Origin: Chloroflexia bacterium SDU3-3 | Lineage (GTDB): Bacteria > Chloroflexota > Chloroflexia > Chloroflexales > Roseiflexaceae | Direction of reading: 5' to 3' | Assembly (NCBI GenBank): GCA_009268125.1 | Contig: WBOU01000004.1 | Location: 148,494-212,493, forward strand | Length of the DNA: 64,000 nucleotides | In this document: positions 1 to 64,000 of the stretch, one piece after another | Layout of the letters: the number at the start of each line of letters is the position of its first letter | How positions within the stretch are numbered: position 1 is the first letter of the stretch | Translations under genes and position numbers: made by a program | The notes under the pieces: generated by a model | What the model saw: only the letters and a program-made list of their open reading frames with translations | What the model was told of the DNA's origin: nothing | Databases searched by the model: none

Positions 1-781
1 TACGGCTGAACTCCGAGATGATCTCGATTATGCCCACGAAGAAGCCCAGGAAGCCCTCGCGGAAGTTGAAGAACTTGGTGAGATACGAGAAGCCAAGGGC
101 CTGGAAGCCGAAGAACTCCACCATAAACATGGCCACCAGCGCGAAGGCGAAGGTCACGTTCAGGTCGGCTGCGGGGGCGCGGAAGAACGGCACCACCGTG
201 CCACCGCAGTGCAGCGGCCAGCTGACGAACACCGTATTGTTGGCCTGAGCCTCTCCAGCGTGCCCTTCGGCGGCGGGCGCAGCGCCCTCGGCGGCGTGCC
301 CCTCGGCAGCAGCGGCGGGCTTCTCCACCTCGCACAGGCCGATCGAGCCGACGCCCGGCACCAGCGCGAAGAAGTTTGCGTAGAGGAAGAACATAAAGAT
401 CGTCGCCGGCAGGGCGAAGAACTTCGCGACATTCTTACGGTCGATGCCGACCGCGAAGTTGTAGAGCGCCTCGACGGTGGCTTCAATCACATTCTGGAAA
501 CCGCGCGGCACCAGCTGCATGCTGCGCACGCTCAGCATCGTCAGGATCAGGGCCACATCCACCAGCAGGGTCATCAGCACCGCGTTGGTGAAGGGGATGC
601 CGGTGGCGCACAGGCCGTGCTCTGGCTCGCCGCCGCCCAGACATGTCAGCGCCTCTGCGGCAGCGGACACATGCAGATCGCTCTTAGCCATGCGAACATT
701 GAGCGCGAAGAGCACACCACCAATAACCAGAACCGCAAGCAGCACCATCAGGACGCGGTTGCGCAGTAGGCCATTCAACAT
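1..781 (-). CDS. atpB: F0F1 ATP synthase subunit a, partial; 3' end runs off the window start
   Basis: Manual minus-strand translation from ATG 781 (RBS AAGGAGG 10 nt upstream, in-frame TAA further upstream) gives a polytopic membrane protein ending ...FVGIIEIISEFSR, which matches the conserved subunit-a C-terminal region. Not in the ORF track because there is no stop within the window. Confidence 0.7.
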   Translation of the reverse strand, partial: MLNGLLRNRVLMVLLAVLVIGGVLFALNVRMAKSDLHVSAAAEALTCLGGGEPEHGLCATGIPFTNAVLMTLLVDVALILTMLSVRSMQLVPRGFQNVIEATVEALYNFAVGIDRKNVAKFFALPATIFMFFLYANFFALVPGVGSIGLCEVEKPAAAAEGHAAEGAAPAAEGHAGEAQANNTVFVSWPLHCGGTVVPFFRAPAADLNVTFAFALVAMFMVEFFGFQALGFSYLTKFFNFREGFLGFFVGIIEIISEFSR

Positions 782-1030
782 GCGCCAGCTCCCTCCTTAA
801 CTTTCAGCGACTTTGGGAACTCTTTCACAATCAATATAACATAGAGGGCATAAAAATTCAACCTAGCGATAAGGTTGAAATTGTGCCAAACGTAACAACC
901 TTGTGTATGGAGTTTTGGCGGCGCGAGTATAGCATAGTTCGCCATCTTGCGCAAATGTTTGTTGCCATACGGCTATTGCGTGTAGAGAAACCGCTACGAT
1001 CATTTGCTCTACACGCAACACCGATGGCAT

Positions 1031-1987
1031 CTAGGAGAGGTACTCCAGCATGTCGCGGATGGCGCGCTTGGTGTAGACCCAGGCCGTGCCGATCTTGGTG
1101 GCAGAGGCGGCCTTGTCGAAGATCAGCACCAACATGAACTGCTGCGCCATATCGAAGCAGTAGAGATCGAAGTGCGACCCCTCCTGCATGTACAGGGCGC
1201 TCGAGTCGCGCTCGCGCAGCATCTGCGAGATCTGGCCCGCCGCCGAGAAACTGGTGGAGAGCAGGGGCAGCAGCACCATGGTGGAAAGGCCGCTGGTTGA
1301 GCCGACCTCGGTGAGCACCATGCCCTCACGGTTGCTCAGCAGGATGCACTGCGCGCCCACCTCTTGCAGCAGGTCGCTCATACGGCTGCGAATGGGTGTC
1401 AGGTTGTCGGCGGTGAGCACCAGGGCGTTGCGGCGCGAGCCAGGCTTGCGGGGCGCAGGCGTAGGCATCGGCGGGCGCGGGGCTGGCTCGGGGCGCGTGG
1501 CTGGCTCAGGGTCGCGGCGTGCGGCGCGGGGCTCGGGGTCGCGGCGGCGCGGGGCTGGCTCGGGCTCGGGGGCGGCAGGCTCGGGGGCGGCAGGCTCGGG
1601 CTCGGGCTCGGGGGCGGGAGCGACGGGGGCGGCGCTGATCGCAGCCAGCAGGGCTTCCTTCAGCACGCCGACGTCGGTCAGCGCATCCAAGAACTGGTAG
1701 ACGCCATGGCTCTGCGCCTGCTTGGCGGCACGCGGGTCGGGCTGGCGGCTGCACAAAATGACCCGCGTGGGCAGGCCAAAATTTGGCAGGATCTCAGCGA
1801 GATCCATACCGCTCATGCCGGGGAGATCAATATCTGCAACGATCACCTCGGGCGGCGCATTCCGCACTTCCCAGAGGGCATCGTTTGCCGTTTCCAGCAT
1901 TTGTACTTCGATATCATCATTCAGATTTCCCTGCAACGAGCGCAGCACCTCGTTGTCGCCAGGTACGATAATGAGTCGGTGGGCCAT
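1031..1987 (-). CDS. response regulator: N-terminal CheY-like receiver, Pro/Glu-rich linker, C-terminal Roadblock/LC7-like domain
   Basis: 318 aa. Receiver motifs (VIVADIDLPGMSG), linker PEPEPEPAAPEPAAPEPEP, C-terminus resembles a roadblock/LC7 (MglB-like) fold (ILLSNREGMVLTEVG...). ATG at 1987. Confidence 0.7.
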   Translation of the reverse strand: MAHRLIIVPGDNEVLRSLQGNLNDDIEVQMLETANDALWEVRNAPPEVIVADIDLPGMSGMDLAEILPNFGLPTRVILCSRQPDPRAAKQAQSHGVYQFLDALTDVGVLKEALLAAISAAPVAPAPEPEPEPAAPEPAAPEPEPAPRRRDPEPRAARRDPEPATRPEPAPRPPMPTPAPRKPGSRRNALVLTADNLTPIRSRMSDLLQEVGAQCILLSNREGMVLTEVGSTSGLSTMVLLPLLSTSFSAAGQISQMLRERDSSALYMQEGSHFDLYCFDMAQQFMLVLIFDKAASATKIGTAWVYTKRAIRDMLEYLS

Positions 1988-2159
1988 TCGTCTTTTTCGC
2001 CTTTCCCCAGCTGGAGCCGCCAGCCATCAGCTATGAGCTATCAGCTATCAGCAAGCAGCGCCCGCGTGGCGCGTGTGGGTGGAAATATTGTACACCACTT
2101 TGCGCATCCGTTTGCACGCGGTATGCCGCCTGCGTCCTAGCTCGTGCTTTCTATCTATC

Positions 2160-3800
2160 CTACGATGCTACGGGCAGGGCCACCGTGAAGGTGCTGCCCT
2201 GCCCCTCTTTGCTCTGAAGCCAGACTATACCGCCCAACACTGCGGTTAGCTCGCGCACGATCGCAAGCCCGAGCCCGATGCCGCCGTGCTCGCGGGTGAG
2301 CGACTCTTCGACCTGGTAGAAGCGTTCGAAGATCCGCAGCTGCTCGCGCTCGGGGATGCCTACGCCAGTGTCCTCGACCTCCACCACTGCCCACATGCGG
2401 CTCAGCTCACGCCCCGTTGGGGTATGCCCCTTGAGCTGTTCAACCGGCTGAAGCGATGCGCGAACATCGATCTTGCCGCCCGGCGGCGTGAAGCGCACCG
2501 CATTCGAGATCAGATGCCCGGCGATCAGCTGCACCTTCTCGCGGTCGCTCACCAACGTGATCGGCGGCTGGCTGGGCGTGAAGGAGAGCGTCAGCGCGTG
2601 CTCCTGGGCCAGCGGGCCAAGATTACTACAGGCATCCTTTAGTAGATCGCCAAGCACGATCTGGTCGGCGCTCAGGTTGGCCTGGCCCATGTCAAGGTGG
2701 CGCAGGCTAATCATGTCATCGACAATCCCACGGATGCGCTCGCCATTTTCCAGCACGCGGCCTAGGTAGTCGCGCTGGGTATCGGTGGTCGACTGGTCGC
2801 GCAGCATCATGGTGTAGCCCAGCACCAGCGAGAGCGGCGTGCGCAGCTCGTGCGAGGCCACGGCGATAAACTCGCCCTTGAGCTTGTCGAGGTCTTTCAG
2901 GCGGGCGTACGCCTCATCCAGCTGGCTGTAGAGCACGGCGTTGCGCAGCGCGGTGCCGGCGTGGTTGGCCAGCAGCGCCAGCTCCTCTTGCGCGCCAAGC
3001 CGCAGCTCGGGCGCCTGGCCATAGCAGATCACCAGCACGCCGGTGATCTCGCCCTGGGCGTAGAGCGCCGTCGCGATGCCGTAGCTGGCCTCGTGGCCAC
3101 CCATGGTGCCCAGCGGCTCGTCGCCACTGTGCTGCAGGCGGCGCTGCACGGTGGCCTTCTGGGCCAGCCGCCGCCCGCCCGGCAGCAGGGCCGCGCCCGC
3201 GTGCGAGGCGATGGTGACGGGGCGCTCGGCATTCACCAGCACAAAGCCAAACTGGCCGCCGCTCTGCTCAAGGGCGATCCGCAGCAGCGTCGCGCCCAGC
3301 TCCTGCACATTCAGCGTGCTGATCAGGGCCTCGCTATGCGCCAGCATCTGCTCAAGGGCGCGCAGGCGCAGGTTGTCCTGCAGCAGGCCGCGCTTGTGTA
3401 GGGCCTGCTCGACCGCCAGGCGCAGCTGGTCAAGCTCGAAGGGCTTGGGCAAGAAGTCGGCGACCCCGCGCTGCACCGACTGCTGCAGGTTCTCCTTCGA
3501 TGCAAAGCCCGTCATAATAATGATAGCGATCGCGGGGTCGCGATCGCGTGCGATGTGGGCGAGGTCGAGGCCGCTCATGGTGGGCATCTTGATGTCGGTG
3601 AGCAGCAGATCAAAGGAGAGCTCGCCCTGCAGCAGGCGCACCGCCGCATCGGGGTCGCAGGTGGTCAGCACCTCGTAGCCGCTGCGCTGCAGGGTGCGCG
3701 AGCACACATCGCACATATACTGCTCGTCGTCCACCACAAGGATACGCCCCAGAAATGGGGCGGGCGGCGCGCTATTCATCTGCGGTTCTGGCGTGCTCAC
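2160..3800 (-). CDS. hybrid sensor histidine kinase (REC-GAF-HisKA-HATPase_c)
   Basis: 546 aa. N-terminal receiver (ILVVDDEQ...DIKMPTMSG), H-box AVASHELRTPL, ATP-binding G-boxes (DTGVGIP, GGIGLGLAIV). Immediately upstream of the response regulator, so a likely operon. Confidence 0.8.
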   Translation of the reverse strand: MSTPEPQMNSAPPAPFLGRILVVDDEQYMCDVCSRTLQRSGYEVLTTCDPDAAVRLLQGELSFDLLLTDIKMPTMSGLDLAHIARDRDPAIAIIIMTGFASKENLQQSVQRGVADFLPKPFELDQLRLAVEQALHKRGLLQDNLRLRALEQMLAHSEALISTLNVQELGATLLRIALEQSGGQFGFVLVNAERPVTIASHAGAALLPGGRRLAQKATVQRRLQHSGDEPLGTMGGHEASYGIATALYAQGEITGVLVICYGQAPELRLGAQEELALLANHAGTALRNAVLYSQLDEAYARLKDLDKLKGEFIAVASHELRTPLSLVLGYTMMLRDQSTTDTQRDYLGRVLENGERIRGIVDDMISLRHLDMGQANLSADQIVLGDLLKDACSNLGPLAQEHALTLSFTPSQPPITLVSDREKVQLIAGHLISNAVRFTPPGGKIDVRASLQPVEQLKGHTPTGRELSRMWAVVEVEDTGVGIPEREQLRIFERFYQVEESLTREHGGIGLGLAIVRELTAVLGGIVWLQSKEGQGSTFTVALPVAS

Positions 3801-3896
3801 CGGCAGTGCATCTCCTCATAGTAGCGCTCGGTACGACCGGCGTGGTGGCGGGGTGCCCCTGCGCTGGGGCCAGCGAGCAGGCGCGGTACGCCATAG

Positions 3897-5045
3897 CTAG
3901 CTCAGCACCTCAACCGCAGTCACTGGCACCAGGGCGGTCGAGCCGTCATCCAGCTGCACATCCACCGCCTGGGTGCGCACGCGCCCGGCCACCTTGCGCG
4001 GCACATTCGAGACCGTGCGCACCTGGCCCACCGCGCCCAGGTGGTCGCGATCCAGCAGGCGCACCTGGGTGCCGGGGCGCAGCGTGGCGGGCTGCGATTC
4101 CATGGGGATGTTGGATGTGCGGGCCGAGAGCGGGATGACCACGCGTGGGCGGGTGTGCGGGTAGCGCAGCTGGGTCAGCCCTTCGATCAGGGCCTCCTGC
4201 CGATCGTGCGCGGCCAGCAGCTCGAACAGCGCGGTGGCCATGGGGCGCGCCCCAAAGCCCTCGGTGACCACCAGGGTGAGGTCGTAGGCCCGCTCGGTGG
4301 CGGCCACCGGCATCTGCCATGTGCTCACGCCCACCCGCCAGTTGTTGGCGGTGCTCCAGCCCAGGAAGGTGGCCAGCTCGTCGGCGTCGATGCCGCCTAC
4401 GATCACGCCGCGCACCTGCTCGGCCACGGCGCGGCGCAGCGCCGCCGCGGTGACGCTGCTGCCGCCGATCAGCACGGCGTAGGCGCTGCGCGCGTCGATC
4501 ATCTCGGGGCGGATGGGCTCGGATGGGTCGGTGACCAGCAGCCGCAGCACGCCCGAGCGGTCCGGGCCAAAACCGATCGCGCCATAGACCTGCGCGGCGG
4601 GGGTCTCGATCTGCACACCGCGCCCTGGGATCACATCCATCACCAAGCCGCGCACGGTGGCCTGCAGCTCGTAGGTGACAGGGTCGGGCGTGATAGTGAC
4701 ATAGCCCGTCTCGGCATCCACGGCGGTAATGATCCCGGCGATAGGTGCATGGAAGGCGCGCCCGCCGATCGGGCTGGTACGCGCCAGCAGGTCGCCCTTG
4801 TTGATCTTGTTGCCCACCTCGCGCTTCATGGCGCGCTCGACGCTGGCCGGAGTGATCGACAGCGAGCGGGCGACATTCATGATCAGCGGGCGGGCGGGCA
4901 GAAAGGCACGGGCGACCACATCTTCTGGCTCGACGCGCTGGCCGGTGCGCACCAGCACCTCGCCGGGCTGTGGAAGGCGGCGCTCGATTCTCGCTAGTGC
5001 GCCACTGATAAGCGGTGGTATTCCAGAGGGGACGTATAGTGACAT
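3897..5045 (-). CDS. hypothetical protein; possible biotinyl/lipoyl-like barrel-sandwich segment
   Basis: 382-aa ORF with coding-like composition. Segment GDLLARTSPIGGRAFHAPIAGIITAVD resembles a barrel-sandwich hybrid. No family recognised. Confidence 0.45.
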   Translation of the reverse strand: MSLYVPSGIPPLISGALARIERRLPQPGEVLVRTGQRVEPEDVVARAFLPARPLIMNVARSLSITPASVERAMKREVGNKINKGDLLARTSPIGGRAFHAPIAGIITAVDAETGYVTITPDPVTYELQATVRGLVMDVIPGRGVQIETPAAQVYGAIGFGPDRSGVLRLLVTDPSEPIRPEMIDARSAYAVLIGGSSVTAAALRRAVAEQVRGVIVGGIDADELATFLGWSTANNWRVGVSTWQMPVAATERAYDLTLVVTEGFGARPMATALFELLAAHDRQEALIEGLTQLRYPHTRPRVVIPLSARTSNIPMESQPATLRPGTQVRLLDRDHLGAVGQVRTVSNVPRKVAGRVRTQAVDVQLDDGSTALVPVTAVEVLS

Positions 5046-5330
5046 GGTGTGGCGTTCTCCGCGCTAGGACGAACTGCTGTGCCATTATAGCACAGCCGAT
5101 AGCGTGCGGCTAGGGGAAATTGCGCAGTAGAAGGGCATAGACCACCGCCGCCGACTATTTTATTTCTGCGTAGAACTATCTTCGATAGGCATGGTCCGCA
5201 GGCATGGCGGCGGCCCGGATCCTCGCGCGCCCTGCAACTTTCAGGCGCCCGCAGCCGTCTCAGCACCAGAACGTAAATGCCCAAGACAATACAGACCTTC
5301 AAGCACATTCCATCCCGAGGTTACAATACC

Positions 5331-5729
5331 ATGTATACACCAACACAGCGGCTTATGCGCAGCCGCAACGAGAAAGTGATCGCCGGAGTGGCCGGCGGCA
5401 TCGCGCGCTACCTGACCGTCGACCCAGTGTTCATCCGCCTGGCCTTCATCGCGCTGAGCATCACCGGCCTGGGGCTGCTGCTCTACCCCATCCTGTGCGT
5501 GATCATGCCGCTGGAGCCAGAGGGCGAGGCCGCCTACGCCGACCCCGCCGCCCAGGCCAGCCCCGCCGACACCGACCGCCGCAAGCACCTGCTGGGCTAC
5601 GCCCTGCTGTTTGTGGGCGCGCTGGCCCTGGCCAGCGGCAAGGTGGCGCTAGGCATGGTGCTAGCCAAGGTGCTGTTCCCCCTGATCGTGATCGGCATCG
5701 GCGTGATGCTGCTGGCCCGCAGCCGCTAG
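5331..5729 (+). CDS. PspC domain-containing membrane protein
   Basis: MYTPTQRLMRSRNEKVIAGVAGGIARYLTVDPVFIRLAFIAL is a typical PspC N-terminal domain, followed by TM helices. Start chosen at the internal ATG (5331) of ORF 5277..5729. Confidence 0.6.
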   Translation: MYTPTQRLMRSRNEKVIAGVAGGIARYLTVDPVFIRLAFIALSITGLGLLLYPILCVIMPLEPEGEAAYADPAAQASPADTDRRKHLLGYALLFVGALALASGKVALGMVLAKVLFPLIVIGIGVMLLARSR

Positions 5730-5736
5730 GCGGGCG

Positions 5737-5768
5737 CTGCCGGGCAGGGCGGGTGCCCTGCCCGGCAG
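5737..5768 (+). terminator. GC-rich hairpin downstream of the pspC-like gene
   Basis: ctgccgggcagggc-gggt-gccctgcccggcag, a perfect 14-bp stem with no U-tract. Confidence 0.35.
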
Positions 5769-5904
5769 CCCCACCTCACAGCTTGTCCGACCAACAAAAC
5801 CACGAATTGACGGCAGCCCTATAGGATGCTATACTTCTTAATTGCATCGTCCTCCCGGTGAGGGCGCTGTCTTGTTTTGTCTCTTGAACAGAAGGAGCGC
5901 TGCG

Positions 5905-6522
5905 ATTAGAGACCGGCTTCGCATCAACAACCGCATCCGCGCGCGCGAGGTTCGCGTGATCGACGACGAGAATAACCAGCTTGGTATTCTCCTCCTGCGC
6001 GATGCTTTGGCTTTGGCTGAGGAACGTGGGCTCGACCTTGTCGAGGTCGCGCCAAATGCTGTGCCGCCCGTGTGCCGCCTGATGGACCACGGGAAGTACC
6101 GCTATGAGCAGACAAAGAAGGAACGAGAGGCACGGAAGAATCAGAAGCAGGTTGAGATTAAGCAGATCCGCCTAGAGCCAAAGACCGACTCGCATGATAT
6201 TGATGTGAAGACAGGCCAGGCGCGGCGTTTCCTGCTGGAAGGCGACAAAGTCAAGTTCAACCTGCGGTTCCGTGGCCGCGAGATCGTCCACCAGGAAATT
6301 GGGCGCGAGATCCTGGAGCGGATTGCGGAGAACCTCCGCGATATCGCAATCGTCGAGCAGCGCCCGCTCATGGAAGGGAAAGTGCTGTCACTTACGCTGG
6401 CGCCTAATCAAAAGGCTAAGACTCAGCAATCACAGCGCCAACCCAAAGAAAATGCCGAGCGCCCCGCCCGGCCATCGCCCTCGGTAGAAACCGACGGGGC
6501 AGAGGAAGAGAACGAGGATTAG
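5905..6522 (+). CDS. infC: translation initiation factor IF-3, probable ATT start codon
   Basis: IRDRLRINNRIRAREVRVIDDENNQLGILLLRDALALAEERGLDLVEV... is the canonical IF3 sequence. In-frame ATT at 5905 follows RBS GAAGGAG with a 7-nt spacing, as expected for autoregulated infC. Confidence 0.85.
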   Translation: MRDRLRINNRIRAREVRVIDDENNQLGILLLRDALALAEERGLDLVEVAPNAVPPVCRLMDHGKYRYEQTKKEREARKNQKQVEIKQIRLEPKTDSHDIDVKTGQARRFLLEGDKVKFNLRFRGREIVHQEIGREILERIAENLRDIAIVEQRPLMEGKVLSLTLAPNQKAKTQQSQRQPKENAERPARPSPSVETDGAEEENED

Positions 6523-6525
6523 TTC

Positions 6526-6732
6526 ATGCCGAAGATGAAAACGCACAAGGGTGCATCCAAGCGCTTCAAGGTGACGGGCACCGGCAAGCTGGTTCACCAG
6601 CAGGGCCGCCGCGGCCACTTCCGCCGCCGCAAGGCCACCCGCCTGCTGCAGCAGCTGGACAAGCTGAAGGCCATCCCCGAGACCAGCGAGCGCGCCATCC
6701 GCGCCGCGCTGCCCTACGGCCCGATCCGCTAA
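6526..6732 (+). CDS. rpmI: 50S ribosomal protein L35
   Basis: [39 protein letters not shown]..., 68 aa. Confidence 0.9.
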
Positions 6733-6770
6733 GAAAAGTTTTATATTTACTCTTGTTTTAGGAGACGATA

Positions 6771-7130
6771 ATGGCACGTGTAAAGCGTGGCGTGATGGTG
6801 CGCAAGCGCCACAATAAGCTGCTCAAAGAGGTGAAGGGCTACCGCGGTAGCCGCAGCCGCCGCATTAAGGTCGCTCGCGAGACGTTGATGAAGGCGCTCT
6901 CGTACGCCTACCGCGACCGCCGCAACCGCAAGCGCGACTTCCGCCGCCTGTGGATCACCCGCATCAACGCGGCTGCGCGCCTCAACGGCATCAGCTACAG
7001 CCGCCTGATGAGCGGGCTGAAGAAGGCCAACATCGACATCGACCGCAAGATGCTGGCCGACCTGGCCGTGCGCGACCCGAAGGGCTTCACCCTGGTGGTC
7101 GAGCAGGCCCAGCGCGCGATCAGCGCCTAG
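6771..7130 (+). CDS. rplT: 50S ribosomal protein L20
   Basis: [51 protein letters not shown]..., 119 aa. Confidence 0.9.
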
Positions 7131-7140
7131 CTACCGCAGG

Positions 7141-7197
7141 CTGCCGCCGCCCGCCTCTGGCATTCTATGCCAAGGTAGGCGGCGGCTCTTTTGTTTT
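7141..7197 (+). terminator. rho-independent terminator after rplT
   Basis: Stem gccgccgc ... gcggcggc followed by tcttttgtttt. Confidence 0.6.
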
Positions 7198-7209
7198 ATA
7201 GGGCATGGT

Positions 7210-7989
7210 ATGATCGCAAGCACAACAAACCCCCACGTGAAGCAGATCCGCGCGCTGGCCGCTGGCCGCCGCGATCGGCGCGAGCAGCGGCTGTTCGTGA
7301 TCGAGGGCGTGCGGCTGGTGGCCGACGCGCTTGGCTCGCAGGCCAGCCTGGAGCTGGCGCTGTACGCCCCCGAGCAGCTAGAGACGACCGAGGCGGGCGC
7401 GGCGCTGCTGGCCCGGCTACGCGCGCTGCCGCGCTGCCACGAGGCCAGCCCGCAGGCGCTGGCCGCCGCCGCCGACACGGTGCACCCGCAGGGCGTGGTG
7501 GCGCTGGTGCGCTGGCCGCAGGTGCGGCGCGGCCAGGGCGGGCTGGCGCTGGTGCTGGATGCCATCCAGGATCCTGGCAACGCGGGCACGCTGCTGCGCA
7601 GCGCCGAGGCCTGCGGCGTGGACATGGTGCTGTGCTCGCGCGGGACAGTGGATGTGTACAGCCCCAAGGTGGTGCGCTCGGCCATGGGCGCGCACTTCCG
7701 GCTGTGCGTGGAGCAGGACCTGGGCTGGGGCGAGATCGCCGAGCGCTGCGCGGGGTTGGCGCTGTACGCATCCGACGCGGAGGCGACACAGGCCTACCAC
7801 CAGGCCGACATGCGCCAGCCCTGCGCGCTGATCGTGAGCAACGAGGCGCAGGGGCTGAGCGCCGAGGCGGCGGCCATGGCCACGGGCATGCTGAGCATCC
7901 CGATGCGCGGCGGGGCCGAGTCGCTGAACGCGGGGGTGGCGGGCAGCATCTTGCTGTTCGAGGCGCTGCGCCAGCGCTCGGTAGAATAA
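7210..7989 (+). CDS. TrmH/SpoU-family RNA 2'-O-methyltransferase (RlmB-like)
   Basis: 259 aa with SpoU motifs: VLDAIQDPGNAGTLLRSAEACGVDMV ... LIVSNEAQGLS ... SLNAGVAGSILLFE. Confidence 0.8.
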   Translation: MIASTTNPHVKQIRALAAGRRDRREQRLFVIEGVRLVADALGSQASLELALYAPEQLETTEAGAALLARLRALPRCHEASPQALAAAADTVHPQGVVALVRWPQVRRGQGGLALVLDAIQDPGNAGTLLRSAEACGVDMVLCSRGTVDVYSPKVVRSAMGAHFRLCVEQDLGWGEIAERCAGLALYASDAEATQAYHQADMRQPCALIVSNEAQGLSAEAAAMATGMLSIPMRGGAESLNAGVAGSILLFEALRQRSVE

Positions 7990-8161
7990 GCGGCCTAGCC
8001 CATCCAGCGAAGGTGTACGGTAGACGACGCTGGCCATGATCCAGACCGCAGCGGCGTAGGTGCGGATGGGAGGCGGGCGCATTTTCTCCCTTGCTATCGT
8101 GGGTTTCTGCGAGATGGTGCGGCTTTCGCAAAATGGAGATAACATCTGTTGGCCTTCGCAC

Positions 8162-8243
8162 CTTCGCCTCTTCGCGGTAAATAGGTATCTTTACCTCTCT
8201 TGGTGCCTTGGTATCTTGGTGGTAAACGGTCTTGGTGGCGAAT
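8162..8243 (+). repeat. dispersed intergenic repeat copy F (CTTGGTG(G) direct-repeat module ending CTTGGTGGTAAA)
   Basis: cttcgcggtaaatagg...cttggtgccttggtatcttggtggtaaacggtcttggtgg. It shares modules with the copies at 28.3, 45.3, 50.9, 51.8 and 56.9 kb. Confidence 0.5.
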
Positions 8244-8294
8244 TCCGTCGCAGGCCGCACGCGCACTTGCGCGGCTGCGGTATAATAGGCGCAG

Positions 8295-8556
8295 CATACA
8301 AGCTGTGACGAAGCAAAAGTAGGCATGGGGAAGCGATCAGAGAGCGGTGGTCAGCGGCTGGGAGCCGCCGCCGTGGAAGCATGCCGAAGTTCTCTTCTGA
8401 GCTGAGCGGGGAAACCTGGGCGTCGCCCGTGGGAGTAGTCGTTTCCGGCGGCCCGCCGTTATCGGGCTGTGAGGGCCTGCTGCGCCACGCGCGGGGGCCA
8501 AATCAGGGTGGTACCACGGGTCACGCCTCGTCCCTGCGAGCGCGTGGCTTTTTTGT
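8295..8556 (+). promoter_or_regulatory. T-box riboswitch leader of pheS, probably Phe-specific, with terminator
   Basis: Conserved T-box AATCAGGGTGGTACCACGGG at 8501-8520, then terminator stem (cacgcctcg...cgagcgcgtg) plus gcttttttg. Upstream AG-rich stem-I-like segment (gatcagagagcgg) and UUC triplets in a gaagUUCucUUCugag context. TATAAT at 8281. Confidence 0.6.
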
Positions 8557-8592
8557 TGCCCGGCGACCTGGGGGTGGCCGGGGCGGAGGATA

Positions 8593-9648
8593 ATGGAGCA
8601 TATGGCACTGAGCGACGATCTGAAGGCGCTGCAGGAGCGCGCCCTAGGGGCGCTGGCGGCGGCGAACGACGCGGCGGCGCTGGCCGAGTGGAAGACCAGC
8701 TTCCTGGGCAAGAAGGGCGAGCTTTCACAGCTGAGCCGGGGCCTAGGCGCGCTGACGCCGGAGGAGCGCCCGGCGGCGGGGCAGGCGTTCAACGCGGTGC
8801 GGCAGGCGCTGGAGGCCGCGATGGACGAGACCGAGCAGCGCGTGAAGCAGGCGGCGCGGGCCTCCGACTTCGCGCAGGATGAGGTGGACGTGACGCTGCC
8901 GGGGCGCAGCCCGAGCGTGGGCCGCATCCACCCGATCAACCAGACCATCCGCGAGATCATCGATATCTTCGGCGATATGGGCTTCCAGGTGTGGGAGAGC
9001 CCCGAGATCGAGACCGACGAGGTGAACTACGGCCTGCTGAACTTCCCGCCGGAGCACCCGGCGCGCGACATGCAGGACACGTTTTATGTCGACACGCCGC
9101 CAGATGCCGAGAAGCTGGTGCTGCGCACGCACACCTCGGGCGGGCAGATCCACGCCATGCGGCGCTTCGCGCCCGAGCCGGTGCGCGTGCTGCTGCCGGG
9201 CAAGGTCTACCGCAACGAGCAGGTGTCGGCGCGGTCGGAGATGCAGTTCAGCCAGTTCGAGTTCCTGGCGGTGGGCAAGGGCATCACCCTGGCCGACCTG
9301 AAGGGCACGCTGGGCGCGATGGCCGAGCGGCTGTTCGGCGAGGGCACCAAGGTGCGGCTGCGGCCCTCCTACTTCCCGTTCACCGAGCCGAGCGCGGAGA
9401 TGGATGTGACCTGCTTCCTGTGTGGGGGCAAGGGCTGCCGGATCTGCAAGCACAGCGGCTGGCTGGAGATCGGCGGCTGCGGCATGGTGCACCCGAACGT
9501 GCTGCGCAACGGCGGCTACGACCCGGCGGTATACAGCGGGTTCGCGGGCGGCTTCGGGCCGGAGCGGATCAGCCTGCTGAAGTATGGGATCGACGACATC
9601 CGCTGGTTCCTGAGCGGCGACGAGCGGCTGATCCAGCAGTTTGGATGA
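8593..9648 (+). CDS. pheS: phenylalanine--tRNA ligase alpha subunit
   Basis: 351 aa, class II aaRS motifs (FRPSYFPFTEPSAEMDV, GWLEIGGCGMVHPNVL). RBS GGAGGA upstream. Confidence 0.9.
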   Translation: MEHMALSDDLKALQERALGALAAANDAAALAEWKTSFLGKKGELSQLSRGLGALTPEERPAAGQAFNAVRQALEAAMDETEQRVKQAARASDFAQDEVDVTLPGRSPSVGRIHPINQTIREIIDIFGDMGFQVWESPEIETDEVNYGLLNFPPEHPARDMQDTFYVDTPPDAEKLVLRTHTSGGQIHAMRRFAPEPVRVLLPGKVYRNEQVSARSEMQFSQFEFLAVGKGITLADLKGTLGAMAERLFGEGTKVRLRPSYFPFTEPSAEMDVTCFLCGGKGCRICKHSGWLEIGGCGMVHPNVLRNGGYDPAVYSGFAGGFGPERISLLKYGIDDIRWFLSGDERLIQQFG

Positions 9649-9679
9649 TGTGCGAGCGACCAGCGCGACGGAGCGCCCG

Positions 9680-11467
9680 ATGAGGCACCACCGACCAGTC
9701 CTGATCCTGCTGCTGCTGTTCGTCGGGCTTGCGGCGCTGTACAGCGCGGCCACGCCGCTGGGCGAGGGGCCGGATGAGCCAGGGCACGCGGGGTATGTGT
9801 TCTTCCTGGCCAGCGCGGGGCGGCTGCCCGACCCGCGAGCGGGCGAGGTGCCCGGCGAGGGCCACCAGCCGCCGCTGGCCTATGTGGCGGCGCTGCCTGC
9901 CGCGCTGTGGCTGCCCGCCGACCAGCGGGCGCTCGACCAGCCCGCCAACGCGCGCTTCGCGTGGGGCGGCGGGGGCGATAGCAACGCGGTGGCCCACGGC
10001 AGCCGCGAGCTGTGGCCGTGGCGCGGCGCGGCGCTGGCCTGGCACCTGATGCGGCTGGCCAGCGTGGCCTGGGGCGCGCTGGCGGTGGGCACGACCTACC
10101 TGGCCGCGCTGGCCGGGGCGGCGCGGCTGGCTCCCGGCGTGGAGCCGAGGCGCCTCGCGCTGCTGGCCGCCGCCGTAGTGGCGCTGAACCCGCAGTTCCT
10201 GTTCATCTGCGGGGTGGTGAGCAACGACCCGGCGCTGGCGGCCTGCTGCGCCGCGGCGCTGTGGCTGGCCCTGCGCGGGCCGGGGGCATGGCCGATGGCG
10301 CGCTACGGCGCGACGCTGGGCCTGCTGCTGGGGCTAGGCCTGCTGGTGAAGCTAAGCGCGCTGGTGCTGGGGCCGCCGCTGGCGCTGGCGCTGGCGGCCT
10401 GGGCCTGGAAGCCTGGGCGCGCGGGCGCGGCGCGGCGGCTAGCGGCTGGCGCGGGCGCTTTTGGCGGCGCGGCAGCGCTGGCGGCGGGCTGGTGGTTCGT
10501 GCGCAGCTGGCAGCTGTACGGCGACCCGCTGGGCGTGGCGGCCTTCAGCGCCGAGTTTGCGACGCAGCCGTTCGACTTCACCAGCCCGCTGGCCTGGGCC
10601 ATGGCGCTGGGCCAGCTGCATAGCTCGTTCTGGGCGCGCTTCGGCTGGATGAACATCGCGCCGCCGCTGTGGGTGGTGTGGCTCTACGGCGCGCTGGCGC
10701 TGGCCGGGCTGGCTGGCTGGGCGATCCAGGTGCGGCGCGGCGGGCTGCGGCCCTGGCTGCCGCCGCTGGCCCTGATCGCGACAGCGGGGGCGTGGCTGCT
10801 GCTGTTTGTGCGCACGGCGGGGCTGGTGGGCTGGCAGGGGCGGCTGGTCTTCCCCGCGCTGCCCGCGCTGGCCCTGCTGCTGGCGGCGGGGCTGGCCCAC
10901 CCCGTGTGGCGCTGGCCGCGCGCCAGCGCGGCGGCGGGGCTGGCCGCGCTGGCGCTGCCCGCGTGGCTGGCGCTGGGCGTGATCGCCCCGGCCTACCAGT
11001 GGCAGGTGCTGAGCCAGCCTGCCGCGCTGGCCCGGATCGAGCGCGAGGTCTACGGGCGCTTCGGGCTGGCGGGCGACCCAGGGGCCGACCTGCGCGGCTA
11101 CGCGCTGGCTGGGCAGGCCCGCCCCGGCCAGGCGCTGGAGCTGACGCTCTACTGGCACTCGCAGGGTCGCCAGAACCGCGACTGGACGGTGTTTGTGCAT
11201 CTGGTGGATGCCGACGACACGATCGTGGCCCACGTGAACGGCATGCCGCGCCAGGGTCAGTTCCCCATGGGCCAGTGGGACGCGGGCGACTGGGTGGAGG
11301 ATACCCACACGCTGGCGCTGCCCGCCGACCTGCCGCCGGGCACCTACCGCCTGCGGGTGGGCCTGTACGACGCCAAGGGCAGCCAGCGCCGCGCCGGGAT
11401 GTGGGATAAGAAAAACAAGCTACGTGGCGACTACCTAACACTGAGCGATATACAGGTGACAGAATAG
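9680..11467 (+). CDS. GT-C fold membrane glycosyltransferase (ArnT/PMT, GT39/83-like) with a C-terminal soluble domain
   Basis: About 595 aa, more than 10 predicted TM helices. First-loop DE motif (LGEGPDEPGHAGYVFF), Ala/Leu-rich TM core, about 150-aa C-terminal domain. ATG 9680 has a GGAG RBS; the track ORF begins at TTG 9641. Confidence 0.6.
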   Translation: MRHHRPVLILLLLFVGLAALYSAATPLGEGPDEPGHAGYVFFLASAGRLPDPRAGEVPGEGHQPPLAYVAALPAALWLPADQRALDQPANARFAWGGGGDSNAVAHGSRELWPWRGAALAWHLMRLASVAWGALAVGTTYLAALAGAARLAPGVEPRRLALLAAAVVALNPQFLFICGVVSNDPALAACCAAALWLALRGPGAWPMARYGATLGLLLGLGLLVKLSALVLGPPLALALAAWAWKPGRAGAARRLAAGAGAFGGAAALAAGWWFVRSWQLYGDPLGVAAFSAEFATQPFDFTSPLAWAMALGQLHSSFWARFGWMNIAPPLWVVWLYGALALAGLAGWAIQVRRGGLRPWLPPLALIATAGAWLLLFVRTAGLVGWQGRLVFPALPALALLLAAGLAHPVWRWPRASAAAGLAALALPAWLALGVIAPAYQWQVLSQPAALARIEREVYGRFGLAGDPGADLRGYALAGQARPGQALELTLYWHSQGRQNRDWTVFVHLVDADDTIVAHVNGMPRQGQFPMGQWDAGDWVEDTHTLALPADLPPGTYRLRVGLYDAKGSQRRAGMWDKKNKLRGDYLTLSDIQVTE

Positions 11468-11507
11468 GCGCGTGCCGCCGATCGCCTGAAACCATAACGG
11501 AGGGGAT

Positions 11508-14012
11508 ATGCGCGTACCACTTTCGTGGCTGAAAGCGTTTGTTGATATCGACGTGCCGGTCGAGGAGCTGGCGCACCGGCTGACCATGGCCGGGCTGGAG
11601 GTCGAGGGGATCGAGTACCTGGGCCTGCCAGGCGGCGAGCTGCCGTGGGACAAGGACAAAGTGCTGGTGTGCAACATCCTGGATGTGCGGCAGCACCCCA
11701 ACGCCGACAAGCTGGTGCTGGCCGACGTGGACTACGGCGCAGGCCAGCCGCACACCGTCGTCACCGGCGCGCCCAACCTGCAGCCCTACAAGGATAAAGG
11801 GCCAGTCGGCCACCCGCTGAAGTCGGTCTTCGCCAAGGAGGGGGCCGAGCTATACGACGGCCACGCCGAGGGCAAGGTCAAGGTGAAGCTGAAGGGCCGC
11901 CCGGTGCGCGGCGTCATGTCGGATGCCATGCTCTGCTCCGAGAAGGAGCTGGGCATCTCCGACGAGCACGAGGGCATCCTGTTCCTGCCTGAGGATGCGC
12001 CCACCGGTGCGCCGCTGGCCGACTATCTGGGCGACGTGGTGATCGAGATCGCGATCACGCCGAACTACGCCCGCGCGCTCTCCATCCTGGGCGTGGCCCG
12101 CGAGGTCGCGGCGCTGCTGGGCAAGCAGGTGCACATCCCCGAGCTGAGCGCGCCCGCCACCGGCCCTAGCATCGAGGGCCGCTTCCGCGTGACGGTGGAG
12201 GCCCCGACGCTCTGCCCGCGCTTCACCGCCACTTTGATCGAGGGCATCGAGATCAAGCCCTCGCCCTACTGGATGCAGCGACGCCTGATGCTGGCCGGGA
12301 TGCGCCCGATCAGCAACGTGGTGGATGTGACCAACTACCTGATGCTGGAGATCGGCCAGCCCAGCCACTCGTTCGACGCCGACACGATCGCCGAGCAGCA
12401 CCTGATCGTGCGGCCCGCACGCGAGAGCGAGCGCCTGACCACGCTGGACGGCAAGGAGCGCACGCTCACCCCCGAGCGGCTGCTGGTGGCCGACCCCACC
12501 GGCCCGCTGAGCATCGCGGGCGTGATGGGCGGCGAGACCAGCGAGGTGACAGCCAGCACCACCCGCGTGCTGCTGGAGGCGGCCAGCTGGGAGCCGGCCA
12601 CCATCCGCAAGACCGCGCGCGCCTACGCGCTGCCCTCCGAGGCCTCGCGCCGCTTCGAGCGCGGCGTGGACTGGGAGCTGCCCGTGCTGCTCCAGCAGCG
12701 CGCCACCGCCCTGCTCCAGCAGACGGCGGGCGGCACCATTGCCCAGGGCATGATCGACATCTACCCCCAGCCCTGGCAGCAAATAACACTCGACCTGACG
12801 CCCGCCGAGGTGCGCCGCATCGTCGGCATCGACCTGAGCGCGGCGGAGATCGCCGCCCTGCTGGCCCCGCTCGGCTTCGGCTGCGCGGTGGAGGCCGACG
12901 TGGTGCGCGTGACGGTGCCCAGCTCGCGCCAGGATGTGACCATCCTCGCCGACCTGTGCGAGGAGGTGGCGCGCATGTACGGCTACGACCGCATCCCCGG
13001 CACGCTGCTGAGCGATGCGCTGCCCAAGCAGCAGAACAACGTCAGCTTCGAGCTAGAGCAGAAGGCCCGCGACACCATGGTGGGCTGCGGGCTGGATGAG
13101 GCCATGACCTACTCGATGACCAGCATGCCCAGCGTGGCCGCCGTCAGCCCGGCGGACGCCGACCCGGCCCTGCACATGCGGGTCAGCAACCCCAACACCC
13201 CCGACCGCGAGTACATGCGGCGCTCGCTGCTGCCGGTGTTCCTTGAGGCGGTGGCGGGCAACCTGCGCGAGCAGGAGCGCGTGCTGCAGTTCGAGATCGG
13301 GCGCGTGTACCTGCGGCAGGAGGGCCAGGTGCTGCCCGCCGAGCCGCGCTACCTAGCCATCGCTATGGCCGGCCCGCGCACGCCGCTCAGCTGGCACCAG
13401 CGCGACGCCGGGGCGATCGACTTCTTCGACGTGAAGGGCGCGGTCGAGACCCTAGTCGAGCGCCTGCACATCGGCGACCAGGTCGAGTTCGCCCCGCTGG
13501 ATGGCGACCCGCGGCTCCAGCCGGGCCGCGCCGCCGTGCTGCGCCGACGCGCCGCCCCCAGGGGCAAGGCCCCCGCCGAGCCGGGCGCGGTGCTGGGCGT
13601 GCTGGGCGAGCTGCACCCCGATGTGCGCGAGCGCCTGGGCATCGAGACGCGGCGCGTGGCCGTGGCCGAGCTGGACCTTGAGCAGCTGATCGCGCTCTCC
13701 GCGCCAGCCAAGTACCGCCCGATCTCGCGCTACCCCGCCACCATCCAGGATCTGGCCATGGTGGTGGAGACCGCCACCCCCGCCGACGCCGTGGCCCAGG
13801 CCATCCGCAAGTACGCCGGAAACACGCTTGAGTCGCTGGTGCTGTTCGACGTGTACCAGGGGCCGCAGGTGGGCGAGGGCAAGCAGAGCCTGGCCTACCG
13901 CCTGACCTTCCGCGCCCAGGACCGCACGCTGGGCGACGCCGACCTGGCCAAGATCCGCCAGAAGATCATCCGCGGCCTTGAGCACGACGTGAAGGCCACC
14001 ATCCGCGCCTAG
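11508..14012 (+). CDS. pheT: phenylalanine--tRNA ligase beta subunit
   Basis: 834 aa: MRVPLSWLKAFVDI..., B3/4, B5, FDX-ACB domain pattern. RBS GGAGGGG. Confidence 0.9.
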   Translation: MRVPLSWLKAFVDIDVPVEELAHRLTMAGLEVEGIEYLGLPGGELPWDKDKVLVCNILDVRQHPNADKLVLADVDYGAGQPHTVVTGAPNLQPYKDKGPVGHPLKSVFAKEGAELYDGHAEGKVKVKLKGRPVRGVMSDAMLCSEKELGISDEHEGILFLPEDAPTGAPLADYLGDVVIEIAITPNYARALSILGVAREVAALLGKQVHIPELSAPATGPSIEGRFRVTVEAPTLCPRFTATLIEGIEIKPSPYWMQRRLMLAGMRPISNVVDVTNYLMLEIGQPSHSFDADTIAEQHLIVRPARESERLTTLDGKERTLTPERLLVADPTGPLSIAGVMGGETSEVTASTTRVLLEAASWEPATIRKTARAYALPSEASRRFERGVDWELPVLLQQRATALLQQTAGGTIAQGMIDIYPQPWQQITLDLTPAEVRRIVGIDLSAAEIAALLAPLGFGCAVEADVVRVTVPSSRQDVTILADLCEEVARMYGYDRIPGTLLSDALPKQQNNVSFELEQKARDTMVGCGLDEAMTYSMTSMPSVAAVSPADADPALHMRVSNPNTPDREYMRRSLLPVFLEAVAGNLREQERVLQFEIGRVYLRQEGQVLPAEPRYLAIAMAGPRTPLSWHQRDAGAIDFFDVKGAVETLVERLHIGDQVEFAPLDGDPRLQPGRAAVLRRRAAPRGKAPAEPGAVLGVLGELHPDVRERLGIETRRVAVAELDLEQLIALSAPAKYRPISRYPATIQDLAMVVETATPADAVAQAIRKYAGNTLESLVLFDVYQGPQVGEGKQSLAYRLTFRAQDRTLGDADLAKIRQKIIRGLEHDVKATIRA

Positions 14013-14025
14013 CGCGCCCCAGTGC

Positions 14026-14056
14026 GGCCCGCCGAGCAGCTGTTGCTCGGCGGGCC
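14026..14056 (+). terminator. palindromic hairpin after pheT
   Basis: ggcccgccgagcagc-tgt-tgctcggcgggcc, a perfect stem with no U-tract. Confidence 0.4.
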
Positions 14057-14316
14057 GCGCGCCAACGACAGCGCGTCGTTTCCCCAGGCGGCATCTCCAT
14101 CTGCCGTAGTGAAACCATAACCGCCCGACCACGTGCAGCGCCCCACCACCATGCCGCTACCAGACCGCATCACAATCGGCTAGAAGATCGCCCCCCAGCG
14201 CTCGGCGCGGCGCAGCAAACCCTGGTATAATTCTTGACAGTACCTACTCCGCGTGCTATCCTACCGTTCACCATCTAAAACCGGCATCGTTCGCACCACA
14301 ACATTGTGCGCGTATT

Positions 14317-16632
14317 GTGCCACCCAATGCCATGGATCTAACCACCTCGATAGCGGCTGGTGGCAACGATGCCATATCAGAATCGCACCGTAGTCCCTCA
14401 TCCTCCCGTCGTAGCTCCTCGGCCAACCAGCTTCCGCCACTTGTGCCGAAGCCCGATTTTGCCGAAAGCCCGACGGCGCACGAGCTTGCCACAAGGCTGC
14501 TCTCCTATCAGCGCGCTGGCGATATGGCCGGTGCCACGATGGTGCGAAACGCCTATGCCGTCGCCCGCGAGGCCCACGAGGGCCAGCGCCGCAACTCCGG
14601 CGAGCCATACATCGATCACCCGGTCGCCGTCGCCAACATCCTCCTCGACCTGCGCATGGACCCCGCCTCGATCTCAGCAGCCCTCCTCCACGATGTCGTC
14701 GAAGATACCCCCATCACCAAAGAGCAGATCACCCAGTTCTTTGGCGAAGAGGTCGCGCATCTGGTGGATGGTGTCACCAAGCTGACCGTGCTGGAGAACC
14801 AGACCAAGGAGGAGGCCCAGGCCAACAGCTACCGCAAGATGTTCATCGCCATGGCCGACGACCCGCGCGTGGTGCTGGTGAAGCTGGCCGACCGCATGCA
14901 CAACATGCGCACCATCGGCTCCATGTCCACCGAGAGCCAGCGGCGCAACGCCCGCGAGACGCTGGACATCTACGCCCCGCTGGCCCACCGCCTGGGCATC
15001 TGGCAGATGAAGTGGGAGCTTGAGGACCGCTCGTTCCAGGTGCTCAACCCCGACAAATACTACGAGATCAGCCGCCAGCTGGCCCAGCGCCGCGAGATGC
15101 GCGAGCGCACCGTGCAGCGCGTGATCGAGAAGCTGCGCCAGGTGCTGGGCCGCGAGAACATCCAGGCCGACATCACAGGCCGCCCCAAGCATATCTTCTC
15201 GATCTACCGCAAGATGGAGCGCAAGGGCGTCAGCCTCGACCAGATCTACGACCAGCTGGCCGTGCGCGTGATCGTGAACAGCGTGGGCGAGTGCTACCAG
15301 GTGCTGGGCATCGCCCACACCACATGGCCCCCCGTGCCCGGCGAGTTCGACGACTACATCGCCAACCCCAAGGAGAGCATGTACCAGTCGCTCCACACCA
15401 CCGTGCTCATCCCCGGCGGCCAGCCCTGCGAGATCCAGATCCGCACCTGGGAGATGCACGAGATCTCCGAGCACGGCATCGCGGCCCACTGGCGCTACAA
15501 AGAGGGCTTCGGGCGGCGCGACACCTCGTTCGAGCACAAGCTGGCCTGGCTGCGCGGCCTGATCGACTGGCGGCGCGACCTCGACGACGCCAAGGAGTTC
15601 GTCGAGTCGCTCAAGTCCGAGGAGCTGGAGGAGCAGGTCTATGTGTTCTCGCCCAGGGGCAAGATCATCGATCTGCCGCTTGGCTCCACCCCGATCGACT
15701 TCGCCTACCGCATCCACTCGCAGATCGGCAACTCTTGCGTGGGCGCGAAGGTCAACAACCGCATGGTGCCGCTGGACTACCAGCTGAAGAGCGGCGAGAT
15801 CATCGAGATCATGACCTCGAAGACGGTGCGCGGCCCCAGCCGCGACTGGCTGAACTTCGTGCGCACCAACAGCGCCCGCGCCCACATCCGCCGCTACTTC
15901 AAGAAGATGCGCCGCGATGAGAACGAGACCGCTGGCCGCGACCTGCTGGAAAAAGAGCTGAAGAAGTTCGGCCTGTCGGTGCCCTTCGACCAGATCGCCC
16001 AGATCGTCGGCTCGAAGACGATCGAGGACGTGTTCGCCCTGATCGGCAGCGGCGACACCACCGCCCGCGCCGTGGGCCAGAAGGTGCTGCAGCAGCAGGC
16101 CGCCCAGGCCGCCGACCTCGCCCAGATCCCGCAGGTGGCCCCCGCGCCCGAGCGCCGCGCCGACCCCAAGGGCATCCAGGTGCGCGGCGCGGATGGCGTG
16201 CTCACCCGCCTGGCCAAGTGCTGCAACCCGATCATCGGCGAGCCGATCGTGGGCTATGTGACGCGCGGCAAGGGCATCACCATCCACCGCGCCGACTGTC
16301 ACACCATCCTCAACGAGCGCGACCAGGCCCGGCTGGTCGAGGTCACCTGGGGCGGCGGGCCGAAGCAGCAGGGCTTCTCGGTGCCGGTGCGGATCGAGGC
16401 CTGGGACCGCGTGGGCCTCTGGCGCGACATCACCAGCGTGATGGCCGACAACGGCATCAACATCGAAGAGGTACGCCAGGTGCCCACCCGCAAGCCCGAC
16501 CGCGCGATCCTGATGACTCTCCTCACTATCTGCTCCATCCCCCAGCTCACCATGATCATCGACAAGCTCAACCGCCTGCCCGACGTGATCGAGGCGCGGC
16601 GCGAGAACAGCGGCGCGGTGCCCGCCGCCTAG
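14317..16632 (+). CDS. rel: bifunctional (p)ppGpp synthetase/hydrolase (RelA/SpoT family)
   Basis: HD (GEPYIDHPVAVANILLDLRMD...LLHDVVEDT), synthetase, TGS (VYVFSPRGKIIDLPLGSTPIDFAY) and C-terminal ACT domains. Start uncertain (14317 or a later Met). Confidence 0.85.
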   Translation: MPPNAMDLTTSIAAGGNDAISESHRSPSSSRRSSSANQLPPLVPKPDFAESPTAHELATRLLSYQRAGDMAGATMVRNAYAVAREAHEGQRRNSGEPYIDHPVAVANILLDLRMDPASISAALLHDVVEDTPITKEQITQFFGEEVAHLVDGVTKLTVLENQTKEEAQANSYRKMFIAMADDPRVVLVKLADRMHNMRTIGSMSTESQRRNARETLDIYAPLAHRLGIWQMKWELEDRSFQVLNPDKYYEISRQLAQRREMRERTVQRVIEKLRQVLGRENIQADITGRPKHIFSIYRKMERKGVSLDQIYDQLAVRVIVNSVGECYQVLGIAHTTWPPVPGEFDDYIANPKESMYQSLHTTVLIPGGQPCEIQIRTWEMHEISEHGIAAHWRYKEGFGRRDTSFEHKLAWLRGLIDWRRDLDDAKEFVESLKSEELEEQVYVFSPRGKIIDLPLGSTPIDFAYRIHSQIGNSCVGAKVNNRMVPLDYQLKSGEIIEIMTSKTVRGPSRDWLNFVRTNSARAHIRRYFKKMRRDENETAGRDLLEKELKKFGLSVPFDQIAQIVGSKTIEDVFALIGSGDTTARAVGQKVLQQQAAQAADLAQIPQVAPAPERRADPKGIQVRGADGVLTRLAKCCNPIIGEPIVGYVTRGKGITIHRADCHTILNERDQARLVEVTWGGGPKQQGFSVPVRIEAWDRVGLWRDITSVMADNGINIEEVRQVPTRKPDRAILMTLLTICSIPQLTMIIDKLNRLPDVIEARRENSGAVPAA

Positions 16633-16654
16633 CGCGGCGCGCGGGCAGCCACCA

Positions 16655-16701
16655 GACACAGCGCGGGGGCTAGGCAATATGCCTGGCCCCCGCGCTGTGT
16701 C
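16655..16701. terminator. bidirectional hairpin between convergent rel and oppF
   Basis: gacacagcgcgggggc-(15-nt loop)-gcccccgcgctgtgtc, a perfect 16-bp stem. Confidence 0.5.
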
Positions 16702-16728
16702 GTGCGCGTCGCTCGCGCAGCTTCGCCG

Positions 16729-17760
16729 CTAGGCGGCCCCGCCCGAGCCATACAGGTGGCAGCGCACCCAGTGCTGCGGCCCGATCTGCTCGACGCCCGG
16801 CATGGCTTGCCTGCACACATCCATCACCTTGGGGCAGCGCGCCACGAACGGGCAGCCCGGCGGCGGATCGATCAGCGAGGGCACCTCGCCGCGCGCATCC
16901 ACCTTGGCCGCCGTCAGGCTGGCGTGGGGGTTGGGCACCGCCGAGAGCAGCAGCTTGGTGTAGGGGTGGGCGGGCTGGCTCATCAGCTCGTCGCTCTCGG
17001 CCCCCTCCACCATATGCCCGGCGTACATCACGATCGTCTGGTCGCCGATGTAGCGGGCGCTGGCGATGTCGTGGGTGATGTAGAGGTAGCCGATGCCGCG
17101 CTCCTCCTTCAGCTTCTCCATCAGGTTGAGCACGCCCATGCGGATGGAGACATCCAGCATCGAGATCGGCTCGTCGGCCAGGATGATCTCGGGGTCCACG
17201 GCCAGGGCGCGGGCGATGGCCACGCGCTGGCGCTGGCCGCCGGAGAGCTGGTAGGGGAACTTCTGGGCAAAGTCGGTGGCGGGGTTCAGGCCCACGGTGG
17301 TCAGCAGATCGATCACCTTGTCGTAGGCCTCGGCCTTGGATGCGGCCTTCTTGTGGATGAACAGCGGGCGCTCCAGGTGGTAGCCGATCGTCTGCGTGGG
17401 GTTGAGCGAGCCGAATGGATCCTGGAAGATCATCTGCACGTGGCTGCGGTACTCGCGCGAGGCGCTGCGCGGCTCGGCCTTCAGGATGTCCTGGCCGCGA
17501 AACAGGATCTCGCCTGCGGTGGGCGGCATCAGCCGCGCGATCAGGCGGGCCGTGGTGCTCTTGCCGCTGCCCGACTCGCCCACTAGCGAGATCACCTGGC
17601 CGCGCCGAATGCTAAACGAAACATCCTCCAGCGCGTGTACGTACCGCTTTTGAAACATGCCGCCCACCGGAAAGTGCTTGGTCAGGCCGCGCACCTCCAG
17701 CACCGGCGAGTCGGTATCGACGCCCGCCACCGTCGGCTGGGCAGTTGTCGGTTGCATCAT
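16729..17760 (-). CDS. oppF: peptide ABC transporter ATP-binding protein (OppF-like)
   Basis: Walker A GESGSGKST, signature LSGGQRQRV, Walker B ILADEP, C-terminal oligopeptide-transporter extension. RBS GAGGAGG before ATGATG. Confidence 0.8.
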   Translation of the reverse strand: MMQPTTAQPTVAGVDTDSPVLEVRGLTKHFPVGGMFQKRYVHALEDVSFSIRRGQVISLVGESGSGKSTTARLIARLMPPTAGEILFRGQDILKAEPRSASREYRSHVQMIFQDPFGSLNPTQTIGYHLERPLFIHKKAASKAEAYDKVIDLLTTVGLNPATDFAQKFPYQLSGGQRQRVAIARALAVDPEIILADEPISMLDVSIRMGVLNLMEKLKEERGIGYLYITHDIASARYIGDQTIVMYAGHMVEGAESDELMSQPAHPYTKLLLSAVPNPHASLTAAKVDARGEVPSLIDPPPGCPFVARCPKVMDVCRQAMPGVEQIGPQHWVRCHLYGSGGAA

Positions 17761-17798
17761 CGTCTATCCTCCTCAGCTGTGGTGCTGGGTTCCAGTTT

Positions 17799-18015
17799 GG
17801 TCGAGGTTCATTCTGACCCGGTCGAGGTTCATTCTGACCCGGTCGAGGTTCATTCTGACCCGGTCGAACCTCATTTTGCACCGGTCGAGGTTCATTCTGA
17901 CCCGGTCGAGGTTCATTCTGACCCGGTCGAGGTTCATTTTTTCGCCGTCGAACCTCATTTTGCACCGGTCGAGCCTCATTTTGCACCGGTCGAACCTCAT
18001 TTTGCACCGGTCGAG
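17799..18015. repeat. 21-bp tandem minisatellite, about 10.5 units, between oppD and oppF
   Basis: Unit GGTCGAGGTTCATTCTGACCC x3, then variants GGTCGAACCTCATTTTGCACC and GGTCGAGCCTCATTTTGCACC. Positions 7-9 alternate GGT/ACC/GCC. No spacers. Confidence 0.9.
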
Positions 18016-18022
18016 CCTGTAT

Positions 18023-18997
18023 CTAGTACAGGTGGCAGGCCACAAAATGCCCTGGCGCGACCTCGCGCAGGCGCGGCTCCTCCTGGGTATGGCGGGGCTG
18101 CACCTTGGCGCAGCGCGGGTGGAAGCGGCAGCCCGAGGGCGGGCAGACCATGTCGGGCGGCGCGCCGGGGATGCCGGTGAGCTTGACCTTGGGGCCGGTG
18201 ATCGACGGGAACGAGTTCATCAGCCCCTGGGTGTAGGGGTGCATGGGGTTCTTGAACAGCTCCTGCGCCGAGGTCAGCTCCACGATCTCGCCCGCGTACA
18301 TCACACCGATCCGGTCGGAGAACTCCACCATCAGCGAGAGATCGTGGGTGATGAAGAGGATGGAGAAGCCCATCTTCTCCTTCAGCTTCTCGATCTGCTG
18401 CATGATCTCCTTCTGCACCACCACATCGAGCGCGGTGGTCGGCTCGTCCATGATCATCAGCGGCGGGTTGAGCGCCAGGGCGATGGCGATCACCACGCGC
18501 TGGCGCATGCCGCCAGAAAGCTCGTGGGGGTAGGAGTCGATGCGCTGCTTTTCGATGCCCACCAGATCGAGCAGATAGGCGGCGCGATCGCGGGCCTCTT
18601 TTTTCGAGAGCTTGAGGTGGCGGATGATCACATCGCAGATCTGGTCGCCAATAGTGATCACGGGGTTGAGCGAGTTCATGGCGCTCTGAAACACCATGGA
18701 AACCTGGCTCCAGCGGAAGCTGCTCAGCTCGTCATCCTCCATCTCCAGCACATCATTGCCGCCAAACAGCACCTGGCCGCCGGTGATCACGGCAGGCGGG
18801 TGCAGCAGGCGCATCATGGCGTGGGCGATGGTAGACTTGCCGCTGCCCGACTCGCCCGCCAGGCCGAAGACCTCGCCGGGGGCGATCGAGAACGAGACGC
18901 CGTCGACGGCGCGCACGGGGCCGCGCGGGGTCATATACTGCACCTGCAGGTCGCGCACATCCAGCAGCGGGGAGCGCAGATCGTGGGCGCTAGGCAT
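18023..18997 (-). CDS. oppD: peptide ABC transporter ATP-binding protein (OppD-like)
   Basis: Walker A GESGSGKST, signature LSGGMRQRV, Walker B MIMDEP. Start trimmed to an internal Met to limit overlap with oppC (the track ORF extends to 19048). Confidence 0.75.
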   Translation of the reverse strand: MPSAHDLRSPLLDVRDLQVQYMTPRGPVRAVDGVSFSIAPGEVFGLAGESGSGKSTIAHAMMRLLHPPAVITGGQVLFGGNDVLEMEDDELSSFRWSQVSMVFQSAMNSLNPVITIGDQICDVIIRHLKLSKKEARDRAAYLLDLVGIEKQRIDSYPHELSGGMRQRVVIAIALALNPPLMIMDEPTTALDVVVQKEIMQQIEKLKEKMGFSILFITHDLSLMVEFSDRIGVMYAGEIVELTSAQELFKNPMHPYTQGLMNSFPSITGPKVKLTGIPGAPPDMVCPPSGCRFHPRCAKVQPRHTQEEPRLREVAPGHFVACHLY

Positions 18998-19970
18998 TGC
19001 GGACAACAGGAGTGGATCGGACACGGCGACGCTGTTTCTTGAAGACATTGCTCAGCTCCTTCTCGGCACGCAGGCGCGGGTTGGTGATCTCATCCATCGC
19101 GTAGTTGATCAGCGAGAGCGCGAACGCGACCAGCGCGACGCACAGGCCCGAGGGGATGATCGTCCACCACGCGCCCACCAGCAGCCCGGCGTTATTTTGC
19201 GCCCAGTACAGGTTGGTGCCCCAGCTCACATCGCTCACGTTGGTGAGGCCCAGGAAGCTGAGCGTGGTCTCCGCGCCGATGGCGTAGGTGACCGAGCCGA
19301 TGGTGCTACCCACGATCAGCGAGGTCATATTGGGCAGCAGCTCGCGGAAGACGATCCGCAGGCGGTTCTCGCCGCTGACCACCGCCGCCGATGCGAAGTC
19401 CTTCTCGCGCAGCGAGAGGGTCTGCGAGCGCATCACGCGGGCGGGCCATGCCCAGCCCACCACGCTCAGCACGAAGATCATAGTGAGCAGGCCGGGCTTG
19501 AGGAAGGCGGCCAGCACCACCAGCAGCGGCAGGCCGGGGATGATCAGCACCACGTTGGTGAGCAGCGAGAGCACATCGTCGATGCGCCCGCCGAAGTAGC
19601 CCGCGATCATGCCGATGGCCACGCCCACCAGCGTGGTGAGCAGGCCAGTGGAGAGGCCGACGGCCAGCGAGTTACGCGCGCCCCACACGGTCTGGCGGAA
19701 CACGTCTTTGCCCTGGCCCTCGGTGCCAAACCAGTGGGTGAGCGACGGCTCCTGGTGGGGCACATCCACAAACTCGTTGGGGTCGCCGGGGGCCACCAGG
19801 GGGGCGAACACCGCCATGAGGATGAAGAACAGCACGATCGCCGCGCCCACCATGCCCTTGGCGTTGCCGGTGATCACGCGCAGCCAGGTGGGCGCAAGCC
19901 GCTTGCTGGCGGGCTTGGCCACCGCAGGGGCCTTGGTAGCTGGGGCCTGCTGAAGATTCTGTGCCTGCAT
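18990..19970 (-). CDS. oppC: ABC transporter permease (OppC-like)
   Basis: 326 aa, about 6 TM helices, BPD-transporter permease signature region. Confidence 0.8.
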   Translation of the reverse strand: MQAQNLQQAPATKAPAVAKPASKRLAPTWLRVITGNAKGMVGAAIVLFFILMAVFAPLVAPGDPNEFVDVPHQEPSLTHWFGTEGQGKDVFRQTVWGARNSLAVGLSTGLLTTLVGVAIGMIAGYFGGRIDDVLSLLTNVVLIIPGLPLLVVLAAFLKPGLLTMIFVLSVVGWAWPARVMRSQTLSLREKDFASAAVVSGENRLRIVFRELLPNMTSLIVGSTIGSVTYAIGAETTLSFLGLTNVSDVSWGTNLYWAQNNAGLLVGAWWTIIPSGLCVALVAFALSLINYAMDEITNPRLRAEKELSNVFKKQRRRVRSTPVVRNA

Positions 19971-19981
19971 CGCAGCCTCCT

Positions 19982-20959
19982 TTAGCTGGCGCGCACGCGC
20001 GGGTCGAGCCGCACATACAGCATGTCGATGATCAGGTTGGCCCCCAGCACCGCGAAGGTGATCATGAGGAACAGGCCCTGCATCAGCGGGTAGTCGAGGC
20101 TGCTCACCGCCTTGGTGAGCTGGTAGCCCAGGCCGGGGTACGAGAACACCGTCTCGACGATCAGCTGGCCGCCCAGCACGAAGCCCAGCGCCATGCCAAA
20201 CGCGGTGATGTTGGGCAGCAGGGCGTTGCGGGCCGCATAGTTGAACATGATGCGGTTCTGCGACAGGCCCTTGGCCTCGGCCATGGTGATAAAGTCCTCG
20301 CCCAGCATGTTGATCATGGTGTTGCGCATGCCCAGCACCCAGCCGCCGATCGAGACCACGATGATCGCACCCGCGGGCAAGATCAGGTGCTGGAACACAC
20401 TGCCCACAAACTCCCAGGTCCAGCCCATCTGCAGCTTGTCGCTGTAGGCGTGGCGCAGCGGGAACCAGCCAAACTTAAAGCCCAGGAAGTAGAGGGCCAC
20501 CAGGGCCAGCCAGAAGAAGGGGAACGAGCCGACAAAGATCAGCAGGGGCGGCAGCACGTTGTCGAGCAGGCCGCCGCGCTTCCAGGCGCTGAAGATGCCC
20601 AGCACATTGCCCAGCGTGAAGCTGATCAGCAGCGCCGAGCCGCCGAGCAGCAGCGTCCACATGACGCTGGTGGCGATCACGCTGGTGACGGGGGCGGGGA
20701 AGGCCGAGATCGAGGTGCCGAGGTTGCCGTGCAGCACGCTGGAGAGGTACTGGATGTACTGAATGTGCAGCGGGGCGTCGCTGAGGCCGTAGGCCTCTTT
20801 CATGGCCTGGATCTGCTCGGGCTGCAGCTGGCCGCGGAACCGCGCGAAGATCACCGACGCGGGGTCGCCGGGCATCAGGCGGGGCAGAAAGAAGTTGATG
20901 GTGATGGAGAGCCAGGCCGCAAGTGCGTAGAAGCCCAGCCGTCGAAGGATATATTGCAT
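19982..20959 (-). CDS. oppB: ABC transporter permease (OppB-like)
   Basis: 325 aa: MQYILRRLGFYALAAWLSITINFFLPRLMPGDP..., a typical OppB/DppB N-terminus. Confidence 0.8.
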   Translation of the reverse strand: MQYILRRLGFYALAAWLSITINFFLPRLMPGDPASVIFARFRGQLQPEQIQAMKEAYGLSDAPLHIQYIQYLSSVLHGNLGTSISAFPAPVTSVIATSVMWTLLLGGSALLISFTLGNVLGIFSAWKRGGLLDNVLPPLLIFVGSFPFFWLALVALYFLGFKFGWFPLRHAYSDKLQMGWTWEFVGSVFQHLILPAGAIIVVSIGGWVLGMRNTMINMLGEDFITMAEAKGLSQNRIMFNYAARNALLPNITAFGMALGFVLGGQLIVETVFSYPGLGYQLTKAVSSLDYPLMQGLFLMITFAVLGANLIIDMLYVRLDPRVRAS

Positions 20960-21061
20960 CGTCGCGCTCCTTTTGTGGGTGCATCGTCGGCGAAGTCGCC
21001 CCTGGCCCTTTGGGCCAGGGGCGAGGGCCGCACCACCCGCGGCGGCGCGGCCCCCCTTGCG

Positions 21062-22870
21062 CTACTTCGGCTGGACGCTGGTCATCACCAGGAGCTGCTC
21101 GGGCGTGCCGCTGCCGAACGGCGAGCCCTGGGCGAAGGGGTTATCCTTCGAAGGCCAGCCGGTGAAGCGGCTGGTGTTGAACTCGTACCACGCCGGCCCA
21201 GGGAAGAGCGGGATGGCCGGGGCGTTGTCCGAGAACAGCTGCTCCAGCTGCTCGGCGATCTTCACCTGCTCGGCCTCGTCGGAGGTGGCGGCGAAATCGC
21301 CCAGCAGCTTGTCGGCCTCATCCAGGCCGAAGCGGTGCCAGTTCTGATCGGAGCTTTCGCCCACGGCCTTGACGGTGGTCTTCGACATCTGGCCACGGTA
21401 GTAGTTAAGCGGGGTCGCGCCGCCGTTGCTCCAGCCGATCGAGATGTCGAACTCGCCCTTCTGGACGCGGTCGTACCAGGCGCTGTAGTCGTAGCTCTTC
21501 ACCGAGGCGTTGATGCCCACGGCCTTGAGGTTCTGCGCGATGATGTTGCAGGCCGAGACCCAGTCGCTCCAGCCCGACACCACGTTGATGTCGTAGACCA
21601 GCGGGGTGCCATCGGACAGGGTGCGCATGCCGTCGCCACCCTTGGCCAGGCCAGCGGCATCCAGCAGTTCGTTGGCCTTGGCGATGTCAAGCTTGGTCCA
21701 GGTGCCCGCATCCACCACGGCCTGGCTTTTGTACTTGGGGTAGGCGTCGCTCAGACCAGTGACGTCGGCAGGCTTGGTGTAGCCGTACATGGCCACCTTG
21801 ACGACTTGGTCGCGGTTGATCGCCATGCTGATCGCCTTGCGCACGTTCACGTCGTCGAAGGGCTTCTTGGTGGTGTTCAGGTAGAGCATCACCGTCGCGC
21901 CCACCGGCGGGAAGTAGTAGCCGTTGTCGGGCGACTTGGCCACGTAGGTCTTCTCGATGTCGGGCAGGAAGTTCCCGGCCCAGTCGTTCTCGCCGTTGAT
22001 GGTGGCCAGGTTGGCCTGGTCGTTGCCGGGGTAGGCCGGGAAGCGCATACCGTCGATCATGGGCTTGCCCGACTGCCAGTAGTTGGGGTTCTTGTGAACC
22101 TCGTAGATCTGGTTCTGGAAGTTCTGCACCTCGGTGAACGGGCCAGTGCCGACCGGGGTCTCGTTGGTGAAGGTCACCGGATCCTTGACATCCTTCCAGA
22201 CGTGCTCGGCCACGATGTTCTGGCCCACGATGTCGTACAGGCCGACGGTGTAGACCTCTTTGAAGCTGAACTCGGCGGTGGTGTCGCTCGGCGCGGTCAC
22301 GGTGTCCAGGTAGACCCAGGCGTTCTGGCCGCTGCCGGTCAGGCCCTTGTTGGCCTTCTGCAGGTTGAAGGTGAAGGCCACATCCTTGGCGGTGAAGGCC
22401 TGGCCATCCGACCACTTCACATTGTCGCGGTAGGTGACGGTCAGCTTCTTGTTGTCGCTGCTCCACTCGTACTTGGTGGCCAGCCAGGGCGTCAGCTCGC
22501 CCTTGACCGTGTTGTAGACCATGGATGGCTCATAGATGCCATTGATCGTAGGGAATCGGTTGTCGGTGGCAAAGGGGTTGAAGTTGCGGGTCCAGGTGGC
22601 TTGCTGCTGGGCCGAGACGGTGAGCAGCGTGGCGCTGCCCGAGCCGCCGGTGGCAGGCGCGGTGGTGGCCTCGGCTGCGGCGGGCGCGGCGGTGGCCTCG
22701 GCTGCGGCGGGCGCGGCGGTGGGCTGCGCGGCAGGCGCGGCGGTGGGCTGCTGCGCGGCGGGCGGGGTGCCGCCACATGCGGCCACGGTCATCATCGTCG
22801 CGGTCCAAACCGGAATGGTCTTGAGAAAAGATCTGCGCCGTCGAAGGTTTAACATCATTGTCCCCCTCAA
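21062..22870 (-). CDS. oppA: ABC transporter substrate-binding lipoprotein (family 5, peptide/nickel type)
   Basis: 602 aa. Lipoprotein signal (...TVAACGG), Ala/Pro/Thr low-complexity linker, then an SBP-5 fold. First gene of the minus-strand opp operon. Confidence 0.8.
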   Translation of the reverse strand: MRGTMMLNLRRRRSFLKTIPVWTATMMTVAACGGTPPAAQQPTAAPAAQPTAAPAAAEATAAPAAAEATTAPATGGSGSATLLTVSAQQQATWTRNFNPFATDNRFPTINGIYEPSMVYNTVKGELTPWLATKYEWSSDNKKLTVTYRDNVKWSDGQAFTAKDVAFTFNLQKANKGLTGSGQNAWVYLDTVTAPSDTTAEFSFKEVYTVGLYDIVGQNIVAEHVWKDVKDPVTFTNETPVGTGPFTEVQNFQNQIYEVHKNPNYWQSGKPMIDGMRFPAYPGNDQANLATINGENDWAGNFLPDIEKTYVAKSPDNGYYFPPVGATVMLYLNTTKKPFDDVNVRKAISMAINRDQVVKVAMYGYTKPADVTGLSDAYPKYKSQAVVDAGTWTKLDIAKANELLDAAGLAKGGDGMRTLSDGTPLVYDINVVSGWSDWVSACNIIAQNLKAVGINASVKSYDYSAWYDRVQKGEFDISIGWSNGGATPLNYYRGQMSKTTVKAVGESSDQNWHRFGLDEADKLLGDFAATSDEAEQVKIAEQLEQLFSDNAPAIPLFPGPAWYEFNTSRFTGWPSKDNPFAQGSPFGSGTPEQLLVMTSVQPK

Positions 22871-22922
22871 TCTGGTTACGAGAACATTTCAGGCCATGCG
22901 AAAGAAATGCAACATCACGTGG

Positions 22923-23987
22923 TTACAGTGCGCCCTGGAGCACCCCTTTCTCTTTCCCCGCGCCGTGCAGGTGGGCACCGCACGACTCGCGGATGACAAG
23001 CTCGGTGGGGAGGTATCGATAGGCAGGAGAGATCTCCTGAGATTCAAGCTGATCGATGAGCAGGTTGGCGGCGGCCATGCCGACCTCGCTGACCGGCTGG
23101 CGGATGGTGGTGAGGCCGATATCGGCGATCACCGGGGCCGAGATGTCGTCGAAGCCGACAATGGCGATGTCTTCGGGCACGCGCAGCCCGGCGGCGCGGA
23201 TGGCGCGGATGGCCCCCAGCGCCATCATGTCGTTGGCGGCGAACACCGCCGTGGGCGGCTGGGGCAGGGCCAGCAGCAATTGCATGGCCGCAGCGGCCTT
23301 GTCCTGCGCGTAGTCGCCAGCCACGATCAGGTCGGGGTCGATCGGGATGGCCTGCTCCAGCAGGGCCTGCTTGTAGCCATCGCGGCGGTCGCAGCCCGAC
23401 GCGGTGTAGAGCGGGCCGGTGATGGTGGCCACGCGGCGGTGGCCCAGCGACAGCAGGTGGCGCACGGCGATATAGGCGCACTCCTGATTTTGGATATCGA
23501 CCCAGGAGAGATTACGCAGGTAGGGGTGGCGCTCGCAGAGCACCAGAGGGATCTGATCGCGCAGCAGGCTAGGCAGCATCGGCTCGTCGATCTGGTTGCC
23601 GATCATGATCAGGCCGTCGAAGGGGCGTCCGCGCAGCACGCGGGCGTAGAAGCCCTGCTGCATGTCGACGGTGAGCATGGAGATCATCACGAAGTAGCCG
23701 CGCCGGCTGGCCGCCGTGATCATGCCGTGCATGGCCACCGAGAGGTAGGGGTCGTGGAAGACCGCCTCGGACATCATGCTGGGCACCAGCACGCCAATGC
23801 TGTGGGTGCGGTTGCTGGCCAGGCTGCGCGCCGCCGCGCGGGGCGCGTAGTTGTGCTCCTGGATGACCTGCATGACCCGCTCGCGCACAGCGGCGCGCAC
23901 GTTGGGGTGGTTGTTGAGCACCCGCGAGACCGTGGAGCGCGAGACCTGGGCCAGAGTGGCAATTTCTTCAATCGTCAGCGATTGCAT
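22923..23987 (-). CDS. LacI-family transcriptional regulator
   Basis: N-terminal HTH MQSLTIEEIATLAQVSRSTVSRVLNN plus a periplasmic-binding-protein-like sugar-binding domain. Start set at the Met preceding the HTH (the track ORF extends to 24035). Confidence 0.75.
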   Translation of the reverse strand: MQSLTIEEIATLAQVSRSTVSRVLNNHPNVRAAVRERVMQVIQEHNYAPRAAARSLASNRTHSIGVLVPSMMSEAVFHDPYLSVAMHGMITAASRRGYFVMISMLTVDMQQGFYARVLRGRPFDGLIMIGNQIDEPMLPSLLRDQIPLVLCERHPYLRNLSWVDIQNQECAYIAVRHLLSLGHRRVATITGPLYTASGCDRRDGYKQALLEQAIPIDPDLIVAGDYAQDKAAAAMQLLLALPQPPTAVFAANDMMALGAIRAIRAAGLRVPEDIAIVGFDDISAPVIADIGLTTIRQPVSEVGMAAANLLIDQLESQEISPAYRYLPTELVIRESCGAHLHGAGKEKGVLQGAL

Positions 23988-23991
23988 GGCT

Positions 23992-24005
23992 GGGAGCGCT
24001 CTCAA
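23992..24005. promoter_or_regulatory. candidate LacI-type operator palindrome
   Basis: TGGGAGCGCTCTCA, a 14-bp near-palindrome with CG centre, 5 bp upstream of the proposed LacI start. Confidence 0.35.
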
Positions 24006-24490
24006 CATTTTGGGTGAAAGCGCATCTATGCCCATACCGATCTGGCATGGAATAACCTAGGTAAATCCGAGCATGCTATGCTTTTAGAAAGCCAAGCACT
24101 ATGCTTTAGGAAAGAACCTGCACATGCCGCATCCGCGCGGCGCTATGTCTTCACCTATTGGGAACGCTCTCAAGATTATGGCAGAGAGTATAGAAGAGCC
24201 GCCAGGTTTTGTCAAGTTGATGTTACTGTGATACCCGAAGTATAGCTTATGTTCTCCATTAAACACAAGCCCATGTTTAATGAGAAAAAACTCACTTTCC
24301 CACAGGCAGTGCGGCTAGCTGCTTGCACAGAAGGAGAGCGAGGCTGCAAAGCTGGGGGCGCTTACTTTCCCAAAACGACGGCGCGGTAGCGGTACCACGG
24401 GCTGCGCACCGCAGGAGAGGTCACATTTGACGTTGGTCTGGCGCGGATCTGACATGAGCGCGGGCGATAGTGCGTGTTGAGGAGGCGGAT

Positions 24491-24655
24491 GCCCTGCGCG
24501 GGCAGCGCCGAGGGGCTAGCCCCTAGGAACCCCACAAGGGGGCGTCGCACCCTCCGAACCCCCAATGTTGAGCGTTCCGATGCTGCTCGCTGGCGGCTGG
24601 TGTTCGTGCATATGGCCAGTTTGCACGAGCGGCACCTTCGCCACATGGGCGGGGT
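24491..24655. repeat. about 165-bp repeat, copy 1; its paralog lies at 36401-36565 beside the IS element
   Basis: Roughly 85% identity to 36401-36565. Contains the 14-bp palindrome AGGGGCTAGCCCCT and shared blocks GGCTGGTGTTCGTGCATATGGCCAGTTTGC and GGCACCTTCGCC. Confidence 0.8.
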
Positions 24656-24805
24656 GGGCTGAACGGCGCAGCGCAATTCTGCTTTGCAGGCATACCCTGG
24701 CGCGCGAGATGATGTGCACGATCGCACCCACATGCTCTGCGCAGAAATGTGATTGCCTCGTAGGGCGTGCTATACTACCCCCTACGAGGCATATCAAAGC
24801 TACCT

Positions 24806-27355
24806 ATGGCACCAAGACGAACACAACGACGCTGGCCACAGTCGGCCATCGACCACGCCTGGCGCTGGTTTCTGCTGGCGCTCAAGCTAGGGGCCGTGCT
24901 GGCGCTGCTGGCCGCGATCGCCGCCATGGCCGGGGGCGCGTGGCTCTACCGCACCTACGCCAGCGATCTGCCCGAGCCTTCCGAGATCAGCCTGCGCCGC
25001 CCGGCGGAGACCACCAAGATCTACGCCCGCGACGGCACCACCCTGCTCTACGAGCTGGTCGACCCGCAGGGCGAGCGCCGCACGGTGGTGCCCTTCGCCG
25101 ACATCCCGCTGACCCTGCGGCGCGCCACTGTGGCCGTAGAGGACGCCAGCTTCTACCAGAACCCCGGTGTCGACTTTAAGGCGATCGTGCGCGCCTTCGT
25201 GCAGAACCAGCGCAGCGACTCGATCGTGAGCGGCGCGTCCACCATCACCCAGCAGCTGGTGCGCAACATCCTGCTGCCCCCCGAGGAGCGCACCCAGCTG
25301 ACCATGGAGCGCAAGATCCGCGAGGCCTTCCTGGCCTTCCGGGTCTCGCGCGAGTACAGCAAAGATCAGGTGCTGGGCCGCTACCTCAACGAGGTCTACT
25401 ACGGCCACCAGGCCTACGGCGTGGAGGCGGCGGCCCAGATGTACTTCGGCAAGCCGGTGGCCCAGCTGAACGACGCCGAGTCGACCATGCTGGCTGGGCT
25501 GCCGCAGTCGCCCACCACCTACGACCCCTTCAACAACTACCAGGCCGCCAAGGCCCGCCAGCGCGTGGTGCTCGATCAGATGGTGCGCACCGGCGCGCTC
25601 TCCGCCGAGGCGGCCAAGGGCATCTACAACACGCCGCTGAAGCTGGTCGCGCCGCGCAGCGACATCCTGGCCCCGCACTTCGTGTTCTACGTGCGCCAGC
25701 TGCTGGAGGAGCGCTACGGCCCCGACGCGCTCTACCGCGGCGGGCTGAAGGTGGTAACATCGCTCGATGTGGGGATGCAGAACAAGGCCCAGCAGATCGT
25801 GGCCGACCGCGTGGTGAACGGGGTGGATGGCGAGCGCCCGCTGCGCAGCCGCAACGCCACCAACGCCGGCGCGATCATGCTCTCCGCCGACAACGAGATC
25901 CTGGCCATGGTGGGCAGCGTGGACTACAACGACGAGGCGATCAACGGGCAGGTGAATGTGACCCTGGCGCTGCGCCAGCCCGGCTCGGCGCTCAAGCCGA
26001 TCATCTACGCCGCCGCGCTGCAGCGGGGCTGGACGCCCGCCACCGTGCTGTGGGACGAGCCGACCGAGTTCAAGCTGGGCGACGGCGCGGTGTACGCGCC
26101 CGTGAACTACGACAACAGCTTCCACGGCCCGCAGCGCGTGCGCATGGCGCTGGCCAACTCGCTCAACATCCCGGCGGTGCAGACGCTGGACTTCGTGGGT
26201 ATCAACGCCTTCGTGCAGCAGGCCCACGACCTGGGCATCACCACGCTGAACGACCCCAGCCGCTTTGGGCTGGCCATGGCGCTCGGCTCGAACGAGGTGC
26301 GGCTGCTAGACCTGACCAATGTGTACAGCACCTTCCGCGACGCGGGCAAGATGCGCCAGCCGGTGGCCATCCTGCGCGTCACCGACTCGCGCGGGGCGGT
26401 GCTGGACAGCGGCGCGAGCCGCCCCACACGCCAGGCGCTGGGGGCGCAGGGCGAGCAGGTGGCCTACCTGATCACCGACATGCTGAGCGACAACCAGGCG
26501 CGCTGGTTCATGTTCGGGCGGGGCAATGTGATGGAGCTTCCCGAGGGGCGGCCTGCGGCGGTGAAGACCGGCACATCCAACGACTGGCGCGACGCCTGGG
26601 CCATCGGCTACACCCCCGAGGTGACGGTGGGCGTGTGGGTGGGCAACAGCGACTCCACGCCCATGCAGGAGATCGCTGGCGTGAACGGCGCGGGCGTGAT
26701 CTGGCGCGACCTGATGAACAGCTACAACGACGGCAGGCCCATCCGCGCGTTCGAGCGCCCCAAAGGCATCGTGGATGCCCAGGTGTGCGCCGACACCGGC
26801 GCGCTGGCCAGCCAGGGCTGCGCGGGCGGCACCGTGGAGGAGCGCTTCATCGCCGGGACCGAGCCGAGCCAGCAGGACTCGCAGACCCAGACGGTGCGCG
26901 TGGCGGGCGACGGCAGCTGCCTGGCCGCCTCGTACACCCCGCCCGACCAGGTGCGCATGAAGCAGTTCCCGCTCTACCCCGAGCGCTACCGCGAGTGGGC
27001 CAGGCAGCGCGGCATCCCGCAGCCGCCCACGGCCTACTGCCCGCCGCCCGCAGGCGACGCCGCAGGCAGCCTGGCCAGCATCGCCCTGCCCTCGGCCAGC
27101 GCGGTGGTGACCACCAGCCAGGTGTTTGTCAGCGGCACGGCGCGCGGGCCGTTTACGCTCGATGTGGGGAAGGGCGACAGCCCCAGCGGCTTCAGCCGGA
27201 TCAACGCCGGGGCCAGCCCGATCGGCGGCGGGGTGCTGGGGGTGTGGGATGCGGGCGGCCTCGCGCCGGGCAGCTACACGCTGCGGCTGCGGGTGCGCAC
27301 CCCCGAGGGCGTGGACGCCGAGACGCGGCGCACGGTGGTGGTGGCGCGGCCCTAG
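24806..27355 (+). CDS. penicillin-binding protein 1A (bifunctional transglycosylase/transpeptidase)
   Basis: GT51 motifs (EDASFYQNPGVD, TITQQLVRN), transpeptidase SALKP, KTGTS motifs, long C-terminal extension. Start at the internal ATG 24806. Confidence 0.85.
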   Translation: MAPRRTQRRWPQSAIDHAWRWFLLALKLGAVLALLAAIAAMAGGAWLYRTYASDLPEPSEISLRRPAETTKIYARDGTTLLYELVDPQGERRTVVPFADIPLTLRRATVAVEDASFYQNPGVDFKAIVRAFVQNQRSDSIVSGASTITQQLVRNILLPPEERTQLTMERKIREAFLAFRVSREYSKDQVLGRYLNEVYYGHQAYGVEAAAQMYFGKPVAQLNDAESTMLAGLPQSPTTYDPFNNYQAAKARQRVVLDQMVRTGALSAEAAKGIYNTPLKLVAPRSDILAPHFVFYVRQLLEERYGPDALYRGGLKVVTSLDVGMQNKAQQIVADRVVNGVDGERPLRSRNATNAGAIMLSADNEILAMVGSVDYNDEAINGQVNVTLALRQPGSALKPIIYAAALQRGWTPATVLWDEPTEFKLGDGAVYAPVNYDNSFHGPQRVRMALANSLNIPAVQTLDFVGINAFVQQAHDLGITTLNDPSRFGLAMALGSNEVRLLDLTNVYSTFRDAGKMRQPVAILRVTDSRGAVLDSGASRPTRQALGAQGEQVAYLITDMLSDNQARWFMFGRGNVMELPEGRPAAVKTGTSNDWRDAWAIGYTPEVTVGVWVGNSDSTPMQEIAGVNGAGVIWRDLMNSYNDGRPIRAFERPKGIVDAQVCADTGALASQGCAGGTVEERFIAGTEPSQQDSQTQTVRVAGDGSCLAASYTPPDQVRMKQFPLYPERYREWARQRGIPQPPTAYCPPPAGDAAGSLASIALPSASAVVTTSQVFVSGTARGPFTLDVGKGDSPSGFSRINAGASPIGGGVLGVWDAGGLAPGSYTLRLRVRTPEGVDAETRRTVVVARP

Positions 27356-27921
27356 CCGCGCGAGACCACCAGCTCCTGCTTGATGCGCTGGGCCAGGATG
27401 CCGCGCAGCAGCGTGTTGATCGAATCGTGGAAGATCTCGACCGCCGTCTTCATCAGGTCGTAGAGCGGCTGGAGCGGCGGCGGGATCTGGGTGAAGAAGG
27501 CCGACTGGTGCTCGGCGACCAGCCGCGAGATCTCATCGGCGTGCTGCAGCAGCAGCTCGGCCAGGCTGATCGCGGCCTGATCGAGCGGCTGGCTGAGCGC
27601 CCACGGCAGCGCGCGCTGCCACTCCTCGGGCAGGCTGGCGCGGGCCTGATCGTCGGTGGAGAGCAGACGCACCTCAAGGATGCCTCGGCTGTAGGTCATG
27701 CCGAACAGCACGCGGCGGATGAGCATGTCGATCTGGCGGTTGTGCAGGATGATCTGCTCCAGCGCCTGCTGGCATGGCGCATCCAGCCGACACTGCTCCT
27801 GCAGCAGGCTGGCGATGCTCTTGATCGAGACGGGGCACTCAAGGAGGTCGTGCCCGATGATCTGCGCGAGATCGGCGATCGGTGCTTGCCAAAACTTGGC
27901 CGTCGTAGATGGATCTTCCAT
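27352..27921 (-). CDS. hypothetical protein
   Basis: 189-aa ORF convergent with the PBP gene; the two stops overlap by 4 nt. No family recognised. Confidence 0.4.
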   Translation of the reverse strand: MEDPSTTAKFWQAPIADLAQIIGHDLLECPVSIKSIASLLQEQCRLDAPCQQALEQIILHNRQIDMLIRRVLFGMTYSRGILEVRLLSTDDQARASLPEEWQRALPWALSQPLDQAAISLAELLLQHADEISRLVAEHQSAFFTQIPPPLQPLYDLMKTAVEIFHDSINTLLRGILAQRIKQELVVSRG

Positions 27922-28249
27922 GGAGCACCTCTATTTTCAATGCTGGCAGATAGGTGGAGATCCTCGGGGGATGCCTGCTGCTTCAAGCGGCCCACGCGGC
28001 CTCGGGGTCTTCAGCGCCACAAGGCCCGCCTGGGGTGGCTCCTAGCGCTCCGGCAAAGTTGGTCCTACGTTTGGTTTCGAGGGCAAGCCCTCATCCGCTC
28101 GCTTGCCCTCAGTATAGCAAGAAAATCTATCTGCGCGGCAAAAAAACGCGTGCCGCAGATAACAACATATTCAGAAAGATCTCGCGATTCTCTCCGATCA
28201 TACCATTCCCGCCCGCCCCGGTAAAGCAGGACTTTTTGGCAGAGTATGG

Positions 28250-28379
28250 GCCTATGCGTTCTCGTTCTGCAAAACGTTTTACCACCAAGACTCCAAGGAA
28301 CAAAAAGACCTCATCTATCACGAAGCCACGACTCCTGCGTTGCCTTCTTGCATGCTTTCTGGAGAACGCATAGATCCTT
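28250..28379. repeat. MITE-like dispersed repeat copy C, inverted orientation, with terminal inverted repeats
   Basis: cctatgcgttctcgttctgcaaaacgttttaccaccaag...gagaacgcatag: termini CTATGCGTTCTC / GAGAACGCATAG plus the TTTTACCACCAAG core. Confidence 0.6.
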
Positions 28380-28436
28380 CTTGGCAGGGTACGGGCAGAG
28401 CGCCGCGCAGGCGGGCGGCGCTAGGCTAGAAATCAC

Positions 28437-30816
28437 CTAACGCACAATCTCACTCCCTAGCAGGCCCAGCTGCACCCGGTAGGGCGGCTGGTTCTCGGGG
28501 TGCAGCTCGAAGCGGGCGCGCTCGAACCACTGCACGGTGCGGCGCTGGCCGTCGGCCATGGACTCCTCGTGGGCCGGGCCGAGCGGCAGGCCGAACAGGG
28601 CCAGGCTCTCGGCCTCGCTGGGGCCTGCCTGCCCATCCAGCTCTAGCCCGCTGGCGCGCCAGGCCGCCAGGATCTCGCCGCAGACGTTCTGGCCGGTCTC
28701 GCGGAAGAAGCGGCAGCCGCTGGCCGCGCTGGTGCTGGGGAACTCGGACTGCCAGTCGCGGCCCAGCTGGGCCAGGCGGTCGGCCCCCAGCCTGCCCAGC
28801 AGCACATCGTAGGGGCGGGCGTTCTCGGGGTGCAGCTCCAGGCGGTTGCGCTCGAAGCGCTGCACCTGAAGCGTGGCCCCCTCCACCACCTCGGCCTGCT
28901 GCGGGCCGATGGGCAGGCCAAACACCGGCAGGCCGCCGTTCTGCTCCCAGAACTCGCGGATGCGCCCGCCAATGCAGAAGCCGGTCTCATCAAAGCAGCG
29001 CTGCTGCGGATCGGCCTGGGGCGCGGCGGTGGGCTGGGGCGCGGCGGGCTGGGCCGGGCTGCCGCCGCCCTGGTGAGCCAGCAGGATGGGCGACGGCCCC
29101 AGGCTGAGCGTGAACTGGCCGCCGCTGGCGCTGATGCTGCGCTGCGTGCCATCCGGCGCGGTGATCGTGCCGCTGGCCGAGCTGGTGGGCAGCGAGATCT
29201 GGGCCTCGCCTGGTGCCCAGAGCACATCTACCACCCCGCCGCCCACACCGAAGCGCGCGCCGTAGGCGTCGGCCCCGCTCACCGCCGTCAGATCATCCAG
29301 GTAGATCGCGCCGCTGCCCGAGGACTTGTCCGGCTCATCATCCAGCACGATCGCGGTGAGCGTGGCGGGCAGATCCAGCCGCAGGTTACCGCCGCCGCTG
29401 ATCCGGTTGTAGCGCTCCACCGCGCCGCCGACGCTGGCCGAGAGGAACTGCCAGCCCACGCCCACGAAGCCCAGCCGGTACTGCAGCACCTCGCCCTGGG
29501 CATCGCGCAGCCACACCTTCAGGGCGTGGCCGCTGCCGTCGCCGTACACCCAAAAACCCACCTGGCTGGGCGAGCCGATGTCGATCGGGTCGGCGGCGGT
29601 GAACACTACGTAGTCGTTGCCCGCGCTGGGGAAGCTGTAGCGCAGCTCGCCGGATGCGCCGCCGCTGTGGGCCTGGGCCGCGCTGGCCGCGAAGGTGCCG
29701 TTCGGCTGGTTGCCGCGCTTCCAGGTGCCGAAGCGCTCGGCATCCCACACCACGCGGCGCTGGCCGAAGTCGAGCATGCCCTGGGGCGCGGCGCTGCCAA
29801 GCTGGCTGGCCATGGTGCGCAGCGCGCTGAAGGCGGGCTTGGGGTCGGCGTAGCTGGTGGTGCTGCCCGCGTAGCGCAGCAGGCCCAGCCCCTCGGATGC
29901 GCTCAGATCCTTCAGCGTGTACCAGAACAGCTTCTCCACCCCGGCCTCGCGCAGCAGGGCCATGGCCCGCACCAGGTAGCTGGCCTGGGTCTGCTCATCC
30001 ACGCGGTTGCCCTTGCGGTCGCCCGCGCCGGTGGACCAGCCAAACTCGGTGGCCCAGATCGGCTTCGCGCCCAGCTTGTCGGCCAGCACCTTCACCTGGC
30101 CCACCCCGGCGGCGGCGATCTGGCCATCCTCGGGGCTGCGCGGGTCCACATAGGGGTGGATGGCCAGGATGTCGAACGCGCCCCACGCGCCGTTGTCCGC
30201 GATCGCCTTGAGAAAGCTGGTGGCCGGCTCGGGCGAGACGATGCCCGCCGAGAGCACCAGCGCGCTGGGGTCGGCCTGCTTCACGGCGGCGTACCCCGCC
30301 TTCAGCAGCGCGGCGTAGGCCGCTGGGTCGGGCGCGGGCGACCAGTAGGCGGCGTTGTCCGGCTCGTTCCAGATCTGCCAGTGGTGCACGCGATCCTTGT
30401 AGCGCGCCACCACCGCGCCCACGAACTCGGCGTAGGCTGCCGGGGTGGGCGGCGCGAACCCGCCGCGCCCGCTGGCCGATGCCCACGCGGGCGTGGGGCC
30501 GTTCAGCAGGCCCACGATCTGCACGCCGCGCTGGCTCAGATGGTTCACCCCAGCGTCGAAGAACGACCAGTCGTACGCGCCCTTGCGCGGCGCGATCCGG
30601 CTAAACTGAAAATCCTCGCGCGCCCAGCCGACCTGGAGCTGGGCCACCGCATCGGCGGCCTTGCCCATGCCCGATACGCCAGGGTAGCGGCTGGAGATAT
30701 GGCTGTTGATGCCAAACGCCGAACTGGCGGGCGCGGCGGCGGGCGCGGCCTGCGCCCCCGCCAGCGGCAGCAGCGCCAGCAGCAGTAGCATAACGATAGG
30801 CAGCTTTTGTGTCACT
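28437..30816 (-). CDS. secreted GH5-type (clan GH-A) glycoside hydrolase with a beta-sandwich module and two C-terminal LGFP-like repeats
   Basis: Signal peptide (KLPIVMLLLLALLPLAGAQA). Catalytic NEP (WQIWNEPDN) and TEFGW motifs. Two about 90-aa C-terminal repeats (GGLPVFGLPIGP...QVQRFERNRLELHPEN / LFGLPLGP...QWFERARFELHPEN). Start assigned to GTG 30816. Confidence 0.65.
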
Positions 30817-30992
30817 CTGTCTCCCCTATGATATAGACCAAGCACGCCGCTATTGTACATGTGAATCGCTGGAACCTCGCGCACCACAGCGCGTATATAT
30901 CTCCAGAGCGCCCGACACGGCGCATCTCTAGCGGCGAGAGACACCGGCCAGTTTGGCGCGGCGCGCAGCAGGTATCAAGAAAGGATACCACC

Positions 30993-33008
30993 ATGGGGGC
31001 AATGCTCCTCCTCAACATGATCGGCATCTTCATCATCGTTATCGCGGTGCTCTGGATCTTCTTCCAGTTCGTCCGCTTCATCCCGAACAACCGCATCGGC
31101 ATCGTCGAGAAGCGCTTCGGCGGCAAGTCGGTCAAGAGCGGCCTGATCGCGCTGAACCACGAGGCGGGCTTCCAGCCCAACGTGCTGCGCGGCGGCATCC
31201 ACTTCTTCACGCCGTTCCAGTACAACCTGCACATCGTGCCGCTGGTCACCATCCCGCAGGGCAAGATCGGCTACGTGTTCGCCCGCGACGGCCAAGCCCT
31301 GGCCCCGGCGCAGACCCTGGCCTCGAACGTGGCGGCCAACGACTTCCAGGATGTGGCCAGCTTCCTGCGCAGCGGCGGCCAGCGCGGCCCGCAGCGCCAG
31401 ATCCTGCGCGAGGGCACCTACGCCATCAACCTCGCCCAGTTCATGGTGATCACCGAGGAGCGTGTCTACTACCTGCCGCTCAGCCGCGACGAGGACGCCA
31501 TGATCAAGCGCATGGCCGAGGTGATCAGCGACCGCGACGGCTTCGAGCCGGTGGTGATCAAGGATACCGACGACGCGGTGGGCATCGTGACGGTGCACGA
31601 CGGCCCCTCGCTGGGCGAGGGCGAGATCATCGCCCCGCTGGTGGGCAACGAGCCAAGTACACCCGAGACCTACCACAACAGCTTCCAGGACCCCGAGAAG
31701 TTCCTGGCGGCGGGCGGCCAGCGCGGTCGCCAGTACCAGGTGCTGGTCGAGGGCACCTACTACATCAACCGCCTGTTCGCCACCGTCGAGCTGATCGACA
31801 AGACCGTGATCGAGGTGGGCTACGCCGGTGTGGTCATCTCCTACGCAGGCGAGATAGGGGCCGACCTCTCGGGCGAGGACTACACCCACGGCGAGCTGGT
31901 GAGCCGTGGCAGCCGTGGCGTGTGGAGCACCCCGCTGATGCCCGGCAAGTACGCCTTCAACACCTACGCCGGCCAGGTGGTGCCGGTGCCCACCACCAAT
32001 ATCATCCTGAAGTGGAGCCGCAGCGAGATCGGCGCGCACAAGCTAGATGAGAACCTGTCGGAGATCTCGCTGATCACCAAGGACGCCTTCGAGCCGTCGC
32101 TGCCGCTCTCGGTGGTGGTGCACATCGACTACCGCAAGGCCCCGCTGGTCATCCAGCGCTTCGGCGATGTGAAGCGGCTGGTCGAGCAGACACTCGACCC
32201 CATGGTGGCGGCCTACTTCAAGAATATCGGCCAGACCCGCACGCTCATCCAGCTGCTCCAGGAGCGCAGCGTCATCCAGTCGCTGGCCAGCGAGCAGATG
32301 CGCGAGAAGTTCGTCAACTACAACCTGGAGCTGGAGGAGGTGCTGATCGGCACGCCGTCATCCGGCAAGGGCGACACCAAGATCGAGGACATCCTGACCC
32401 AGCTGCGCGCCCGCCAGATCGCCGAGGAGCAGATCGAGACCTACGCGCGGCAGGAGAAGGCGGCGGTGAAGGAGCGCGAGCTGCGCGAGGCCGAGGCCCG
32501 CGCCAAGCAGCAGGCCGTGCTCACCCAGTCCGAGCTGTCGATCACCGTGCAGTCGAACGAGGGCAAGGCCGAGTACCAGCGCGCCCTGCAGCAGGCCGCC
32601 CAGATCCGCGCCCTGGCCGAGGCCGAGGCCGAGAAGACCGCCCGCATCGGCGTGGCCGAGGCGATCGCCATCGAGGAGAAGGTGCGCGCCTACGGCGGCC
32701 CGCAGTTCCAGGTGACGCAGCAGGTGATGACCCGCTTCGCGGATGCGATCGAGGCCGCCAAGGTCAACATCGTGCCACAGGTGGTGGTGGGCGGCGGCAG
32801 CGAGGGCGGCAGCAGCAGCCAGAACCTGATGGAGGGCCTGCTGGCCACGCTGCTGTCGGAGAAGCTGGGAGTGCCGATCAATGCGGTAGCCGATGCCAAG
32901 CCCGAGGTGTCGGCCATGCGCGAGCAGATCCTGCGCCAGCTCTCGTCGGAGCTGCCCAAGGCGGGCCAGCCGCCGGTGGCCCCGCCGCAGCCCAACGGCA
33001 GCAAGTAG
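30993..33008 (+). CDS. flotillin-like SPFH/band-7 protein
   Basis: N-terminal TM helix, SPFH domain, long Ala/Glu/Gln-rich coiled-coil (EAEARAKQQAVLTQSELS...). ATG 30993 with RBS. Confidence 0.8.
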   Translation: MGAMLLLNMIGIFIIVIAVLWIFFQFVRFIPNNRIGIVEKRFGGKSVKSGLIALNHEAGFQPNVLRGGIHFFTPFQYNLHIVPLVTIPQGKIGYVFARDGQALAPAQTLASNVAANDFQDVASFLRSGGQRGPQRQILREGTYAINLAQFMVITEERVYYLPLSRDEDAMIKRMAEVISDRDGFEPVVIKDTDDAVGIVTVHDGPSLGEGEIIAPLVGNEPSTPETYHNSFQDPEKFLAAGGQRGRQYQVLVEGTYYINRLFATVELIDKTVIEVGYAGVVISYAGEIGADLSGEDYTHGELVSRGSRGVWSTPLMPGKYAFNTYAGQVVPVPTTNIILKWSRSEIGAHKLDENLSEISLITKDAFEPSLPLSVVVHIDYRKAPLVIQRFGDVKRLVEQTLDPMVAAYFKNIGQTRTLIQLLQERSVIQSLASEQMREKFVNYNLELEEVLIGTPSSGKGDTKIEDILTQLRARQIAEEQIETYARQEKAAVKERELREAEARAKQQAVLTQSELSITVQSNEGKAEYQRALQQAAQIRALAEAEAEKTARIGVAEAIAIEEKVRAYGGPQFQVTQQVMTRFADAIEAAKVNIVPQVVVGGGSEGGSSSQNLMEGLLATLLSEKLGVPINAVADAKPEVSAMREQILRQLSSELPKAGQPPVAPPQPNGSK

Positions 33009-33035
33009 CCCCGACGCGGCATCGCCGCACAAACA

Positions 33036-33080
33036 CGACAAAGGCCCCAGGCAGTGCGCCTGGGGCCTTTGTCGTGTTTT
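33036..33080 (+). terminator. rho-independent terminator after the flotillin gene
   Basis: acaaaggcccca-ggcagtgcgcc-tggggcctttgt followed by cgtgtttt. Confidence 0.6.
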
Positions 33081-33336
33081 GGATGTGTTACATAGCTGTT
33101 ACATGACCTTGATGTCGCTGTGAGGATGCCATGGTATACAGGCATGTATCACCACACAAGACGATCAGGAGGAGATTATGGCACCTGTTCAAGCTAGCCG
33201 AACGCCCGCGTTCATAGAAATAGCCTCAGGAAACCCCCGCTCTTTAGGCGGGGGAGGAATGAGGCTTTACCCACATTCCTCGCTTGTACAAGGTTCCAGC
33301 GTCGCCGCATTCAGCGGCGCGGGCATCCGACGTTCA

Positions 33337-33753
33337 CTAAAGTTTCTGGCACTCTAGGATGTACCGCTTAATCACCGATGCACTCACGTGCCCTGCGGTG
33401 CCGACGTCATAAGAAGGTGCCCACAACGTGCCAACTTTCCAGATATGGCGGTCAATCTCTGTAGGGAACTCTTGCCGCAAAACACGCGACGTTGTTCCCT
33501 TAAAGAGTTGGGCCAGTTGCGCAGGACTGAACTTTGGCGGCGCGGAAACGAATAGGTGAATGTGATCCGGCATGACTTCCTGTGCGACCACTTCAATCCC
33601 CCATCGCTCCGCAATCTCACCGAGAAGCCCTTGCAATCGTTCCTGAATCTTGCCAACAAGCACCGGACAGCGGTACTTCGGGCACCACACCAGGTGGTAG
33701 TTGATGTGGTACCGTGCTCCCGGCGTTGATTTGACATGCGTAACTTCCATCAC
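33337..33753 (-). CDS. tnpA: IS200/IS605-family transposase TnpA (Y1 HUH)
   Basis: 138 aa. HUH motif (PDHIHLFVSAPP) and a catalytic-Tyr region (SYDVGTAGHVSASVIKRYI). GTG start overlaps the upstream ORF's TGA. Confidence 0.85.
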   Translation of the reverse strand: MMEVTHVKSTPGARYHINYHLVWCPKYRCPVLVGKIQERLQGLLGEIAERWGIEVVAQEVMPDHIHLFVSAPPKFSPAQLAQLFKGTTSRVLRQEFPTEIDRHIWKVGTLWAPSYDVGTAGHVSASVIKRYILECQKL

Positions 33754-34304
33754 GCTGCAACCCGAACGGCTGGCAAGCCAGCGAGTACCCGCGCTCGTGC
33801 GTGGGCGATGCGGGGAGCAAGACTGGCGAGGCTTGGCGCTTGGGTGAGTGCTTCCAGATCCTCGTCACCTTCGATGTACGCTCGAACGAACGCAACGCCG
33901 ATATGACCCGCAAACCGTCCTACCTCAGTCAAGTCAACCTCAACATCGCTAGCTTTGAACGTTACACCATCAATTTCGTGATCAGGGCCTGTCCACCGCT
34001 CTACCTCTACAGGTTGCGATGTATCGCGACCAATCAAGCGGCGAATGTCAGGATGTTCAAGCAGGTAAGACAGGGCGCGCAACTCGGCAATACCGGAAGC
34101 CTTGAAATCAGCCGTTCGGTCAAGTGCATCAAGATAGCCAACCCAGCCATCTTCCGAGTCGTCAAACAGGGCCAGCTTGACCTTGCCACACACATAAGCG
34201 GTGCATTCCCGTTCGTCGTTGTGTTCGGTGGTAACTACATCCTCAGGAATGGTAGCGGGGGCTTCCTGATTGACTGCCGCCTCGCTGTGTGCGTTCTCAA
34301 GCAA
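33750..34304 (-). CDS. unknown acidic protein (ORF-X), coupled to tnpA; possibly part of a longer 232-aa ORF interrupted by an in-frame TAG
   Basis: 184 aa with no internal Met and a weak TTG start without RBS. The same frame continues upstream past one TAG (34311-34313) into a 45-aa ORF with ATG near 34449 and RBS GGAAGGA. The TGA stop overlaps the tnpA GTG (GTGA). Confidence 0.45.
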   Translation of the reverse strand: MLENAHSEAAVNQEAPATIPEDVVTTEHNDERECTAYVCGKVKLALFDDSEDGWVGYLDALDRTADFKASGIAELRALSYLLEHPDIRRLIGRDTSQPVEVERWTGPDHEIDGVTFKASDVEVDLTEVGRFAGHIGVAFVRAYIEGDEDLEALTQAPSLASLAPRIAHARARVLAGLPAVRVAA

Positions 34305-34550
34305 TTTGTACTACTCGGCGTTGCAGAGCGTTTCACCTTCGCCGTAAGGAGAGCGGCTGCCAAGATAGTTCTCGGTGCCATTGGCAAAGATGAGATAGCA
34401 GTTGTCGTCGCGGGTGATTCGGTCGTAGCGGATTGACTTTGTGGTAGAATCGGCTTGCATTGGAACTCGTCCTTCCAGTGTAGTGGCCTCGTGGGTGGTA
34501 CGAACACCTGCGGGGCCGCGCTTCGTTTCTGTGCCTGTATTATAGCACAG

Positions 34551-34604
34551 TGTACCTACATTATATATACATGTATTGCAATATAGGTACATATGTGATA
34601 TACT
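34551..34604 (+). promoter_or_regulatory. nested 41-bp palindromic operator overlapping a sigma70-like promoter for the HTH-tnpB transcript
   Basis: TGTACCTA...TACATGTA...TAGGTACA, symmetric about 34571/72. -35 TTGCAA (34576-81), 17-bp spacer, -10 TATACT (34599-604). Confidence 0.45.
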
Positions 34605-34650
34605 GCGTACAGTTACGATATACTCTTGCACAGGGGAAGGAGCAAACAGC

Positions 34651-34908
34651 ATGCAAGGGTTTCCTATGCCTATTCGAAGTCGCGTAAAGGTACTTCTAGC
34701 GGAACGCAACTTAGATCGAACACGTTCAGGCGAGGAGTTGATTAGCGTCCGTCGGTTGTCTCGTGAGACAGGGATTACCCACTCGGCGCTCGTGAAGCTC
34801 GTAAACAACCAAAGCGAACGTGTAGACTTTGAGACGCTTGATAAACTCATGCGTTTTTTCGAGACGACGGACATTCGCGATATTCTGGAGTACACCCCCG
34901 CCGAATGA
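34651..34908 (+). CDS. small XRE/Cro-type helix-turn-helix protein, translationally coupled to tnpB
   Basis: 85 aa: MQGFPMPIRSRVKVLLAERNLDRTRSGEELISVRRLSRETGITHSALVKLVNNQSERVDFETLDKLMRFF.... RBS GAAGGAG 7 nt upstream. Its TGA overlaps the tnpB ATG (ATGA). Confidence 0.65.
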   Translation: MQGFPMPIRSRVKVLLAERNLDRTRSGEELISVRRLSRETGITHSALVKLVNNQSERVDFETLDKLMRFFETTDIRDILEYTPAE

Positions 34909-36020
34909 AGCTCACCGCTCAAATCCAGCTTCGCCCCACACCCGCGCAAGCCGATGCCCTCAGGCGCACGCTTGAAACGGCAAACGCCGCGTGCAACGCA
35001 ATGAGCGCAACGGCGTGGGAAACGGGTACGTTCGGGCAATTCGCTTTGCACAAGCTGTGCTATGCCGATACACGGGCCGCATTCGGTCTGTCGGCGCAAG
35101 TGACGGTGCGCTGCATTGCGAAAGTTGCCGATGCCTACAAGCTGGATAAGAAGGCGCAGCGCACGTTTGCACTGCTTGGTGCCGTGGCCTATGACGCGCG
35201 CATCCTGTCGTTTAATCTCGCCGGTTCCTCGGTCTCCATCTGGACAATGGATGGGCGTCAGGCTATCCCCTTCGTGTGTGGCGAACGCCAGCGGGCGATG
35301 CTTGAACACCAGAAGGGTGAAAGCGATCTGGTGTTCAAGCGCGGTAAGTGGTACTTGCTTGTTACCTGCGAGGCAGTGCCAGCGGGAACAGAATGCGCGT
35401 CGGGCGTGTTGGGCGTTGCTCTTGGTGTGACGAACATTGCCACCGATAGCGACGGCACCATCTACAGCGGCAAGGCTATCAAGAACGTGCGTTATCGCCA
35501 TCGGCGGTTGCGTGGCAAACTCCAAAAGAAGGGCACCAAAAGCGCACGGCGACGGCTTCAAGCCCTGTCGGGTAAGGAATATCGGTTCGCACGGCACGTA
35601 AACCATGTCCTCAGTAAGCAGCTTGTGGCGACGGCCAAACGCACGAAGCGGGCGATTGCGTTGGAAGATTTGACGCATATTCGCACGCGGGTTAGGGCTA
35701 GACGGTCGCAGCACGCCACGCTGCACAGTTGGGCATTCGCACAACTGCGGGCGTTTGTCACCTATAAGGCGCAATTGGCGGGTGTGACCGTCCATTTTGT
35801 CGACCCTCGGAATACATCGCGGGAATGCCCGAACGGTGGACATACCGCGAAAGAGAACCGGAAAACACAAGCCTCGTTTGTTTGCACATCGTGCGGGTTC
35901 GCTGGCCTCGCAGATGTGATCGCGGCAGGAAACATTTCCCGCCGGGCGGCTGTAAACCCGCCACACGGCTCGCGAGACGGTACTCCTACCGGGCTGGCAG
36001 GGCCAAAGCCTGCGGCTTAA
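34905..36020 (+). CDS. tnpB: TnpB (IS605 OrfB family; RuvC-like RNA-guided nuclease), catalytic residues intact
   Basis: 371 aa. RuvC-I (GVALGVTNIATDSDG), RuvC-II (AIALEDLTHIR), zinc finger (CPNGGH...CTSCGF), RuvC-III (GLADVIAAGNI). Confidence 0.85.
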   Translation: MKLTAQIQLRPTPAQADALRRTLETANAACNAMSATAWETGTFGQFALHKLCYADTRAAFGLSAQVTVRCIAKVADAYKLDKKAQRTFALLGAVAYDARILSFNLAGSSVSIWTMDGRQAIPFVCGERQRAMLEHQKGESDLVFKRGKWYLLVTCEAVPAGTECASGVLGVALGVTNIATDSDGTIYSGKAIKNVRYRHRRLRGKLQKKGTKSARRRLQALSGKEYRFARHVNHVLSKQLVATAKRTKRAIALEDLTHIRTRVRARRSQHATLHSWAFAQLRAFVTYKAQLAGVTVHFVDPRNTSRECPNGGHTAKENRKTQASFVCTSCGFAGLADVIAAGNISRRAAVNPPHGSRDGTPTGLAGPKPAA

Positions 36021-36400
36021 GCCGTGGGTTGTTTACTGCATTCAGTAGCTCGCTGGCTGCCTTTATCTTGGAGTGCGCGATTGTACCAGCCGCCCATCTC
36101 CTGCCAGAAAAAGCTGGATTCTATGCCTTTTCATGGAGCATCGCGCTAACGTTGATCCTCGCATCTGTGGGGGTTTTCCTTGGAGATGTGAGCTATAGAC
36201 AGTCGCAGAACAGATATTCACTGCTTGGGATGATTGGGGGTATGCTTGTGTTGATTCTGTTTCTTATCGGTATGTTCGCACTGATGCAGCCGCAAGCAGT
36301 TTCGCTGGATTGTGTGAGGGCCAGCCCGCTCAACAGATGTCACTTTTGAGCCTTTTGTGCGCCATCCCCGAGCACGGTACTTCTTGATGGGTGGGTGGGT

Positions 36401-36565
36401 GCCCTGCGCGGGCGGCGCCTAGGGGCTAGCCCCTAGGAACCCCACGAGGGGGCGTTGCCCCCTTCGATCTCCCAATTTTGGGCGTTCCCGTGCGGTCCGC
36501 AAGCGGCTGGTGTTCGTGCATATGGCCAGTTTGCCGTCGCGGCACCTTCGCCGCATGGGAAGGGT
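36401..36565. repeat. about 165-bp repeat, copy 2; paralog of 24491-24655
   Basis: See copy 1. Lies about 380 bp downstream of the tnpB stop, outside the inferred right-end hairpin. Confidence 0.8.
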
Positions 36566-36716
36566 GAGATGCCGCGCCTCGATTATTGCCCATGCGGTTG
36601 AGATTGAGCTTTCGCACCCGCAATGCGGTGGGCAGGGTTTGGCACGATAGCTTGTGATATCTACTCTACCAGCCCAGATATATACTTTCCCTGTAGTGAC
36701 ACAAAACGACCGCTAT

Positions 36717-37679
36717 CTAATAGCGCGCCACCACATCCACCACCACCTGCGCCGCCAGCGCATCGATCACAGCCGAGGCGCTCAGGCCCGCGCCCAGCTT
36801 GCTGATCGCATCCACCGAGAACGCCGTGGACAGCCGCGCCACCTCGGGTAGGGGCAGCCCGCGCAGGTGGCCCGCCACGATCCCCGCCACCATCGCGTCG
36901 CCAGCGCCCACCGTGCTCACCACCGCCACCTCGGGCGGCGCGGCGCGCACCGCCTCGTGCGCGGTGACGAACAGCGCACCATCCGGCCCCAGCGAGACCA
37001 CCACCAGATCATCCTCGCCCACGATCAGCTCGTGCGCGGCGGCCAGGATGGCCTCCTCGGTGGCCAGCATCCTGCCGAGCAGCTCCTCCAGCTCCTGGAT
37101 GTTGGGCTTGATCACCGAGGGCCGGGCCGCCAGCGCGTGGCGCAGCGGCGGGCCGCTGGTGTCCAACACCACGCGGCAGCCGCGCGACTTCAGCACGCGG
37201 ATGAGGTCGCGGTAGATGCCCGCATCCACCCCCGGCGGCAGGCTGCCCGAGAGCACCGCCCAGGGCGCGTGGATCTGGCCCAGCGCGGCCAGCAGCGCCT
37301 CGGCGTCGGCGGGGCTGGGCGCGGCACCGGGGAAGTTGATGTCGGTGGTGGCGCTCATGGCCGGGTCGATGATCTTGATGCCCACGCGGGTCTGGCCATC
37401 GATGCGCACAAAGGCATCGTGGATGCGCTTCTGGGCAAACATCTGCTCGAAGGATGCCGCGTTCTCGCGGCCCAGAAAGCCGGTGACGGAGACCGTATGG
37501 CCGGCATCCGCCAGCGCGGCGGCCACATTCACGCCCTTGCCGCCGGGGTGGTCGTGCACCGACTCGGCGCGGTTGACGCGGCCAGCGGTGAAGCTGTGGA
37601 TCTCCACCGTGCGGTCGATCGCGGGGTTCAGCGTGACGGTGACAACATCGCACGCATGCGGCAAAACGGGATCACTCAT
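36717..37679 (-). CDS. fruK: 1-phosphofructokinase (PfkB family)
   Basis: 320 aa. Ribokinase-like motifs VVLDTSGPPL and VGAGDAMVAGIV. Last gene of the fructose PTS operon. Confidence 0.75.
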   Translation of the reverse strand: MSDPVLPHACDVVTVTLNPAIDRTVEIHSFTAGRVNRAESVHDHPGGKGVNVAAALADAGHTVSVTGFLGRENAASFEQMFAQKRIHDAFVRIDGQTRVGIKIIDPAMSATTDINFPGAAPSPADAEALLAALGQIHAPWAVLSGSLPPGVDAGIYRDLIRVLKSRGCRVVLDTSGPPLRHALAARPSVIKPNIQELEELLGRMLATEEAILAAAHELIVGEDDLVVVSLGPDGALFVTAHEAVRAAPPEVAVVSTVGAGDAMVAGIVAGHLRGLPLPEVARLSTAFSVDAISKLGAGLSASAVIDALAAQVVVDVVARY

Positions 37680-37744
37680 AGGGTCGCTCTCCCTCTCTCA
37701 AAACGGGCGCTTGGGGCCAGGCCCAAGCGCCCGCGCTCGGATGG

Positions 37745-40219
37745 CTAGACCGCCAGCGGAATCTGGCGCACCTGCTCGGCGGTGGCGCAGGCCAGCGCGC
37801 GCTGGGCCACGGCCTGGGCCTGCGCCATGGAGATGCCGCGCAGCCGCGCCTTCACCGTGGGGATGCTGGGGATGCTCATGCTCAGCTCGGCCACGCCCAG
37901 CCCGGCCAGGATGACCGCGCCGCGCGGCTCGCCCGCGATGCCGCCGCACACGCCCACCGGCCTGCCCGCCGCGCTGGCGGCCCGCACCACCTGGGCGATC
38001 ATGCGCAGCACGGCGGGGTGGAGCGCATCCACCTGCTTGGCGAGGGTCGGGTGCAGGCGATCCATGGCCATGGCGTACTGGGTCAGGTCGTTGGTGCCCA
38101 CCGAGAAGAAGTCAGCCTCGCGGGCGAACTCCTCGGCCATCATCACCACCGAGGGCACCTCCACCATAATGCCGATCTCCACCGGCGGCGCGCCCACATC
38201 CAGCCGCACCTGCTCGGCTATGGCCTTGGCGGCGCGCAGCTCGTCGAGCGTGGCCACCATGGGGAACATGATCTTGACCGGCCCCTCCAGCGCGGCGCGG
38301 TAGATAGCGCGCAGCTGGGTGCGGAAGATGTCGGGGCGCTGGAGGCACAGCCGCAGGCCGCGCACGCCCAAGAAGGGGTTCTGCTCGGCGGGCAGGTCGA
38401 AGTAGGCCACGGCCTTGTCGCCGCCGATGTCGAGCGTGCGGATGATCAGCGGCAGCCCGTTCAGCGCCGCGACCATGGCCGCGTAGGCCTGGTACTGCTC
38501 GTCCTCGCTGGGCGGCGCGGCGCGCTCCAGGAACAGGAACTCGGTGCGCATCAGGCCGATGCCCTCGGCCCCCGCCTGCACCGCCACCTCGGCGTCGGAT
38601 GGGCGCTGGATATTGGCGGCCACCTCCACGCGCTCGCCATCCAGCGTGAGCGCGGGCTGGTAGCGGGTCGCGTGCTCGGCGTCGCGCAGGCGCGAAAGCT
38701 CGGCCTGGGCCTGCCGGGCCGACTCGACATCGGCGGGTGTGGGGTCGAGGTAGATCGCGCCCTGTCCACCATCCAGGATGGCCTGGGCGTCGGCGGGCAG
38801 ATCCAGCAGGGCCTTGCCCGCGCCCACCACCGCCGGGATGCCCAGCGAGCGGGCGATGATCGCGGTGTGCGCGGTGGGGCCGCCCAGCGCGGTGCACAGG
38901 CCCAGGATGAGCCGGGGATCGAGCCGCGCGGTGTCGGATGGCAGCAGATCCTCGGCCACCAGGATGACGGGCGACTCGGGCAGCTGCGGCCCGGCCTGGG
39001 CGGCGGGCACCAGCAGGCGCAGCACGCGCTGGCCCACGTCGCTCAGGTCGGCGGCGCGGGCCGCTAGGCGCTCGTCGGCCAGCTGCTGCATGGCGGCCAC
39101 ACGCTCCTCGATCGCGCGCTGCCACGACCACGCGGCGCTGTGGCCGTCGTCGATGAGCGAGCCGACCTGGCCCGCCAGCTCGGGGTCGGCCAGCAGCGCC
39201 TGGTGGGCCAAAAAGATCGCGGCGTCGCCATCGCCAGCGCGGGCGCGCACATCCTGGTGGAGCTGGCCGAGCTGGGCGTGCGCCGCCGCCAGCGCCTGGC
39301 GCAGCGCGTCGTGCTCCTGCTCGGGCGCGGCGGGGGCATCGCGCACCACCACGCGCTGGGCGCGGTAGTGGTACAGCGGCCCCACAGCCAGCCCAGGCGA
39401 CGCGGCCACGCCCTGCAGCGGGCGCAGCGCCGAGGCGGGCTGCCAGCGGAACTGCTCGGCGGCATCGGGCGCGGGCGCTGCGCTGCCGGGTGCCTCGCCC
39501 AGGCCGGACTCCACCGCAGCCTGAAGGGCGGCGACGGCATCGTGGGCATCGGGGCCAGTGGCCGAGATAGTGAAAAGGGCATCGTAGGGGATACCAAGGC
39601 GCAGGAGCGAGGCGAGCGACTTTCCATTTGCGGTGTGGGCACCGTAGGCCAGCTGGATATCGGCGGCGAAGCCGCTGGCCAGCTGAACAAACAGGGCGGC
39701 GGGCCGGGCGTGCAGGCCGTGGGCGCTGCCCATACGCACCTGCGCCGTCGCATCGCCCGCCCCCGCGCTGGCGGGCGATGCAGCGCCCGCGCGGCGGCGG
39801 CCCAGGTGCTGGATGACCACGGCGGGGTCATCGGTGCTGGCCAGCAGCGCGGCAACATCGGCGTCGGCGATCACATCCACCAGGTTGGCCAGCAGGCCCA
39901 GGTGCTCGTCGGATCGGGCCGCGATGCCCACCAGCAGCCGCACCTGCTCGCCATTCTTCCAGGCCACCCCGCCCGGCACCTGCAGCACCGCGATGCCGGT
40001 GCGGCGGATGAGGTCGCGGTGCTCGTTCAGGCCGTGGGGGATGGCGATGCCGTTGCCCAGGTAGGTGTTGGCCTGCTGCTCGCGGCCAAGCATGCTCTCG
40101 ATATAGGCTGGCTCGATAAAGCCAGCGTCGGCCAGCAGCTGGCCCACCTGCCGGATGGCATCCTCGCTGGATGCGGCGGTGGCGTGCAGGCGGATCGTGG
40201 CGCTCGTCAGTTCGAGCAT
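37745..40219 (-). CDS. fruB: PTS multiphosphoryl transfer protein (EIIA-Fru / HPr-like / Enzyme I fusion)
   Basis: 824 aa. N-terminal EIIA type 2 (IAIPHG), central HPr-like domain (MGSAHGLHARPAALFV), C-terminal Enzyme I (GGPTAHTAIIARSLGIPAVVG, PEP-utilising domains). Confidence 0.8.
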   Translation of the reverse strand: MLELTSATIRLHATAASSEDAIRQVGQLLADAGFIEPAYIESMLGREQQANTYLGNGIAIPHGLNEHRDLIRRTGIAVLQVPGGVAWKNGEQVRLLVGIAARSDEHLGLLANLVDVIADADVAALLASTDDPAVVIQHLGRRRAGAASPASAGAGDATAQVRMGSAHGLHARPAALFVQLASGFAADIQLAYGAHTANGKSLASLLRLGIPYDALFTISATGPDAHDAVAALQAAVESGLGEAPGSAAPAPDAAEQFRWQPASALRPLQGVAASPGLAVGPLYHYRAQRVVVRDAPAAPEQEHDALRQALAAAHAQLGQLHQDVRARAGDGDAAIFLAHQALLADPELAGQVGSLIDDGHSAAWSWQRAIEERVAAMQQLADERLAARAADLSDVGQRVLRLLVPAAQAGPQLPESPVILVAEDLLPSDTARLDPRLILGLCTALGGPTAHTAIIARSLGIPAVVGAGKALLDLPADAQAILDGGQGAIYLDPTPADVESARQAQAELSRLRDAEHATRYQPALTLDGERVEVAANIQRPSDAEVAVQAGAEGIGLMRTEFLFLERAAPPSEDEQYQAYAAMVAALNGLPLIIRTLDIGGDKAVAYFDLPAEQNPFLGVRGLRLCLQRPDIFRTQLRAIYRAALEGPVKIMFPMVATLDELRAAKAIAEQVRLDVGAPPVEIGIMVEVPSVVMMAEEFAREADFFSVGTNDLTQYAMAMDRLHPTLAKQVDALHPAVLRMIAQVVRAASAAGRPVGVCGGIAGEPRGAVILAGLGVAELSMSIPSIPTVKARLRGISMAQAQAVAQRALACATAEQVRQIPLAV

Positions 40220-40339
40220 AGGGGGACTCCTTCGTCTAGCGGGCGCGACGGGCGCTCCAAAGCCTAGGGCCGTGGAGCGCCGGGGCGCGCCAAACCGCAG
40301 AGAGTAGATAGGGGCCGGGCAGTGCGCTAGCGCCCCGCC

Positions 40340-42130
40340 CTACGCGGCTTGCCCCACCGCCTGGGTGCCAGCAGCCGTCACTGGCCGCTTCAGCACAAAC
40401 AGCATGGCCGTCGAGACCAGCGTGCCCGCCAGGATGGCGACGATATACATGCCCAGATTCGAGACCGCGTTGGGGATGAGCAGCACAAACACCCCGCCGT
40501 GCGGCACCTGCAGCGCGCAGCCCGAGACCATCGAGATCGCGCCAGCCACACCCGAGCCAAGCATCAGCGAGGGGATCACGCGGAACGGGTCTTTCGCGGC
40601 GAAGGGGATAGCGCCCTCGGTGATGAACGAGATGCCCAGCACTGCGGCGGCCTTGCCCGCCTCGCGCTCCTCCTCGCTGAAGCGATCCTTGAACAGGATG
40701 GATGCCAGCGCCAGCGCCAGCGGCGGGGTCATACCGGCCGCCATCACCGCCGCCATCGGGCTGTAGACCTGCGAGGCCAGCAGGCCAGTGGCGAAGGCGT
40801 AGGCGGCCTTGTTCACCGGCCCGCCCATGTCGAAGGCCATCATCGCGCCCAGGATGAGGCCCAGCACCAGCGCGCTGCTCGACTGCATGCCCTTGAGCCA
40901 CTCGGTGAGCGCGCCCAGGATAGCGCTCACCGGGCCGCCGACCACGTAGATCATCAGCAGGCCCACGATCGCCGCGCCCAGCAGCGGCAGGATGAGCACC
41001 GGCTTCAGGCCCGCCAGCACGCTGGGCAGCTTCAGCACCTTGTTCAGCCACTGCACGCTGTAGCCCGCGATAAAGCCCGCGATGATGCCGCCCAGAAAGC
41101 CCGAGCCGCCCGCCGCCGCCAGCATGCCACCGATCATGCCGGGGGCCAGGCCCGGCCTATCGGCGATCGAGTAGGCGATAAAGCCCGCCAGGATGGGCAC
41201 CATCAGCGCGAAGGCCGAGGGGCTGCCGATCTGGAACAGCGCCCAGCCGAGCGTGTTCTTATACTCATCGTTAAACACGTAGATGCCGCCGAAGGCGAAG
41301 GCCAGCGCGATCATCAGGCCGCCCGCCACCACGAAGGGCAGCATGTAGGAGACGCCGGTCATCAGGTGCTTGTAGGGGCCGGTGGAAGCGGCGCTACGCT
41401 CGGCCTTGGCGGCGGCCACCTGCTGCACCAGGTCGGGCGAGGCGGCGCGCGTGGTGGCCTGCTCGAAGGCGCTACGGATCACCTGCGCGCCATCGTGGAT
41501 GGCGGCCTTGGTCGAGGTCTCGTAGACGGGCTTGCCGCCGAAGCGGCTCAGGTCGATCTTGGTGTCGGCGGCGATCACCACCGCATCGGCGGCGGCGATG
41601 TCGGCGGCGGTCAGCGTGTTCTGCGCGCCCACCGAGCCTTGGGTCTCGACCTTGATCTCCAGCCCGAGGCTGCGCGCGCCCTTCTGCAGGCCCTCGGCGG
41701 CCATGAAGGTGTGGGCGATACCGGTGGGGCAAGACGTGATCGCGACCACGCGCTTGGGGGCGGGCGCGGAGGGGGCAGCCGCAGGCGCAGAGGGGGCGGG
41801 CGCAGGTGCGGCGTGGCCAGGCCCTGGCACCAGCGAGAGCGCGGCCAGCAGCACGGCCTTGGTCTTGGTGATGGCCTCGCTGGTGCGCGTGCCATACACC
41901 GGCTTGCCGACAAAGCGGCTGGTATCTATGGTGTCGTCGGTGGCGAGCACCACCACATCGGCGGCGGCGATCTGGCTGGGCGAGAGCGTGCCCGATGCGC
42001 CGTCGGCATCCTGCACCTCCACCGCCAGCTCGTGACCAAGCGCAGCCGCGGTACGTCGTAGGGCTTCGGCTGCCATGGCCGTGTGGGCCATGCCACTGCG
42101 GCTGGCAGCAATCGCAACAATGCGGCTCAT
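40340..42130 (-). CDS. fruA: PTS fructose-specific EIIB'BC component
   Basis: 596 aa. Two N-terminal IIB-like modules ([21 protein letters not shown]...; [21 protein letters not shown]) and a C-terminal multi-TM IIC domain. Confidence 0.8.
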
Positions 42131-42398
42131 AACCCATCCTCCTTTGGAGATCTGCGATCAGGGTTTCTTTTACTTTCGTATACTATCACTTGTTTTTATT
42201 TTGTCAATAAAACCTTTCGCTGGCTTTCTGAGCTATGAAGACAGCGCTATGAATACAGCCTATCCTAATCACCTAAAGTCGTCTATTTTCTTCGAGCGAG
42301 GCAAACTGAGGCACAGACAAACAGTTCCCTCCACTTTCCTTGACTTTCGAAAAAGGAGATCGTACAATGTGCGGACAATGCAACCCGACAGAAAGCAA

Positions 42399-43211
42399 CC
42401 TATGGCGCAGGGAAGTGCAATCGAGGATGTCCTAGGGGACACGCCCACACCGTTGATGCTCGACCGCAGGGCGCGGATCGCCGATCTGGTGCGCCAGCGC
42501 GGCTCCATGCGCGTGCAGGAGCTGGCCGATCTGTTCCAGGTCTCCACCGTCACCATCCGCACCGACCTGGTGCAGCTGGAGAAAGATGGCCAGCTCATCC
42601 GCGACCGCGGCGGCGCGGTGGCCCACGTGCAGCGCAGCGCCCTGGTGGCCTTCGACCTGCGCACCAGCATCAACCCCGACGCCAAGCGCCAGATCGGCCA
42701 GGCCGCCGCCCAGCTGGTGTGCCCCGGCGACACGATCATGATGGACGCTGGCACCACCGTGGTGGAGATGGCCAAGCACCTGCAGCCCGCCGCGCCGCTG
42801 ACCGTGGTGACTAACGCGCTCAACGTGGCGCTGGAGCTGCGCGCCCTGCGCGATGTGCGCAGCCTGATCCTGGGCGGCACCGTCAACTACGAGACGTTTG
42901 GCACCCAGGGGCCGCTGGCCGAGCAGGATCTGGGCAATCTGGTGGTGCAGAAGCTCTTCCTCGCCGCCGAGACGGTGGATCTGGAGGCGGGCATCACCGA
43001 CTCGACGGTGGAGATCGCCCAGGTCAAGCGGGCCATGATCCGCGCATCCAAGCAGATCATCCTGCTGGCCGACTCGACAAAATGGGGGCGGGTGGGCTTT
43101 ATCAAGGTGCTGCCGCTGCACGCCATCCACACGGTCGTCACCGACAGCGGGCTGGACGCCGACATGCGCCGCACGCTAGAGCGCATGGGCGTGGCGGTGG
43201 TGATCGCCTAG
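42399..43211 (+). CDS. fruR: DeoR-family transcriptional regulator (FruR-like)
   Basis: N-terminal HTH (ARIADLVRQRGSMRVQELADLFQVSTVTIRTDLVQLEKDG) plus a DeoR sugar-binding domain. Divergent from fruA. Promoter-like TTGACT-17-TACAAT at 42334-42362. Confidence 0.75.
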   Translation, partial: PMAQGSAIEDVLGDTPTPLMLDRRARIADLVRQRGSMRVQELADLFQVSTVTIRTDLVQLEKDGQLIRDRGGAVAHVQRSALVAFDLRTSINPDAKRQIGQAAAQLVCPGDTIMMDAGTTVVEMAKHLQPAAPLTVVTNALNVALELRALRDVRSLILGGTVNYETFGTQGPLAEQDLGNLVVQKLFLAAETVDLEAGITDSTVEIAQVKRAMIRASKQIILLADSTKWGRVGFIKVLPLHAIHTVVTDSGLDADMRRTLERMGVAVVIA

Positions 43212-43291
43212 CGCCGCACGCATCACCCGATGGCATAGCAAAGCGCCAGGGCTCTATGCCCTGGCGCTTGTCGTTTGGCGAAAGAATGTGG

Positions 43292-45214
43292 CTAGCGCGG
43301 CTGCTGCGCGGCTGGCTCGCCATCCTCGGGCACCCACACCACCGCATCGGCCCACACGCTGGAGCCGCCAAGCTCGGCCTGGTTGTCCAGCAGCACGCTG
43401 GCCTGCTGGCCCACCGTGTAGCTATAGGTGCCCAGGTAGGCCCACTCGTTGGCATCCACCGACTGGCTGACCGTCACCACCCGCTCGCCGTCGTCACTGG
43501 TCACGCGGTAGCGCACCTCGCGCGCGTCGTTCAGGCCGCTCAGCGCATAGGGGATGTAGGCCATCACCTGATAGCGACCGCTGCGCGGGATCACGGTGGT
43601 CCAGCGCGCCGTGGCCGGGGTTGGGATGGGCGTGGGCGTCACGGGCGTGGGCGAGACCGACGGCGTGGGCGTGGCGGTGCGCGGCGGCTCGGTGGGCAGC
43701 ACCGTGCCGGGCGCGAGCGTGGGCGTGGGCGTGGGCGGGCGCTGGATGGAGGCGATCGCCAGCGCGTCGCCGCCGTAGCCGGGAACCACAGTCTTCCAGC
43801 CCTCGCCGGTGCGCGTGAAGCCCTGCGCGTCGGTGTCCACCAGCAGCACGTGGCTGGGCGGCGCGGCGCAGGGCGAGAGCTTATCGGCCCACAGCCAGGC
43901 GCTGGCGCTGCCCGAGGGGTTGCTGGCCCACGGGTCGGTGCCCTTGCCGCACCAGCCGTAGGGGTCGATGTCGCGGCCCAGGTACTGCACGCCAAAGTGC
44001 AGGTGCGGCCCCTTGGCGCAGCCGCTCTCGCCCACCACGCCCAGGGTCTCGCCCGCCTTCACCTGCTCGCCGATCTCGGCGTAGACCAGCGCCAGGTGCC
44101 AGTACATGGTGCGGTAGCCGTTGCCGTGGTCGATGATCACCGCCCGCGTGGCGCAGTTGTCGTCGGCGTTGCCCGCAAACGTCACCTCGCCATCGGCGGC
44201 GGCCAGCACCAGGTCGGGCGGCGCGGCGGCGTAGTCCCAGCCGTCGTGGCCGTCGTAGGCGAAGGCCGGGTCGGTCTCGTCGTTGCCCCAGTAGGTAGTG
44301 ATCGGCGCGCCGGGCACGCGGGTGAGGAAGGGCGCGTCGTGGTCGAAGAACGAGCTGATCGGCTCCGGCCCCTCCAGCGGCCAGCGCAGGAAGGGCATCG
44401 CGGGCGCGGGCATGCCCGCCAGCGGCAGGCAGGGGTCGCCGAACATGCGCGTGTAGGTCTCGCGGTAGCGCTGCATCAGCCCCGGCAGGCCCTCCTGAGT
44501 GGTGGTGGGCGCAAGCACGGCGGCGATCACATACGCGCCGTAGCTCAGGCCCGCGTCGGGCGGGGCGGTGGATTTGTCGATGAAGGTGAAGGGCGCGCCG
44601 CTGGGGAAATCGCGCTTGGCGTAGAGGATGCGGCGCACCGCCCAGCGCACCTGCGACTGCACCCCACGGTAGCGGCCCTCATCGCCCTGGTAGCCCGCCG
44701 CCCAGCCCAGCGCGTCGGGGCTGGGGTCGGGGTTCGACACCAGGCCGCCCTGCAGCTCCAGCAGGGCCAGGATCACCTTGGGGTTGACGCTGTAGTAGCT
44801 GGTCTGGCTGTAGAGCGACTCGGCGAAGCTGTGCCGCCGATCGCCGACCGAGAAGGCCATCGTCTTTAGCCTGCCCGGCTGCGTATCGAGCCAGGCCTGG
44901 ATCTGCGGCACATTGAAGCCCGGCTCGTAGGTGAGCCGCTGGCCGTCGAAGTAGGGCGCGGGCACGGGCGTCGGCGCCTCGGTGGGGATGGCGGGCGTGC
45001 GCGTGGGCGTGGGGCTGGGGGCCAGCGCCAGCGCCGAGGCGGTGGGCGTGGCCTGCGCGACCTCGGTGCCGTGGCGCTGCCAGATGATGAAGCCTATCAC
45101 CCCGCTCAAGATCGCAGCAAGACCAAAGATGCTGGCAATGATCAGCCACCAGCCGCTAGCCTGCCGTGGGCGTGTGTGTCGTGTTCTTTGCATAGCGGGC
45201 GGAGTGTACCACAA
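43292..45214 (-). CDS. M23-family metallopeptidase with N-terminal TM anchor and Pro/Thr-rich linker
   Basis: 640 aa. M23 motifs HDGWDY...HLHFGVQY, TM at the N-terminus, PT-rich linkers. Confidence 0.75.
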   Translation of the reverse strand: MWYTPPAMQRTRHTRPRQASGWWLIIASIFGLAAILSGVIGFIIWQRHGTEVAQATPTASALALAPSPTPTRTPAIPTEAPTPVPAPYFDGQRLTYEPGFNVPQIQAWLDTQPGRLKTMAFSVGDRRHSFAESLYSQTSYYSVNPKVILALLELQGGLVSNPDPSPDALGWAAGYQGDEGRYRGVQSQVRWAVRRILYAKRDFPSGAPFTFIDKSTAPPDAGLSYGAYVIAAVLAPTTTQEGLPGLMQRYRETYTRMFGDPCLPLAGMPAPAMPFLRWPLEGPEPISSFFDHDAPFLTRVPGAPITTYWGNDETDPAFAYDGHDGWDYAAAPPDLVLAAADGEVTFAGNADDNCATRAVIIDHGNGYRTMYWHLALVYAEIGEQVKAGETLGVVGESGCAKGPHLHFGVQYLGRDIDPYGWCGKGTDPWASNPSGSASAWLWADKLSPCAAPPSHVLLVDTDAQGFTRTGEGWKTVVPGYGGDALAIASIQRPPTPTPTLAPGTVLPTEPPRTATPTPSVSPTPVTPTPIPTPATARWTTVIPRSGRYQVMAYIPYALSGLNDAREVRYRVTSDDGERVVTVSQSVDANEWAYLGTYSYTVGQQASVLLDNQAELGGSSVWADAVVWVPEDGEPAAQQPR

Positions 45215-45302
45215 CTTCTGCCCGCTGTGGGCGGGCGGCGCGTCACGCCCGGGCCGATGCGCTGTGTATGATGCCCTGTTGCATCTTGGACAAATCGGTT
45301 TT

Positions 45303-45406
45303 TTCTTCGTGCCTTCGAGTCTTCGTGGTAAATAGGGTCGTATATTCCTTGGTGTCTTGGAGCCTTGGTGGTAAAACGTTCTGCCGAACGAGAACGCATA
45401 GACCCT
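45303..45406. repeat. dispersed repeat copy A
   Basis: ...cttcgtggtaaatagg...ccttggtgtcttggagccttggtggtaaaacgttctgccgaacgagaacgcatagaccctg. Has the 3' module but lacks the 5' TIR. Confidence 0.6.
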
Positions 45407-45407
45407 G

Positions 45408-46466
45408 TCACGCCGACTCGCGCACCACCACCGACGGCAGCAGGTAGCGCACCGAGGTGTCGATCTCGTGGCCCTCGATCAGGCGCAGGAAGGCGGTGGC
45501 GGCCACATCGATGGCGTGCTCGACCCCCAGCCGCACCGAGGTGAGGCGCGGGCGCAGCAGGTCGCAGTACGAGAGGTCATCCACCCCGATCACCGCCACG
45601 TCGCCGGGGATGGCCATGCCCGCATCCTGGATGGCGCGCATCAGCAGCATGGCGAAGTCGTCGTTGTAGGTGAGCACGGCGTCGGGGCGTGGGCCTGCCC
45701 GCCATGTGGCCACCACACGCGTGGCCTGCTGGGCGTCGTAGGCCATATCGATCCGCTGCACCGCCAGCCCGTGCTGCTCGGCCACCTTGGCCATGCCGGT
45801 GTAGCGCTCGATGCCCAGACCATGGATGCCCGCCTCGCGCGGGACCACCGCCGCCAGCCGCCGGTGGCCGCGCCCGATCAGGTGCTCGGCGGCGCACGCG
45901 CCCACATCCTTATGGTTCACCACCAGCGTGGGGGCCAGGCGCGAGGGCTTCTCGCTGCTCAGCAGGATGGCCTTGGTGCCCGCGATCCGCAGGATCTCGA
46001 TCGCGCGGCGGTTGAGGCGCTGGGCCTCGACATACAGTCCCACAGGCCGCAGCGAGGCCCAGGTGCGCGCCGCCTCGACGCCCTGCGCCAGCGGGTCGAG
46101 GTGCGAGATCACGGTGTAGCCCTTCTCGCCGATGCGCGCGGCCAGCCCCTCTTGAAACTGCACCGGCATGGGGCTGCTGGGCAGCTCGTAGCGCGGCAGC
46201 AGCACGATCTGGCTGCTGCCAGCCCGCAGCGAGCGGGCCATGGCATGCGGGGTGTAGCCCAGCGCGTCGGCGGCGGCCCGGACCTTGGCCCGCGTCTCCT
46301 CGCTGATCCGGCTATCGGCCACGCCGTTTAGCACATACGAGACGGTGGCGCGCGAGACCCCGGCGCTGCGGGCCACGTCGGCGCTGGTGGGCGGGCGGCG
46401 CGGCCCAGGCTCGGCGGCGTCCGGCGGGTTGTTGGTGTTGCTCACGCTCTTGCTTTCTTTGCTCAT
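45408..46466 (-). CDS. LacI-family transcriptional regulator
   Basis: HTH SADVARSAGVSRATVSYVLNG plus a PBP-like domain. Divergent from the MFS transporter gene. Confidence 0.75.
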   Translation of the reverse strand: MSKESKSVSNTNNPPDAAEPGPRRPPTSADVARSAGVSRATVSYVLNGVADSRISEETRAKVRAAADALGYTPHAMARSLRAGSSQIVLLPRYELPSSPMPVQFQEGLAARIGEKGYTVISHLDPLAQGVEAARTWASLRPVGLYVEAQRLNRRAIEILRIAGTKAILLSSEKPSRLAPTLVVNHKDVGACAAEHLIGRGHRRLAAVVPREAGIHGLGIERYTGMAKVAEQHGLAVQRIDMAYDAQQATRVVATWRAGPRPDAVLTYNDDFAMLLMRAIQDAGMAIPGDVAVIGVDDLSYCDLLRPRLTSVRLGVEHAIDVAATAFLRLIEGHEIDTSVRYLLPSVVVRESA

Positions 46467-46498
46467 TCAGCGCTCATTATATGCCAAGTTCTCTCGGC

Positions 46499-46527
46499 TT
46501 GACAGCGCTTTCGAATCTGCGTATACT
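46499..46527 (+). promoter_or_regulatory. sigma70-like promoter upstream of the MFS transporter gene
   Basis: TTGACA, 17-bp spacer, TATACT. Confidence 0.4.
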
Positions 46528-46660
46528 GCTTACACGTGTCACCACACGATTTCCAAACGCCTGCGAGGAACGCACCGCCATACGGCCGGTGGCCTTGCGC
46601 TGCCGCAGGCAAGAGCACCGTCGCTACACAACCATACCCAATGAATTGGAGCGTTCAACG

Positions 46661-47935
46661 ATGAGCACGAATATTCAGCACGCGGGCACTCTCCCTGTCG
46701 AGAAAAAAGCCCCGAGCTTTGGCCGTCTGCTGTTCTCCCTGCTGTTCGCAAACGTCGCGATGTACGTGGTCTACATCAGCGTGCTGCAGATCTTCCTCCC
46801 GCAGCAGGTGGAGCTGCTCGACCCCGCAAATAAAGTTACCAACTTCGGCATTGTCTCCGGCATCAGCGCGATCGTGGCCACGGTGGCCAACCCGCTGGCC
46901 GGGGCGCTTTCGGACAAAACCCGCAGCCGCTTCGGGCGGCGCACGCCCTGGATCTTGGGCGGCGGCCTGGGCGCGCTGCTGGCGCTGATGCTGCTGGGCA
47001 ATATGCAGACGCTGTTCTGGATCACCGTGGCGTGGTGCCTCGTGCAGGCCACCATGAACTGCTTCCAGTCGGCGATCACCGCGATCATCCCCGAGCGCGT
47101 GGCCGCCGAGAAGCGCGGCACCGCATCGGCGGTGGTGGGCATCGGCGTGCCGATCGGCTCGATCGCAGGAGTGGCGCTGGCCTCCATGTTCGCCCAGTCG
47201 CTGCTCACCGGCTACACCGTCATCGGCCTGATCATCGCGGTGGTGTCCTTCCTGTTCGTGGCGCTGAACCACGAGCCGCCGCTGCCCGCCGAGGAGGCCC
47301 AGCCCGCCCAGAAGCCCAGCTTCTCGCCAGGGCGCATGCTGGCCGACTTCTTCTCCAGCCTGTCGCACCGCGATTTCGCCTGGGCCTTCGCCAGCCGCGC
47401 CCTGATCATGCTGGGCTACTTTCTGGTCAGCGGCTACCAGCTCTACCTGCTGAAGGACTATATCCGGCTGGATGCGGGCCAGGACCCCGCCGCGCTAGTG
47501 GTCACGCTCACCACCATCTCGACCGTCGCGATGGTGGTCGCCACGCTGCTGGGCGGGCTGCTGTCCGACAAGCTGGGCCGCCGCAAGATCTTCGTGGGCG
47601 TGGCCGCGCTGCTGATGGCCGGGGCGCTGCTGATCCCGTTCTTCTCGCCCACCTTCGCGGCCATGATGCTCTTTAGCGCGATCAACGGCTTCGCGTTCGG
47701 CTGCTACAACGCGGTGGACACCGCCCTGATCACGCTGGTGCTGCCCGACCAGGAGAACAACGCCCGCGATCTGGGCATCCTGAACCTGGCCAACGCCGGG
47801 CCGCAGATCATCGCCCCGTTCATCGCGGCGGTCGTCATCTCCAGCCTGGGCGGCTACTCGGCGCTGTTTGTGAGCGGGGCCGCGCTGGCCCTCGGCTCGG
47901 CGGCGGCGATCATTCCGGTGCGCAGCGTGCGCTAG
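46661..47935 (+). CDS. MFS transporter
   Basis: About 12 TM helices with MFS-like loop motifs (GALSDKTRSRFGRRTPW). ATG 46661 lies inside the longer track ORF. Confidence 0.75.
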   Translation: MSTNIQHAGTLPVEKKAPSFGRLLFSLLFANVAMYVVYISVLQIFLPQQVELLDPANKVTNFGIVSGISAIVATVANPLAGALSDKTRSRFGRRTPWILGGGLGALLALMLLGNMQTLFWITVAWCLVQATMNCFQSAITAIIPERVAAEKRGTASAVVGIGVPIGSIAGVALASMFAQSLLTGYTVIGLIIAVVSFLFVALNHEPPLPAEEAQPAQKPSFSPGRMLADFFSSLSHRDFAWAFASRALIMLGYFLVSGYQLYLLKDYIRLDAGQDPAALVVTLTTISTVAMVVATLLGGLLSDKLGRRKIFVGVAALLMAGALLIPFFSPTFAAMMLFSAINGFAFGCYNAVDTALITLVLPDQENNARDLGILNLANAGPQIIAPFIAAVVISSLGGYSALFVSGAALALGSAAAIIPVRSVR

Positions 47936-47998
47936 CGCACAGCGCGGCGATTTCTGATACACTCGCAGTATTCGGTCAACGACGACGGAGAAAACATC

Positions 47999-50482
47999 AT
48001 GGATGAGACGAAGATCAACCAGCTGCTCGACGCGATGACGCTTGAGGAGCAGGTGGCCCTGCTGGCCGGGGCCTCGTTCTGGGAGACAGTGCCGGTCGAG
48101 CGGCTGGGCATACCGGCCATCAAGGTCTCGGATGGCCCGAACGGCGCGCGCGGCGGCGGCAGCCTGGTGGGCGGCGTCAGCGCCGCCTGCTTCCCCGCAG
48201 GCATCTCGCTCGGCTCCAGCTGGAACACCGCTCTGATCGAGCAGGTGGGCAAGGCCCTAGGCGAGGAGGCCAAGACCAAGGGCGCGACCGTGCTGCTGGC
48301 CCCCACCGTCAACCTGCACCGCTCCACGCTCAACGGGCGCAACTTCGAGGCCTACTCCGAAGATCCCTACCTGACCGCCGAGATCGGCAAGGCCTATATC
48401 GAGGGCGTGCAGAGCACCGGCGTGGGCGCGACCATCAAGCACTATGTGGGCAACGAGTCCGAGTTCGAGCGCATGACGATCAACTCGGAGATCGACGAGC
48501 GCGCCCTACGCGAGCTGTACCTGCTGCCCTTCGAGGTGGCCGTGAAGCAGGCCCACGTGTGGGCGGTGATGGCGGCCTACAACAAGGTGAACGGCACCTA
48601 CGCCAGCGAGAACGCCCGCACCCAGATCGAGATCCTGAAGGACGAGTGGGGCTTCGACGGCGTGGTGATGTCCGACTGGTTCGCCACCCACAGCGTGGCC
48701 GAGACGCTGAACGGCGGCCTCGACCTGGAGATGCCCGGGCCGACCAAGTTCCGCGGCGAGCAGCTGGTGGCCGCCGTGCGCCAGGGCCAGGTGAGCGCCG
48801 AGGCGGTGCGCGAGAGCGCCCGCCGCATGCTGCGCCTGATCGCCCGCACCGGCGCGTTCGAGCGCCAGGGCGGCATCCCCGACGAGCAGGCGGTCAACCG
48901 CCCCGACCACCAGGCGCTGGCCCGCCGCGCCGCCGCCGAGGGCATCGTGCTGCTGAAGAACGAGGGCGTGCTGCCGCTCGACCCGGCCAAGATCGACAGC
49001 ATCGCGATCATCGGCCCCAACGCCAAGACCGCCCGGATCATGGGCGGCGGCAGCGCCCAGGTGAACGCGCACTACCGCGTCAGCCCCTACGAGGGCGTGG
49101 CGGCCCAGGTGGGCGAGCAGGTGGAGCTGGCCTTCGCGCCGGGCAGCACCAACCACAAGCTGCTGCCGCTGCTGGGCGGCGGCTTCGTCGTCGAGTACTT
49201 CAACAGCCCCGACCTCTCCGGCCCGGTCGTCTGGCAGAGCCAGACCAGCGAGGCCGAGCTGATGTGGTTCAACGAGATCGGCCCGGGCATCAACCCGCAG
49301 CGCTTCTCGGCGCGGATCAGCGGCCAGTTCGTGGCCGAGGAGGACGGCGAGTACCACTTTGGGCTGGTGAGCGCGGGCAAGAGCCGCCTGCTGGTGGATG
49401 GCAAGCTGGTGGTGGAGAACTGGGAGCAGTGGCAGCCCGGCGACACCTACTTCGGCGGCGGCAGCGTGGAGGCGATCGGCACCCTGGTGTGCAAGAAGGG
49501 CCAGACCTACGTGCTCAGCGTCGAGTACGGCTCCACCGGCGCGAGCGGCCTGGGCATCAACGCCGTGCGCGCAGGCGTCATCCTGCCGCTGGGCGAGGAC
49601 GCGATCGAGCAGGCCGCGCGGCTGGCCGCCCAGTCCGATGCGGCGGTGCTGTTCGTGGGCCTCAGCGGCGAGTGGGACAGCGAGGGTGCCGACCGCCCTC
49701 ACATGGATCTGGTGGGGCGGCAGGATGAGCTGATCGCCCGTGTGGCGGCGGCCAACCCGCGCACCGTGGTGGTGCTGCAGACCGGCGGGCCGATCACCAT
49801 GCCCTGGCTGGGACAGGTGGCGGGCGTGCTGCAGGCATGGTACCCCGGCCAGGAGTGCGGCAACGCGATCAGCGATGTGCTGTTCGGCGCGGTCAACCCC
49901 TCGGGCCACCTGCCCCAGAGCTTCCCGCACCGGCTGGAGGACAACCCGGCCTTCCTCAACTACCCCGGCGAGAATGGCAAGGTGCGCTACGGCGAGGGTA
50001 TCTTCATCGGCTACCGCTACTACGAGAAGAAGAAGATCGCGCCGCTCTTCCCCTTCGGCTTCGGCCTCTCGTACACCAGCTTCGCCTACACCAACCTGCG
50101 CCTGAGCGCATCCAGCATCCTGCCAGGCGGCCAGCTGACCGCCACGGTGGATGTGGCCAACACCGGCGAGCGCGCCGGGCAGGCGGTGGTGCAGCTCTAC
50201 GTGCGCGACCCGCAGTCGCGCCTGGCCCGCCCCGAGAAGGAGCTGAAGGGCTTCGCCAAGGTCGAGCTGGCCCCCGGCGAGACCCGCAGCGTGGCGATCA
50301 CGCTCGACATGCGCTCGCTGGCCTACTACGACGACGCCCGCGCCGCCTGGGTGGCCGACGCAGGCGCGTTCGAGGTGCTGATCGGCAGCTCCGCCGCCGA
50401 CATCCACCAGCGCGCCAGCTTCAGCCTAGCCGAGGAGTGGCACGAGCCAGCCAGCGCCAAATCTTCGCCTGTGAGCGCCTAG
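47999..50482 (+). CDS. GH3 beta-glucosidase with inserted PA14 domain and C-terminal Fn3-like domain
   Basis: 827 aa. GH3 N-terminal region (KVSDGPNGARG, catalytic region SDW), PA14 insert (EYHFGLVSAGKSRLLVDGKLVV), GH3 C-terminus. Confidence 0.85.
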   Translation: MDETKINQLLDAMTLEEQVALLAGASFWETVPVERLGIPAIKVSDGPNGARGGGSLVGGVSAACFPAGISLGSSWNTALIEQVGKALGEEAKTKGATVLLAPTVNLHRSTLNGRNFEAYSEDPYLTAEIGKAYIEGVQSTGVGATIKHYVGNESEFERMTINSEIDERALRELYLLPFEVAVKQAHVWAVMAAYNKVNGTYASENARTQIEILKDEWGFDGVVMSDWFATHSVAETLNGGLDLEMPGPTKFRGEQLVAAVRQGQVSAEAVRESARRMLRLIARTGAFERQGGIPDEQAVNRPDHQALARRAAAEGIVLLKNEGVLPLDPAKIDSIAIIGPNAKTARIMGGGSAQVNAHYRVSPYEGVAAQVGEQVELAFAPGSTNHKLLPLLGGGFVVEYFNSPDLSGPVVWQSQTSEAELMWFNEIGPGINPQRFSARISGQFVAEEDGEYHFGLVSAGKSRLLVDGKLVVENWEQWQPGDTYFGGGSVEAIGTLVCKKGQTYVLSVEYGSTGASGLGINAVRAGVILPLGEDAIEQAARLAAQSDAAVLFVGLSGEWDSEGADRPHMDLVGRQDELIARVAAANPRTVVVLQTGGPITMPWLGQVAGVLQAWYPGQECGNAISDVLFGAVNPSGHLPQSFPHRLEDNPAFLNYPGENGKVRYGEGIFIGYRYYEKKKIAPLFPFGFGLSYTSFAYTNLRLSASSILPGGQLTATVDVANTGERAGQAVVQLYVRDPQSRLARPEKELKGFAKVELAPGETRSVAITLDMRSLAYYDDARAAWVADAGAFEVLIGSSAADIHQRASFSLAEEWHEPASAKSSPVSA

Positions 50483-50649
50483 CGCTCAAGCCCTAGCCGC
50501 AAGCCTCGCCTTAGCAGCTATCTGCCATCGTTACGTGCAGATCGTCGCTGGGGCGAGGCTTTTTCTGTTACAAAAAGTGTATGATCAGCCGCTTCTTTTC
50601 TTCACACAAAAATACTGTATCCCATAGATGACACAGCATTCTTTATCGT

Positions 50650-50812
50650 TCGGCGATGATGATTAAGCTTCCGGCGATGGTGATTAAGCTTCCGGCGATG
50701 ATGATTAAGCTTCCGGCGATGATGATTAAGCTTCCGGCGATGATGATTAAGCTTCCGGCGATGGTGATTAAGCTTCCGGCGATGGTGATTAAGCTTCCGG
50801 CGATGGTGCTGT
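50650..50812. repeat. 21-bp tandem minisatellite, about 7.8 units, AT-rich, between bglX and birA
   Basis: Unit CCGGCGATG(A/G)TGATTAAGCTT with R = A/G variation. Contains AAGCTT. No spacers. Confidence 0.9.
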
Positions 50813-50860
50813 GCGGTATACATCATACATACGCATCAAAATCTATCGTCGCCACCAAAC

Positions 50861-50890
50861 AAAACTTGGAGCCTTCTTGGTGGTAAAAAT
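50861..50890. repeat. dispersed repeat fragment E (core only)
   Basis: aaaacttggagccttcttggtggtaaaaat, preceded by the complementary gccaccaa giving a possible hairpin. Confidence 0.4.
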
Positions 50891-50930
50891 ACCCGCCCCA
50901 CCCACGCTCAGAATGCACTATACTGCCGCC

Positions 50931-51725
50931 ATGACAACCGACACCCCTCTCATCGGGAGCCAGATCGAGCGCCACGCGCAGGTCGGCTCCACCAACGACA
51001 TGGTGCGCGAGCGCGCCAGGGCCGGGGCCGCCGAGGGCCTGGCGATCATCGCCGACGAGCAGACCAAGGGGCGCGGTCGCCTGGGCCGCGCCTGGGCCGC
51101 GCCGCCCGGCGGCTGCCTGCTGCTCTCGGCGCTGCTGCGGCCCACGTGGCTTCCGCCCGCCGACTCGTTCCTGATCACCATGCTGGCCGCCACCGCGCTG
51201 TGCGAGGCCGCCGAGCTGGCCGCGCCCCAGCTGCGGGCCCGGCTGAAATGGCCCAACGACCTGCTGCTGCCCGCCGCGCCGCAGCCCAACGCGCCGCTGC
51301 GCAAGGCCGCAGGCATCCTCTGCGAGCTGGCGGTGGAGCGGGGCCAGATCGCCCACGTGGCCCTGGGCATCGGCGTGAACGTCAGCTGGCACCCGCAGGG
51401 CGTGGTGGATGGCCGCGATCTGGGCGCGCAGGCCACCAGCCTGGGCGCGGCCAGCGGCCAGCCGGTGGACCGCGAGCGGCTGCTGGCCGCGCTGCTGACC
51501 AGGCTCGACGCCCGCTACGCGGCGCTGCGGCGCGGCCACCGCGAGTCGCTGTTTGCCGAGTGGCAGGGGCGGCTGGCCACACTCGGCCAGCAGGTGGAGG
51601 TGAGCATCCCCGGCGCGGGCGTGCTGCGCGGCCTGGCCGAGGGCGTGGACCGCAACGGCTCGCTCATCCTGCGCGGCGGCGACGGCCAGCGCCACACCAT
51701 CACCGCTGGCGACGTGCAGGCGTAG
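50931..51725 (+). CDS. birA: biotin--[acetyl-CoA-carboxylase] ligase, group I (no N-terminal HTH)
   Basis: 264 aa. Begins directly with the catalytic domain (QVGSTNDMVRERA...GRGRLGRAW GxGxxG-like), C-terminal SH3-like domain. Confidence 0.8.
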   Translation: MTTDTPLIGSQIERHAQVGSTNDMVRERARAGAAEGLAIIADEQTKGRGRLGRAWAAPPGGCLLLSALLRPTWLPPADSFLITMLAATALCEAAELAAPQLRARLKWPNDLLLPAAPQPNAPLRKAAGILCELAVERGQIAHVALGIGVNVSWHPQGVVDGRDLGAQATSLGAASGQPVDRERLLAALLTRLDARYAALRRGHRESLFAEWQGRLATLGQQVEVSIPGAGVLRGLAEGVDRNGSLILRGGDGQRHTITAGDVQA

Positions 51726-51744
51726 GAGCTACTCTGCCCAAAGC

Positions 51745-51870
51745 GCGAAGACGCGAAAAACGAAAACTTCTTGCTATTCGTTTCTTCTACTCTTCTACCC
51801 TCTTGGTGTCTTGGAGCCTTGGTGGTAAAAACCCTCGTGCCTTCGCGTCTTCGTGGTATTCGTTCTCTTG
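51745..51870. repeat. dispersed repeat copy D with its own flanking inverted repeat
   Basis: gcgaagacgcgaa...cttggtgtcttggagccttggtggtaaaaaccctcgtgccttcgcgtcttcgtggtattcg. Shares the cttcgtgg/ctcgtgcc modules with copy A. Confidence 0.5.
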
Positions 51871-51923
51871 GAACCTTCATTGACGGGCCAAAAGAGATGG
51901 GGTACACTCGCCGCAGGACGCCA

Positions 51924-52541
51924 ATGAAGGATAAGGAAACCGCCATGGGACGTGCAGCACGAGCCAAGCGCCAGCGCCGCGAGGCAGTCGAATTTGTCAG
52001 CGGGCTGACCGCCTGCGAGGGCACCTGGCTAGAGCGCCAGCCCGACAAGGATGAGCAGCAGCGCGTGGCCGCCGCCCGCCAGGAACTGGCCAAGCACCGC
52101 GACATCGCCGCCGAGCTGGCCAAAGACGAGGACGCCGCCAACCGCTTCAGCCTGCAGGTGCTGCGCGAGGACCGCTTCGCCCCGCTCTACTTCGAGGACT
52201 GGGTGGTGGAGCAGGTGATCGACGGCCTGGGCGAGCCGCCCGTGGTCGAGAGCGACGACGACCCGGCGTTCAGCAACTACCTGCGGGCGGCGGTGCAGGG
52301 CATCGCATCCAGCCGCGTGCGCCGCGCCCTGGCCAGCCAGGCCTCGCGCCTGCTGCCTGGGCTGGTGGCCGAGGGCAAGATCCGCGAGGCGCTGGCCGTC
52401 GAGTACAACATCTTCCTCACCCTGATGAGCGAGGCGATCACACCGCTGCTAGCCCAGATGATGGTGGGCGGCCTGGCGCGCTACTACGACGCGCTGGATG
52501 GCTACGAGGATGGCAACGAGGAGCCATCGGCGGGCGAGTAG
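51924..52541 (+). CDS. hypothetical protein
   Basis: About 205-aa acidic ORF. Start ambiguous (ATG at 51897, 51924 or 51945). Confidence 0.45.
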   Translation: MKDKETAMGRAARAKRQRREAVEFVSGLTACEGTWLERQPDKDEQQRVAAARQELAKHRDIAAELAKDEDAANRFSLQVLREDRFAPLYFEDWVVEQVIDGLGEPPVVESDDDPAFSNYLRAAVQGIASSRVRRALASQASRLLPGLVAEGKIREALAVEYNIFLTLMSEAITPLLAQMMVGGLARYYDALDGYEDGNEEPSAGE

Positions 52542-52594
52542 CAACATGCGAAAAGGGCCAGGGCGCGTGCCCTGGCCCTTTTCTTTGCGCTGGG

Positions 52595-53671
52595 CTAGAG
52601 CGCCACCCGCGCCGAGCGCTGGCGCAGCAGGTGGTCGGCCAGCACCAGGGCCAGCATGGCCTCGGCGATCGGCACCAGGCGCGGCAGCACCGTCGGGTCG
52701 TGCCGCCCGTGGATCTCGATGGTCTGCGCCTCGCCGTCGCGGTCCACCGTCTGCTGGGGCTGGGCGATCGAGGCCGGGGGCTTGGCCGCCAGTCGCAGCA
52801 CGATCTCCTCGCCGCTAGAGATGCCGCCCAGGATGCCGCCGTGGTGGTTGGATGTGGTGCCGATGCTGCCGTCGGCGCGGCGCACGAACGGGTCGTTGTG
52901 CTCGGAGCCACGGAAGCCCGCCACCCCAAAGCCCTCGCCGAACTCCACGCCCTTAATCGCCGGGATGGAGAACATGGCCTTGCCGATATCGGCTTGCAGT
53001 TTGTCAAACACTGGCTCGCCCAGGCCGGGCGGCACGCCGCGCGCCCGCACCTCCACCACGCCGCCCAGCGAGTCGAGGCTGCGCCGCGCAGCGTCCACCC
53101 GCTCCACCATCTGGGCGGCCACGGCGGCGTCGGGGCAGCGCATCAGGTTGCGCTCGATCTCGGCCTCGTCGAACTCCTTGGCCTCCAGGTCGCCTAGGCG
53201 CGATGTCCAGGCCAGCACCGAGATGCCAGCGCTGGCCAGCAGCAGCTTGGCCACCGCGCCGCCCGCCACGCGCCCGATGGTCTCGCGCGCGCTGGAGCGC
53301 CCGCCGCCGCGGTGGTCGCGGAAGCCGTACTTGGCATCCCAGGTGTAGTCGGCGTGGCCGGGGCGATACATGTCCTTGATATTGCTGTAGTGGGCCGACT
53401 TGGCATCCTGGTTCCAGACCATCATGGCGATCGGGGTGCCGGTGGTGCGGCCCTCGAACACGCCCGATGCGATCTGCACCTTGTCCGGCTCCTGCCGCGC
53501 CGAGGTCATGCGGCTCTGGCCCACCCGCCGCCGGTCGAGCTCGCGCTGGATGTCCTCCTCGCCCAGCGCGAGGCCGGCGGGGCAGCCATCCACCACGCAG
53601 CCCACCCCCGGCCCATGCGACTCGCCCCACGTGGTCAGCCGAAAGATCTGCCCGAAGCTATTTCCACCCAT
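52595..53671 (-). CDS. aroC: chorismate synthase
   Basis: [33 protein letters not shown]...RPGHADYTW...[10 protein letters not shown] is the canonical AroC sequence. Confidence 0.85.
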
Positions 53672-53763
53672 GGTCTCTCTTGCTCCTGATCGCGACGCCG
53701 CGCCGCGTGATGGCGCTGCTTTGTGCCGATCATAGCGGCTTGCGCGGCGGGCGTCAACCGCAC

Positions 53764-55038
53764 CTAGGCCAGTGTCTGCACCATCTGGTAGGTCTCGCGC
53801 AGCCGCTGGTCGTTTGGCGCAAGCGTGATCGCGTGTTCGAGGGTGGAGATCGCCTTTGCGCGCTGCTTGACCTGGGCGTAGGCGAGGCCTAGCGCATGCA
53901 GGTACTGCACGTTTGCCGCATCGCCATAGGCTGCCGCCTCCCACTCTTGCATGGCCGCATACCACATTCCCTGCTCTTTCAGGGCTATCCCGGTATTGTA
54001 GTGCTCAGCGGCTGTGCCCGCGCCCACCGTGTGCACAAAGCGCACCTTGCTGCCAAAGACCTTGGGGTAGCCTCGGTAGAGCAAAAACCCTTGGAACGAG
54101 ATCCATAGGAAGCTGATAACGAGCACAACTAGCATCAGCACCATGATCATCGTTGAGGACGTGAGCATCTGGATATCATCGCTTTGTGCAACCATGATCA
54201 CAAACTCAACAACACGCTGGAGAAAGCCAAGCGTATTCAGGCCAAGCAGAATGACGGCCACGATGAAGGCCCAGCGCCGCCGCAGGAACAGGCCGCGCGC
54301 GATCAGAATGGCGGGAAGGGATATGACGGACAAGATGATAAGCACGATAATCCTGCTGGCGCCATCCAACAGCAGATCAACCCTGCTATTCATGATTGGA
54401 CCCCAAAGGAAAATCACAAACACAAAGGCGATAATCACCGGCAGCACCCAGAGAAATGCCAGCAGCGTGAGCGAGCGGCTGCCCTCCTCAGGGTTCGGCG
54501 GGGTGTGCAGCAGCATGGGGCGGCTGCACTGGGTGCACCGCCGTAGCTTGAGCGGCATCATCGCGCCGCAGCAGGGGCAGGGGGCCGCATCGCCTGCCAC
54601 GGGTGCGGCAGGTGCGGGCCGCGCAACCTCGACGTCGGCCACAGCGGGCGCGGCCATCGGCTCGCTGGGAGGCGCAGCGGGCGTGGCCACCTCGGCAGCG
54701 GGCGCGGCCACCTCGGCGGCGGGCGCAGGGGTAGCGGGTGCGGCAGCCTCGGCGGGCGCGGCGGGCGCATCCGCTGGCTGGCCCACCTCGCGCGCCTGGG
54801 GCCTGCCATACTTCTGATCAAGGATGGCAATACCTTTGAGGGCATGCGGGTTGCTCGGCTCCAGGTGCAGCACATTGTCTAGGCAGACCCGCATCTCCTC
54901 GGGGTCATCCACCACGCCAGAGAGCCACAGCCAGGCCTGCGCGTTCCGCTCGTCGGTCTCAAGCACGCGCATCAGCAAGGCGCGCGCCTCCTCGCGGCGG
55001 CCAGCACGGGCCGCCGCCATCGCATCTGATAGAGTCAT
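53764..55038 (-). CDS. TPR / zinc-ribbon / multi-TM membrane protein
   Basis: N-terminal TPR-like segment, Ala/Pro-rich linker, CPCC...CTQC zinc ribbon, about 4 TM helices, C-terminal TPR repeats. Its ATG overlaps the upstream gene's stop (ATGA). Confidence 0.5.
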
Positions 55039-56645
55039 GTGTTTTTCTGTTTTGTCCAGACCACTGCGCCCTCGACCATGGTCAGGTCGGCGCTCACCCG
55101 ATGAAGCTCGGTCGGCGGCAGGGTAAACGGGTCGTCGGAAAGGACGGCGAGATCGGCCAGCATGCCGGGGGCCAGCGCGCCCAGCCTGCCAGCCATGCCC
55201 GCCGTGTAGGCGGCCCCCGTGGTGAAGCCGCGCAGCGCATCGGCCAACGTCAGCCGCTGCTCGGGGTGCCAGCCGCCCTCGGGCTGGCCGCCCGGGCGCT
55301 GGCGGGTGACGGCGGCGTGGATGCCCAGCCAGGGGTTGAGCGACTCCACCGGCGCATCCGAGCCGAAGGCCAGCGTCGCGCCCGCATCCTGCAGGGCGCG
55401 CCAGGCGTAGGCCGTGGCGCAGCGCTCGCCCCACAGCCGGTCCGCCGTCTCGATGTCGGATGTGCAGTGGATAGGCTGCATGGATGCCACCACGCCCAGC
55501 TGCGCAAAGCGCGGGATGTCGGTCGGGTCGAGCAGCTGGCAGTGCTCGATCCGGTTAGGGATGCCGCCGAAGCTGGCGGGCGCACCCTCGGCCCGCGCCG
55601 CCGCGATCGCATCCAGCACGCGTCGGTTGGCCCCATCGCCGATGGCGTGGACGATCACGGCGATGCCGCTGGCGTTGGCCTTGCGCACCGATGCGTTCAG
55701 ATCCTGGGTACTGTAGGTCTGGATGCCGGTGTTGCGCGAACCCTCGTAGGGCCGCAGCAGCTCGGCGGTCTCCGACCCCAGGGTGCCGTCGGCAAACATC
55801 TTCACGCCGCCCAGGCGCAGCCAGCGGTCGCCCAGCCCGCTGCGCAGGCCCAGCGCGATAGCCGAATCCAGCGTGCCGATATCGAGGTGCACCAGGCAGC
55901 GCAGGGCCAGCTGGCCGCGCTCGCGCAGCTGCTGGGCGGTGCGCAGCACCATGGCCCCATCGCCCACATCCAGGTAGGGTGGCACATGCACCCCGGCCAT
56001 GCCATACGAGTGGGCCTCGGCGATGGCGTCGCGCACCGCAGCCAGCCGGTCCTCGTCGGTGAGCGGCGGGATGTGGCGGCGCACTAGGTCGATGGCGGTC
56101 TCGAACAGCAGGCCGGTCGGCAGGCCATCCTCGCGGCGGATCGCGCCGCCCGCCGGGTCGGGCGTCTCGGCGCTCACCTGAGCGATCGCCAGCGCGTGCG
56201 AGTTGAGCCATGCGCAGTGGCCATCCTTGCGGAACAGTAGCGCGGGGCGGTCGGGCACCACCGCATCCAGCTCGGCGGCGGTGGGCCAGCGCCCGCCCCA
56301 GCGCACGTGGTCCCAGCCGCCGCCCTGCAGCCACACGCCGGGGGGCAGCGCCGACGCCGCCCGCCCGATCTGCGCCAGCGCATCCTCGTAGCTGGCCGCG
56401 CCATCCAGGCTCACCTCGCGCCGCCGCAGCGCGTGGGCCACCAGGTGCACATGCGCGTCGGTCAGCGCGGGGATCAGGGCGCGCTTGCGCAGGTCGATCG
56501 ACTCGGCCTGCGAGCCGGCGGCGGCGAAGACCTTGCCCACGCTGCCCACGGCCAGCACCCGCCCGTCGCGCACGGCGATCGCGCTGGCCTTGGGGTTCTG
56601 CGGGTCGAGCGTGTAGACCGGGCCGTTGTGAAAGATGATCGTCAT
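55035..56645 (-). CDS. amidohydrolase-family metal-dependent hydrolase
   Basis: Metal-binding HVH (TDAHVHLVAHAL), HxH and Asp motifs of the amidohydrolase_3 superfamily. Confidence 0.7.
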   Translation of the reverse strand: MTIIFHNGPVYTLDPQNPKASAIAVRDGRVLAVGSVGKVFAAAGSQAESIDLRKRALIPALTDAHVHLVAHALRRREVSLDGAASYEDALAQIGRAASALPPGVWLQGGGWDHVRWGGRWPTAAELDAVVPDRPALLFRKDGHCAWLNSHALAIAQVSAETPDPAGGAIRREDGLPTGLLFETAIDLVRRHIPPLTDEDRLAAVRDAIAEAHSYGMAGVHVPPYLDVGDGAMVLRTAQQLRERGQLALRCLVHLDIGTLDSAIALGLRSGLGDRWLRLGGVKMFADGTLGSETAELLRPYEGSRNTGIQTYSTQDLNASVRKANASGIAVIVHAIGDGANRRVLDAIAAARAEGAPASFGGIPNRIEHCQLLDPTDIPRFAQLGVVASMQPIHCTSDIETADRLWGERCATAYAWRALQDAGATLAFGSDAPVESLNPWLGIHAAVTRQRPGGQPEGGWHPEQRLTLADALRGFTTGAAYTAGMAGRLGALAPGMLADLAVLSDDPFTLPPTELHRVSADLTMVEGAVVWTKQKNT

Positions 56646-56855
56646 TGTCGGTGCCATCTCTTTCGCAAGGCGCACTATGCCCTGCAGTGGTTCTATACGC
56701 TGCCGCAGGCACAGAGTTTCACGCAGAACGGGTTAGGCTATCGTACCCTTTTTTTCCTGCGACAGTCAATAGAAAAGCGGTTAAAGAGTGCTGGGGAAAG
56801 CATACCCCATAAGCGCCAATAGTTCATGAAACGTAAAAAGCACGAGTTCAGATCA

Positions 56856-56992
56856 ACAGGGTCTATGCGTTCTACGCAGCCTTTACGCTGGGGTAAACGG
56901 GCAACGTTCCAAGCATAGCCTATGTTTGCCCCAGTGCAGTTTGGAGTCTTGGTGGTAAAAATGTTCTGCCGAACGAGAACGCACAGGCGCTA
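56856..56992. repeat. MITE-like dispersed repeat copy B, complete with TIRs
   Basis: cagggtctatgcgttctacg...gtttggagtcttggtggtaaaaatgttctgccgaacgagaacgcacag. Confidence 0.6.
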
Positions 56993-57051
56993 GCACGATC
57001 GGGCAAACATTTGACAAACATGGCGAGCGATGCTATTATAGCCCGCGTTAC

Positions 57052-57128
57052 GGGCGATTAGCTCAGCTGGTTAGAGCGCCACGTTGACATCGTGGAGGTC
57101 ACTGGTTCGAGTCCAGTATCGCCCACCA
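57052..57128 (+). tRNA. tRNA-Val (anticodon GAC), CCA encoded
   Basis: Cloverleaf folded by hand. Acceptor GGGCGAT/ATCGCCC, D-arm TAGCTCAGCTGGTTAGAGC, anticodon stem CCACG/CGTGG with loop TTGACAT, T-arm ACTGG-TTCGAGT-CCAGT, then ACCA. Confidence 0.85.
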
Positions 57129-57132
57129 TAAC

Positions 57133-57174
57133 AGCCAAAACGGGGAAGCGGGAAACTGCTTCCCCGTTTTGGCT
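57133..57174 (+). terminator. perfect 17-bp hairpin after the tRNA
   Basis: agccaaaacggggaagc-gggaaact-gcttccccgttttggct, with a weak U-tract. Confidence 0.45.
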
Positions 57175-57219
57175 ATTATCACCCGCACGCTCTCGCACCA
57201 AAACCTCAGAGGTGTGCCT

Positions 57220-58068
57220 ATGGGTCTCTTCCGTGTGAGCGAAAAAGAGAAGCTCCAGCTGTTCCGCGAGAACTTCCGCACCCTGATCGCCGACGGCACC
57301 TACCCGCCCGACCGCCAGCAGCTGCTCTACGCATGGTGCCAGCGCAACGAGCTCGACTGGACCGCCGCCCGCGACTACGTGCGCGAGGATGCCGAGCACC
57401 TAGTGCGCTTCCAGCTCCAGCGCATCACCCACGACCGCCAGATCGCCAAGGCCGAGATCATCGAGCTGAGCGCATTGCTGCGGCGGCTGCGGCTCTCGCC
57501 CGAGAGCGGCGCGGCCCAGCGCTTCTACGAGCTGGTGGAGCAGAAGATCAAGGACCGGATCATCGCGCGGGCGGCCTACCTTGGCTCGGCCCCCGCCGTG
57601 CAGGGATTAAAGGACGAGATCGCCAGCTACGCCCTGCCGGATACCATCTACCAGCGGCTGATCGCCACGCTTGAGCACCAGCACGAGCTGGCCCAGCTCA
57701 CCAGCGGCACGCTGCCCACCATCGCGCCCAGCGTGGATCTGTATGGCAACGAGGCCTGCCACTTCGAGGCGCGCGTGGCCTTCTACCTGGGCCGCAGCCA
57801 GCAGCTCACGGCGGGCGATGGTCTGCTGGTCGTCACCAGCGAGCGCCTGATGGTGCTGGCCAGCCAGGGTGGGCAGGCCGCCCCCTGGCGCAGCGTGAGC
57901 GCCATCCAGTTCACCCCGCCCGCCACGGTCGGCTTTCGGCTGGGCAGCGCCAGCATCTCCATCCAGCACCCCAGCGCGCAGTACATCGCCACCCTGCTGG
58001 TCAACGCCCAGCGCATCTATGTGCCCCAGTCGCCCAGCCCGGTGATCGGCGGCAAGCGGCTGGCCTAG
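57220..58068 (+). CDS. hypothetical protein with C-terminal bacterial PH-like domain
   Basis: About 283 aa. RBS AGAGGTG before ATG 57220. The C-terminus resembles the bPH fold. Confidence 0.45.
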   Translation: MGLFRVSEKEKLQLFRENFRTLIADGTYPPDRQQLLYAWCQRNELDWTAARDYVREDAEHLVRFQLQRITHDRQIAKAEIIELSALLRRLRLSPESGAAQRFYELVEQKIKDRIIARAAYLGSAPAVQGLKDEIASYALPDTIYQRLIATLEHQHELAQLTSGTLPTIAPSVDLYGNEACHFEARVAFYLGRSQQLTAGDGLLVVTSERLMVLASQGGQAAPWRSVSAIQFTPPATVGFRLGSASISIQHPSAQYIATLLVNAQRIYVPQSPSPVIGGKRLA

Positions 58069-58078
58069 CCCGGGGCGC

Positions 58079-58110
58079 AAAAAAGCCCGCAGGGGAGACC
58101 CTGCGGGCCG
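58079..58110. terminator. bidirectional terminator hairpin
   Basis: aaaaaagcccgcagggg-aga-ccctgcgggc. Gives a U-tract on the minus strand after the CrtI-like gene. Confidence 0.5.
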
Positions 58111-58124
58111 CGCCAGCGCCGGGC

Positions 58125-60230
58125 CTACGCCGCGCCCACCTCGCGGGCCAGGGGCTGCGCCGCCCGCGCCGCCTGCGCGGGCAGGATGGCGTTGGCCGCC
58201 ATCACCCCGGCGATCACCGCCGCCTCCACCCCGCCGCCCATCACACCCGACCCGGCCAGGTACAGTCGCTCCACCGGCGTCGTCACCGTCATGCGGCCCT
58301 GGCCCTCGGCGGGGCCGTAGATGCTGCCGCCGCTGGCCCAGGCGTAGCGCATAAACGTGCTGGGCGAGCCTTCCTGCCGATACACGATGTGCTGCGAGAG
58401 GCCAGGGATGGCCTGCTCGGCCCGCGCGATCAGCTCGTCGGCGAAGGCGCGCTTACGCTGGCTGTAGCCAGCCTCGCTGCGCTCCCAGCGCTCGACCTCC
58501 TCCTGCGGCAGCAGGCGGATGAGCGTGATGGCCGAGTGGCCTGCGGGCGCAAGGCTAGGGTCGATCTTCGAGGGCACCATGATGCCCACGCCCTGGGTCA
58601 TGGTGATCGAGGCGATCTCGGGCACCATATCCACGCCGAGGAAGACCATAAACGCCGAGGTGGATGGCCGCAGCGCCGCGATCCGCTCGGCGAACGCATG
58701 CGGCAGATGCTCGCTCCCCACCAGCTCGCCGAAGGTCTTCTGCACGTCGGCGTTGGAGATCACCGCCGTGGCGCGCTCCACTGTGCCGTCGGCCAGCTCC
58801 ACGCCAGTGGCGCGGCCACCCTCCACCAGCACGCGCCGCACCGGCGTGCGCAGCCGCACGCTGCCGCCGTGCTGCTCGATCACCTCCACCAGCGCGTCGG
58901 CCAGCTGCTGCGAGCCGCCCACGGGGTAGAAGCCGCCATCAAAGTAGTAGCCGAAAATCGGGGCCATATGGCGCACCTTCAGCGCGCCCTCGTCGTCGCT
59001 CAGGTAGCCGGTCAGCGCGCTGAACACCCGCTTCAGCTTGGCATCGCTGAAAAAGGCATCCAGCATCTCGCTAAACGGGCGCTCCATCCAGCGGTAGGCG
59101 TGCGGGTGAGCCTTGGGGTAGGCCAGCATATCATCCACTGTGGTGGGGTCGCCCGGCACGCCGCCGGTCTTCTCGATGTCGGCGTACATCTCGCGGTAGA
59201 CCAGCTCCATCTCGCTGAAGAAGCGCGTGATGTTCTCGGCCTCGGCGGGGAAGTGCTGGCCGAGCAGCTTGGCGAACTCGCCCGCGTCGTCGGGGATCTT
59301 CAGGTGCAGGTCGCCCAGAAAGTACTCCTGGCTGTTGCGCACCCACGCTAGGCGATCCTCGATTTCGAGCATCCGCAGCAGGCTGCGCACACCGCCGCGC
59401 TCGCCCAGGCCGCTCACATCGTGCACGCCCGCGTCGAACACATAGCGCAGCCGCTCGTCGCCACGCCGCACCCCGCGCTCCCATGAGGTGCAGTAGCCGC
59501 CAGCTAGGAAGTGGTGCTCGTAGACCGCCACGCGCAGGCCGCGCTTGGCCAGCAGCGCCGCCGCCGAAAGCCCGCCCAGGCCCGCGCCGATCACGGCCAC
59601 ATCGGCCTGGCCCTCGGTGGCGCTGGGCGCGAAGCTGGGCGCAGGCCAGGGGTAGGGGTTCTGCGCATCCAGGTGCCGCTGCATGCTGCGCCGCGTGGCG
59701 ATCGCCGGGTAGCGGCTGGAGAAGGCCAGACCCGCCACCAGGCCCACCATCGGGATGACCATGTTGGTCAGCAGCTGGTAGCCGCTGGGTAGCAGCTCGC
59801 CCGCCAGCGCCACCGCCGCGCTGCCCGCGAAGATGCCGCCCCACACCGCCGTGATCCGGCGGTTGATCGCGCGAAACAGCGGGTTATTCCACAGCGACTT
59901 GTCCCAGCTGTCGCGGGCGTACTCGTAGGTGAAGGGCGAGCCAGCCGCCAGGCTGCCCCAGGCCATCAGCGCCAGCACGCCGTTGTTCACCACCGCGCCG
60001 TGCTCCTTCAGGAAGGGCAGGCCCAGCGCCAGCGTGACCACCGCATGCACGCAGAAGTAGCCCAGCGTGATCAGCTCCATGGTCTTGGGCGACTGCCCGC
60101 GTGCCCTGCGCCAGCCCACCAGCGCCGCCGCCGCCAGCGCGCCGCCCACCAGCGCCACACCCCACATCCCAAAGCCCGAGCAGACCCAAAAGATGATCCA
60201 GGGCAGAAAGCCCACAAATGCCTGTCCCAT
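58125..60230 (-). CDS. FAD-dependent oxidoreductase of the phytoene desaturase (CrtI) family fused to an N-terminal membrane domain of about 190 aa
   Basis: Rossmann motif DVAVIGAGLGGLSAAALLA...VYEHHFLAGG, CrtI-like C-terminus, preceded by about 5 TM helices. Confidence 0.7.
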   Translation of the reverse strand: MGQAFVGFLPWIIFWVCSGFGMWGVALVGGALAAAALVGWRRARGQSPKTMELITLGYFCVHAVVTLALGLPFLKEHGAVVNNGVLALMAWGSLAAGSPFTYEYARDSWDKSLWNNPLFRAINRRITAVWGGIFAGSAAVALAGELLPSGYQLLTNMVIPMVGLVAGLAFSSRYPAIATRRSMQRHLDAQNPYPWPAPSFAPSATEGQADVAVIGAGLGGLSAAALLAKRGLRVAVYEHHFLAGGYCTSWERGVRRGDERLRYVFDAGVHDVSGLGERGGVRSLLRMLEIEDRLAWVRNSQEYFLGDLHLKIPDDAGEFAKLLGQHFPAEAENITRFFSEMELVYREMYADIEKTGGVPGDPTTVDDMLAYPKAHPHAYRWMERPFSEMLDAFFSDAKLKRVFSALTGYLSDDEGALKVRHMAPIFGYYFDGGFYPVGGSQQLADALVEVIEQHGGSVRLRTPVRRVLVEGGRATGVELADGTVERATAVISNADVQKTFGELVGSEHLPHAFAERIAALRPSTSAFMVFLGVDMVPEIASITMTQGVGIMVPSKIDPSLAPAGHSAITLIRLLPQEEVERWERSEAGYSQRKRAFADELIARAEQAIPGLSQHIVYRQEGSPSTFMRYAWASGGSIYGPAEGQGRMTVTTPVERLYLAGSGVMGGGVEAAVIAGVMAANAILPAQAARAAQPLAREVGAA

Positions 60231-60267
60231 ATCAACCTTCTTGTATTATGTCTACTTATAATTCCGG

Positions 60268-60822
60268 CTAATCGATCGGCGGCAGGCTCAGCACACGCGC
60301 GATCGTCTCATCAAGCCACACGATCTCGTCCTGATAGCTGCGGATGCCATAGTCCAAGGTGATCTGCCAGAGCGTGCGGATGCGCTCGGGCACATCGCTA
60401 GCATTCGCATCCAGGTAGCTCTGGCCGCTGGTCTGGTAGGTATGGATGCGCTCGCGCATCATATCGCGCCGCGCCTCCAGCACCCTGGCGATCTCCTCGT
60501 TCTGCAGGCCGTGCGCGAAAAAGATCTGGATGAGCCAGGCCGATCGCACCGGCTCGGGGCGCAGCGGGGTGGAGAGCCAAGTGCGCAGCTCGGCCCGCCC
60601 AGCCTCGGTGATGTGGTACTCCTTGCGGTTTGGCAGGTCATCCTGCTGCACCAGCTCTTTCTGTACCCAACCCTTGGCCTCAAGCTCGCCAAGCGCCTTG
60701 TAGATATGGCTTTGGGTTGCAGTCCAAAAGTGCGCAACTGAATTATCGAAAAATTTCTTCAGGTCATAGCCCGTCATCGGGCTGTAGCCAAGAAAGGCGA
60801 GGATCGCATGTTCGAGCGGCAT
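60268..60822 (-). CDS. PadR-family transcriptional regulator
   Basis: MPLEHAILAFLGYSPMTGYDLKKFF...IYKALGELEAKGWV is a PadR winged-helix domain. Confidence 0.8.
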   Translation of the reverse strand: MPLEHAILAFLGYSPMTGYDLKKFFDNSVAHFWTATQSHIYKALGELEAKGWVQKELVQQDDLPNRKEYHITEAGRAELRTWLSTPLRPEPVRSAWLIQIFFAHGLQNEEIARVLEARRDMMRERIHTYQTSGQSYLDANASDVPERIRTLWQITLDYGIRSYQDEIVWLDETIARVLSLPPID

Positions 60823-60825
60823 TGC

Positions 60826-60875
60826 TATACCTCCATGAGAGTATATCTACATAGACATACTCTCATGGAGGTATA
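60826..60875. promoter_or_regulatory. perfect 19-20-bp inverted repeat immediately upstream of PadR (candidate operator)
   Basis: tatacctccatgagagtata-(10 bp)-tatactctcatggaggtata. Confidence 0.45.
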
Positions 60876-61012
60876 CATTTGTCAAGAGGGAATGTAAATG
60901 GAGTGCTCAGGTACTCTGAGGGCAGGTAACCCAAGCGAGCACAGCCAGAGCGGGGGTGCTATAATGCCCGCGCGGTTGCCATTTCTCAACCAAGAGGAAA
61001 GAGGGAACAACC

Positions 61013-61366
61013 ATGCCACGCGCTCTGCGGGTGCTGACCCAAAGCCTGCTGCTGACGTGCCCGGCCTGCCAGCACGGCAATATGTTCCGCTCGGGGTTTC
61101 GAATGAATGTGCGCTGCCCGGTGTGCCACGTGGTGTTCGAGCGCGACAGCGGCGAGCTGACTGGCGGGCTGGCGATCAACGCCACGCTGACCATGGCCAT
61201 CGCCATGGTGGGCGCGGGCTTCGCCTTCAGCCCCGAGGTGCCGATCATCCCGCTGGTATTGCTGCTGGCGGGGATTGTGGTGCTGTTCCCGCTGGTGTTC
61301 TACCGTCACGCGCGCGGGCTATGGGTGGGGATCCTCTACCTCACGGGGTCGATGTTCGAGGACTAG
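61013..61366 (+). CDS. DUF983-like zinc-ribbon membrane protein
   Basis: CPACQHG...CPVCH zinc ribbon followed by 2 TM helices. Confidence 0.5.
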   Translation: MPRALRVLTQSLLLTCPACQHGNMFRSGFRMNVRCPVCHVVFERDSGELTGGLAINATLTMAIAMVGAGFAFSPEVPIIPLVLLLAGIVVLFPLVFYRHARGLWVGILYLTGSMFED

Positions 61367-62193
61367 GGCGCGGCCTCGGCGAAGAGCGGCAGCAGCGCAT
61401 CGGTCGGGGCGTGCTCGAAGCGCACCTCGGCAAACAGCCGCCGCAGCGCCGCCACCTGATCAGCCAGGGGCTGCTGCTCAGGCTGCCGCACCTTCCACTC
61501 GCCCCGGCCCTGCTTGACGATCAGCTCGTAGTTCGAGCGCACCACCAGCGTGTGGTCCGCCGCACCCGGCATAGCCCCAGCCGCATCTAGCGCGGCCACC
61601 AGGGCCTGGTAGATCGCGGTGGGCTGGGTGACGCCGCGCGCCACCGGCTGCGCCCCGCTGCGGCGCTCGGCACCGGCCTGCACCAGCCACTGCACCGGCC
61701 TGCCTGCGGCGGGCGAGAGCAGCGCCAGCACCCACGCCCCAGTAGGCGCGGCCTCGGGGCGGGCCGATTCAGCGCGCTGATAGGCGCGGGCGGCGGCCTG
61801 GTTGGCGGCCTCGTTCACGCGCTCGTTGCGCAGGTCGCCGCTGTGGCCGCGCACCCACTGGCCATGGATGCTATGCACCCGCGACAGCGCCAGCAGGCGC
61901 GCCCACAGCTCGCGGTTCTTCTCGGGCAGGCCTGCGCCCGCCCGCAGCCGCTCAAGCCCCTGCAGCACATACTGCGAGTCGGCCCGCAGCATCACCGCGC
62001 AGGGCTTCTTCAGCACATCTAGCCCGCCGATCACCGCGCGCAGCTCCATGGCATTGTTGGTGGTGGGCATCGGCTCCTCGCCCACCACCAGCTTCTCCTT
62101 GCCATTGGCCTCAAGCAGGGCGGCCCAGCCGCCAGGGCCGGGGTTGCCGCGCGCGGCACCGTCGGTGGTCAGGGTCACAGTGGGTAGTGGCAT
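61363..62193 (-). CDS. rnhA: ribonuclease HI with a C-terminal extension of about 130 aa
   Basis: TDGAARGNPGPGGWAALL...NNAMELRAVIGGL...VRGHSGDLRNERVNEAANQAA, then an unassigned C-terminal domain. Stop overlaps the neighbouring start. Confidence 0.75.
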   Translation of the reverse strand: MPLPTVTLTTDGAARGNPGPGGWAALLEANGKEKLVVGEEPMPTTNNAMELRAVIGGLDVLKKPCAVMLRADSQYVLQGLERLRAGAGLPEKNRELWARLLALSRVHSIHGQWVRGHSGDLRNERVNEAANQAAARAYQRAESARPEAAPTGAWVLALLSPAAGRPVQWLVQAGAERRSGAQPVARGVTQPTAIYQALVAALDAAGAMPGAADHTLVVRSNYELIVKQGRGEWKVRQPEQQPLADQVAALRRLFAEVRFEHAPTDALLPLFAEAAP

Positions 62194-62226
62194 GCGGTAT
62201 CTCGCTCCTCCGCTCTCCTCAGCCTG

Positions 62227-63366
62227 CTAGCGCTCGGTAAGCGGCACCACGGTGCGCGGCTCGGGGCCGGAGTACTCGGCCTTGGGTCGGATCAGCCGGT
62301 TCTCGATGATCTGCTCGCGGATGTGGGCGGTCCACCCGGCGATCCGGCTCATCGCGAAGGCGCATGTGAACAGATCCAGCGGGAAGCCCAGGGCGTAGAG
62401 CAGCGGCGCGCTGTAGAACTCCACATTGGGCGAGAGCTGGCGCTTGGTGAAGTGGGGGTGGGTGGCGATCACCTTGGCCACGGCGTCGGCCACGGCCTGC
62501 CACTGCGCGCCCTGGCCGTGGGCGGCCAGCGCGGCCACCTGGCCGCTCAGGTGGCGCACACGGGGGTCTTCGACCTTGTAGAGCCGGTGGCCCACGCCCA
62601 TCAGGCGCTCGTGGCGCTCGATCAGGCCATCCACATAGGCCGCAGCGTTCTCAGGTGCGCCGATGGCCAAAAAGGTCTCCATCGCCTCCTGGTTCGCGCC
62701 GCCGTGCAGCGCGCCGCGCAGCGTGGCGATCGCCGCCACCATGCCGTCGCCCACCGTCGAGTGCGCGCTGATCGCCACACGGGCCGCGAAGGTGGAGGCG
62801 TTCAGGCTGTGCTCGGCCAGCAGCACCATGTAGGTGTTGAGCGCCTGGGTGGCCGCCGGGGTCGGGCGCTCGCCATGCAGCATCCACAGCACGTTCTCGG
62901 CGTGGCCAAACGAGAGGTCGGCGGGCACGGGCGGCAGGCCGCTGCGGGCGCGATGCCAGGCCGCGATCAGGCCTGGCATCTTGGCCGCGATGATCATGCC
63001 CAGCTGGGTCGCGCCCTCGGTGGTGAAGGGGAACTTGGGCAGACGCTGCACCAGCGCCGAGACCAGGGTGCGCAGCGCATCCATGCCGTGCCCTTGGGAA
63101 GGGATACCATAAACCGTGGCCAGATCCACCGCGTCGAGCGTGCGCAGCGCGGCCAGCTCGGTGCTGAACGCCGTCAGCTGCGCGGGGGTCGGCAGATCGC
63201 CGTTCAGCAGCAGGTAGAAAACCTCTTCGAAGCTCACGCGCTCGGCCAGATCGTGGATGCTGTACCCGGCGTAGCTCAGCTTCCCCGCCACCCCGTCGAT
63301 CGCGCTCAGCGCGGTGCGGGCCACCACCACATTTTCAAGCCCCTGTGGTGCTGTAACTGCTCCCAT
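62227..63366 (-). CDS. citrate synthase (or 2-methylcitrate synthase) family enzyme
   Basis: Signature MGVGHRLYKVEDPRV plus a conserved His/Asp catalytic context. Start at the internal ATG with RBS AAAGGAG. Confidence 0.8.
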   Translation of the reverse strand: MGAVTAPQGLENVVVARTALSAIDGVAGKLSYAGYSIHDLAERVSFEEVFYLLLNGDLPTPAQLTAFSTELAALRTLDAVDLATVYGIPSQGHGMDALRTLVSALVQRLPKFPFTTEGATQLGMIIAAKMPGLIAAWHRARSGLPPVPADLSFGHAENVLWMLHGERPTPAATQALNTYMVLLAEHSLNASTFAARVAISAHSTVGDGMVAAIATLRGALHGGANQEAMETFLAIGAPENAAAYVDGLIERHERLMGVGHRLYKVEDPRVRHLSGQVAALAAHGQGAQWQAVADAVAKVIATHPHFTKRQLSPNVEFYSAPLLYALGFPLDLFTCAFAMSRIAGWTAHIREQIIENRLIRPKAEYSGPEPRTVVPLTER

Positions 63367-63498
63367 AGTCCCTGCTCCTTTTTCGCGCCGCATGGGCGCA
63401 GCAAGATGGCCAGAAGGAACGCTTTAGAGAAAACCAGCGGTGGGAATCCAGAGGCGGCGCTGCCTCGTCCTGCTGAGCATAGCATGGCCGATTTGCAT

Positions 63499-63558
63499 TG
63501 TCAATATATGTTGATTTACATCGATTTATATTGACAGGACCAGAGCGATTGCTATACT
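63499..63558 (+). promoter_or_regulatory. strong sigma70-like promoter with a 10-bp inverted repeat
   Basis: TGTCAATATA...TATATTGACA inverted repeat. -35 TTGACA, 16-bp spacer, -10 TATACT. RBS GGAGG. Confidence 0.45.
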
Positions 63559-63574
63559 AAGGGCAGGAGGTGTT

Positions 63575-63877
63575 ATGCAACTAATTGAAGACGAAGAATA
63601 CGTCGATATCAATGAAGCTGTCGCACTGCTGGGTGTAAAGAAGGCGACCATCTACACCTATGTGAGCCGGGGGGTGCTGCAGTCCTACCGCCAGCCGGTG
63701 GGGCGGCGGCGGCTCTACCGCCGGGCCGATATCGACGCGCTCTGCACGATCCAGCCCGACGCCAAGCTCGAGCGCCAGCCCGATGCCAGCGCCAGCGCAG
63801 GCCCCACACCGTCAAACGATGGCGTGTTCCGCAATGTGCATCTGCCCGATGTGGCCAGCTGGGCTGGCGACCACTAG
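63575..63877 (+). CDS. excisionase/AlpA-like (MerR-type) HTH DNA-binding protein
   Basis: EEYVDINEAVALLGVKKATIYTYVSRGVLQSYR...RLYRRADIDAL matches the excisionase-family HTH. Confidence 0.55.
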   Translation: MQLIEDEEYVDINEAVALLGVKKATIYTYVSRGVLQSYRQPVGRRRLYRRADIDALCTIQPDAKLERQPDASASAGPTPSNDGVFRNVHLPDVASWAGDH

Positions 63878-63880
63878 TGG

Positions 63881-64000
63881 CTATTTCTTCGGCTCATCCA
63901 CCAGCGTCAGCAGCAGCTGGCGCAGCTGGGCAAGCCGCGTATCCATATGATCGGGGTAGAGGTAGAGATCGCCGTGGATGCGATCGAGGGTGCGGTGAAA
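63881..64000 (-). CDS. partial CDS (C-terminus only), unknown product
   Basis: Minus-strand frame reads ...LAQLRQLLLTLVDEPKK then TAG at 63881-63883. Continues beyond the window. Confidence 0.3.
   Translation of the reverse strand, partial: FHRTLDRIHGDLYLYPDHMDTRLAQLRQLLLTLVDEPKK

Follow-up and report, generated by a model that had tools for sequence, protein, structure and literature searches.

Genes of selfish appearance that are bracketed by inverted repeats include the free-standing PD-(D/E)XK homing endonuclease genes of the I-Ssp6803I type and the ORF-bearing intervening sequences of 23S rRNA, both of which sit in host transcription units, as do the GxxExxY elements considered here. 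REP sequences are headed by a conserved GTAG or CGTC tetranucleotide and are regarded as species-specific (PMC3733652). In Geobacter metallireducens, three classes of sites (classes 1-3) consist of three to five tandem units of 7-9 nt and occur as pairs on opposite strands (Aklujkar et al. 2009; PMC2700814). These sites are intergenic, the distance between paired sites varies, and insertions of IS elements are found at a constant distance from them (PMC2700814). The authors took the octanucleotide arrays to be bound by an unidentified global regulator; they considered the sites peculiar to a single species and reported no associated gene (PMC2700814).

Here, we analyzed a window of 64,000 nt (the whole stretch, with positions counted from its first letter) from Chloroflexia bacterium SDU3-3. 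We conclude that its dispersed repeats are probably gene-less, partly decayed arms of a widespread foldback family associated with the GxxExxY nuclease, for which the mobilising mechanism set out below is inferred.

Tandem 8-nt arrays occupy six intergenic sites in the window

The motif CTTGGTGGTAAAA was matched with at most one mismatch at 8215(+), 28277(-), 45364(+), 50876(+), 51818(+) and 56948(+), giving a count of six in the window versus none in 100 dinucleotide-preserving shuffles. Together with a direct reading of the intervals, this count confirmed the six dispersed copies reported by the first-pass annotation, and a gene map based on GC3 placed all six sites outside genes, as had been proposed. 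The copies do occur in both orientations, yet unevenly, with five of the six core motifs on the plus strand. GC skew across the window was too weak to be informative about a replication-strand bias of the copies.

The stacked 8-bp units noted earlier are real, but the wording CTTGGWGN is better replaced by three tandem copies of the 8-nt CTTNGNGN followed by TAAA, such that the true repeat ends in GGTGG-TAAA. Position 4 of the unit exists in two flavours, G and C (the latter reading CTTCG..), and the arrays of both are listed in Table 1; the shorter or degenerate G-flavour arrays include one at 50865-50888. The shared 3' module GAACGAGAACGCA was indeed present, at 45386, 56971 and 28255(-); what the first-pass annotation had missed is that an inverted repeat, CTATGCGTTCT ... 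AGAACGCATAG, has this module as one of its arms and bounds two units of 122-124 nt. The module that follows the 45348 array was not found as such in other loci, among which L173 has a similar array of another flavour.

Table 1 Arrays and associated modules in the window. E-values refer to the nhmmer profile described in the text.
Feature	Position	Strand	Sequence and remarks
C-flavour array	8154..8182	+	CTTCGCAC CTTCGCCT CTTCGCGG TAAAT; direct reading and pattern scan
G-flavour array, full	8199..8227	+	CTTGGTGC CTTGGTAT CTTGGTGG TAAAC; E 5.9e-7
Extra unit after the 8199-8227 array	8231-8238		CTTGGTGG
122-nt composite unit	28252..28373	-	inverted repeat CTATGCGTTCT / AGAACGCATAG at ends; holds the 28277-28297 array
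Two-unit G-flavour array	28277..28297	-	CTTGGAGT CTTGGTGG TAAAA; E 2.2e-4
C-flavour array	45305..45333	+	CTTCGTGC CTTCGAGT CTTCGTGG TAAAT; E 3.9e-6
G-flavour array, full	45348..45376	+	CTTGGTGT CTTGGAGC CTTGGTGG TAAAA; E 1.9e-8
Lineage-specific 3' module	45377..45406	+	CGTTCTGCCGAACGAGAACGCATAGACCC; matches the 56863 unit's left end in inverse orientation
Degenerate short element	50852..50888	+	CCACCAAAC ... CTTGGAGC CTT CTTGGTGG TAAAA; E 0.012
Inverse C-flavour arm	51743..51766	-	GCGCGAAGACGCGAAAAACGAAAA; pairs with 51834-51860
G-flavour array, full	51802..51830	+	CTTGGTGT CTTGGAGC CTTGGTGG TAAAA; E 1.1e-8
C-flavour array	51834..51860	+	CTCGTGC CTTCGCGT CTTCGTGG TATTC; E 6.7e-3
124-nt composite unit	56863..56986	+	CTATGCGTTCT / AGAACGCACAG at ends; upstream of the tRNA-Val promoter
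G-flavour array in the 56863-56986 unit, short	56940-56960	+	TTTGGAGT CTTGGTGG TAAAA; E 0.011

An nhmmer profile built exclusively from the arrays beside GxxExxY genes of other genomes recovered eight window arrays at all six sites (E 1e-8 to 0.012), with no other window match at E < 1; the window repeats are thus members of the same family. The array at 8154-8182, a CGC variant, has the family architecture but was missed by this profile.

One site separates a methyltransferase-like gene from pheS, two fall between pairs of minus-strand genes, birA has one on each side, and one lies upstream of a tRNA gene. This agrees with the AT-rich spacers next to pheS, birA and a tRNA named in the first-pass annotation, the tRNA being tRNA-Val and birA being flanked on both sides. 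In Rfam, tRNA-Val was the sole window match at the gathering score, with nothing at the repeats. Folding revealed a closed hairpin for the 28252-28373 unit (z = -2.7) and a fold with z = -3.0 for the 56863-56986 unit, while the region 51740-51875 is closed by its inverted C-flavour arms (z = -3.5), which constitute the only inverted array pair in the window. The copies at 8150-8245 and 45300-45406 folded no better than shuffles, and the G-flavour arrays of the window have no clear inverse partner, the sole candidate being the degenerate CCACCAAAC at 50852-50860. SDU3-3 carries the arrays as solo arms, as direct pairs of G and C flavour, or nested in a second, lineage-specific inverted-repeat module, and they are therefore regarded as non-autonomous or decayed derivatives in AT-rich spacers; most of the window copies are solo arms, and they may be relics devoid of any activity. 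The orthologous BirA loci of relatives are only 65% identical and not syntenic, so they are unusable as an empty-site comparison for the window copies.

The array family spans many phyla and phage contigs

The same array was found in approximately 25 non-coding loci from many phyla, with occurrences in Bacteroidota, Verrucomicrobiota, Planctomycetota, Cloacimonadota, FCPU426, a cyanobacterium, Desulfuromonadales, Anaerolineaceae and phage contigs. Furthermore, 31 loci in IMG/VR, with GC contents of 0.29 to 0.72, and at least 120 metagenome loci carried it. The family is thus no peculiarity of the lineage, for which the first-pass annotation knew of no such element, the 24-nt array being conserved in many phyla as well as in phage contigs. 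So wide a family also speaks, if indirectly, against copies confined to the window. No real array match was detected among the PLSDB plasmids, Rfam searches of the window and of 26 related loci (gathering and E-value) gave nothing at the elements and no noteworthy sub-threshold match, and literature searches with the array sequence strings returned primers only.

The family consensus is CTTGGTGY CTTGGTGY CTTGGTGG-T, in which the detection pattern demanded C1, T2, T3, G5 and G7, all of them recurring in every sampled genome, while positions 4, 6 and 8 are free. A 24-nt signal with the same five positions per unit, pattern-imposed as they are, across many phyla and from 29% to 72% GC implies a conserved reader, and persistence over such a range is unusual for a dispersed repeat. 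Across 189 loci, three-unit arrays prevailed (256, versus 91 with two units and nine with four or more), and closely neighbouring arrays were predominantly arranged as outward-facing (-,+) pairs (100, versus 17, 9 and 11 in the other arrangements), with a variable spacer of median length 34 nt. Every listed array has the outer end GGTGG-T(A/T/G)(A/C). A lone 24-nt array repeats its unit three times in direct orientation and is not palindromic, and hairpins arise only from array pairs.

Arrays are also found combined with other short modules in mosaics. The arrays break metagenome assemblies, as several contigs end inside them. Translation of the arrays yields spurious ORFs, e.g. ...SWCLGALVV...

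Arrays bracket genes for the predicted GxxExxY nuclease

Clustering of ORFs beside the arrays identified GxxExxY (TIGR04256 / PF13366) as the sole recurring protein family, and the ORFs enclosed by long array pairs belong to it (E 1e-36 and 4e-43). Among the loci selected by their arrays, four of five GxxExxY genes were bracketed by arrays at 2-55 nt. The association is also tight when approached from the protein: in six of six loci picked by the GxxExxY protein alone, the gene had arrays to its left and right, and at five of these loci 34 arrays lay within 400 nt of the gene, compared to four in the remaining ~90 kb. The position of the gene with respect to the arms varies: in L075 and L161 a pair of arms encloses it, and in L195, L198 and L193 a foldback stands on each side of it. 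The GxxExxY gene of L156 had no detectable array, that of L190 was flanked by a different unit flavour, and searching IMG/VR with the protein gave one locus only, with a different array flavour. The 64-kb window contains neither a GxxExxY gene nor a remnant of one. We found no paper on the link between the arrays and GxxExxY.

GxxExxY is a protein of ~130 aa in the PD-(D/E)XK nuclease family (PDDEXK_3), with an intact catalytic set E..D..ExK and invariant E34, D74, E84 and K86. Its structure model was confident (pLDDT 93), and a fold search with this model returned weak, generic PD-(D/E)XK matches to Cas4 and lambda exonuclease; no solved structure was found by sequence. The family is very large, with at least 8000 candidates and at least 7999 matches at E <= 1e-10, and almost no literature on it was found.

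Possible mobility and a proposed mechanism

One indel polymorphism was identified, in which a filled site in L037 (~640-830) corresponds to an empty site in L056 (1776-1793) with flanks ~80% identical, a single pair from outside the SDU3-3 lineage whose boundaries are too diverged to give exact junctions. A deletion explains this difference as well as an insertion does. Inspection of the flanks of 33 array pairs revealed no direct repeat, and hence no target-site duplication was seen.

We propose that a protein would read the 8-nt units individually, the most economical candidate being the GxxExxY nuclease acting in trans. The nuclease might drive spread or cargo exchange through homing-like cleavage and repair, or through cut-and-paste. 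The window copies would be dispensable for the adjacent genes. More tentatively, the arrays and the GxxExxY nuclease could represent an unrecognised class of mobile element present across many bacterial phyla and phages, wherein the nuclease recognises the triple-unit arrays and moves or exchanges cargo lying between or beside them without target-site duplication, and the many gene-less foldbacks and solo arms, such as those of the window, would be the non-autonomous progeny; we regard this broader proposal as possible rather than probable. The tie between arrays and GxxExxY provides a candidate substrate for the protein family and a candidate enzyme for the repeats.

Alternative explanations

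Arrays of this kind could be mistaken for regulatory sites, and we considered whether they are operators at which a DNA-binding regulator or a nucleoid protein recognises 8-bp units in tandem, ribbon-helix-helix style, in the manner of met-boxes or heptad arrays. At four of the six window sites a sigma-70-like promoter follows 20-60 nt downstream, the conserved positions with their 8-bp periodicity and no hairpin compensation suit a unit-by-unit protein reader, and the paired arrays of G. metallireducens have been given such a role (PMC2700814); in addition, five arrays on the phage-like contig L043 precede successive genes in gene orientation. Nevertheless, two window sites fall between minus-strand gene pairs, beside a 3' end, and the 45303 copy is antisense to both of its neighbours. 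A regulatory role likewise fits poorly with copies that separate gene 3' ends, with occurrence in phages and with both orientations being found inside operons; across loci, the two orientations with respect to the downstream gene are about equally frequent, and no regulator gene recurs near the arrays. Since operators would also leave the clustering around GxxExxY genes and the filled/empty site unexplained, we consider this function unlikely, and it is similarly doubtful that the window copies modulate the adjacent promoters of pheS, birA, the gene at 51946 and tRNA-Val.

A role at the RNA level appears improbable as well. Transcribed inverted arrays would form imperfect stems of ~24 bp, serving as sites for RNase III or other processing or as 3' stabilisers, and, in a version that we find no easier to credit, these stems would insulate or release the GxxExxY message, similar to REP hairpins or the stems of 23S rRNA intervening sequences. 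Most elements do lie in short spacers between co-directional genes, one such spacer separating mod from res in a type III restriction operon; paired elements fold well beyond shuffles (z = -4.6 and -5.0), and the stem length would suit a double-strand-specific RNase. The two arms of one element, however, agreed at 4.7 of 8 variable positions, compared to 4.3 for arms of different elements (permutation p = 0.1), a comparison that speaks only for the variable positions because the fixed ones were set by the detection pattern. The variable positions of the arms thus do not co-vary, which argues that the stem itself is not the conserved feature. Furthermore, a purely structural signal would have no need of the same unit sequence at both extremes of GC content, most window copies are solo or direct and unable to form a stem, and Rfam gave no match.

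A portable promoter, with unit 1 supplying TTGnnn and TGG-TAAAAn following 17 nt downstream in -35 / extended -10 geometry, has the exact spacing in three-unit arrays and the position of the L043 arrays, 30-55 nt upstream of start codons with Shine-Dalgarno sites, in its favour, but is very improbable and was rejected because of its -10 sequence, which mostly lacks the final T (TAAAAC, TAAACG, TAAAAA), and because of orientation, with ~40% of TAAAA-bearing arms pointing at a gene's 3' end and arms upstream of GxxExxY genes lying in either orientation; the window genes also have better promoters of their own downstream of the arrays.

Chi-like sites (the last unit approximating GCTGGTGG), Shine-Dalgarno sponges, G-quadruplexes, IS91 targets (CTTG / GTTC), elemental pause signals and MraZ- or MetJ-type boxes were also considered and set aside, each covering part of the unit only or requiring positions found to be variable.

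Comparison with known repeat systems

We return to the reading of the window repeats as arms of a GxxExxY-associated foldback family and compare it with described systems. The homing endonuclease genes and 23S rRNA intervening sequences differ from it in their context, as the GxxExxY elements have neither an intron nor an rRNA setting and are flanked by periodic arrays rather than a unique target. The tandem units of G. metallireducens are also different in sequence (GTTGCTYN, TCTCCGTS(Y) and MTYCTGA), and the strings CTTGGTG and CACCAAG are absent from the supplementary files of PMC2700814. A classical transposon has defined ends, whereas the GxxExxY gene has no fixed placement with respect to the arms.

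The first-pass proposal of a dispersed REP/MITE-type family is supported by the non-coding location, the AT-rich spacers, the large family and, elsewhere, the indel polymorphism, but the repeats depart from REP/RAYT systems in several respects and from MITEs in target-site duplication. Resemblance to MITEs or foldback elements lies in the length of 50-190 nt, the terminal inverted arms, the variable interior and the one filled/empty site, as well as in the excess of gene-less copies, with ~100 close pairs versus 4-5 gene-bearing pairs among array-selected loci. In the window, the two composite units are closed by an inverted repeat other than the arrays. Unlike those of MITEs, the arms consist of three 8-nt units that are unmatched at the free positions, and no target-site duplication was seen with them. 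The parent of a MITE has the same ends and encodes a transposase; here, the same arms bracket GxxExxY genes, but GxxExxY is not a recognised transposase and its arrangement with the arrays varies.

In REP sequences, the unit is a 20-40-nt imperfect palindrome, in contrast to the non-palindromic single array, and the arrays lack a GTAG or CGTC head. The RAYT protein is a Y1 (IS200-like) transposase, whereas ORF clustering tied the arrays to a PD-(D/E)XK protein, and the array sequence is conserved across phyla, unlike the species-specific REP sequences. Nevertheless, the arrays share with REP, BIME and REPIN-RAYT systems their nature as short extragenic repeats, often within operons, that frequently form inverted doublets with a variable spacer, as well as the mosaics with short modules and the tie to one small gene of nuclease type with repeats at its flanks.

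The intergenic repeats are arrays of 8-nt units

Direct reading of the window confirmed all six repeat intervals claimed in the first-pass annotation; the core motif CTTGGTGGTAAAA occurred at six sites at ≤1 mismatch and was absent from dinucleotide-preserving shuffles. The stacked 8-bp direct repeats described there correspond to a real 8-nt unit, but one better written CTTNGNGN. A complete array comprises three units, the final one being CTTGGTGG, followed by TAAA, and two unit flavours, with G or C at position 4, stand side by side. The proposed 3′ module is real at three sites and belongs, as an arm, to the inverted repeat CTATGCGTTCT / AGAACGCATAG. On a GC3-based gene map all six sites lie in spacers, as had been reported. 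The window BirA was 100% identical to that of Chloroflexia bacterium SDU3-3.

Arrays and neighbouring features in the window
Feature	Position	Strand	Remark
G-flavour array	8199-8227		
G-flavour array	45348-45376		
G-flavour array	51802-51830		
G-flavour, shorter or degenerate	28277-28297	-	
G-flavour, shorter or degenerate	50865-50888		
G-flavour, shorter or degenerate	56940-56960		
C-flavour array	8154-8182		
C-flavour array	45305-45333		
C-flavour array	51834-51860		
C-flavour inverse arm	51743-51766		
122-124-nt unit closed by CTATGCGTTCT / AGAACGCATAG	28252-28373		
122-124-nt unit closed by CTATGCGTTCT / AGAACGCATAG	56863-56986		
tRNA-Val	57052-57128		sole Rfam or tRNA feature near the six sites

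Other repeats were also seen in the window. A near-perfect 21-bp tandem array of CGGCGATGATGATTAAGCTTC (50651-50805; 7.4 copies, 97% matches) occupies the spacer between an 827-aa gene and birA and directly precedes the degenerate array (50852-50888). A 21-bp array of GGTCGAGGTTCATTCTGACCC (17799-18015; ~10 copies, 85% matches) overlaps a weak minus-strand ORF of 90 aa that has a larger gene on each side. A second dispersed repeat of ~170 nt, with the palindrome CCTAGGGGCTAGCCCCTAGG inside, lies in long non-coding gaps at 24490-24660 and 36400-36570 (mean column identity 87% over 241 aligned columns). The stretch 30950-36700, with lower GC (0.63-0.64) and no ORF accepted by the GC3-based gene filter, may be foreign or atypical DNA.

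Arrays cluster around a nuclease gene

On two unrelated contigs (GC 0.57 and 0.37), long-spacer inverted pairs of arrays enclose homologous 130-aa ORFs whose start and stop codons abut the arms. Both ORFs encode members of the GxxExxY family (TIGR04256, E 9e-36 and 4e-43) and match PF13366 PDDEXK_3 (E 2e-34 and 5e-41). Among array-selected loci, 4/5 GxxExxY genes were bracketed by arrays within 2-55 nt, and clustering of all array-near ORFs revealed no other real recurrent family. To guard against selection bias, we sampled from the protein side, taking six GxxExxY homologues from a profile search and their loci by exact sequence. All six carried CTTNGNG arrays or whole foldbacks (two outward-facing inverted arrays and their spacer) on both sides of the gene, and at five of these loci 34 arrays lay ≤400 nt from the gene, compared with 4 in the other ~90 kb. 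A seventh protein-found locus, from IMG/VR, had the ATCYGCG flavour rather than CTTNGNG. Several of the CTTNGNG-flanked genes and their foldbacks lie in type III restriction operons, with mod on one side and res on the other.

A nucleotide profile derived only from the 17 arrays flanking these GxxExxY genes recovered eight window arrays, covering all six sites (E 1e-8 to 0.012), with no other window match below E = 1. The window repeats thus belong to the GxxExxY-associated family.

In the GxxExxY alignment, E34, D74, E84 and K86 are invariant and constitute the PD-(D/E)XK catalytic set. The AlphaFold model is confident (pLDDT 93); its best solved-structure matches, Cas4 and lambda exonuclease, are weak, and no PDB homologue was found by sequence. 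A 2012 superfamily survey listed PDDEXK_3 as a family of unknown function that occurs in both prokaryotes and viruses and has been transferred multiple times; GxxExxY is mentioned only in passing in the searchable literature.

At loci L193-L197 (~10001-10393), a GxxExxY gene with tandem foldbacks is inserted into type III restriction-modification operons, where it separates the methylase gene from that of the helicase/restriction subunit; two unrelated pairs of contigs show this arrangement. At locus L040 (3033-3475), inverted arrays similarly bracket a 130-aa ORF that has no Pfam or NCBIfam match and adjoins a gene for a tyrosine integrase. The arms may thus accommodate other cargo.

Unit sequence, spread and possible mobility

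Across 189 loci (1.29 Mb), most arrays had three units (256, with 91 of two and 9 of four or more). Where arrays were close neighbours, 100 inverted pairs faced outwards, against 17, 9 and 11 in the three remaining arrangements; the median spacer was 34 nt. The outer end is always GGTGG, then T(T/G/A)(A/C). Elements lie mainly in the short gaps that separate co-directional genes, in both orientations, and inspection of the listed elements revealed no flanking direct repeat (target-site duplication).

Every sampled genome contained arrays fitting C1, T2, T3, G5 and G7, the unit positions imposed by our search patterns. Variation is seen at positions 4, 6 and 8, which shift with genome composition. 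At these variable positions, the arms of one element were no better matched than arms of different elements (4.7/8 versus 4.3/8; permutation p = 0.1). Array pairs fold into long hairpins with regular mismatches (z = -4.6 and -5.0). The recurring feature is the unit sequence, not arm-to-arm complementarity, which points to a reader recognising each unit.

Further flavours adjoin or nest with CTTGGTG-type arrays, including ATCTGCGGA x3 then ATAAA, CTCTGCG x3 then GGTAAAT, and ATCCGTG-type units. Arrays of other flavours were seen nested outside or beside CTTGGTG foldbacks at L047 (2480-2640), L056 (3620-3900, 12060-12290) and L190 (1300-2013); at L190 they flank a GxxExxY gene. These cases hint at a superfamily whose general unit would be approximately TYNGYG.

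Scanning one genome per species for the exact pattern gave 30 loci, ~5 of them chance or coding matches, about the number expected by our own estimate from database size. The other copies, all non-coding, come from candidate division FCPU426 (7 loci), one Bacteroidetes MAG (7 loci), Verrucomicrobiota, Cloacimonadota, Planctomycetota, Fischerella, Desulfuromonadales, Chromatiales and Anaerolineaceae. Relaxing the pattern brought up 31 array loci in IMG/VR (GC 0.29 to 0.72) and at least 120 in metagenomes. Phage genomes also carry elements, for example ahead of scaffold and capsid genes on a T7-like contig. The family extends well beyond the SDU3-3 lineage, to many phyla and viral contigs.

Two ~80%-identical contigs differ by ~180 nt containing a complete foldback between the same two flanking genes; at a second site common to both, each has an element with conserved arms and unrelated spacers. 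A Bacteroidetes MAG carries the array as a module within a mosaic repeat, next to alternative neighbours, and several contigs terminate there.

Interpretation and comparison with known systems

On the best-supported reading, the window repeats are arms of a foldback element family associated with GxxExxY, partly rearranged and lacking the gene; the 64-kb window contains no GxxExxY gene or remnant. The nuclease would read the 8-nt units and might move the elements or exchange their cargo. Among rival readings, operator arrays, RNA processing stems and portable promoters would each fit some of the data, but all three leave the concentration of arrays near a single nuclease gene unexplained. As a kind of object, extragenic repeats dispersed in non-autonomous copies are already known.

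The unit structure, cross-phylum conservation and partner gene appear undescribed in the searchable literature. On the phage-like contig L043 (2699-7982), five solo arrays precede successive genes by 30-55 nt, all in the gene orientation, an arrangement reminiscent of mycobacteriophage stoperators. The class 1-3 paired sites of Geobacter metallireducens, tentatively assigned by Aklujkar et al. to an unknown global regulator (PMC2700814), share the same architecture as the present arrays.

Follow-up and report, generated by a model that had tools for sequence, protein, structure and literature searches.

To our knowledge, the only well-studied example of a satellite located inside an operon is MIRU. 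REP and BIME elements can modulate the relative expression of the cistrons that flank them. These elements are cited in PMC3184786 from intercistronic regions, for example, the hisJ-hisQ and malE-malF spacers of enterobacteria. MIRU consists of transcribed, ORF-bearing tandem units between operon genes, with filled and empty sites (PMC3184786, PMC12548453, PMC4213456). BrickBuilt of Porphyromonas gingivalis is a minisatellite-MITE with a 23-nt unit, present at 19 loci (PMC4596501). A survey of prokaryotic satellites found that many are unique in sequence and often species-specific, and that non-coding satellite families spread within a prokaryotic genome are rare; the Chloroflexus aurantiacus genome is among the satellite-rich bacteria, with the heptamer GATAGRA, and Leptospira interrogans has transposed satellite families with units of 37-69 nt (PMC6749651).

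The array described here belongs to Chloroflexia bacterium SDU3-3 and was analyzed within a window of 64,000 nucleotides, the whole stretch of DNA under study. Pfam domains and the sequence revealed an operon on the minus strand that encodes an SBP_bac_5 protein, two BPD_transp_1 permeases, and ATPase D, followed by the array, a Shine-Dalgarno sequence, and ATPase F. Since a convergent relA/spoT gene comes next, the operon ends at oppF, whose product is 100% identical to the SDU3-3 protein P0001. The name "opp" is used as a family label only. The features of the locus are as follows.

21062..22870, minus strand: SBP_bac_5 binding protein (Pfam)
18023..19048, minus strand: upstream ABC ATPase (OppD/DppD-like) with ABC_tran and oligo_HPY, ending ...CHLY-TAG (Pfam, C-termini)
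18016..18032, minus strand: small hairpin CCTGTA-CTAGA-TACAGG across the oppD stop, abutting the first unit (sequence, MFE structure)
17799..18015, minus strand: 21-bp satellite array, 10 full units and a 7-nt partial unit (TRF, unit list, sequence)
17967..18015, minus strand: third, partial higher-order block (TRF period 84, units)
17883..17966, minus strand: second 84-bp block, A A H B' on the plus strand (TRF period 84, units)
17799..17882, minus strand: first 84-bp higher-order block, A A A B on the plus strand (TRF period 84, units)
17773..18000, minus strand: open frame through the array in the oppF phase, heptads MNLDRVR/MRFDRCK, 75 codons plus TGA, one ATG per unit (translation)
17768..17774, minus strand: oppF Shine-Dalgarno GAGGAGG, 7 nt ahead of the ATG at 17760, overlapping the TGA at 17775-17773 (sequence)
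16729..17760, minus strand: downstream ABC ATPase (OppF/DppF-like) with ABC_tran and oligo_HPY, last gene of the operon (Pfam)
14317..16632, plus strand: relA/spoT, convergent, beyond oppF

The spacer between oppD and oppF (17761..18022) measures 262 bp. The preliminary description had the array filling it; the placement in the spacer held, and the array itself covers 217 of the 262 bp, leaving a remainder of 45 bp. Read along the transcript, the oppD stop TAG (18025-18023) is followed by ATAC, the array, and then 38 nt in which GAGGAGG stands 7 nt ahead of the ATG. The GAGGAGG at 17774-17768 bears out the earlier proposal that oppF has its own ribosome-binding site and that the array is intercistronic and non-coding.

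Tandem Repeats Finder identified 17799..18015 as an array with a period of 21, 10.3 copies, 85% matches, and a score of 238, confirming the minisatellite of about 10.5 units previously noticed between oppD and oppF. Periods of 42, 63, and 84 were also reported, with 84 scoring best (322, 87% matches). In the plus-strand reading, the A unit GGTCGAGGTTCATTCTGACCC is present in five exact copies starting at 17799, 17820, 17841, 17883, and 17904, and the B unit GGTCGAACCTCATTTTGCACC is exact at 17862 and 17988. Two one-mismatch variants, at 17946 (C at position 1) and 17967 (GCC), bring the B units to four in all. A single hybrid unit H, GGTCGAGGTTCATTTTTTCGC, is located at 17925, and the 7-nt partial unit occupies 18009-18015, with unit similarity extending to 18018. 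Along the transcript strand the units run B B B H A A B A A A; on the plus strand they read AAAB / AAHB' / B B, an order that accounts for the 84-bp higher-order period.

No matches to A or B arose by chance in 100 dinucleotide shuffles of the window, and no further unit copies were found in the 64 kb, even with 6 mismatches or with an nhmmer profile. The units are contiguous, spaced exactly 21 bp from start to start, and devoid of unique spacers, an arrangement distinct from that of a CRISPR. Head-to-tail repeats of 10-100 bp with variant units are what is generically described as a bacterial VNTR or minisatellite, and the array has this organization. An assembler that uses short k-mers could miscount a run of three identical units (63 bp), and the array or its unit number could thus be a product of mis-assembled repeats. 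We regard such an artefact as highly improbable: the array is only 217 bp long, its interspersed variant units fix the order, the contig around it is 490 kb long, and an independent related array is present on another contig.

Compared with the described systems, the array has MIRU as its closest positional analogue. Like MIRU, it comprises minisatellite-type units between co-oriented operon genes, it is probably transcribed with the operon, its site is filled or empty among relatives, the family occupies more than one locus of the genome, and an open frame runs on the operon strand. The array is nevertheless not a member of MIRU, from which it differs in unit size (40-100 bp in MIRU, 21 bp here), in sequence, and in taxon (mycobacteria versus Chloroflexota). 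The MIRU ORF overlaps the flanking stop and start (-4), whereas a 12-nt gap to the oppF ATG is found here. MIRU is also present at approximately 40-50 loci, compared with two known here (at least two; none elsewhere in the 64-kb window), and is flanked by tetranucleotide direct repeats, of which none were seen at the opp array.

BrickBuilt resembles the array in being short, spacer-less, species-restricted, and present at multiple loci of one genome, but differs in its leader and tail subunits, which end in inverted repeats, and in its promoter activity. A search for terminal inverted repeats between 17700 and 18100 disclosed nothing beyond the 6-bp hairpin that spans the stop of oppD and, within coding DNA, pairs at chance level; that hairpin (18016..18032) is absent in the relatives L008 and L011. 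No convincing target duplications were observed around the array. The Leptospira and Chloroflexus satellites share with it the presence of non-coding repeats at more than one locus of a genome, yet their units are different and none has been described inside an operon. REP and BIME elements, likewise repeated extragenic sequences within operons, differ as well; REPs are imperfect palindromes of about 35 bp in hundreds of copies with strong stem-loops, whereas the opp unit is no strong palindrome, folds no better than permuted controls (z = -1.19), and has no other copy in the window. The array fits the picture of prokaryotic satellites as a new case.

To place the array in its lineage, the orthologous loci of four lineages were compared. 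The best OppF homologue outside SDU3-3 is 82% identical, and P0001 forms a singleton cluster.

L008: OppF identity 82%, oppD-oppF spacer 48 bp
L011: OppF identity 80%, oppD-oppF spacer 72 bp
L042: OppF identity 77%, oppD-oppF spacer 29 bp
L043: OppF identity 76%, oppD-oppF spacer 113 bp

None of these four spacers contains a related array, and the 45 bp that remain in SDU3-3 after subtraction of the array are in line with the 29-113 bp of the relatives. Absence from close relatives with the same operon, which the preliminary description had named as speaking against its regulatory proposal, is thus what was found in the four lineages. Nor was a recognizable proto-unit detected in the spacers of the relatives examined (L008, L011, and L043). 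The OppD C-terminus ...CHLY-stop is common to the window, L008, and L011; this conserved position places the array beyond the natural oppD stop.

The 113-bp spacer of L043 (2388..2500) contains an extended, imperfect inverted repeat in which AGAACAAAG-type repeats face their complement. In that lineage, then, a different structured insert was acquired independently at the same site. In the closest relatives (L008 and L011-L016), the operon runs on past oppF into GH1, a small uncharacterized ORF, and GH3 beta-glucosidase genes, and in L043 a GH1 gene (5937..6059) is located farther downstream. Because the operon genes of relatives adjoin GH1 and GH3 beta-glucosidase genes, the importer may, judging from this gene neighborhood, take up an oligosaccharide rather than a peptide.

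Searches beyond the relatives used the degenerate unit pattern GGTCGARSYTCATTYTGMMCC on genomes, metagenomes, and viral contigs. It matched 7 times in GTDB representative genomes, none of them Mycobacterium, and 24 times in JGI metagenomes; all of these matches are isolated singles, and no tandem copies were found in either collection. Viral contigs gave zero matches, and BLAST with the array against plasmids and phages retrieved nothing. The array is therefore known from one genome, SDU3-3.

Within SDU3-3, a second locus was disclosed at the protein level. The peptide translated from the array in the oppF-phase frame had a single match among 5.8 billion proteins, P0121, the SDU3-3 "hypothetical protein F8S13_04080", encoded on another contig. 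P0121 contains nine MSLDRVK/MNLDRVK heptads, followed by MNLDQ and a 60-residue tail, and it is 70% identical to the frame of the opp array. Its DNA thus comprises a related 21-bp array and, approximately 70 nt later, another repeat element, which places the satellite at no fewer than two loci in this genome. Residues 84-113 of the tail aligned by tblastn to three copies of a dispersed motif in the window (8201-8230, 45347-45388, and 51804-51879); the intergenic motif so translated is CTTGGnGTCTTGGAGCCTTGGTGGTAAA. As the tail translates a dispersed intergenic element, P0121 is a spurious ORF over non-coding DNA. The second locus adjoins this element, and placement inside an operon is seen for the opp array only. 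The P0121 array has no B-type units, and pairing between A and B is hence not a property of the family.

The dispersed intergenic element has the form of an 8-bp triplet plus GGTAAAA (CTTGGTGTCTTGGAGCCTTGGTGGTAAAA), with at least six copies in the 64 kb (8199-8227, 45305-45333, 45348-45376, 50869-50890, 51802-51830, and 56932-56960) and an inverted copy at 28248-28304. Some copies extend further and form a small hairpin, CGTTCTGCCGAACGAGAACG. A second, unrelated intergenic 21-bp array (50651..50805), with 7.4 units of CGGCGATGRTGATTAAGCTTC at 97% match, lies about 65 nt upstream of one copy of this CTTGG... motif. It is positioned between a GH3 beta-glucosidase gene (47999..50482, plus strand) and a biotin-ligase-like gene (start near 50932, plus strand).

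Two open reading frames bear on the question of whether the array is translated, and on the transcript strand the unit keeps two frames open. ORF 17612..18007, in the OppD frame, has a GC content by codon position of 0.85/0.48/0.32, the inverse of the pattern in real genes of the window (0.55-0.72 / 0.40-0.46 / 0.89-0.94). It is accordingly a shadow, as had been claimed for it together with the non-coding status of the array. Read-through of the oppD TAG to yield a C-terminal extension was considered and rejected; the stop position is conserved and GC3 there is 0.32.

The frame at 17773..18000 has GC values of 0.49/0.32/0.85, a gene-like GC3. As coding evidence this value is under-powered, since it represents effectively 7 codons, and by our own estimate about 30% of 21-nt units would show a GC3 of 6/7 by chance. 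Of the seven codon differences that distinguish the unit types in this frame, every one is non-synonymous. The unit ATGs have no Shine-Dalgarno sequence ahead of them, the first in-phase ATG (18000) is approximately 22 nt past the oppD TAG and does not overlap it, and the frame stops at TGA 17775-17773, 12 nt before the oppF ATG at 17760. We judged this frame to be no gene.

Databases were also searched with the heptad peptide. HMMER against 1.8 billion representative proteins gave 382 matches, of low identity except for P0121. Those sampled were rejected as homologues, being ORFs on unrelated 21-bp repeats (Sorangium, Spirochaetaceae, and others). The other three open frames, joined in one concatenated query, retrieved nothing from SDU3-3; the sole match of that query (P0122/L041) was an unrelated coding G-S-P-F repeat on a eukaryote-like contig and was set aside. 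Several of the heptad "hypothetical proteins" in public databases (among them P0121; P0140 of Sorangium sce5127; P0241 and P0272 of Spirochaetaceae) look like translated 21-bp minisatellites with junk flanks, which points to a recurrent annotation artefact.

These observations weigh on the idea that the array encodes a small coiled-coil-like protein built of heptad repeats, or else extends OppD or OppF. In favor of this idea, the frame is open and has a GC3 of 0.85, Leu and Val fall at heptad a/d spacing, and NCBI annotates a protein in the same frame of the paralogous array. However, the tail of that protein is a translated intergenic repeat, the matches sampled beyond SDU3-3 are junk ORFs on 21-bp repeats of unrelated sequence, OppD ends at its conserved position, and TGA and TAG part the frame from oppF. 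Together with the lack of a Shine-Dalgarno sequence and of synonymous variation, and with the absence of the array in relatives, they leave a protein product extremely improbable and already largely refuted.

Translation could alternatively matter without a functional product. The array would then be a MIRU-like mobile intercistronic minisatellite, a dispersed family inserting between genes, whose translated frame would keep the spacer covered by ribosomes and deliver them near the oppF start, thereby minimizing polarity. MIRU provides a documented precedent (PMC12548453, PMC3184786). In its favor, the genome has two or more loci of the family, relatives have an empty site where SDU3-3 has a filled one, the period is divisible by three, and the operon-strand frame combines its GC3 with ten in-phase ATGs and a TGA (17775-17773) that overlaps GAGGAGG. 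Such a relay nevertheless appears rather unlikely. Its unit ATGs lack Shine-Dalgarno sequences and the first of them does not overlap the oppD stop, its ORF ends 12 nt upstream of the oppF ATG in place of the -4 overlap typical of MIRU, its GC3 is attained by chance in the proportion of units estimated above, and none of the 7 codon differences is synonymous. Of the two loci, only the opp one is seen to be intercistronic; the second adjoins the dispersed intergenic element, and neither a target-site duplication nor a terminal repeat is evident. The broader proposal is also an unlikely one, namely that the 21-bp unit constitutes a MIRU-like mobile family in Chloroflexota, the first outside mycobacteria, that would settle between cistrons or upstream of genes, would always keep a translatable frame through a period divisible by three, an ATG per unit, and a stop within the Shine-Dalgarno sequence of the following gene, would relay ribosomes across the insert, and would tune the stoichiometry of the two ATPase subunits through unit number.

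At the RNA level, the preliminary description had observed that A and B units are complementary, and in fact GAGGTTC (A positions 5-11) is the reverse complement of GAACCTC in B. Stem-loops between A and B (GAACCUC/GAGGUUC) could act as a decay barrier, a processing site, or an attenuator that sets the oppD:oppF ratio, in the manner of REP/BIME elements. Neighboring A-B and B-A units are predicted to form hairpins of 7-9 bp at -9.4 to -11.8 kcal/mol, and the fold of the 280-nt spacer has z = -3.2 relative to dinucleotide shuffles. The L043 lineage, moreover, carries another structured inverted repeat at the same site. On the other side, A-A neighbors are predicted at -9.2 kcal/mol, an all-A array at -75.8 kcal/mol versus -80.6 for the native one, and the opposite strand folds equally well (z = -3.15).

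A second null was built by column permutation, with the same permutation applied to every unit so that repetition and the variant pattern were kept. Against such arrays the native one reached only z = -1.19, and 12% of the controls fold as well; the value of -3.2 is thus an artefact of repetition. The oppF Shine-Dalgarno sequence is predicted to be unpaired with a probability of 0.46 in the native spacer, 0.40 with the array deleted, and 0.41 +/- 0.10 with the array shuffled, meaning that its accessibility is unchanged. A consensus scan inside the array detected no terminator-like site, U-tract terminator, or promoter-like (sigma-70-like) site. Rfam gave no match at gathering score and none at E <= 1 on 17650-18150, and the paralogous array has no B units with which A could pair. 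A functional RNA is consequently improbable, and the earlier suggestion that A/B pairing indicates a stabilizer or attenuator finds no support in the column-permuted null, the near-equal all-A array, and the unchanged accessibility of the ribosome-binding site.

At the DNA level, the array could present sites every 21 bp on one face of the helix, bound by a dimeric regulator or a nucleoid protein. The 9-bp palindrome GACCCGGTC is found at each A-A junction and ACCGGT at the B junctions, the period equals two helical turns, and the window contains the second, unrelated 21-bp array. By our estimate, though, a 4+4 palindrome arises by chance in about one in six 21-nt units. The array is internal to the operon, away from the promoter, the neighboring genes include no candidate for a binding protein, and the motif recurs nowhere else in the window even with 6 mismatches. 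A protein-binding array is, on these grounds, very unlikely.

The reading we favor, with reasonable rather than high confidence, is that a young minisatellite, non-coding and lineage-specific, occupies the spacer of an Opp/Dpp-family ABC importer operon and most likely has no dedicated function. Five identical A units and the duplicated 84-bp block suggest its youth. An ancestral spacer of approximately 45 bp would have gained one 21-bp unit, which may have multiplied by replication slippage or unequal recombination, and an AAAB block of 84 bp was presumably duplicated at a higher order. The B-type unit probably arose locally. Its change from GGT to ACC is flanked by self-complementary GA/TC, and one 3-nt inversion or template switch would be a simpler origin than selection for pairing; this agrees with the lack of B units in the paralogous array.

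The array is likely co-transcribed with the operon. It is probably tolerated because a strong Shine-Dalgarno sequence immediately beyond it serves the translation of oppF independently, and any effect on the dosage of oppF or on mRNA decay would be modest and incidental. Changes in unit number would make the array a VNTR-type polymorphism. Several observations are less easily reconciled with neutrality. Recurrence of the family in the genome could reflect mobility or function, and the two open frames, one of them with a gene-like GC3, an ATG in each unit, and a stop overlapping the oppF Shine-Dalgarno sequence, resemble MIRU ORFs. The period of 21 in the unrelated array at 50651..50805 hints at a non-random preference, for example, for a multiple of three or for two helical turns.

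As things stand, the array matters little, being one more species-specific bacterial minisatellite. It could serve as a strain-typing (VNTR) marker for the SDU3-3 lineage. Annotators should be cautious, given that a hypothetical protein has been annotated over the paralogous array and that several hundred similar heptad matches were returned by HMMER. Its importance would be greater if the family proves numerous and targeted to intercistronic sites, since such spreading families are rare (PMC6749651).

The window also contains a GC-rich 27-bp repeat of 4.3 copies (22652..22764). It falls close to the 5' end of the ORF for the binding protein (21062..22870, minus strand), where it probably encodes an Ala/Pro-rich linker after the signal/lipobox region. 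Comparable GC-rich repeats are present at 1473-1633 and 54674-54768.

Follow-up and report, generated by a model that had tools for sequence, protein, structure and literature searches.

Positions 33216 to 36036 of the window (the whole 64-kb stretch of DNA that was analysed) hold one IS200/IS605-family element of 2,821 bp, of the IS605 type with divergent genes. Elements of this family have long been seen as minimal, consisting of a transposase and TnpB only; unlike the canonical IS200/IS605 layout, this one has two extra genes between tnpA and tnpB, together with a control region of 190 bp. The non-canonical gene set read from this locus by the first-pass annotation was borne out, with Y1_Tnp and TnpB profiles matched alongside the two extra genes, while its limits of 33225 to 36075 proved close to, though not identical with, the ends derived here. 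The locus comprises:

33178–33215, plus strand: 5′ part of an interrupted small membrane-protein gene (from ORF rejoining)
33211–33215, plus strand: putative target/TAM pentanucleotide TTCAT, directly 5′ of the left end
33216–33336, plus strand: left end (LE) with nested hairpin (DNA homology and covariation)
33222–33228 and 33260–33266, plus strand: LE outer stem, AGCCTCA/TGAGGCT
33229–33258, plus strand: LE inner hairpin
33303–33319, plus strand: second LE hairpin, adjoining the tnpA stop
33337–33753, minus strand: tnpA, Y1 (HUH) transposase, 138 aa (Pfam, NCBIfam)
33750–34304, minus strand: ORF-X, 184 aa, acidic; variable C-terminal part of the N-domain gene
34311–34460, minus strand: 49-aa ORF, the conserved N-terminal domain (alignment to locus L004, profile search)
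34461–34650, no strand: AT-rich divergent control region, 190 bp, between the HTH gene and the N-domain gene
34530–34544, 34551–34565 (plus) and 34577–34591 (minus): three operator-like 15-mers
34576–34581 and 34599–34604, plus strand: predicted promoter, −35 TTGCAA and −10 TATACT (promoter scan)
34539–34547 in plus-strand coordinates, minus strand: predicted promoter, extended −10 TGCTATAAT (read by eye, missed by the scan)
34637–34642, plus strand: Shine-Dalgarno sequence AAGGAG
34651–34908, plus strand: XRE/Cro-C1-type HTH gene, 85 aa (Pfam HTH_26)
34905–36020, plus strand: tnpB, 371 aa, with D172A (RuvC-I), R270H and C311G (zinc finger) (NCBIfam)
36005–36036, plus strand: right end (RE), with the terminal hairpin that the RE and the omega-RNA scaffold share (homology and RNAalifold)
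36037–36052, plus strand: flank in the omega-RNA guide position, directly 3′ of the RE
36037–36349, plus strand: 3′ part of the interrupted small membrane-protein gene (from ORF rejoining)

DNA homology to locus L001 begins at 33211, and the nested LE hairpin (33222–33266; minimum free energy −28.8 kcal/mol) is present with compensatory changes in 30 loci. TCAT is kept at an equal distance 5′ of this hairpin in about 28 of 30 related loci, whose flanks are unrelated, and TTCATA is common to the window, L001 and L092 in the LE alignment; by analogy with IS608 and ISDra2, TTCAT would act as the target/TAM. At the opposite end, the RE is kept in more than 40 loci as far as GTT(T/G)AC, beyond which the sequences are unrelated. 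The element terminates in ...GGGTTGTTTAC, the tnpB stop codon lies inside the loop of the RE hairpin, and compensatory changes were found by RNAalifold in five of the six pairs of this hairpin, pairs 15-22 and 16-21 never being broken. Subterminal imperfect hairpins at both LE and RE, with no terminal inverted repeats, are a hallmark of the family and are present here; cleavage by TnpA would be expected at 33216 and 36036. From the known mechanism of TnpB, 36037–36052 would furnish the guide of the omega RNA, and TTCAT followed by this sequence has no further match in the 64-kb window besides its own flank. An Rfam scan of 32500–37000 returned sub-threshold chance matches only and no described omega-RNA family.

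Cutting out 33216–36036 yields a 116-aa ORF with an AGGAGG ribosome-binding site and three hydrophobic segments, the flanks joining in frame and without target duplication; since an in-frame join has a one-in-three chance of arising anyway, it lends modest support to the exact ends. The GC content of the element is about 0.55 against about 0.70 for the host, its GC3 is 0.53–0.66 versus 0.96 in one host gene, and the low-GC segment spans only about 3.6 kb. No second copy of the element was found within the 64-kb window. Features in common with IS605, IS608 and ISDra2 are the Y1 HUH TnpA, a TnpB whose 3′ end is overlapped by an omega RNA, the subterminal hairpins and insertion on the 3′ side of a short conserved motif, which is TTCAT here.

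The transposase was matched by Pfam Y1_Tnp (E=8.3e-38, 129.7 bits against a cutoff of 23) and NCBIfam transpos_IS200 (E=2.2e-40), with its HUH motif (DHIHLF) and C-terminal tyrosine (IKRYI) both readable and 74% identity to the TnpA of L001. Its well-conserved columns contain a single deviation, I65. A Tyr-to-Asp change (SYDVGT as opposed to SYYVGT in the closest relatives) was considered as possible damage and rejected because the column is not well conserved.

The TGA of ORF-X overlaps the start of tnpA (GTGATG); the ATG one codon further in aligns with the start in relatives, and this ATG, at 33750, is likely to be the one used. The translational coupling of ORF-X to the co-oriented tnpA proposed in the first-pass annotation stands, but the independent acidic protein assumed there does not: ORF-X lies in frame behind the 49-aa ORF with a single TAG (34311–34313) between them, and the two parts form one continuous gene in relatives. 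The codon-position GC pattern of ORF-X looks coding; its 184-aa product has no homolog except itself among 5.8 billion proteins and no match in Pfam, NCBIfam or PHROG. The 49-aa part, on the other hand, is 44% identical to an 84-aa protein of L004 (E=3e-8), and a search of 1.84 billion proteins with its profile recovers 511 representatives (E≤1e-3), all of an uncharacterised family. The AF2 model of this N-domain is a beta-beta-beta-alpha fold (pLDDT 80.7), and AP2-like and YegP-like beta3-alpha domains were considered as possible relatives. As the family includes members of only 48–75 aa, the 49-aa product may be functional by itself. The C-termini of N-domain proteins are highly variable, and Imm5_like and SUKH-4, both domains of the immunity type, were single weak matches among them. 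No Cro, CI or Arc can be recognised in the N-domain protein.

On the other side of the control region, the HTH gene product matches Pfam HTH_26 with E=9.8e-13 (48.6 bits against a cutoff of 22), its residues 31–83 covering profile positions 11–62 of 63; by Pfam it belongs to HTH_26 and not to the ribbon-helix-helix (RHH) class. Its stop codon TGA overlaps the ATG of tnpB (ATGA), so that the claimed HTH–tnpB overlap was confirmed. The product would be 80 aa long if the ATG at 34666 were used, a start that is common to relatives. Identity to the window HTH is 82% in L174, 41% in L173, 38% in L216 and 27% in L090. HTH relatives lie mostly away from TnpB, 39 of 40 metagenome matches being without it.

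The product of tnpB matches NCBIfam guided_TnpB (E=7e-52) as well as TnpB/Cas12f-like profiles, and the ORF is intact apart from three private substitutions at highly conserved positions, two of them in a catalytic residue and a zinc ligand. A172 faces the catalytic Asp in the alignment to Cas12f structures, RuvC-I reading GVALGV, and C311G removes the second Cys of the first CxxC of the zinc finger. Both D172 and C311 are present in 119 of 119 aligned homologs, which makes D172A unique among 120 sequences; the RuvC-II Glu and the RuvC-III Asp are retained. TnpB had been described as having three intact RuvC motifs and an intact zinc finger, which these substitutions contradict, and as apparently active, which they do not support. 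The TnpB domains are present although the D-E-D site and zinc finger are not intact, and membership of the family is possible without TnpB. From these residues the window copy is probably nuclease-dead. D172A, C311G and the stop codon splitting the N-domain gene together mark the copy as functionally damaged, though it may possibly still be excised by TnpA. Replacements of this kind are found in about 15% of Y1-associated TnpBs (PMC10691335).

The shared AT-rich divergent region with a palindrome was likewise found as described. The palindrome arms (34551–34562 and 34580–34591) match at 11 of 12 positions with an inner palindrome nested between them, and operator-like repeats accompany them: of seven matches to the 15-mers TGTACCTAYATTRYA in the whole window, where 0.96 would be expected, five lie within 62 nt, with a motif that was derived from the same sites. 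These sites overlap the −35 and spacer of the predicted tnpB-side promoter and the −10 of the predicted tnpA-side promoter. The 15-mer motif and the promoter/operator region are conserved in L174.

The arrangement recurs beyond the window. In the metagenome contig L174, the HTH-ATGA-tnpB order is repeated with an intact TnpB, whereas in the phage-like contigs L001/L003 and L092 the full order tnpA, N-domain gene, divergent small DNA-binder and tnpB is found with RHH in place of HTH, the four-gene order of L001 and L092 sitting in different flanks. An N-domain gene precedes tnpA with a divergent HTH gene in L171, HTH, tnpA and tnpB follow one another in L090, and L004 pairs RHH with TnpB without tnpA; an LE was sought in L004 and none was found. 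Altogether, a small DNA-binding gene lies just upstream of tnpB or tnpA in five independent loci (L174, L001, L004, L092 and L090). The number of regulator-bearing loci among the 166 TnpB loci is a lower bound, for the diverged HTH of L090 escaped a tblastn search with the window protein (E≤1e-3) and came to light only when ORFs were read. The cassette is absent from about 160 loci of TnpB relatives, including 72–76% identical ones with the canonical tnpA–tnpB layout, so the cassette is not needed for transposition. Relatives lacking the extra genes had been put forward as a sign of unrelated passenger ORFs; such relatives do predominate, but the five loci with a small DNA-binding gene point the other way. 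Moreover, the divergent pair of an RHH_5 or HTH_26 gene and an N-domain gene is found without transposon genes in the phage-like loci L173, L216, L217, L220 and L167. Judged by this recurrence, the HTH and N-domain genes are not random passengers and their pair is a recurrent module. The RHH partners are one family, and the L001, L004 and L092 proteins give weak Arc/RHH matches. In our own reading, the RHH partners end in ...ELLAA, resembling a degradation tag as in labile antitoxins.

Arc-carrying IS605 elements were reportedly first noted by Zedaveinyte and colleagues in 2024 and by Altae-Tran and colleagues in 2023. In such elements, Arc RHH proteins attach to the bidirectional promoter, and the tnpB promoter is repressed by them (Moon, Zedaveinyte, Wiegand, Sternberg, bioRxiv 10.64898/2026.09.24.754181); this was the first report, in September 2026, of IS605 self-control by an element-encoded repressor. 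Given Arc, a transposon-encoded repressor in IS605 is no longer a new idea, and rare HTH and other cargo genes have been noted in IS200/IS605/IS607 elements (PMC10691335). As read from its sequence, the window locus is an HTH variant of the Arc repressor layout. It shares with Arc elements the divergent tnpA and tnpB units and a small DNA-binding protein, and prediction from its sequence gives a bidirectional promoter overlapped by operator-like sites; some Arc-associated TnpBs also carry catalytic substitutions, and the relatives L001, L004 and L092 have an Arc-like RHH in the same slot. It differs in that the putative regulator has an XRE/Cro-type HTH_26 fold instead of RHH, that this protein is encoded first in the tnpB unit, while the typical place of arc is with tnpA, that a second conserved gene, encoding the beta3-alpha N-domain protein, heads the tnpA unit, and that the RHH/HTH and N-domain pair is common to phage early regions. 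Two small divergent genes, a compact operator region and about three repeated sites also recall lambda cI/cro and P22 immI mnt/arc-ant, and in L167 a P22-type antirepressor comes after the RHH partner, just as ant does after arc in P22. Unlike the phage switches, the cassette here lies within a transposon, with tnpA on one of its two transcripts and tnpB on the other.

We consider it probable that an IS605-type transposon acquired a phage-type cassette whose HTH protein represses both promoters, the window holding a damaged copy. The transposon would have inserted 3′ of TTCAT in a high-GC Chloroflexia chromosome, within a gene for a small membrane protein, its cassette having been captured, most likely, from phage early-region switches. 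The HTH_26 gene would head the tnpB transcript and the N-domain gene, divergently, the tnpA transcript, both fired from two face-to-face promoters in the 190-bp AT-rich spacer. The HTH protein would bind the three 15-bp sites as a dimer and repress both promoters, its own included, keeping TnpA and TnpB low; such repression is the most likely mechanism by analogy with Arc, which does likewise in other IS605 elements. The N-domain protein would complete the cassette as its second partner, possibly in the role of a Cro-like counter-regulator.

Other readings of the same locus were weighed. That the two genes are cargo of a toxin-antitoxin-like, anti-defence or superinfection-exclusion kind, without regulating tnpA or tnpB, would fit their occurrence in phage-like loci devoid of transposon genes, the variable N-domain C-termini with their Imm5_like and SUKH-4 matches, and the antitoxin-like ending that we read in the RHH partners. 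We judge this unlikely, for the start/stop overlaps mean that tnpB and tnpA share transcripts with the cassette genes, the operator-like sites overlap both promoters predicted to be needed for tnpA and tnpB, and searches of Pfam, NCBIfam and PHROGs gave no match to a toxin-antitoxin or defence family. A cargo function and autoregulation could coexist. It is scarcely credible that a tnpA fragment merely lies beside a separate HTH-tnpB fragment or prophage remnant, or that the small ORFs are spurious, even with the ORF-X part an orphan and most relatives lacking the cassette: the LE and RE at 33216/36036 are the same as those bounding canonical relatives, the four-gene order returns in other flanks, the short low-GC segment is bordered by flanks that rejoin as one ORF, and the HTH, besides its significant Pfam match, has an equally placed homolog that is 82% identical.

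The domesticated RNA-guided nuclease module suggested by the first-pass annotation would, in the light of the substitutions, become an exapted, nuclease-dead TnpB acting with the HTH as a TldR-like RNA-guided DNA-binding regulator that benefits the host. The locus does resemble TldR in having a RuvC active-site substitution and an adjoining transcription factor gene; the changes strike a catalytic residue and a zinc ligand in an otherwise intact ORF, the RE/omega hairpin is intact, and regulators are known to arise from inactivated TnpBs (PMC10691335). Unlike in TldR, however, the inactivation is private to one sequence of 120 and not clade-wide, the RuvC-II Glu and RuvC-III Asp are kept, and LE, RE and tnpA are intact, leaving the locus transposon-like. 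Within the 64-kb window no host guide target was found, the guide position matching its own flank only; the HTH partner of L174 sits with an intact nuclease, and comparable replacements occur in about 15% of Y1-associated TnpBs anyway. Domestication is therefore highly improbable in our view, and the phage-type repressor cassette in a damaged IS605-type copy is preferred.

A bolder version of this preferred reading, which we hold to be rather doubtful, is that a Chloroflexota/phage lineage of IS605-type elements took up a full two-regulator switch in which RHH or HTH is interchangeable against the beta3-alpha N-domain protein. Were it true, two opposing regulators would stand at the head of the transposase unit and the RNA-guided nuclease unit, one each, the element would have an ON/OFF or excision-versus-retention decision that goes beyond simple repression, and the unannotated N-domain family would be a new class of switch protein.

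With both the nuclease and the N-domain gene damaged, this particular copy is of limited value. For the family at large, the putative compact repressor/operator pairs of such elements offer natural means for controlling TnpB genome editors. The regulator slot of IS605 elements can hold an unrelated fold, that of an XRE-type HTH, and tnpB instead of tnpA can be the gene to which the regulator is coupled; a second, uncharacterised partner gene, which also occurs in phage early-region switches, can accompany it. All of this points to TnpB transposons having repeatedly captured phage regulatory cassettes.

The tnpA (minus strand) and tnpB (plus strand) genes of this IS200/IS605-family element, together with the extra genes between them, lie where the GC content drops from ~70% in host DNA (GC3 is 0.96 in the upstream 715-aa gene, the single host gene measured) to 48-60% over ~33080-36600. 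The window features are as follows.

33211-33215: TTCAT, 5' of the left-end hairpin; a TCAT motif stands there in nearly all of 30 related loci
33222-33228 / 33260-33266 (outer stem) and 33229-33258 (inner hairpin): nested left-end hairpin, with compensatory changes across 30 related loci
33337-33753, minus strand: tnpA (Y1_Tnp, 8e-38; IS200/IS605 transposase, 2e-40)
33750-34304, minus strand: ORF-X, 184 aa, without family match
34311-34460, minus strand: 49-aa ORF, in the same frame as ORF-X
34651-34908, plus strand: helix-turn-helix (HTH) gene, 85 aa, or shorter if translation begins at the ATG at 34666 (HTH_26, score 48.6 bits, cutoff 22)
34905-36020, plus strand: tnpB (guided_TnpB, 7e-52; closest solved relatives Cas12f-type)
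Loop containing the tnpB stop codon: right-end hairpin, common to more than 40 loci

DNA homology to the closest relative, locus L001 (TnpB 78% and TnpA 74% identical), is restricted to 33211-33721 and 34905-36042 of the window. In more than 40 loci the right-end hairpin is followed 3' by GTT(T/G)AC, beyond which the sequences are unrelated, and RNAalifold finds compensatory changes in five of its six pairs, two of these five being never broken. Because both ends are conserved across related loci, sequence comparison places the element at 33216-36036 (2,821 bp). When this segment is taken out, 33178-33215 joins 36037-36349 in frame, which yields an ORF of 116 aa that has a strong AGGAGG ribosome-binding site and encodes three hydrophobic segments; the GC content of the small gene interrupted by the transposon is ~0.51, low relative to the host. 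In IS608 and ISDra2, the motif 5' of the left end is the target/TAM and the sequence 3' of the right end is the guide. By analogy, TTCAT would be the target/TAM and the sequence from 36037 onward the guide; TTCAT with this guide (TGCATTCAGTAGCTCG) had no further match within the 64-kb window. Just 3' of the 715-aa gene (end 33008), an inverted repeat with perfectly matching 22-bp arms around a loop of 5 nt (33031-33079) is most likely the terminator of that gene, outside the element. An intergenic repeat of ~170 nt bearing a GC-rich palindrome (CCTAGGGGCTAGCCCCTAGG) occurs in two copies, 87% identical, at 36399-36568 and 24490-24660; it had no match in Rfam and may represent either a small RNA or a MITE/REP-like element of the host.

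As the first-pass annotation had observed, the stop codon of each extra gene overlaps the start of the transposon gene behind it; the overlaps read ATGA for HTH/tnpB and GTGATG for ORF-X/tnpA. Its view of ORF-X as a separate gene for an unknown protein has to be given up, however: ORF-X and the 49-aa ORF are in frame with a single TAG between them, and relatives possess one uninterrupted gene of 84-300 aa (193 aa in L001) opening with the same N-terminal motif as the 49-aa ORF. The N-terminal domain of this gene (hereafter the N-domain gene) was recovered in 511 proteins of 48 to ~500 aa at E<=1e-3 when 1.84 billion representative sequences were searched with a profile; it is N-terminal in nearly all of them, with unrelated C-termini, and has no match in Pfam and PHROGs. 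An AlphaFold2 model predicts three strands and a helix (pLDDT 80.7), with which a fold search returned unspecific matches. The family includes proteins as short as 48-75 aa, so the 49-aa product may have kept its function.

The extra genes form a cassette that recurs at other loci. Wherever its context was sampled, the N-domain gene diverges from a small gene for a DNA-binding protein, of either the HTH or the ribbon-helix-helix (RHH) type.

L173: HTH_26, 41% identical to the window HTH (E=6e-22)
L216: HTH_26, 38% identical to the window HTH
L171: HTH-like partner; the N-domain gene is followed directly by tnpA
L217: RHH_5
L220: RHH_5
L167: RHH homologue, then a P22-type antirepressor

At the five loci other than L171, neither tnpA nor tnpB is present, and the majority resemble early regions of phages. 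The RHH partners are one family; those at L001:2667-2867, L092:3717-3923, L167:4592-4807 and L220:157-372 have a common C-terminal tail, ...E(x)GNW(I/V)PELLAA, whose terminal LAA, like an ssrA-type degradation tag, hints at short-lived repressors. Among transposon loci, L001/L003 and L092 repeat the window order (left end, tnpA and N-domain gene diverging from RHH gene and tnpB, right end), and L004-L006 hold the N-domain gene divergent from RHH and tnpB without tnpA. In the relatives with an RHH gene, the 71-77 nt that separate this gene from tnpB (L001:2868-2944, L092:3924-4000 and L004:4930-5000) contain a conserved GC-rich stem-loop (GCCGCACGCGCTG...CAGCGCGCCGC); it is absent from the window, where the HTH gene overlaps tnpB.

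Locus L174 encodes an HTH 82% identical to that of the window, with the same ATGA overlap, a conserved upstream region and an intact TnpB (60% identical to the window TnpB); the 2.7 kb downstream of this pair (L174:1457-4184) are almost devoid of ORFs of at least 60 aa and gave no Rfam match. In the viral contig L090 (IMG/VR UViG_3300028804_000007, 2528-5134), the left end is followed by a pair of small genes on the minus strand (105 and 68 aa) and then by a 73-aa HTH gene, tnpA and tnpB, with HTH and tnpA overlapping by ATGA. The ~160 other TnpB-relative loci, from genomes and viral contigs, carry tnpB solo or the canonical tnpA-tnpB order, and TnpB relatives without the cassette include ones 72-76% identical. 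On one metagenome contig (L221:848-4613), two different TnpB genes lie within 3 kb, one solo and the other in a canonical tnpA-tnpB unit, with a Transposase_mut gene adjoining; this looks like an insertion hotspot.

The window TnpB is 100% identical to the annotated TnpB of Chloroflexia bacterium SDU3-3. Its RuvC-I motif and zinc finger, initially read as intact, are damaged: D172 (RuvC-I) is Ala and C311, the second Cys of the first CxxC in the zinc finger, is Gly, both residues being present in 119 of 119 other aligned family members; R270 is His. Across 142 highly conserved columns the protein deviates at three, an ordinary number for this family, in which the median is 2 and the maximum 6; two of these changes, however, strike key residues, and the window copy is probably without nuclease activity. 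The earlier proposal of a domesticated nuclease module, like that of a domesticated, TldR-like TnpB, is unlikely because the inactivating substitutions are confined to the window copy and every transposon hallmark is retained.

The 190-bp spacer at 34461-34650 contains the 15-mer TGTACCTAYATTRYA, which has a TGTAC core, three times (34530-34544, 34551-34565 and, inverted, 34577-34591), the second and third sites together making up the 41-bp palindrome already noticed in the first pass. Of seven matches in the whole window, where 0.96 would be expected, five lie inside these 62 nt, an enrichment that is partly circular as the pattern was derived from the very sites counted. The sites overlap both predicted promoters, namely a sigma-70-like promoter toward the HTH gene (TTGCAA, 17 nt, TATACT; 34576-34604) and a candidate extended -10 (TGCTATAAT; 34539-34547), read by eye, toward the N-domain gene. 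Three sites matching the 15-mer also occur in L174, where their sequence differs in a symmetric manner. A hairpin with a 15-bp stem (34483-34519), terminator-like by score on the plus strand, lies in what would be the 5' leader of the N-domain/tnpA transcript. Beyond the observed gene content, ends, couplings and cassette recurrence, the properties of XRE/Cro regulators and the precedent of Arc suggest that the HTH would bind the repeated sites and repress the divergent promoters, its own included (autoregulation), which would limit TnpA and TnpB.

Arc, an RHH protein encoded in IS605 elements, binds their bidirectional promoter, with repression of the tnpB promoter (Moon et al., 10.64898/2026.09.24.754181), and Altae-Tran et al. 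2023 (PMC10691335) had earlier mentioned that IS200/IS605/IS607 elements in rare cases carry HTH genes or other cargo. The Arc-carrying elements are the closest known system, from which this element differs in the regulator fold (HTH_26 as opposed to RHH), in the coupling of the regulator to tnpB instead of tnpA, in a second conserved partner gene and in the clear link of its cassette to phage early-region cassettes. The element is real and, in outline, well explained; the value of following it up rests chiefly with the cassette family, not with the damaged window copy.

Follow-up and report, generated by a model that had tools for sequence, protein, structure and literature searches.

A probable self-repressing HTH cassette of phage type between tnpA and tnpB of an IS605-family transposon from Chloroflexia bacterium SDU3-3

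Insertion sequences of the IS200/IS605 family have long been seen as minimal and cargo-free, and not until September 2026 was repressor control of their promoters shown, for the protein Arc alone. In the window analysed here, the whole stretch of 64,000 nucleotides from contig WBOU01000004.1 of Chloroflexia bacterium SDU3-3, a small gene for an XRE-type HTH protein stands directly upstream of tnpB, behind a promoter overlapped by a palindrome, which raises the question of whether the transposon carries its own repressor and what that repressor would control. The first-pass annotation regarded repressor-controlled tnpB expression as undescribed for IS605 elements. This is now outdated, since the RHH protein Arc has been found to bind and repress an IS605 bidirectional promoter in ChIP-seq and reporter experiments (Moon, Zedaveinyte, Wiegand and Sternberg, bioRxiv 10.64898/2026.09.24.754181, 28 Sep 2026), in a preprint that does not mention HTH or XRE regulators. 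For the present locus we arrive at a probable answer, namely that positions 33211-36036 are an IS605 transposon whose tnpA-tnpB promoter region was replaced by a phage-type, self-repressing HTH cassette. The main parts of the element are:

33211-33273, plus strand: left end (LE), TTCATAGAAAT followed by a nested stem-loop, AGCCTCA ... CCCCCGC-loop-GCGGGGG ... TGAGGCT
33337-33753, minus strand: tnpA, Y1 HUH transposase
33750-34460, minus strand: gene X, first gene of the leftward operon, with its ATG at 34460 and an in-frame TAG at 34311-34313
34651-34908, plus strand: gene of an HTH_26 putative repressor (Cro/C1, XRE-type), 85 aa
34905-36020, plus strand: tnpB, 371 aa
35880-36036, plus strand: right end (RE) with probable omega-RNA scaffold

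Together with the operators and divergent promoters between gene X and the HTH gene, these parts make up an IS605-family element of 2826 bp, in the order LE, tnpA (minus), gene X (minus), operators and promoters, HTH gene (plus), tnpB (plus), and RE. Both proteins of the IS605 group are present, a Y1 HUH TnpA (Pfam Y1_Tnp, E=8e-38, with the HIH motif and the C-terminal Tyr) and a TnpB matching Pfam OrfB_IS605 and the zinc-ribbon TNB, as are asymmetric ends with subterminal hairpins on one strand. The LE reads TTCATAGAAATAGCCTCAGGAAACCCCCGC...GCGGGGGAGGAATGAGGCT in the same orientation as the canonical LE, matches a profile of the LEs of relatives (nhmmer E=1e-14) and folds well as single-stranded DNA (z=-4.65), with five pairs showing compensatory changes. 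Its start, CTCATAGAAAT, was set by two insertion sites of a canonical relative (L168/L169); this relative (P0055, TnpB 73%; L168-L177) occupies at least two sites, with the left end CTCATAGAAATAAGCGCGCGGAAACC... and the right end ...GTCGTTTAC.

The RE, likewise recovered with a profile (E=3e-10), reads ...AAAGCCTGCGGCTTAAGCCGTGGGTTGTTTAC and ends at 36036. Its terminal stem, AGCCTGCGGCTT/AAGCCGTGGGTT, holds the tnpB stop codon within its loop, the end itself being ...GTTGTTTAC, and the pairing is kept through differing sequences, with compensatory changes, in L084, L164, L168 and L196. The boundary was set by comparing L168 with L173 and L084 with L160, which diverge right after it; up to GGGGGTAATTGAC the identity of L084 and L160 is 98%, and past it the two show no relationship, as a mobile unit would be expected to do at its right end. 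The last 157 nt form a series of stem-loops (RNA fold z=-2.9), as expected for an omega-RNA scaffold, and a search of 32800-37000 against all Rfam families at E up to 1 returned only spurious matches and no omega-RNA family. Homology with the locus of the closest TnpB (L164, see below) falls into two blocks of DNA, the one covering tnpA and 126 nt past its 3' end (33211-33751) and the other running from the tnpB ATG to just past its stop (34905-36042), with an unrelated interior between them. From the matched LE and RE, these homology blocks and the canonical boundaries, the element is therefore delimited as 33211-36036. The first-pass annotation had placed the HTH-tnpB pair in an IS605 context, and indeed the whole cassette lies inside an IS605-family element with recognisable LE and RE. 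The layout is the classical divergent one of IS605, with the intergenic promoter region enlarged to 1.15 kb by the cassette of gene X, operators and HTH gene; in H. pylori IS605, tnpA likewise points towards the LE. The six left flanks compared yielded no TAM or target motif, and none of the records searched showed an empty site.

The putative repressor matches Pfam HTH_26 at 48.6 bits (cut-off 22) and XRE proteins in the PDB at E=1e-4, with no RHH match in Pfam. Its gene has the ribosome-binding site GAAGGAG at 34637-43, an ATG at 34651 (alternatively at 34666) and a TGA at 34906-08 that shares an ATGA overlap with the tnpB ATG at 34905, in agreement with the earlier description of a small XRE-HTH gene whose stop overlaps tnpB. 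No terminator or extra promoter was predicted between the HTH gene and tnpB in a scan of the plus strand, and the two are probably co-transcribed. On the other side, the stop of gene X overlaps the tnpA start (GTGATG). The features of the region between the two operons, taken from the promoter and terminator scans and from the repeats, are:

34483-34519, plus strand: conserved hairpin with a T-rich tail
34531-34541, plus strand: degenerate third operator copy, GTGCCTGTATT, a direct repeat 21 bp left of the left arm, overlapping the leftward -10
34539-34547, minus strand: predicted leftward promoter for X-tnpA, with a perfect extended -10, TGCTATAAT, and a weak -35
34551-34562, plus strand: left operator arm, TGTACCTACATT
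34576-34604, plus strand: predicted rightward promoter P1, TTGCAA (34576-34581), 17 nt, TATACT (34599-34604), with TG at 34596-97
34580-34591, plus strand: right operator arm, AATATAGGTACA, covering the P1 -35 end and spacer
34619-34624, plus strand: second TATACT box, candidate -10 of a tandem promoter, with GTGATA at 34595-34600 as -35 and an 18-nt gap

The 41-bp palindrome centred at 34571 is present as first read. Its arms, TGTACCTACATT and AATATAGGTACA, form an 11/12 inverted repeat with 17 nt between them, the outer 8-mers being TGTACCTA at 34551-34558 and TAGGTACA at 34584-34591 (direct reading). The reported overlap with the -35 (TTGCAA) also holds, as 2 nt of the right arm, with the rest of that arm filling the P1 spacer. 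The near-consensus pair TTGCAA/TATACT was recovered by the promoter scan as a predicted promoter with an extended TG -10, and it aligns with TTGACA ... TGTGATAnAAT of relatives; the scan yielded 3 sites in 4 kb against 2.0 expected, and consensus matches are not above chance by themselves. The second TATACT is invariant in 9/9 related loci. The palindrome had further been called nested, and an inner TACATGTA (34568-34575) does exist, but it is centred at 34571.5, half a base off, and in the alignment of nine upstream regions it is not conserved, the spacers of relatives being wholly different; it is thus probably incidental. What had been missed is the leftward extended -10 of X-tnpA, equivalent to TGCTACAAT with a TTGACA -35 in L001, L085 and L163. 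The same operator set faces this promoter, which makes control of the transposase probable too.

Rarity by chance does little to establish the palindrome, since about 35 inverted repeats of its class occur in the window and 34/5000 shuffles of 34500-34650 (0.7%) yield one; conservation is the decisive evidence. We compared the upstream region of the window with those of eight related loci (L001, L002, L003, L085, L086, L160, L162, L163), and all nine align into one architecture. Its left part consists of the hairpin with T-rich tail, GTACCTAnATT over a leftward TGCTA(C/T)AAT, and a second copy in the same orientation; the right part, of a free spacer, an inverted copy, the TGTGATAnAAT box, the invariant TATACT, a ribosome-binding site and ATG CAA. 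The core GTACCTA occurs 16 times in the 1215 nt upstream of the nine HTH-family genes and once in 97 kb elsewhere, an enrichment of about 1300-fold upstream of this HTH family, and the operator-type site that had been proposed over the promoter is genuine in this sense. Plus- and minus-strand cores start 32 nt apart in the window, L001, L085 and L003, and 31 nt apart in L163, while L160 retains the 32-nt spacing with GTACCTC as its core. An extra direct core copy often lies 21 bp left of the left arm among the related loci; the third copy, degenerate in the window, is intact at the identical spacing in L085, L003 and L160. These spacings of 32 and 21 bp are close to three and two helical turns, and they are fixed in an alignment where the spacer sequence is free. 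In L001 the arms reach 17 bp and hold TTGACA on both strands, and the palindrome therefore contains the -35 boxes of two back-to-back promoters. Furthermore, in the hairpin at 34483-34519, which has many G-U pairs on the plus strand and folds as single-stranded DNA with z=-2.75, 11/15 pairs show compensatory changes over nine loci; it is probably an intrinsic terminator in the rightward direction, shielding the switch from transcription that reads through from upstream.

At least 39 homologues of the HTH protein were found, at 57-100% identity, and among those listed the recognition-helix region TG-I/L-THSALV is nearly invariant (THSALV itself is invariant). No GTACCTA core precedes the non-homologous regulator genes of L164 and L196, which argues that motif and recognition helix go together. 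Since the motif is confined to loci with this type of HTH and absent where the regulator differs, the HTH protein is the most likely binder of the GTACCTAnATT copies.

Relatives of the transposon show that the cassette is exchangeable. In one group (L084/L160/L161), with an HTH protein 82% and a TnpB 60% identical to those of the window, the HTH stop overlaps tnpB by ATGA as well. In another (L196-198, P0043; TnpB 76%), the regulator is a different HTH_26, 29% identical, with a GTGA overlap with tnpB and an inverted repeat of its own, and the HTH-tnpB overlap noted at the outset thus recurs in two further lineages. The closest TnpB among the records listed is that of P0041 (L164-166), 78% identical, and the order in L164 is LE, about 65 nt, tnpA (minus), an X-like gene (minus), a 26-bp palindrome, an RHH gene (plus), tnpB (plus) and RE. 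Its TnpA is 74% identical to that of the window and alike in position and orientation; its palindrome is perfect over 26 bp, has TTGACA in both arms and differs from that of the window; and its regulator of 66 aa, which matches RHH_5 and an Arc-like PHROG, occupies the position of the window's HTH protein. With an RHH gene and another palindrome in L164, and a distant HTH_26 in another relative, the repressor cassette is therefore exchangeable. The L164 unit interrupts a run of minus-strand genes of phage type (helicase, primase-like, Dam).

Among about 110 TnpB loci inspected, a small regulator directly upstream of tnpB was seen only in the groups of the window, L084, L164 and L196, and the full structure from LE to RE with a cassette in two lineages only, the window and L164, because the left parts of L084 and L196 lie off-contig. 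None of the best 80 TnpB loci in reference genomes (a collection without SDU3-3) has this HTH, and the at least 18 TnpB loci in viral contigs have no HTH, nearby tnpA or upstream regulator gene. The HTH protein and TnpB of the window match records of SDU3-3 at 100% identity, each of these exact proteins occurs in one copy among the matches listed, and exact-protein look-ups of its TnpA and TnpB found nothing on record in that form. N-terminally extended TnpB entries in databases were considered as hidden upstream HTH genes and rejected, as these extensions are ordinary LE-promoter regions.

Taken together, the HTH protein most likely represses both the HTH-tnpB and the X-tnpA operons, from predicted promoters that we infer to be active. 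The GTACCTA half-sites lie 32 bp apart, whereas those of a simple HTH dimer are usually separated by 10-11 bp; a dimer on adjacent half-sites does not fit this spacing, and two or three units would more likely bind cooperatively along one face of the DNA. As an oligomer bound in this manner to the GTACCTAnATT sites, the protein would block the -35 and spacer of its own promoter through the right arm, a negative autoregulation of HTH-tnpB, the two genes being coupled through their ATGA overlap. Protein bound at the left arm and the third copy would block the leftward spacer and -10 and so repress X-tnpA. As right and left sites cover both promoters, occupancy should shut down both operons, and the stop-start overlaps would hand operator control on to tnpB and tnpA. 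Transposase and RNA-guided nuclease would thereby be kept low, as by the RHH protein Arc in other IS605 elements.

A more far-reaching form of this idea, which we consider unlikely, is that IS605 captured a two-state switch of phage type, with repressor and TnpB on one side, X and TnpA on the other, and X as an antagonist of the HTH protein. In such a case the repressor/TnpB state would mean silence and RNA-guided retention, and the X/TnpA state mobilisation, while whole cassettes (HTH A, HTH B and Arc-like RHH), exchanged among sister elements and phages or satellites, would act as "immunity groups", so that related IS605 copies sharing a cell would be regulated independently. Of a CI/Cro-type switch, the HTH side is present, and gene X has no recognisable domain in Pfam or PHROG. 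Two homologues of X were listed; a weak similarity links its N-terminal domain with the gene that comes first in the leftward direction in L001 and L164, and an AlphaFold model built from three rows (pLDDT 46) was unusable.

The module of HTH gene and operator is also found away from transposons, and this bears on the origin of the cassette. Close HTH homologues stand alone on one strand, divergent from operons of ERF, VapE, integrase or N6_N4_Mtase methylase genes in phage- or satellite-like loci without tnpB, where a profile search found no LE or RE and where the gene after the HTH gene varies (none, GIY-YIG in L002, KAP NTPase in L162). The module is thus not specific to tnpB, with which the HTH gene forms a translationally coupled pair in the window, and the HTH protein, found beside other downstream genes, may also have targets or functions outside the transposon. 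More distant relatives are annotated as regulators of Streptococcus satellite phages, those listed from sequenced phages and plasmids are only 33-39% identical, and a profile search of IMG/VR viral contigs found no relatives. Such loci, together with the low-GC island in which the region lies, would also fit a remnant of prophage or satellite immunity, with the HTH protein as its maintenance repressor, the palindrome as the operator of that repressor, tnpA and tnpB as unrelated IS genes that landed on either side and control of tnpB as incidental. We hold this to be quite unlikely, given that the cassette is flanked by a single LE and a single RE, both from one IS clade and correctly oriented relative to each other, and that no LE was found between the HTH gene and tnpB, whereas in tnpB-only relatives an LE precedes tnpB by 60-125 nt. 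Moreover, the frame LE-tnpA(-)...tnpB-RE is kept in L164 despite its non-homologous interior, the start-stop overlaps are found at both junctions and recur in other lineages, and a survey of ORFs and domains in the window found no other phage genes in the island. We reject an insertion of tnpB beside a phage repressor gene in view of the LE 1.7 kb upstream and the architecture of L164. Another alternative, to which we give next to no credence, takes the palindrome not for a repressor operator but for a single-strand hairpin recognised by the Y1 transposase as an internal end-like site, or for a product of chance in AT-rich intergenic DNA. IS200/IS605 ends do act through hairpins, and the segment is AT-rich and of a kind in which shuffling produces such a repeat at the low rate given above; but the true LE and RE hairpins are GC-rich, mutually similar and located elsewhere, whereas the palindrome as single-stranded DNA folds no better than its shuffles (z=-0.55), in keeping with a site bound by protein in double-stranded form and not with a hairpin used by the transposase. 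The half-sites of the palindrome are moreover seen in direct repetition and at loci that have neither a Y1 transposase nor IS ends, and their spacing stays fixed across a spacer of free sequence.

The TnpB of the window lacks the RuvC-I aspartate, a point on which the first-pass annotation of tnpB is silent. Ala172 stands in its place (D172A; codon 35418-35420, a single-base change), with Glu254 and Asp337 kept, and Asp is found at this position in 80/80 aligned relatives; the sister elements L084, L164 and L196 keep it too. Nuclease-dead TnpB repressors are known (Wiegand et al., 2024), and one could imagine a TnpB domesticated as a TldR-type regulator, with the HTH protein controlling a gene beneficial to the host. 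This is very improbable for a single-base change in one copy. TldR loci are reported to lack LE, RE and tnpA, all of which are intact here, and the clade-wide loss of catalysis that marks them is absent, A172 being confined to this copy. In addition, the neighbouring gene X carries a nonsense codon, where its relative P0161 has Cys and reads through, which speaks for decay rather than selection. Because of the nonsense codon in X and the D172A change in TnpB, this copy is probably decaying; the observations point to decay rather than to a domesticated TldR-like system.

Within the preferred reading of a transposon with an acquired self-repressing cassette, one narrow clade (TnpB identity of 75% or more) has two types of HTH_26 and an Arc-like RHH protein in the same slot, each with its own palindrome, and one of these cassette types is also found in phage- or satellite-like elements. 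Non-homologous regulators in one slot argue that self-repression is under selection in these transposons, and the pattern suggests that phages and insertion sequences exchange regulatory cassettes. The locus also offers a compact set of parts (a putative repressor, a 41-bp operator and two predicted promoters) for studies of the balance between TnpA and TnpB or for a switchable TnpB.

Among known systems, the nearest is the Arc-regulated IS605. Its promoter lies between tnpB and arc-tnpA, a tnpB-promoter reporter is repressed, and the Arc motifs cover the -35 of one promoter side and the -10 of the opposite side (bioRxiv 10.64898/2026.09.24.754181); rare HTH cargo genes have also been noted in some branches of TnpB transposons (Altae-Tran et al., 2023). 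The two arrangements share a small regulator inside the IS boundaries, tnpA and tnpB divergent around a bidirectional promoter (here a predicted one), motifs over the -35 on the tnpB side and the -10 on the tnpA side, and a regulator gene that overlaps a transposon gene, and the sister element L164 carries an Arc-like RHH protein exactly where the window has its HTH protein. They differ in that the putative regulator of the window is a Cro/C1 HTH_26 and not an RHH protein, and lies upstream of tnpB, whereas Arc lies upstream of tnpA; the window also has gene X before tnpA, three phased sites (32 and 21 bp) and an adjoining structured terminator. The locus thus resembles an Arc-regulated IS605 without its defining RHH protein and reads as an HTH variant of it.

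The CI/Cro regions of lambdoid and satellite phages resemble the locus in that an inverted repeat contains the -35 boxes of back-to-back promoters, several operators lie in phase, the repressor is a small HTH protein (a putative one here), and cassettes of different specificity are swapped between conserved flanks; moreover, the closest homologues of the module outside insertion sequences lie in phage-like loci. In the window, the flanking operons end in tnpA and tnpB and not in lytic or lysogenic genes, and, unlike the lambdoid repressor, the HTH protein has no cleavable C-terminal domain. Ner and repressor c of phage Mu (genes A and B) and TnpR of Tn3 are further cases in which an element's own DNA-binding protein controls its transposition genes at a divergent promoter, and the Mu operon that runs on into the transposition genes begins with a small HTH gene. 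They differ in chemistry (DDE against the single-strand Y1 HUH reaction) and have no sequence relationship with the present system, and TnpR is also a resolvase. The canonical clade of IS605/IS608 type (L167, L168-L177) shares LE and RE of homologous sequence and structure, with an RE that ends in GTTTAC, TnpB 73-74% and TnpA about 49-51% identical (63% in L022); these elements of about 1.7 kb differ in having an LE, TTGACA-17-TATACT, and tnpA and tnpB in one direction, with no regulator gene. Against this background, what is new here is a non-homologous HTH protein in the same slot, an exchange of cassettes among members of a single narrow IS clade, and a connection with the immunity modules of phages or satellites.

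The tnpB copy of the IS605-family transposon (33211-36036) carries GCT (Ala) at codon 172 (35418-35420), in place of the RuvC-I catalytic Asp, a residue found in 80 of the 80 aligned TnpB relatives. Glu254 and Asp337 are retained, and the encoded protein is probably nuclease dead. The tnpB coding sequence also contains an inverted repeat (35299-35341), the two arms of which (GCTTGAACACCAGA / TCTGGTGTTCAAGC) are each about 16 nt long. Gene X, located on the minus strand, is interrupted 49 codons in by an in-frame TAG (34311-34313), at which position the relative P0161 reads through with a Cys codon; the NCBI annotation covers only the 184-aa part downstream of this stop.

Directly left of the operators, a hairpin followed by a T-rich tail (34483-34519, plus strand) was identified, and the same position is occupied by such a hairpin in eight other loci, in IS and phage-like contexts alike. 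Compensatory changes affect 11 of its 15 pairs, with G-U pairs being present on the plus strand only, and the structure looks like a rightward intrinsic terminator that would insulate the switch. On the other side of the palindrome, ACTCTTGCA and TGCAAGGGT (34622-34630 with 34652-34660) are able to pair; the start codon of the HTH gene would then form part of the stem, and the RBS would lie in the loop. An equivalent arrangement is possible at L160, L086, and L002, three loci with a homologous HTH_26 gene. Translational control of the HTH gene through this predicted pairing is possible, and the pairing could be the reason for the conserved MQG N-terminus of the HTH protein.

Two sister elements each have a palindrome of their own, both arms of which contain a TTGACA -35 box, adjoining a non-homologous regulator. 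That of L164 (2580-2620; TGTCAATAACAAT|ATTGTTATTGACA) lies next to an Arc-like RHH gene, and that of L196 (about 395-440; GTCAAT-N22-ATTGAC) next to a distant HTH_26. Elsewhere in the window, an inverted repeat (60825-60876), whose arms (CTATACCTCCATGAGAGTATATCTA / complement) measure about 25 nt each, lies between divergent ORFs at 60268-60822 (minus strand) and 60898-61590 (plus strand) and may be another operator.

Low-GC DNA just beyond RE holds a candidate 93-aa ORF (36069-36349, plus strand) with a TTG start and two transmembrane segments, for which Pfam returned no match when it was searched as part of a 174-aa ORF. Just right of the transposon, within the same intergenic region, lies one copy (36394-36566) of a GC-rich 173-nt repeat, 85% identical to the other copy at 24484-24656.

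In the canonical IS605-type relative (L168-L177), which has no regulator gene, the inner LE hairpin (CCGCCGCC TTCA GGCGTGCGG) and the RE hairpin (CCGCCGCC TTTA GGCGTGCGG) are nearly identical, as would be expected for a single TnpA recognising both ends.
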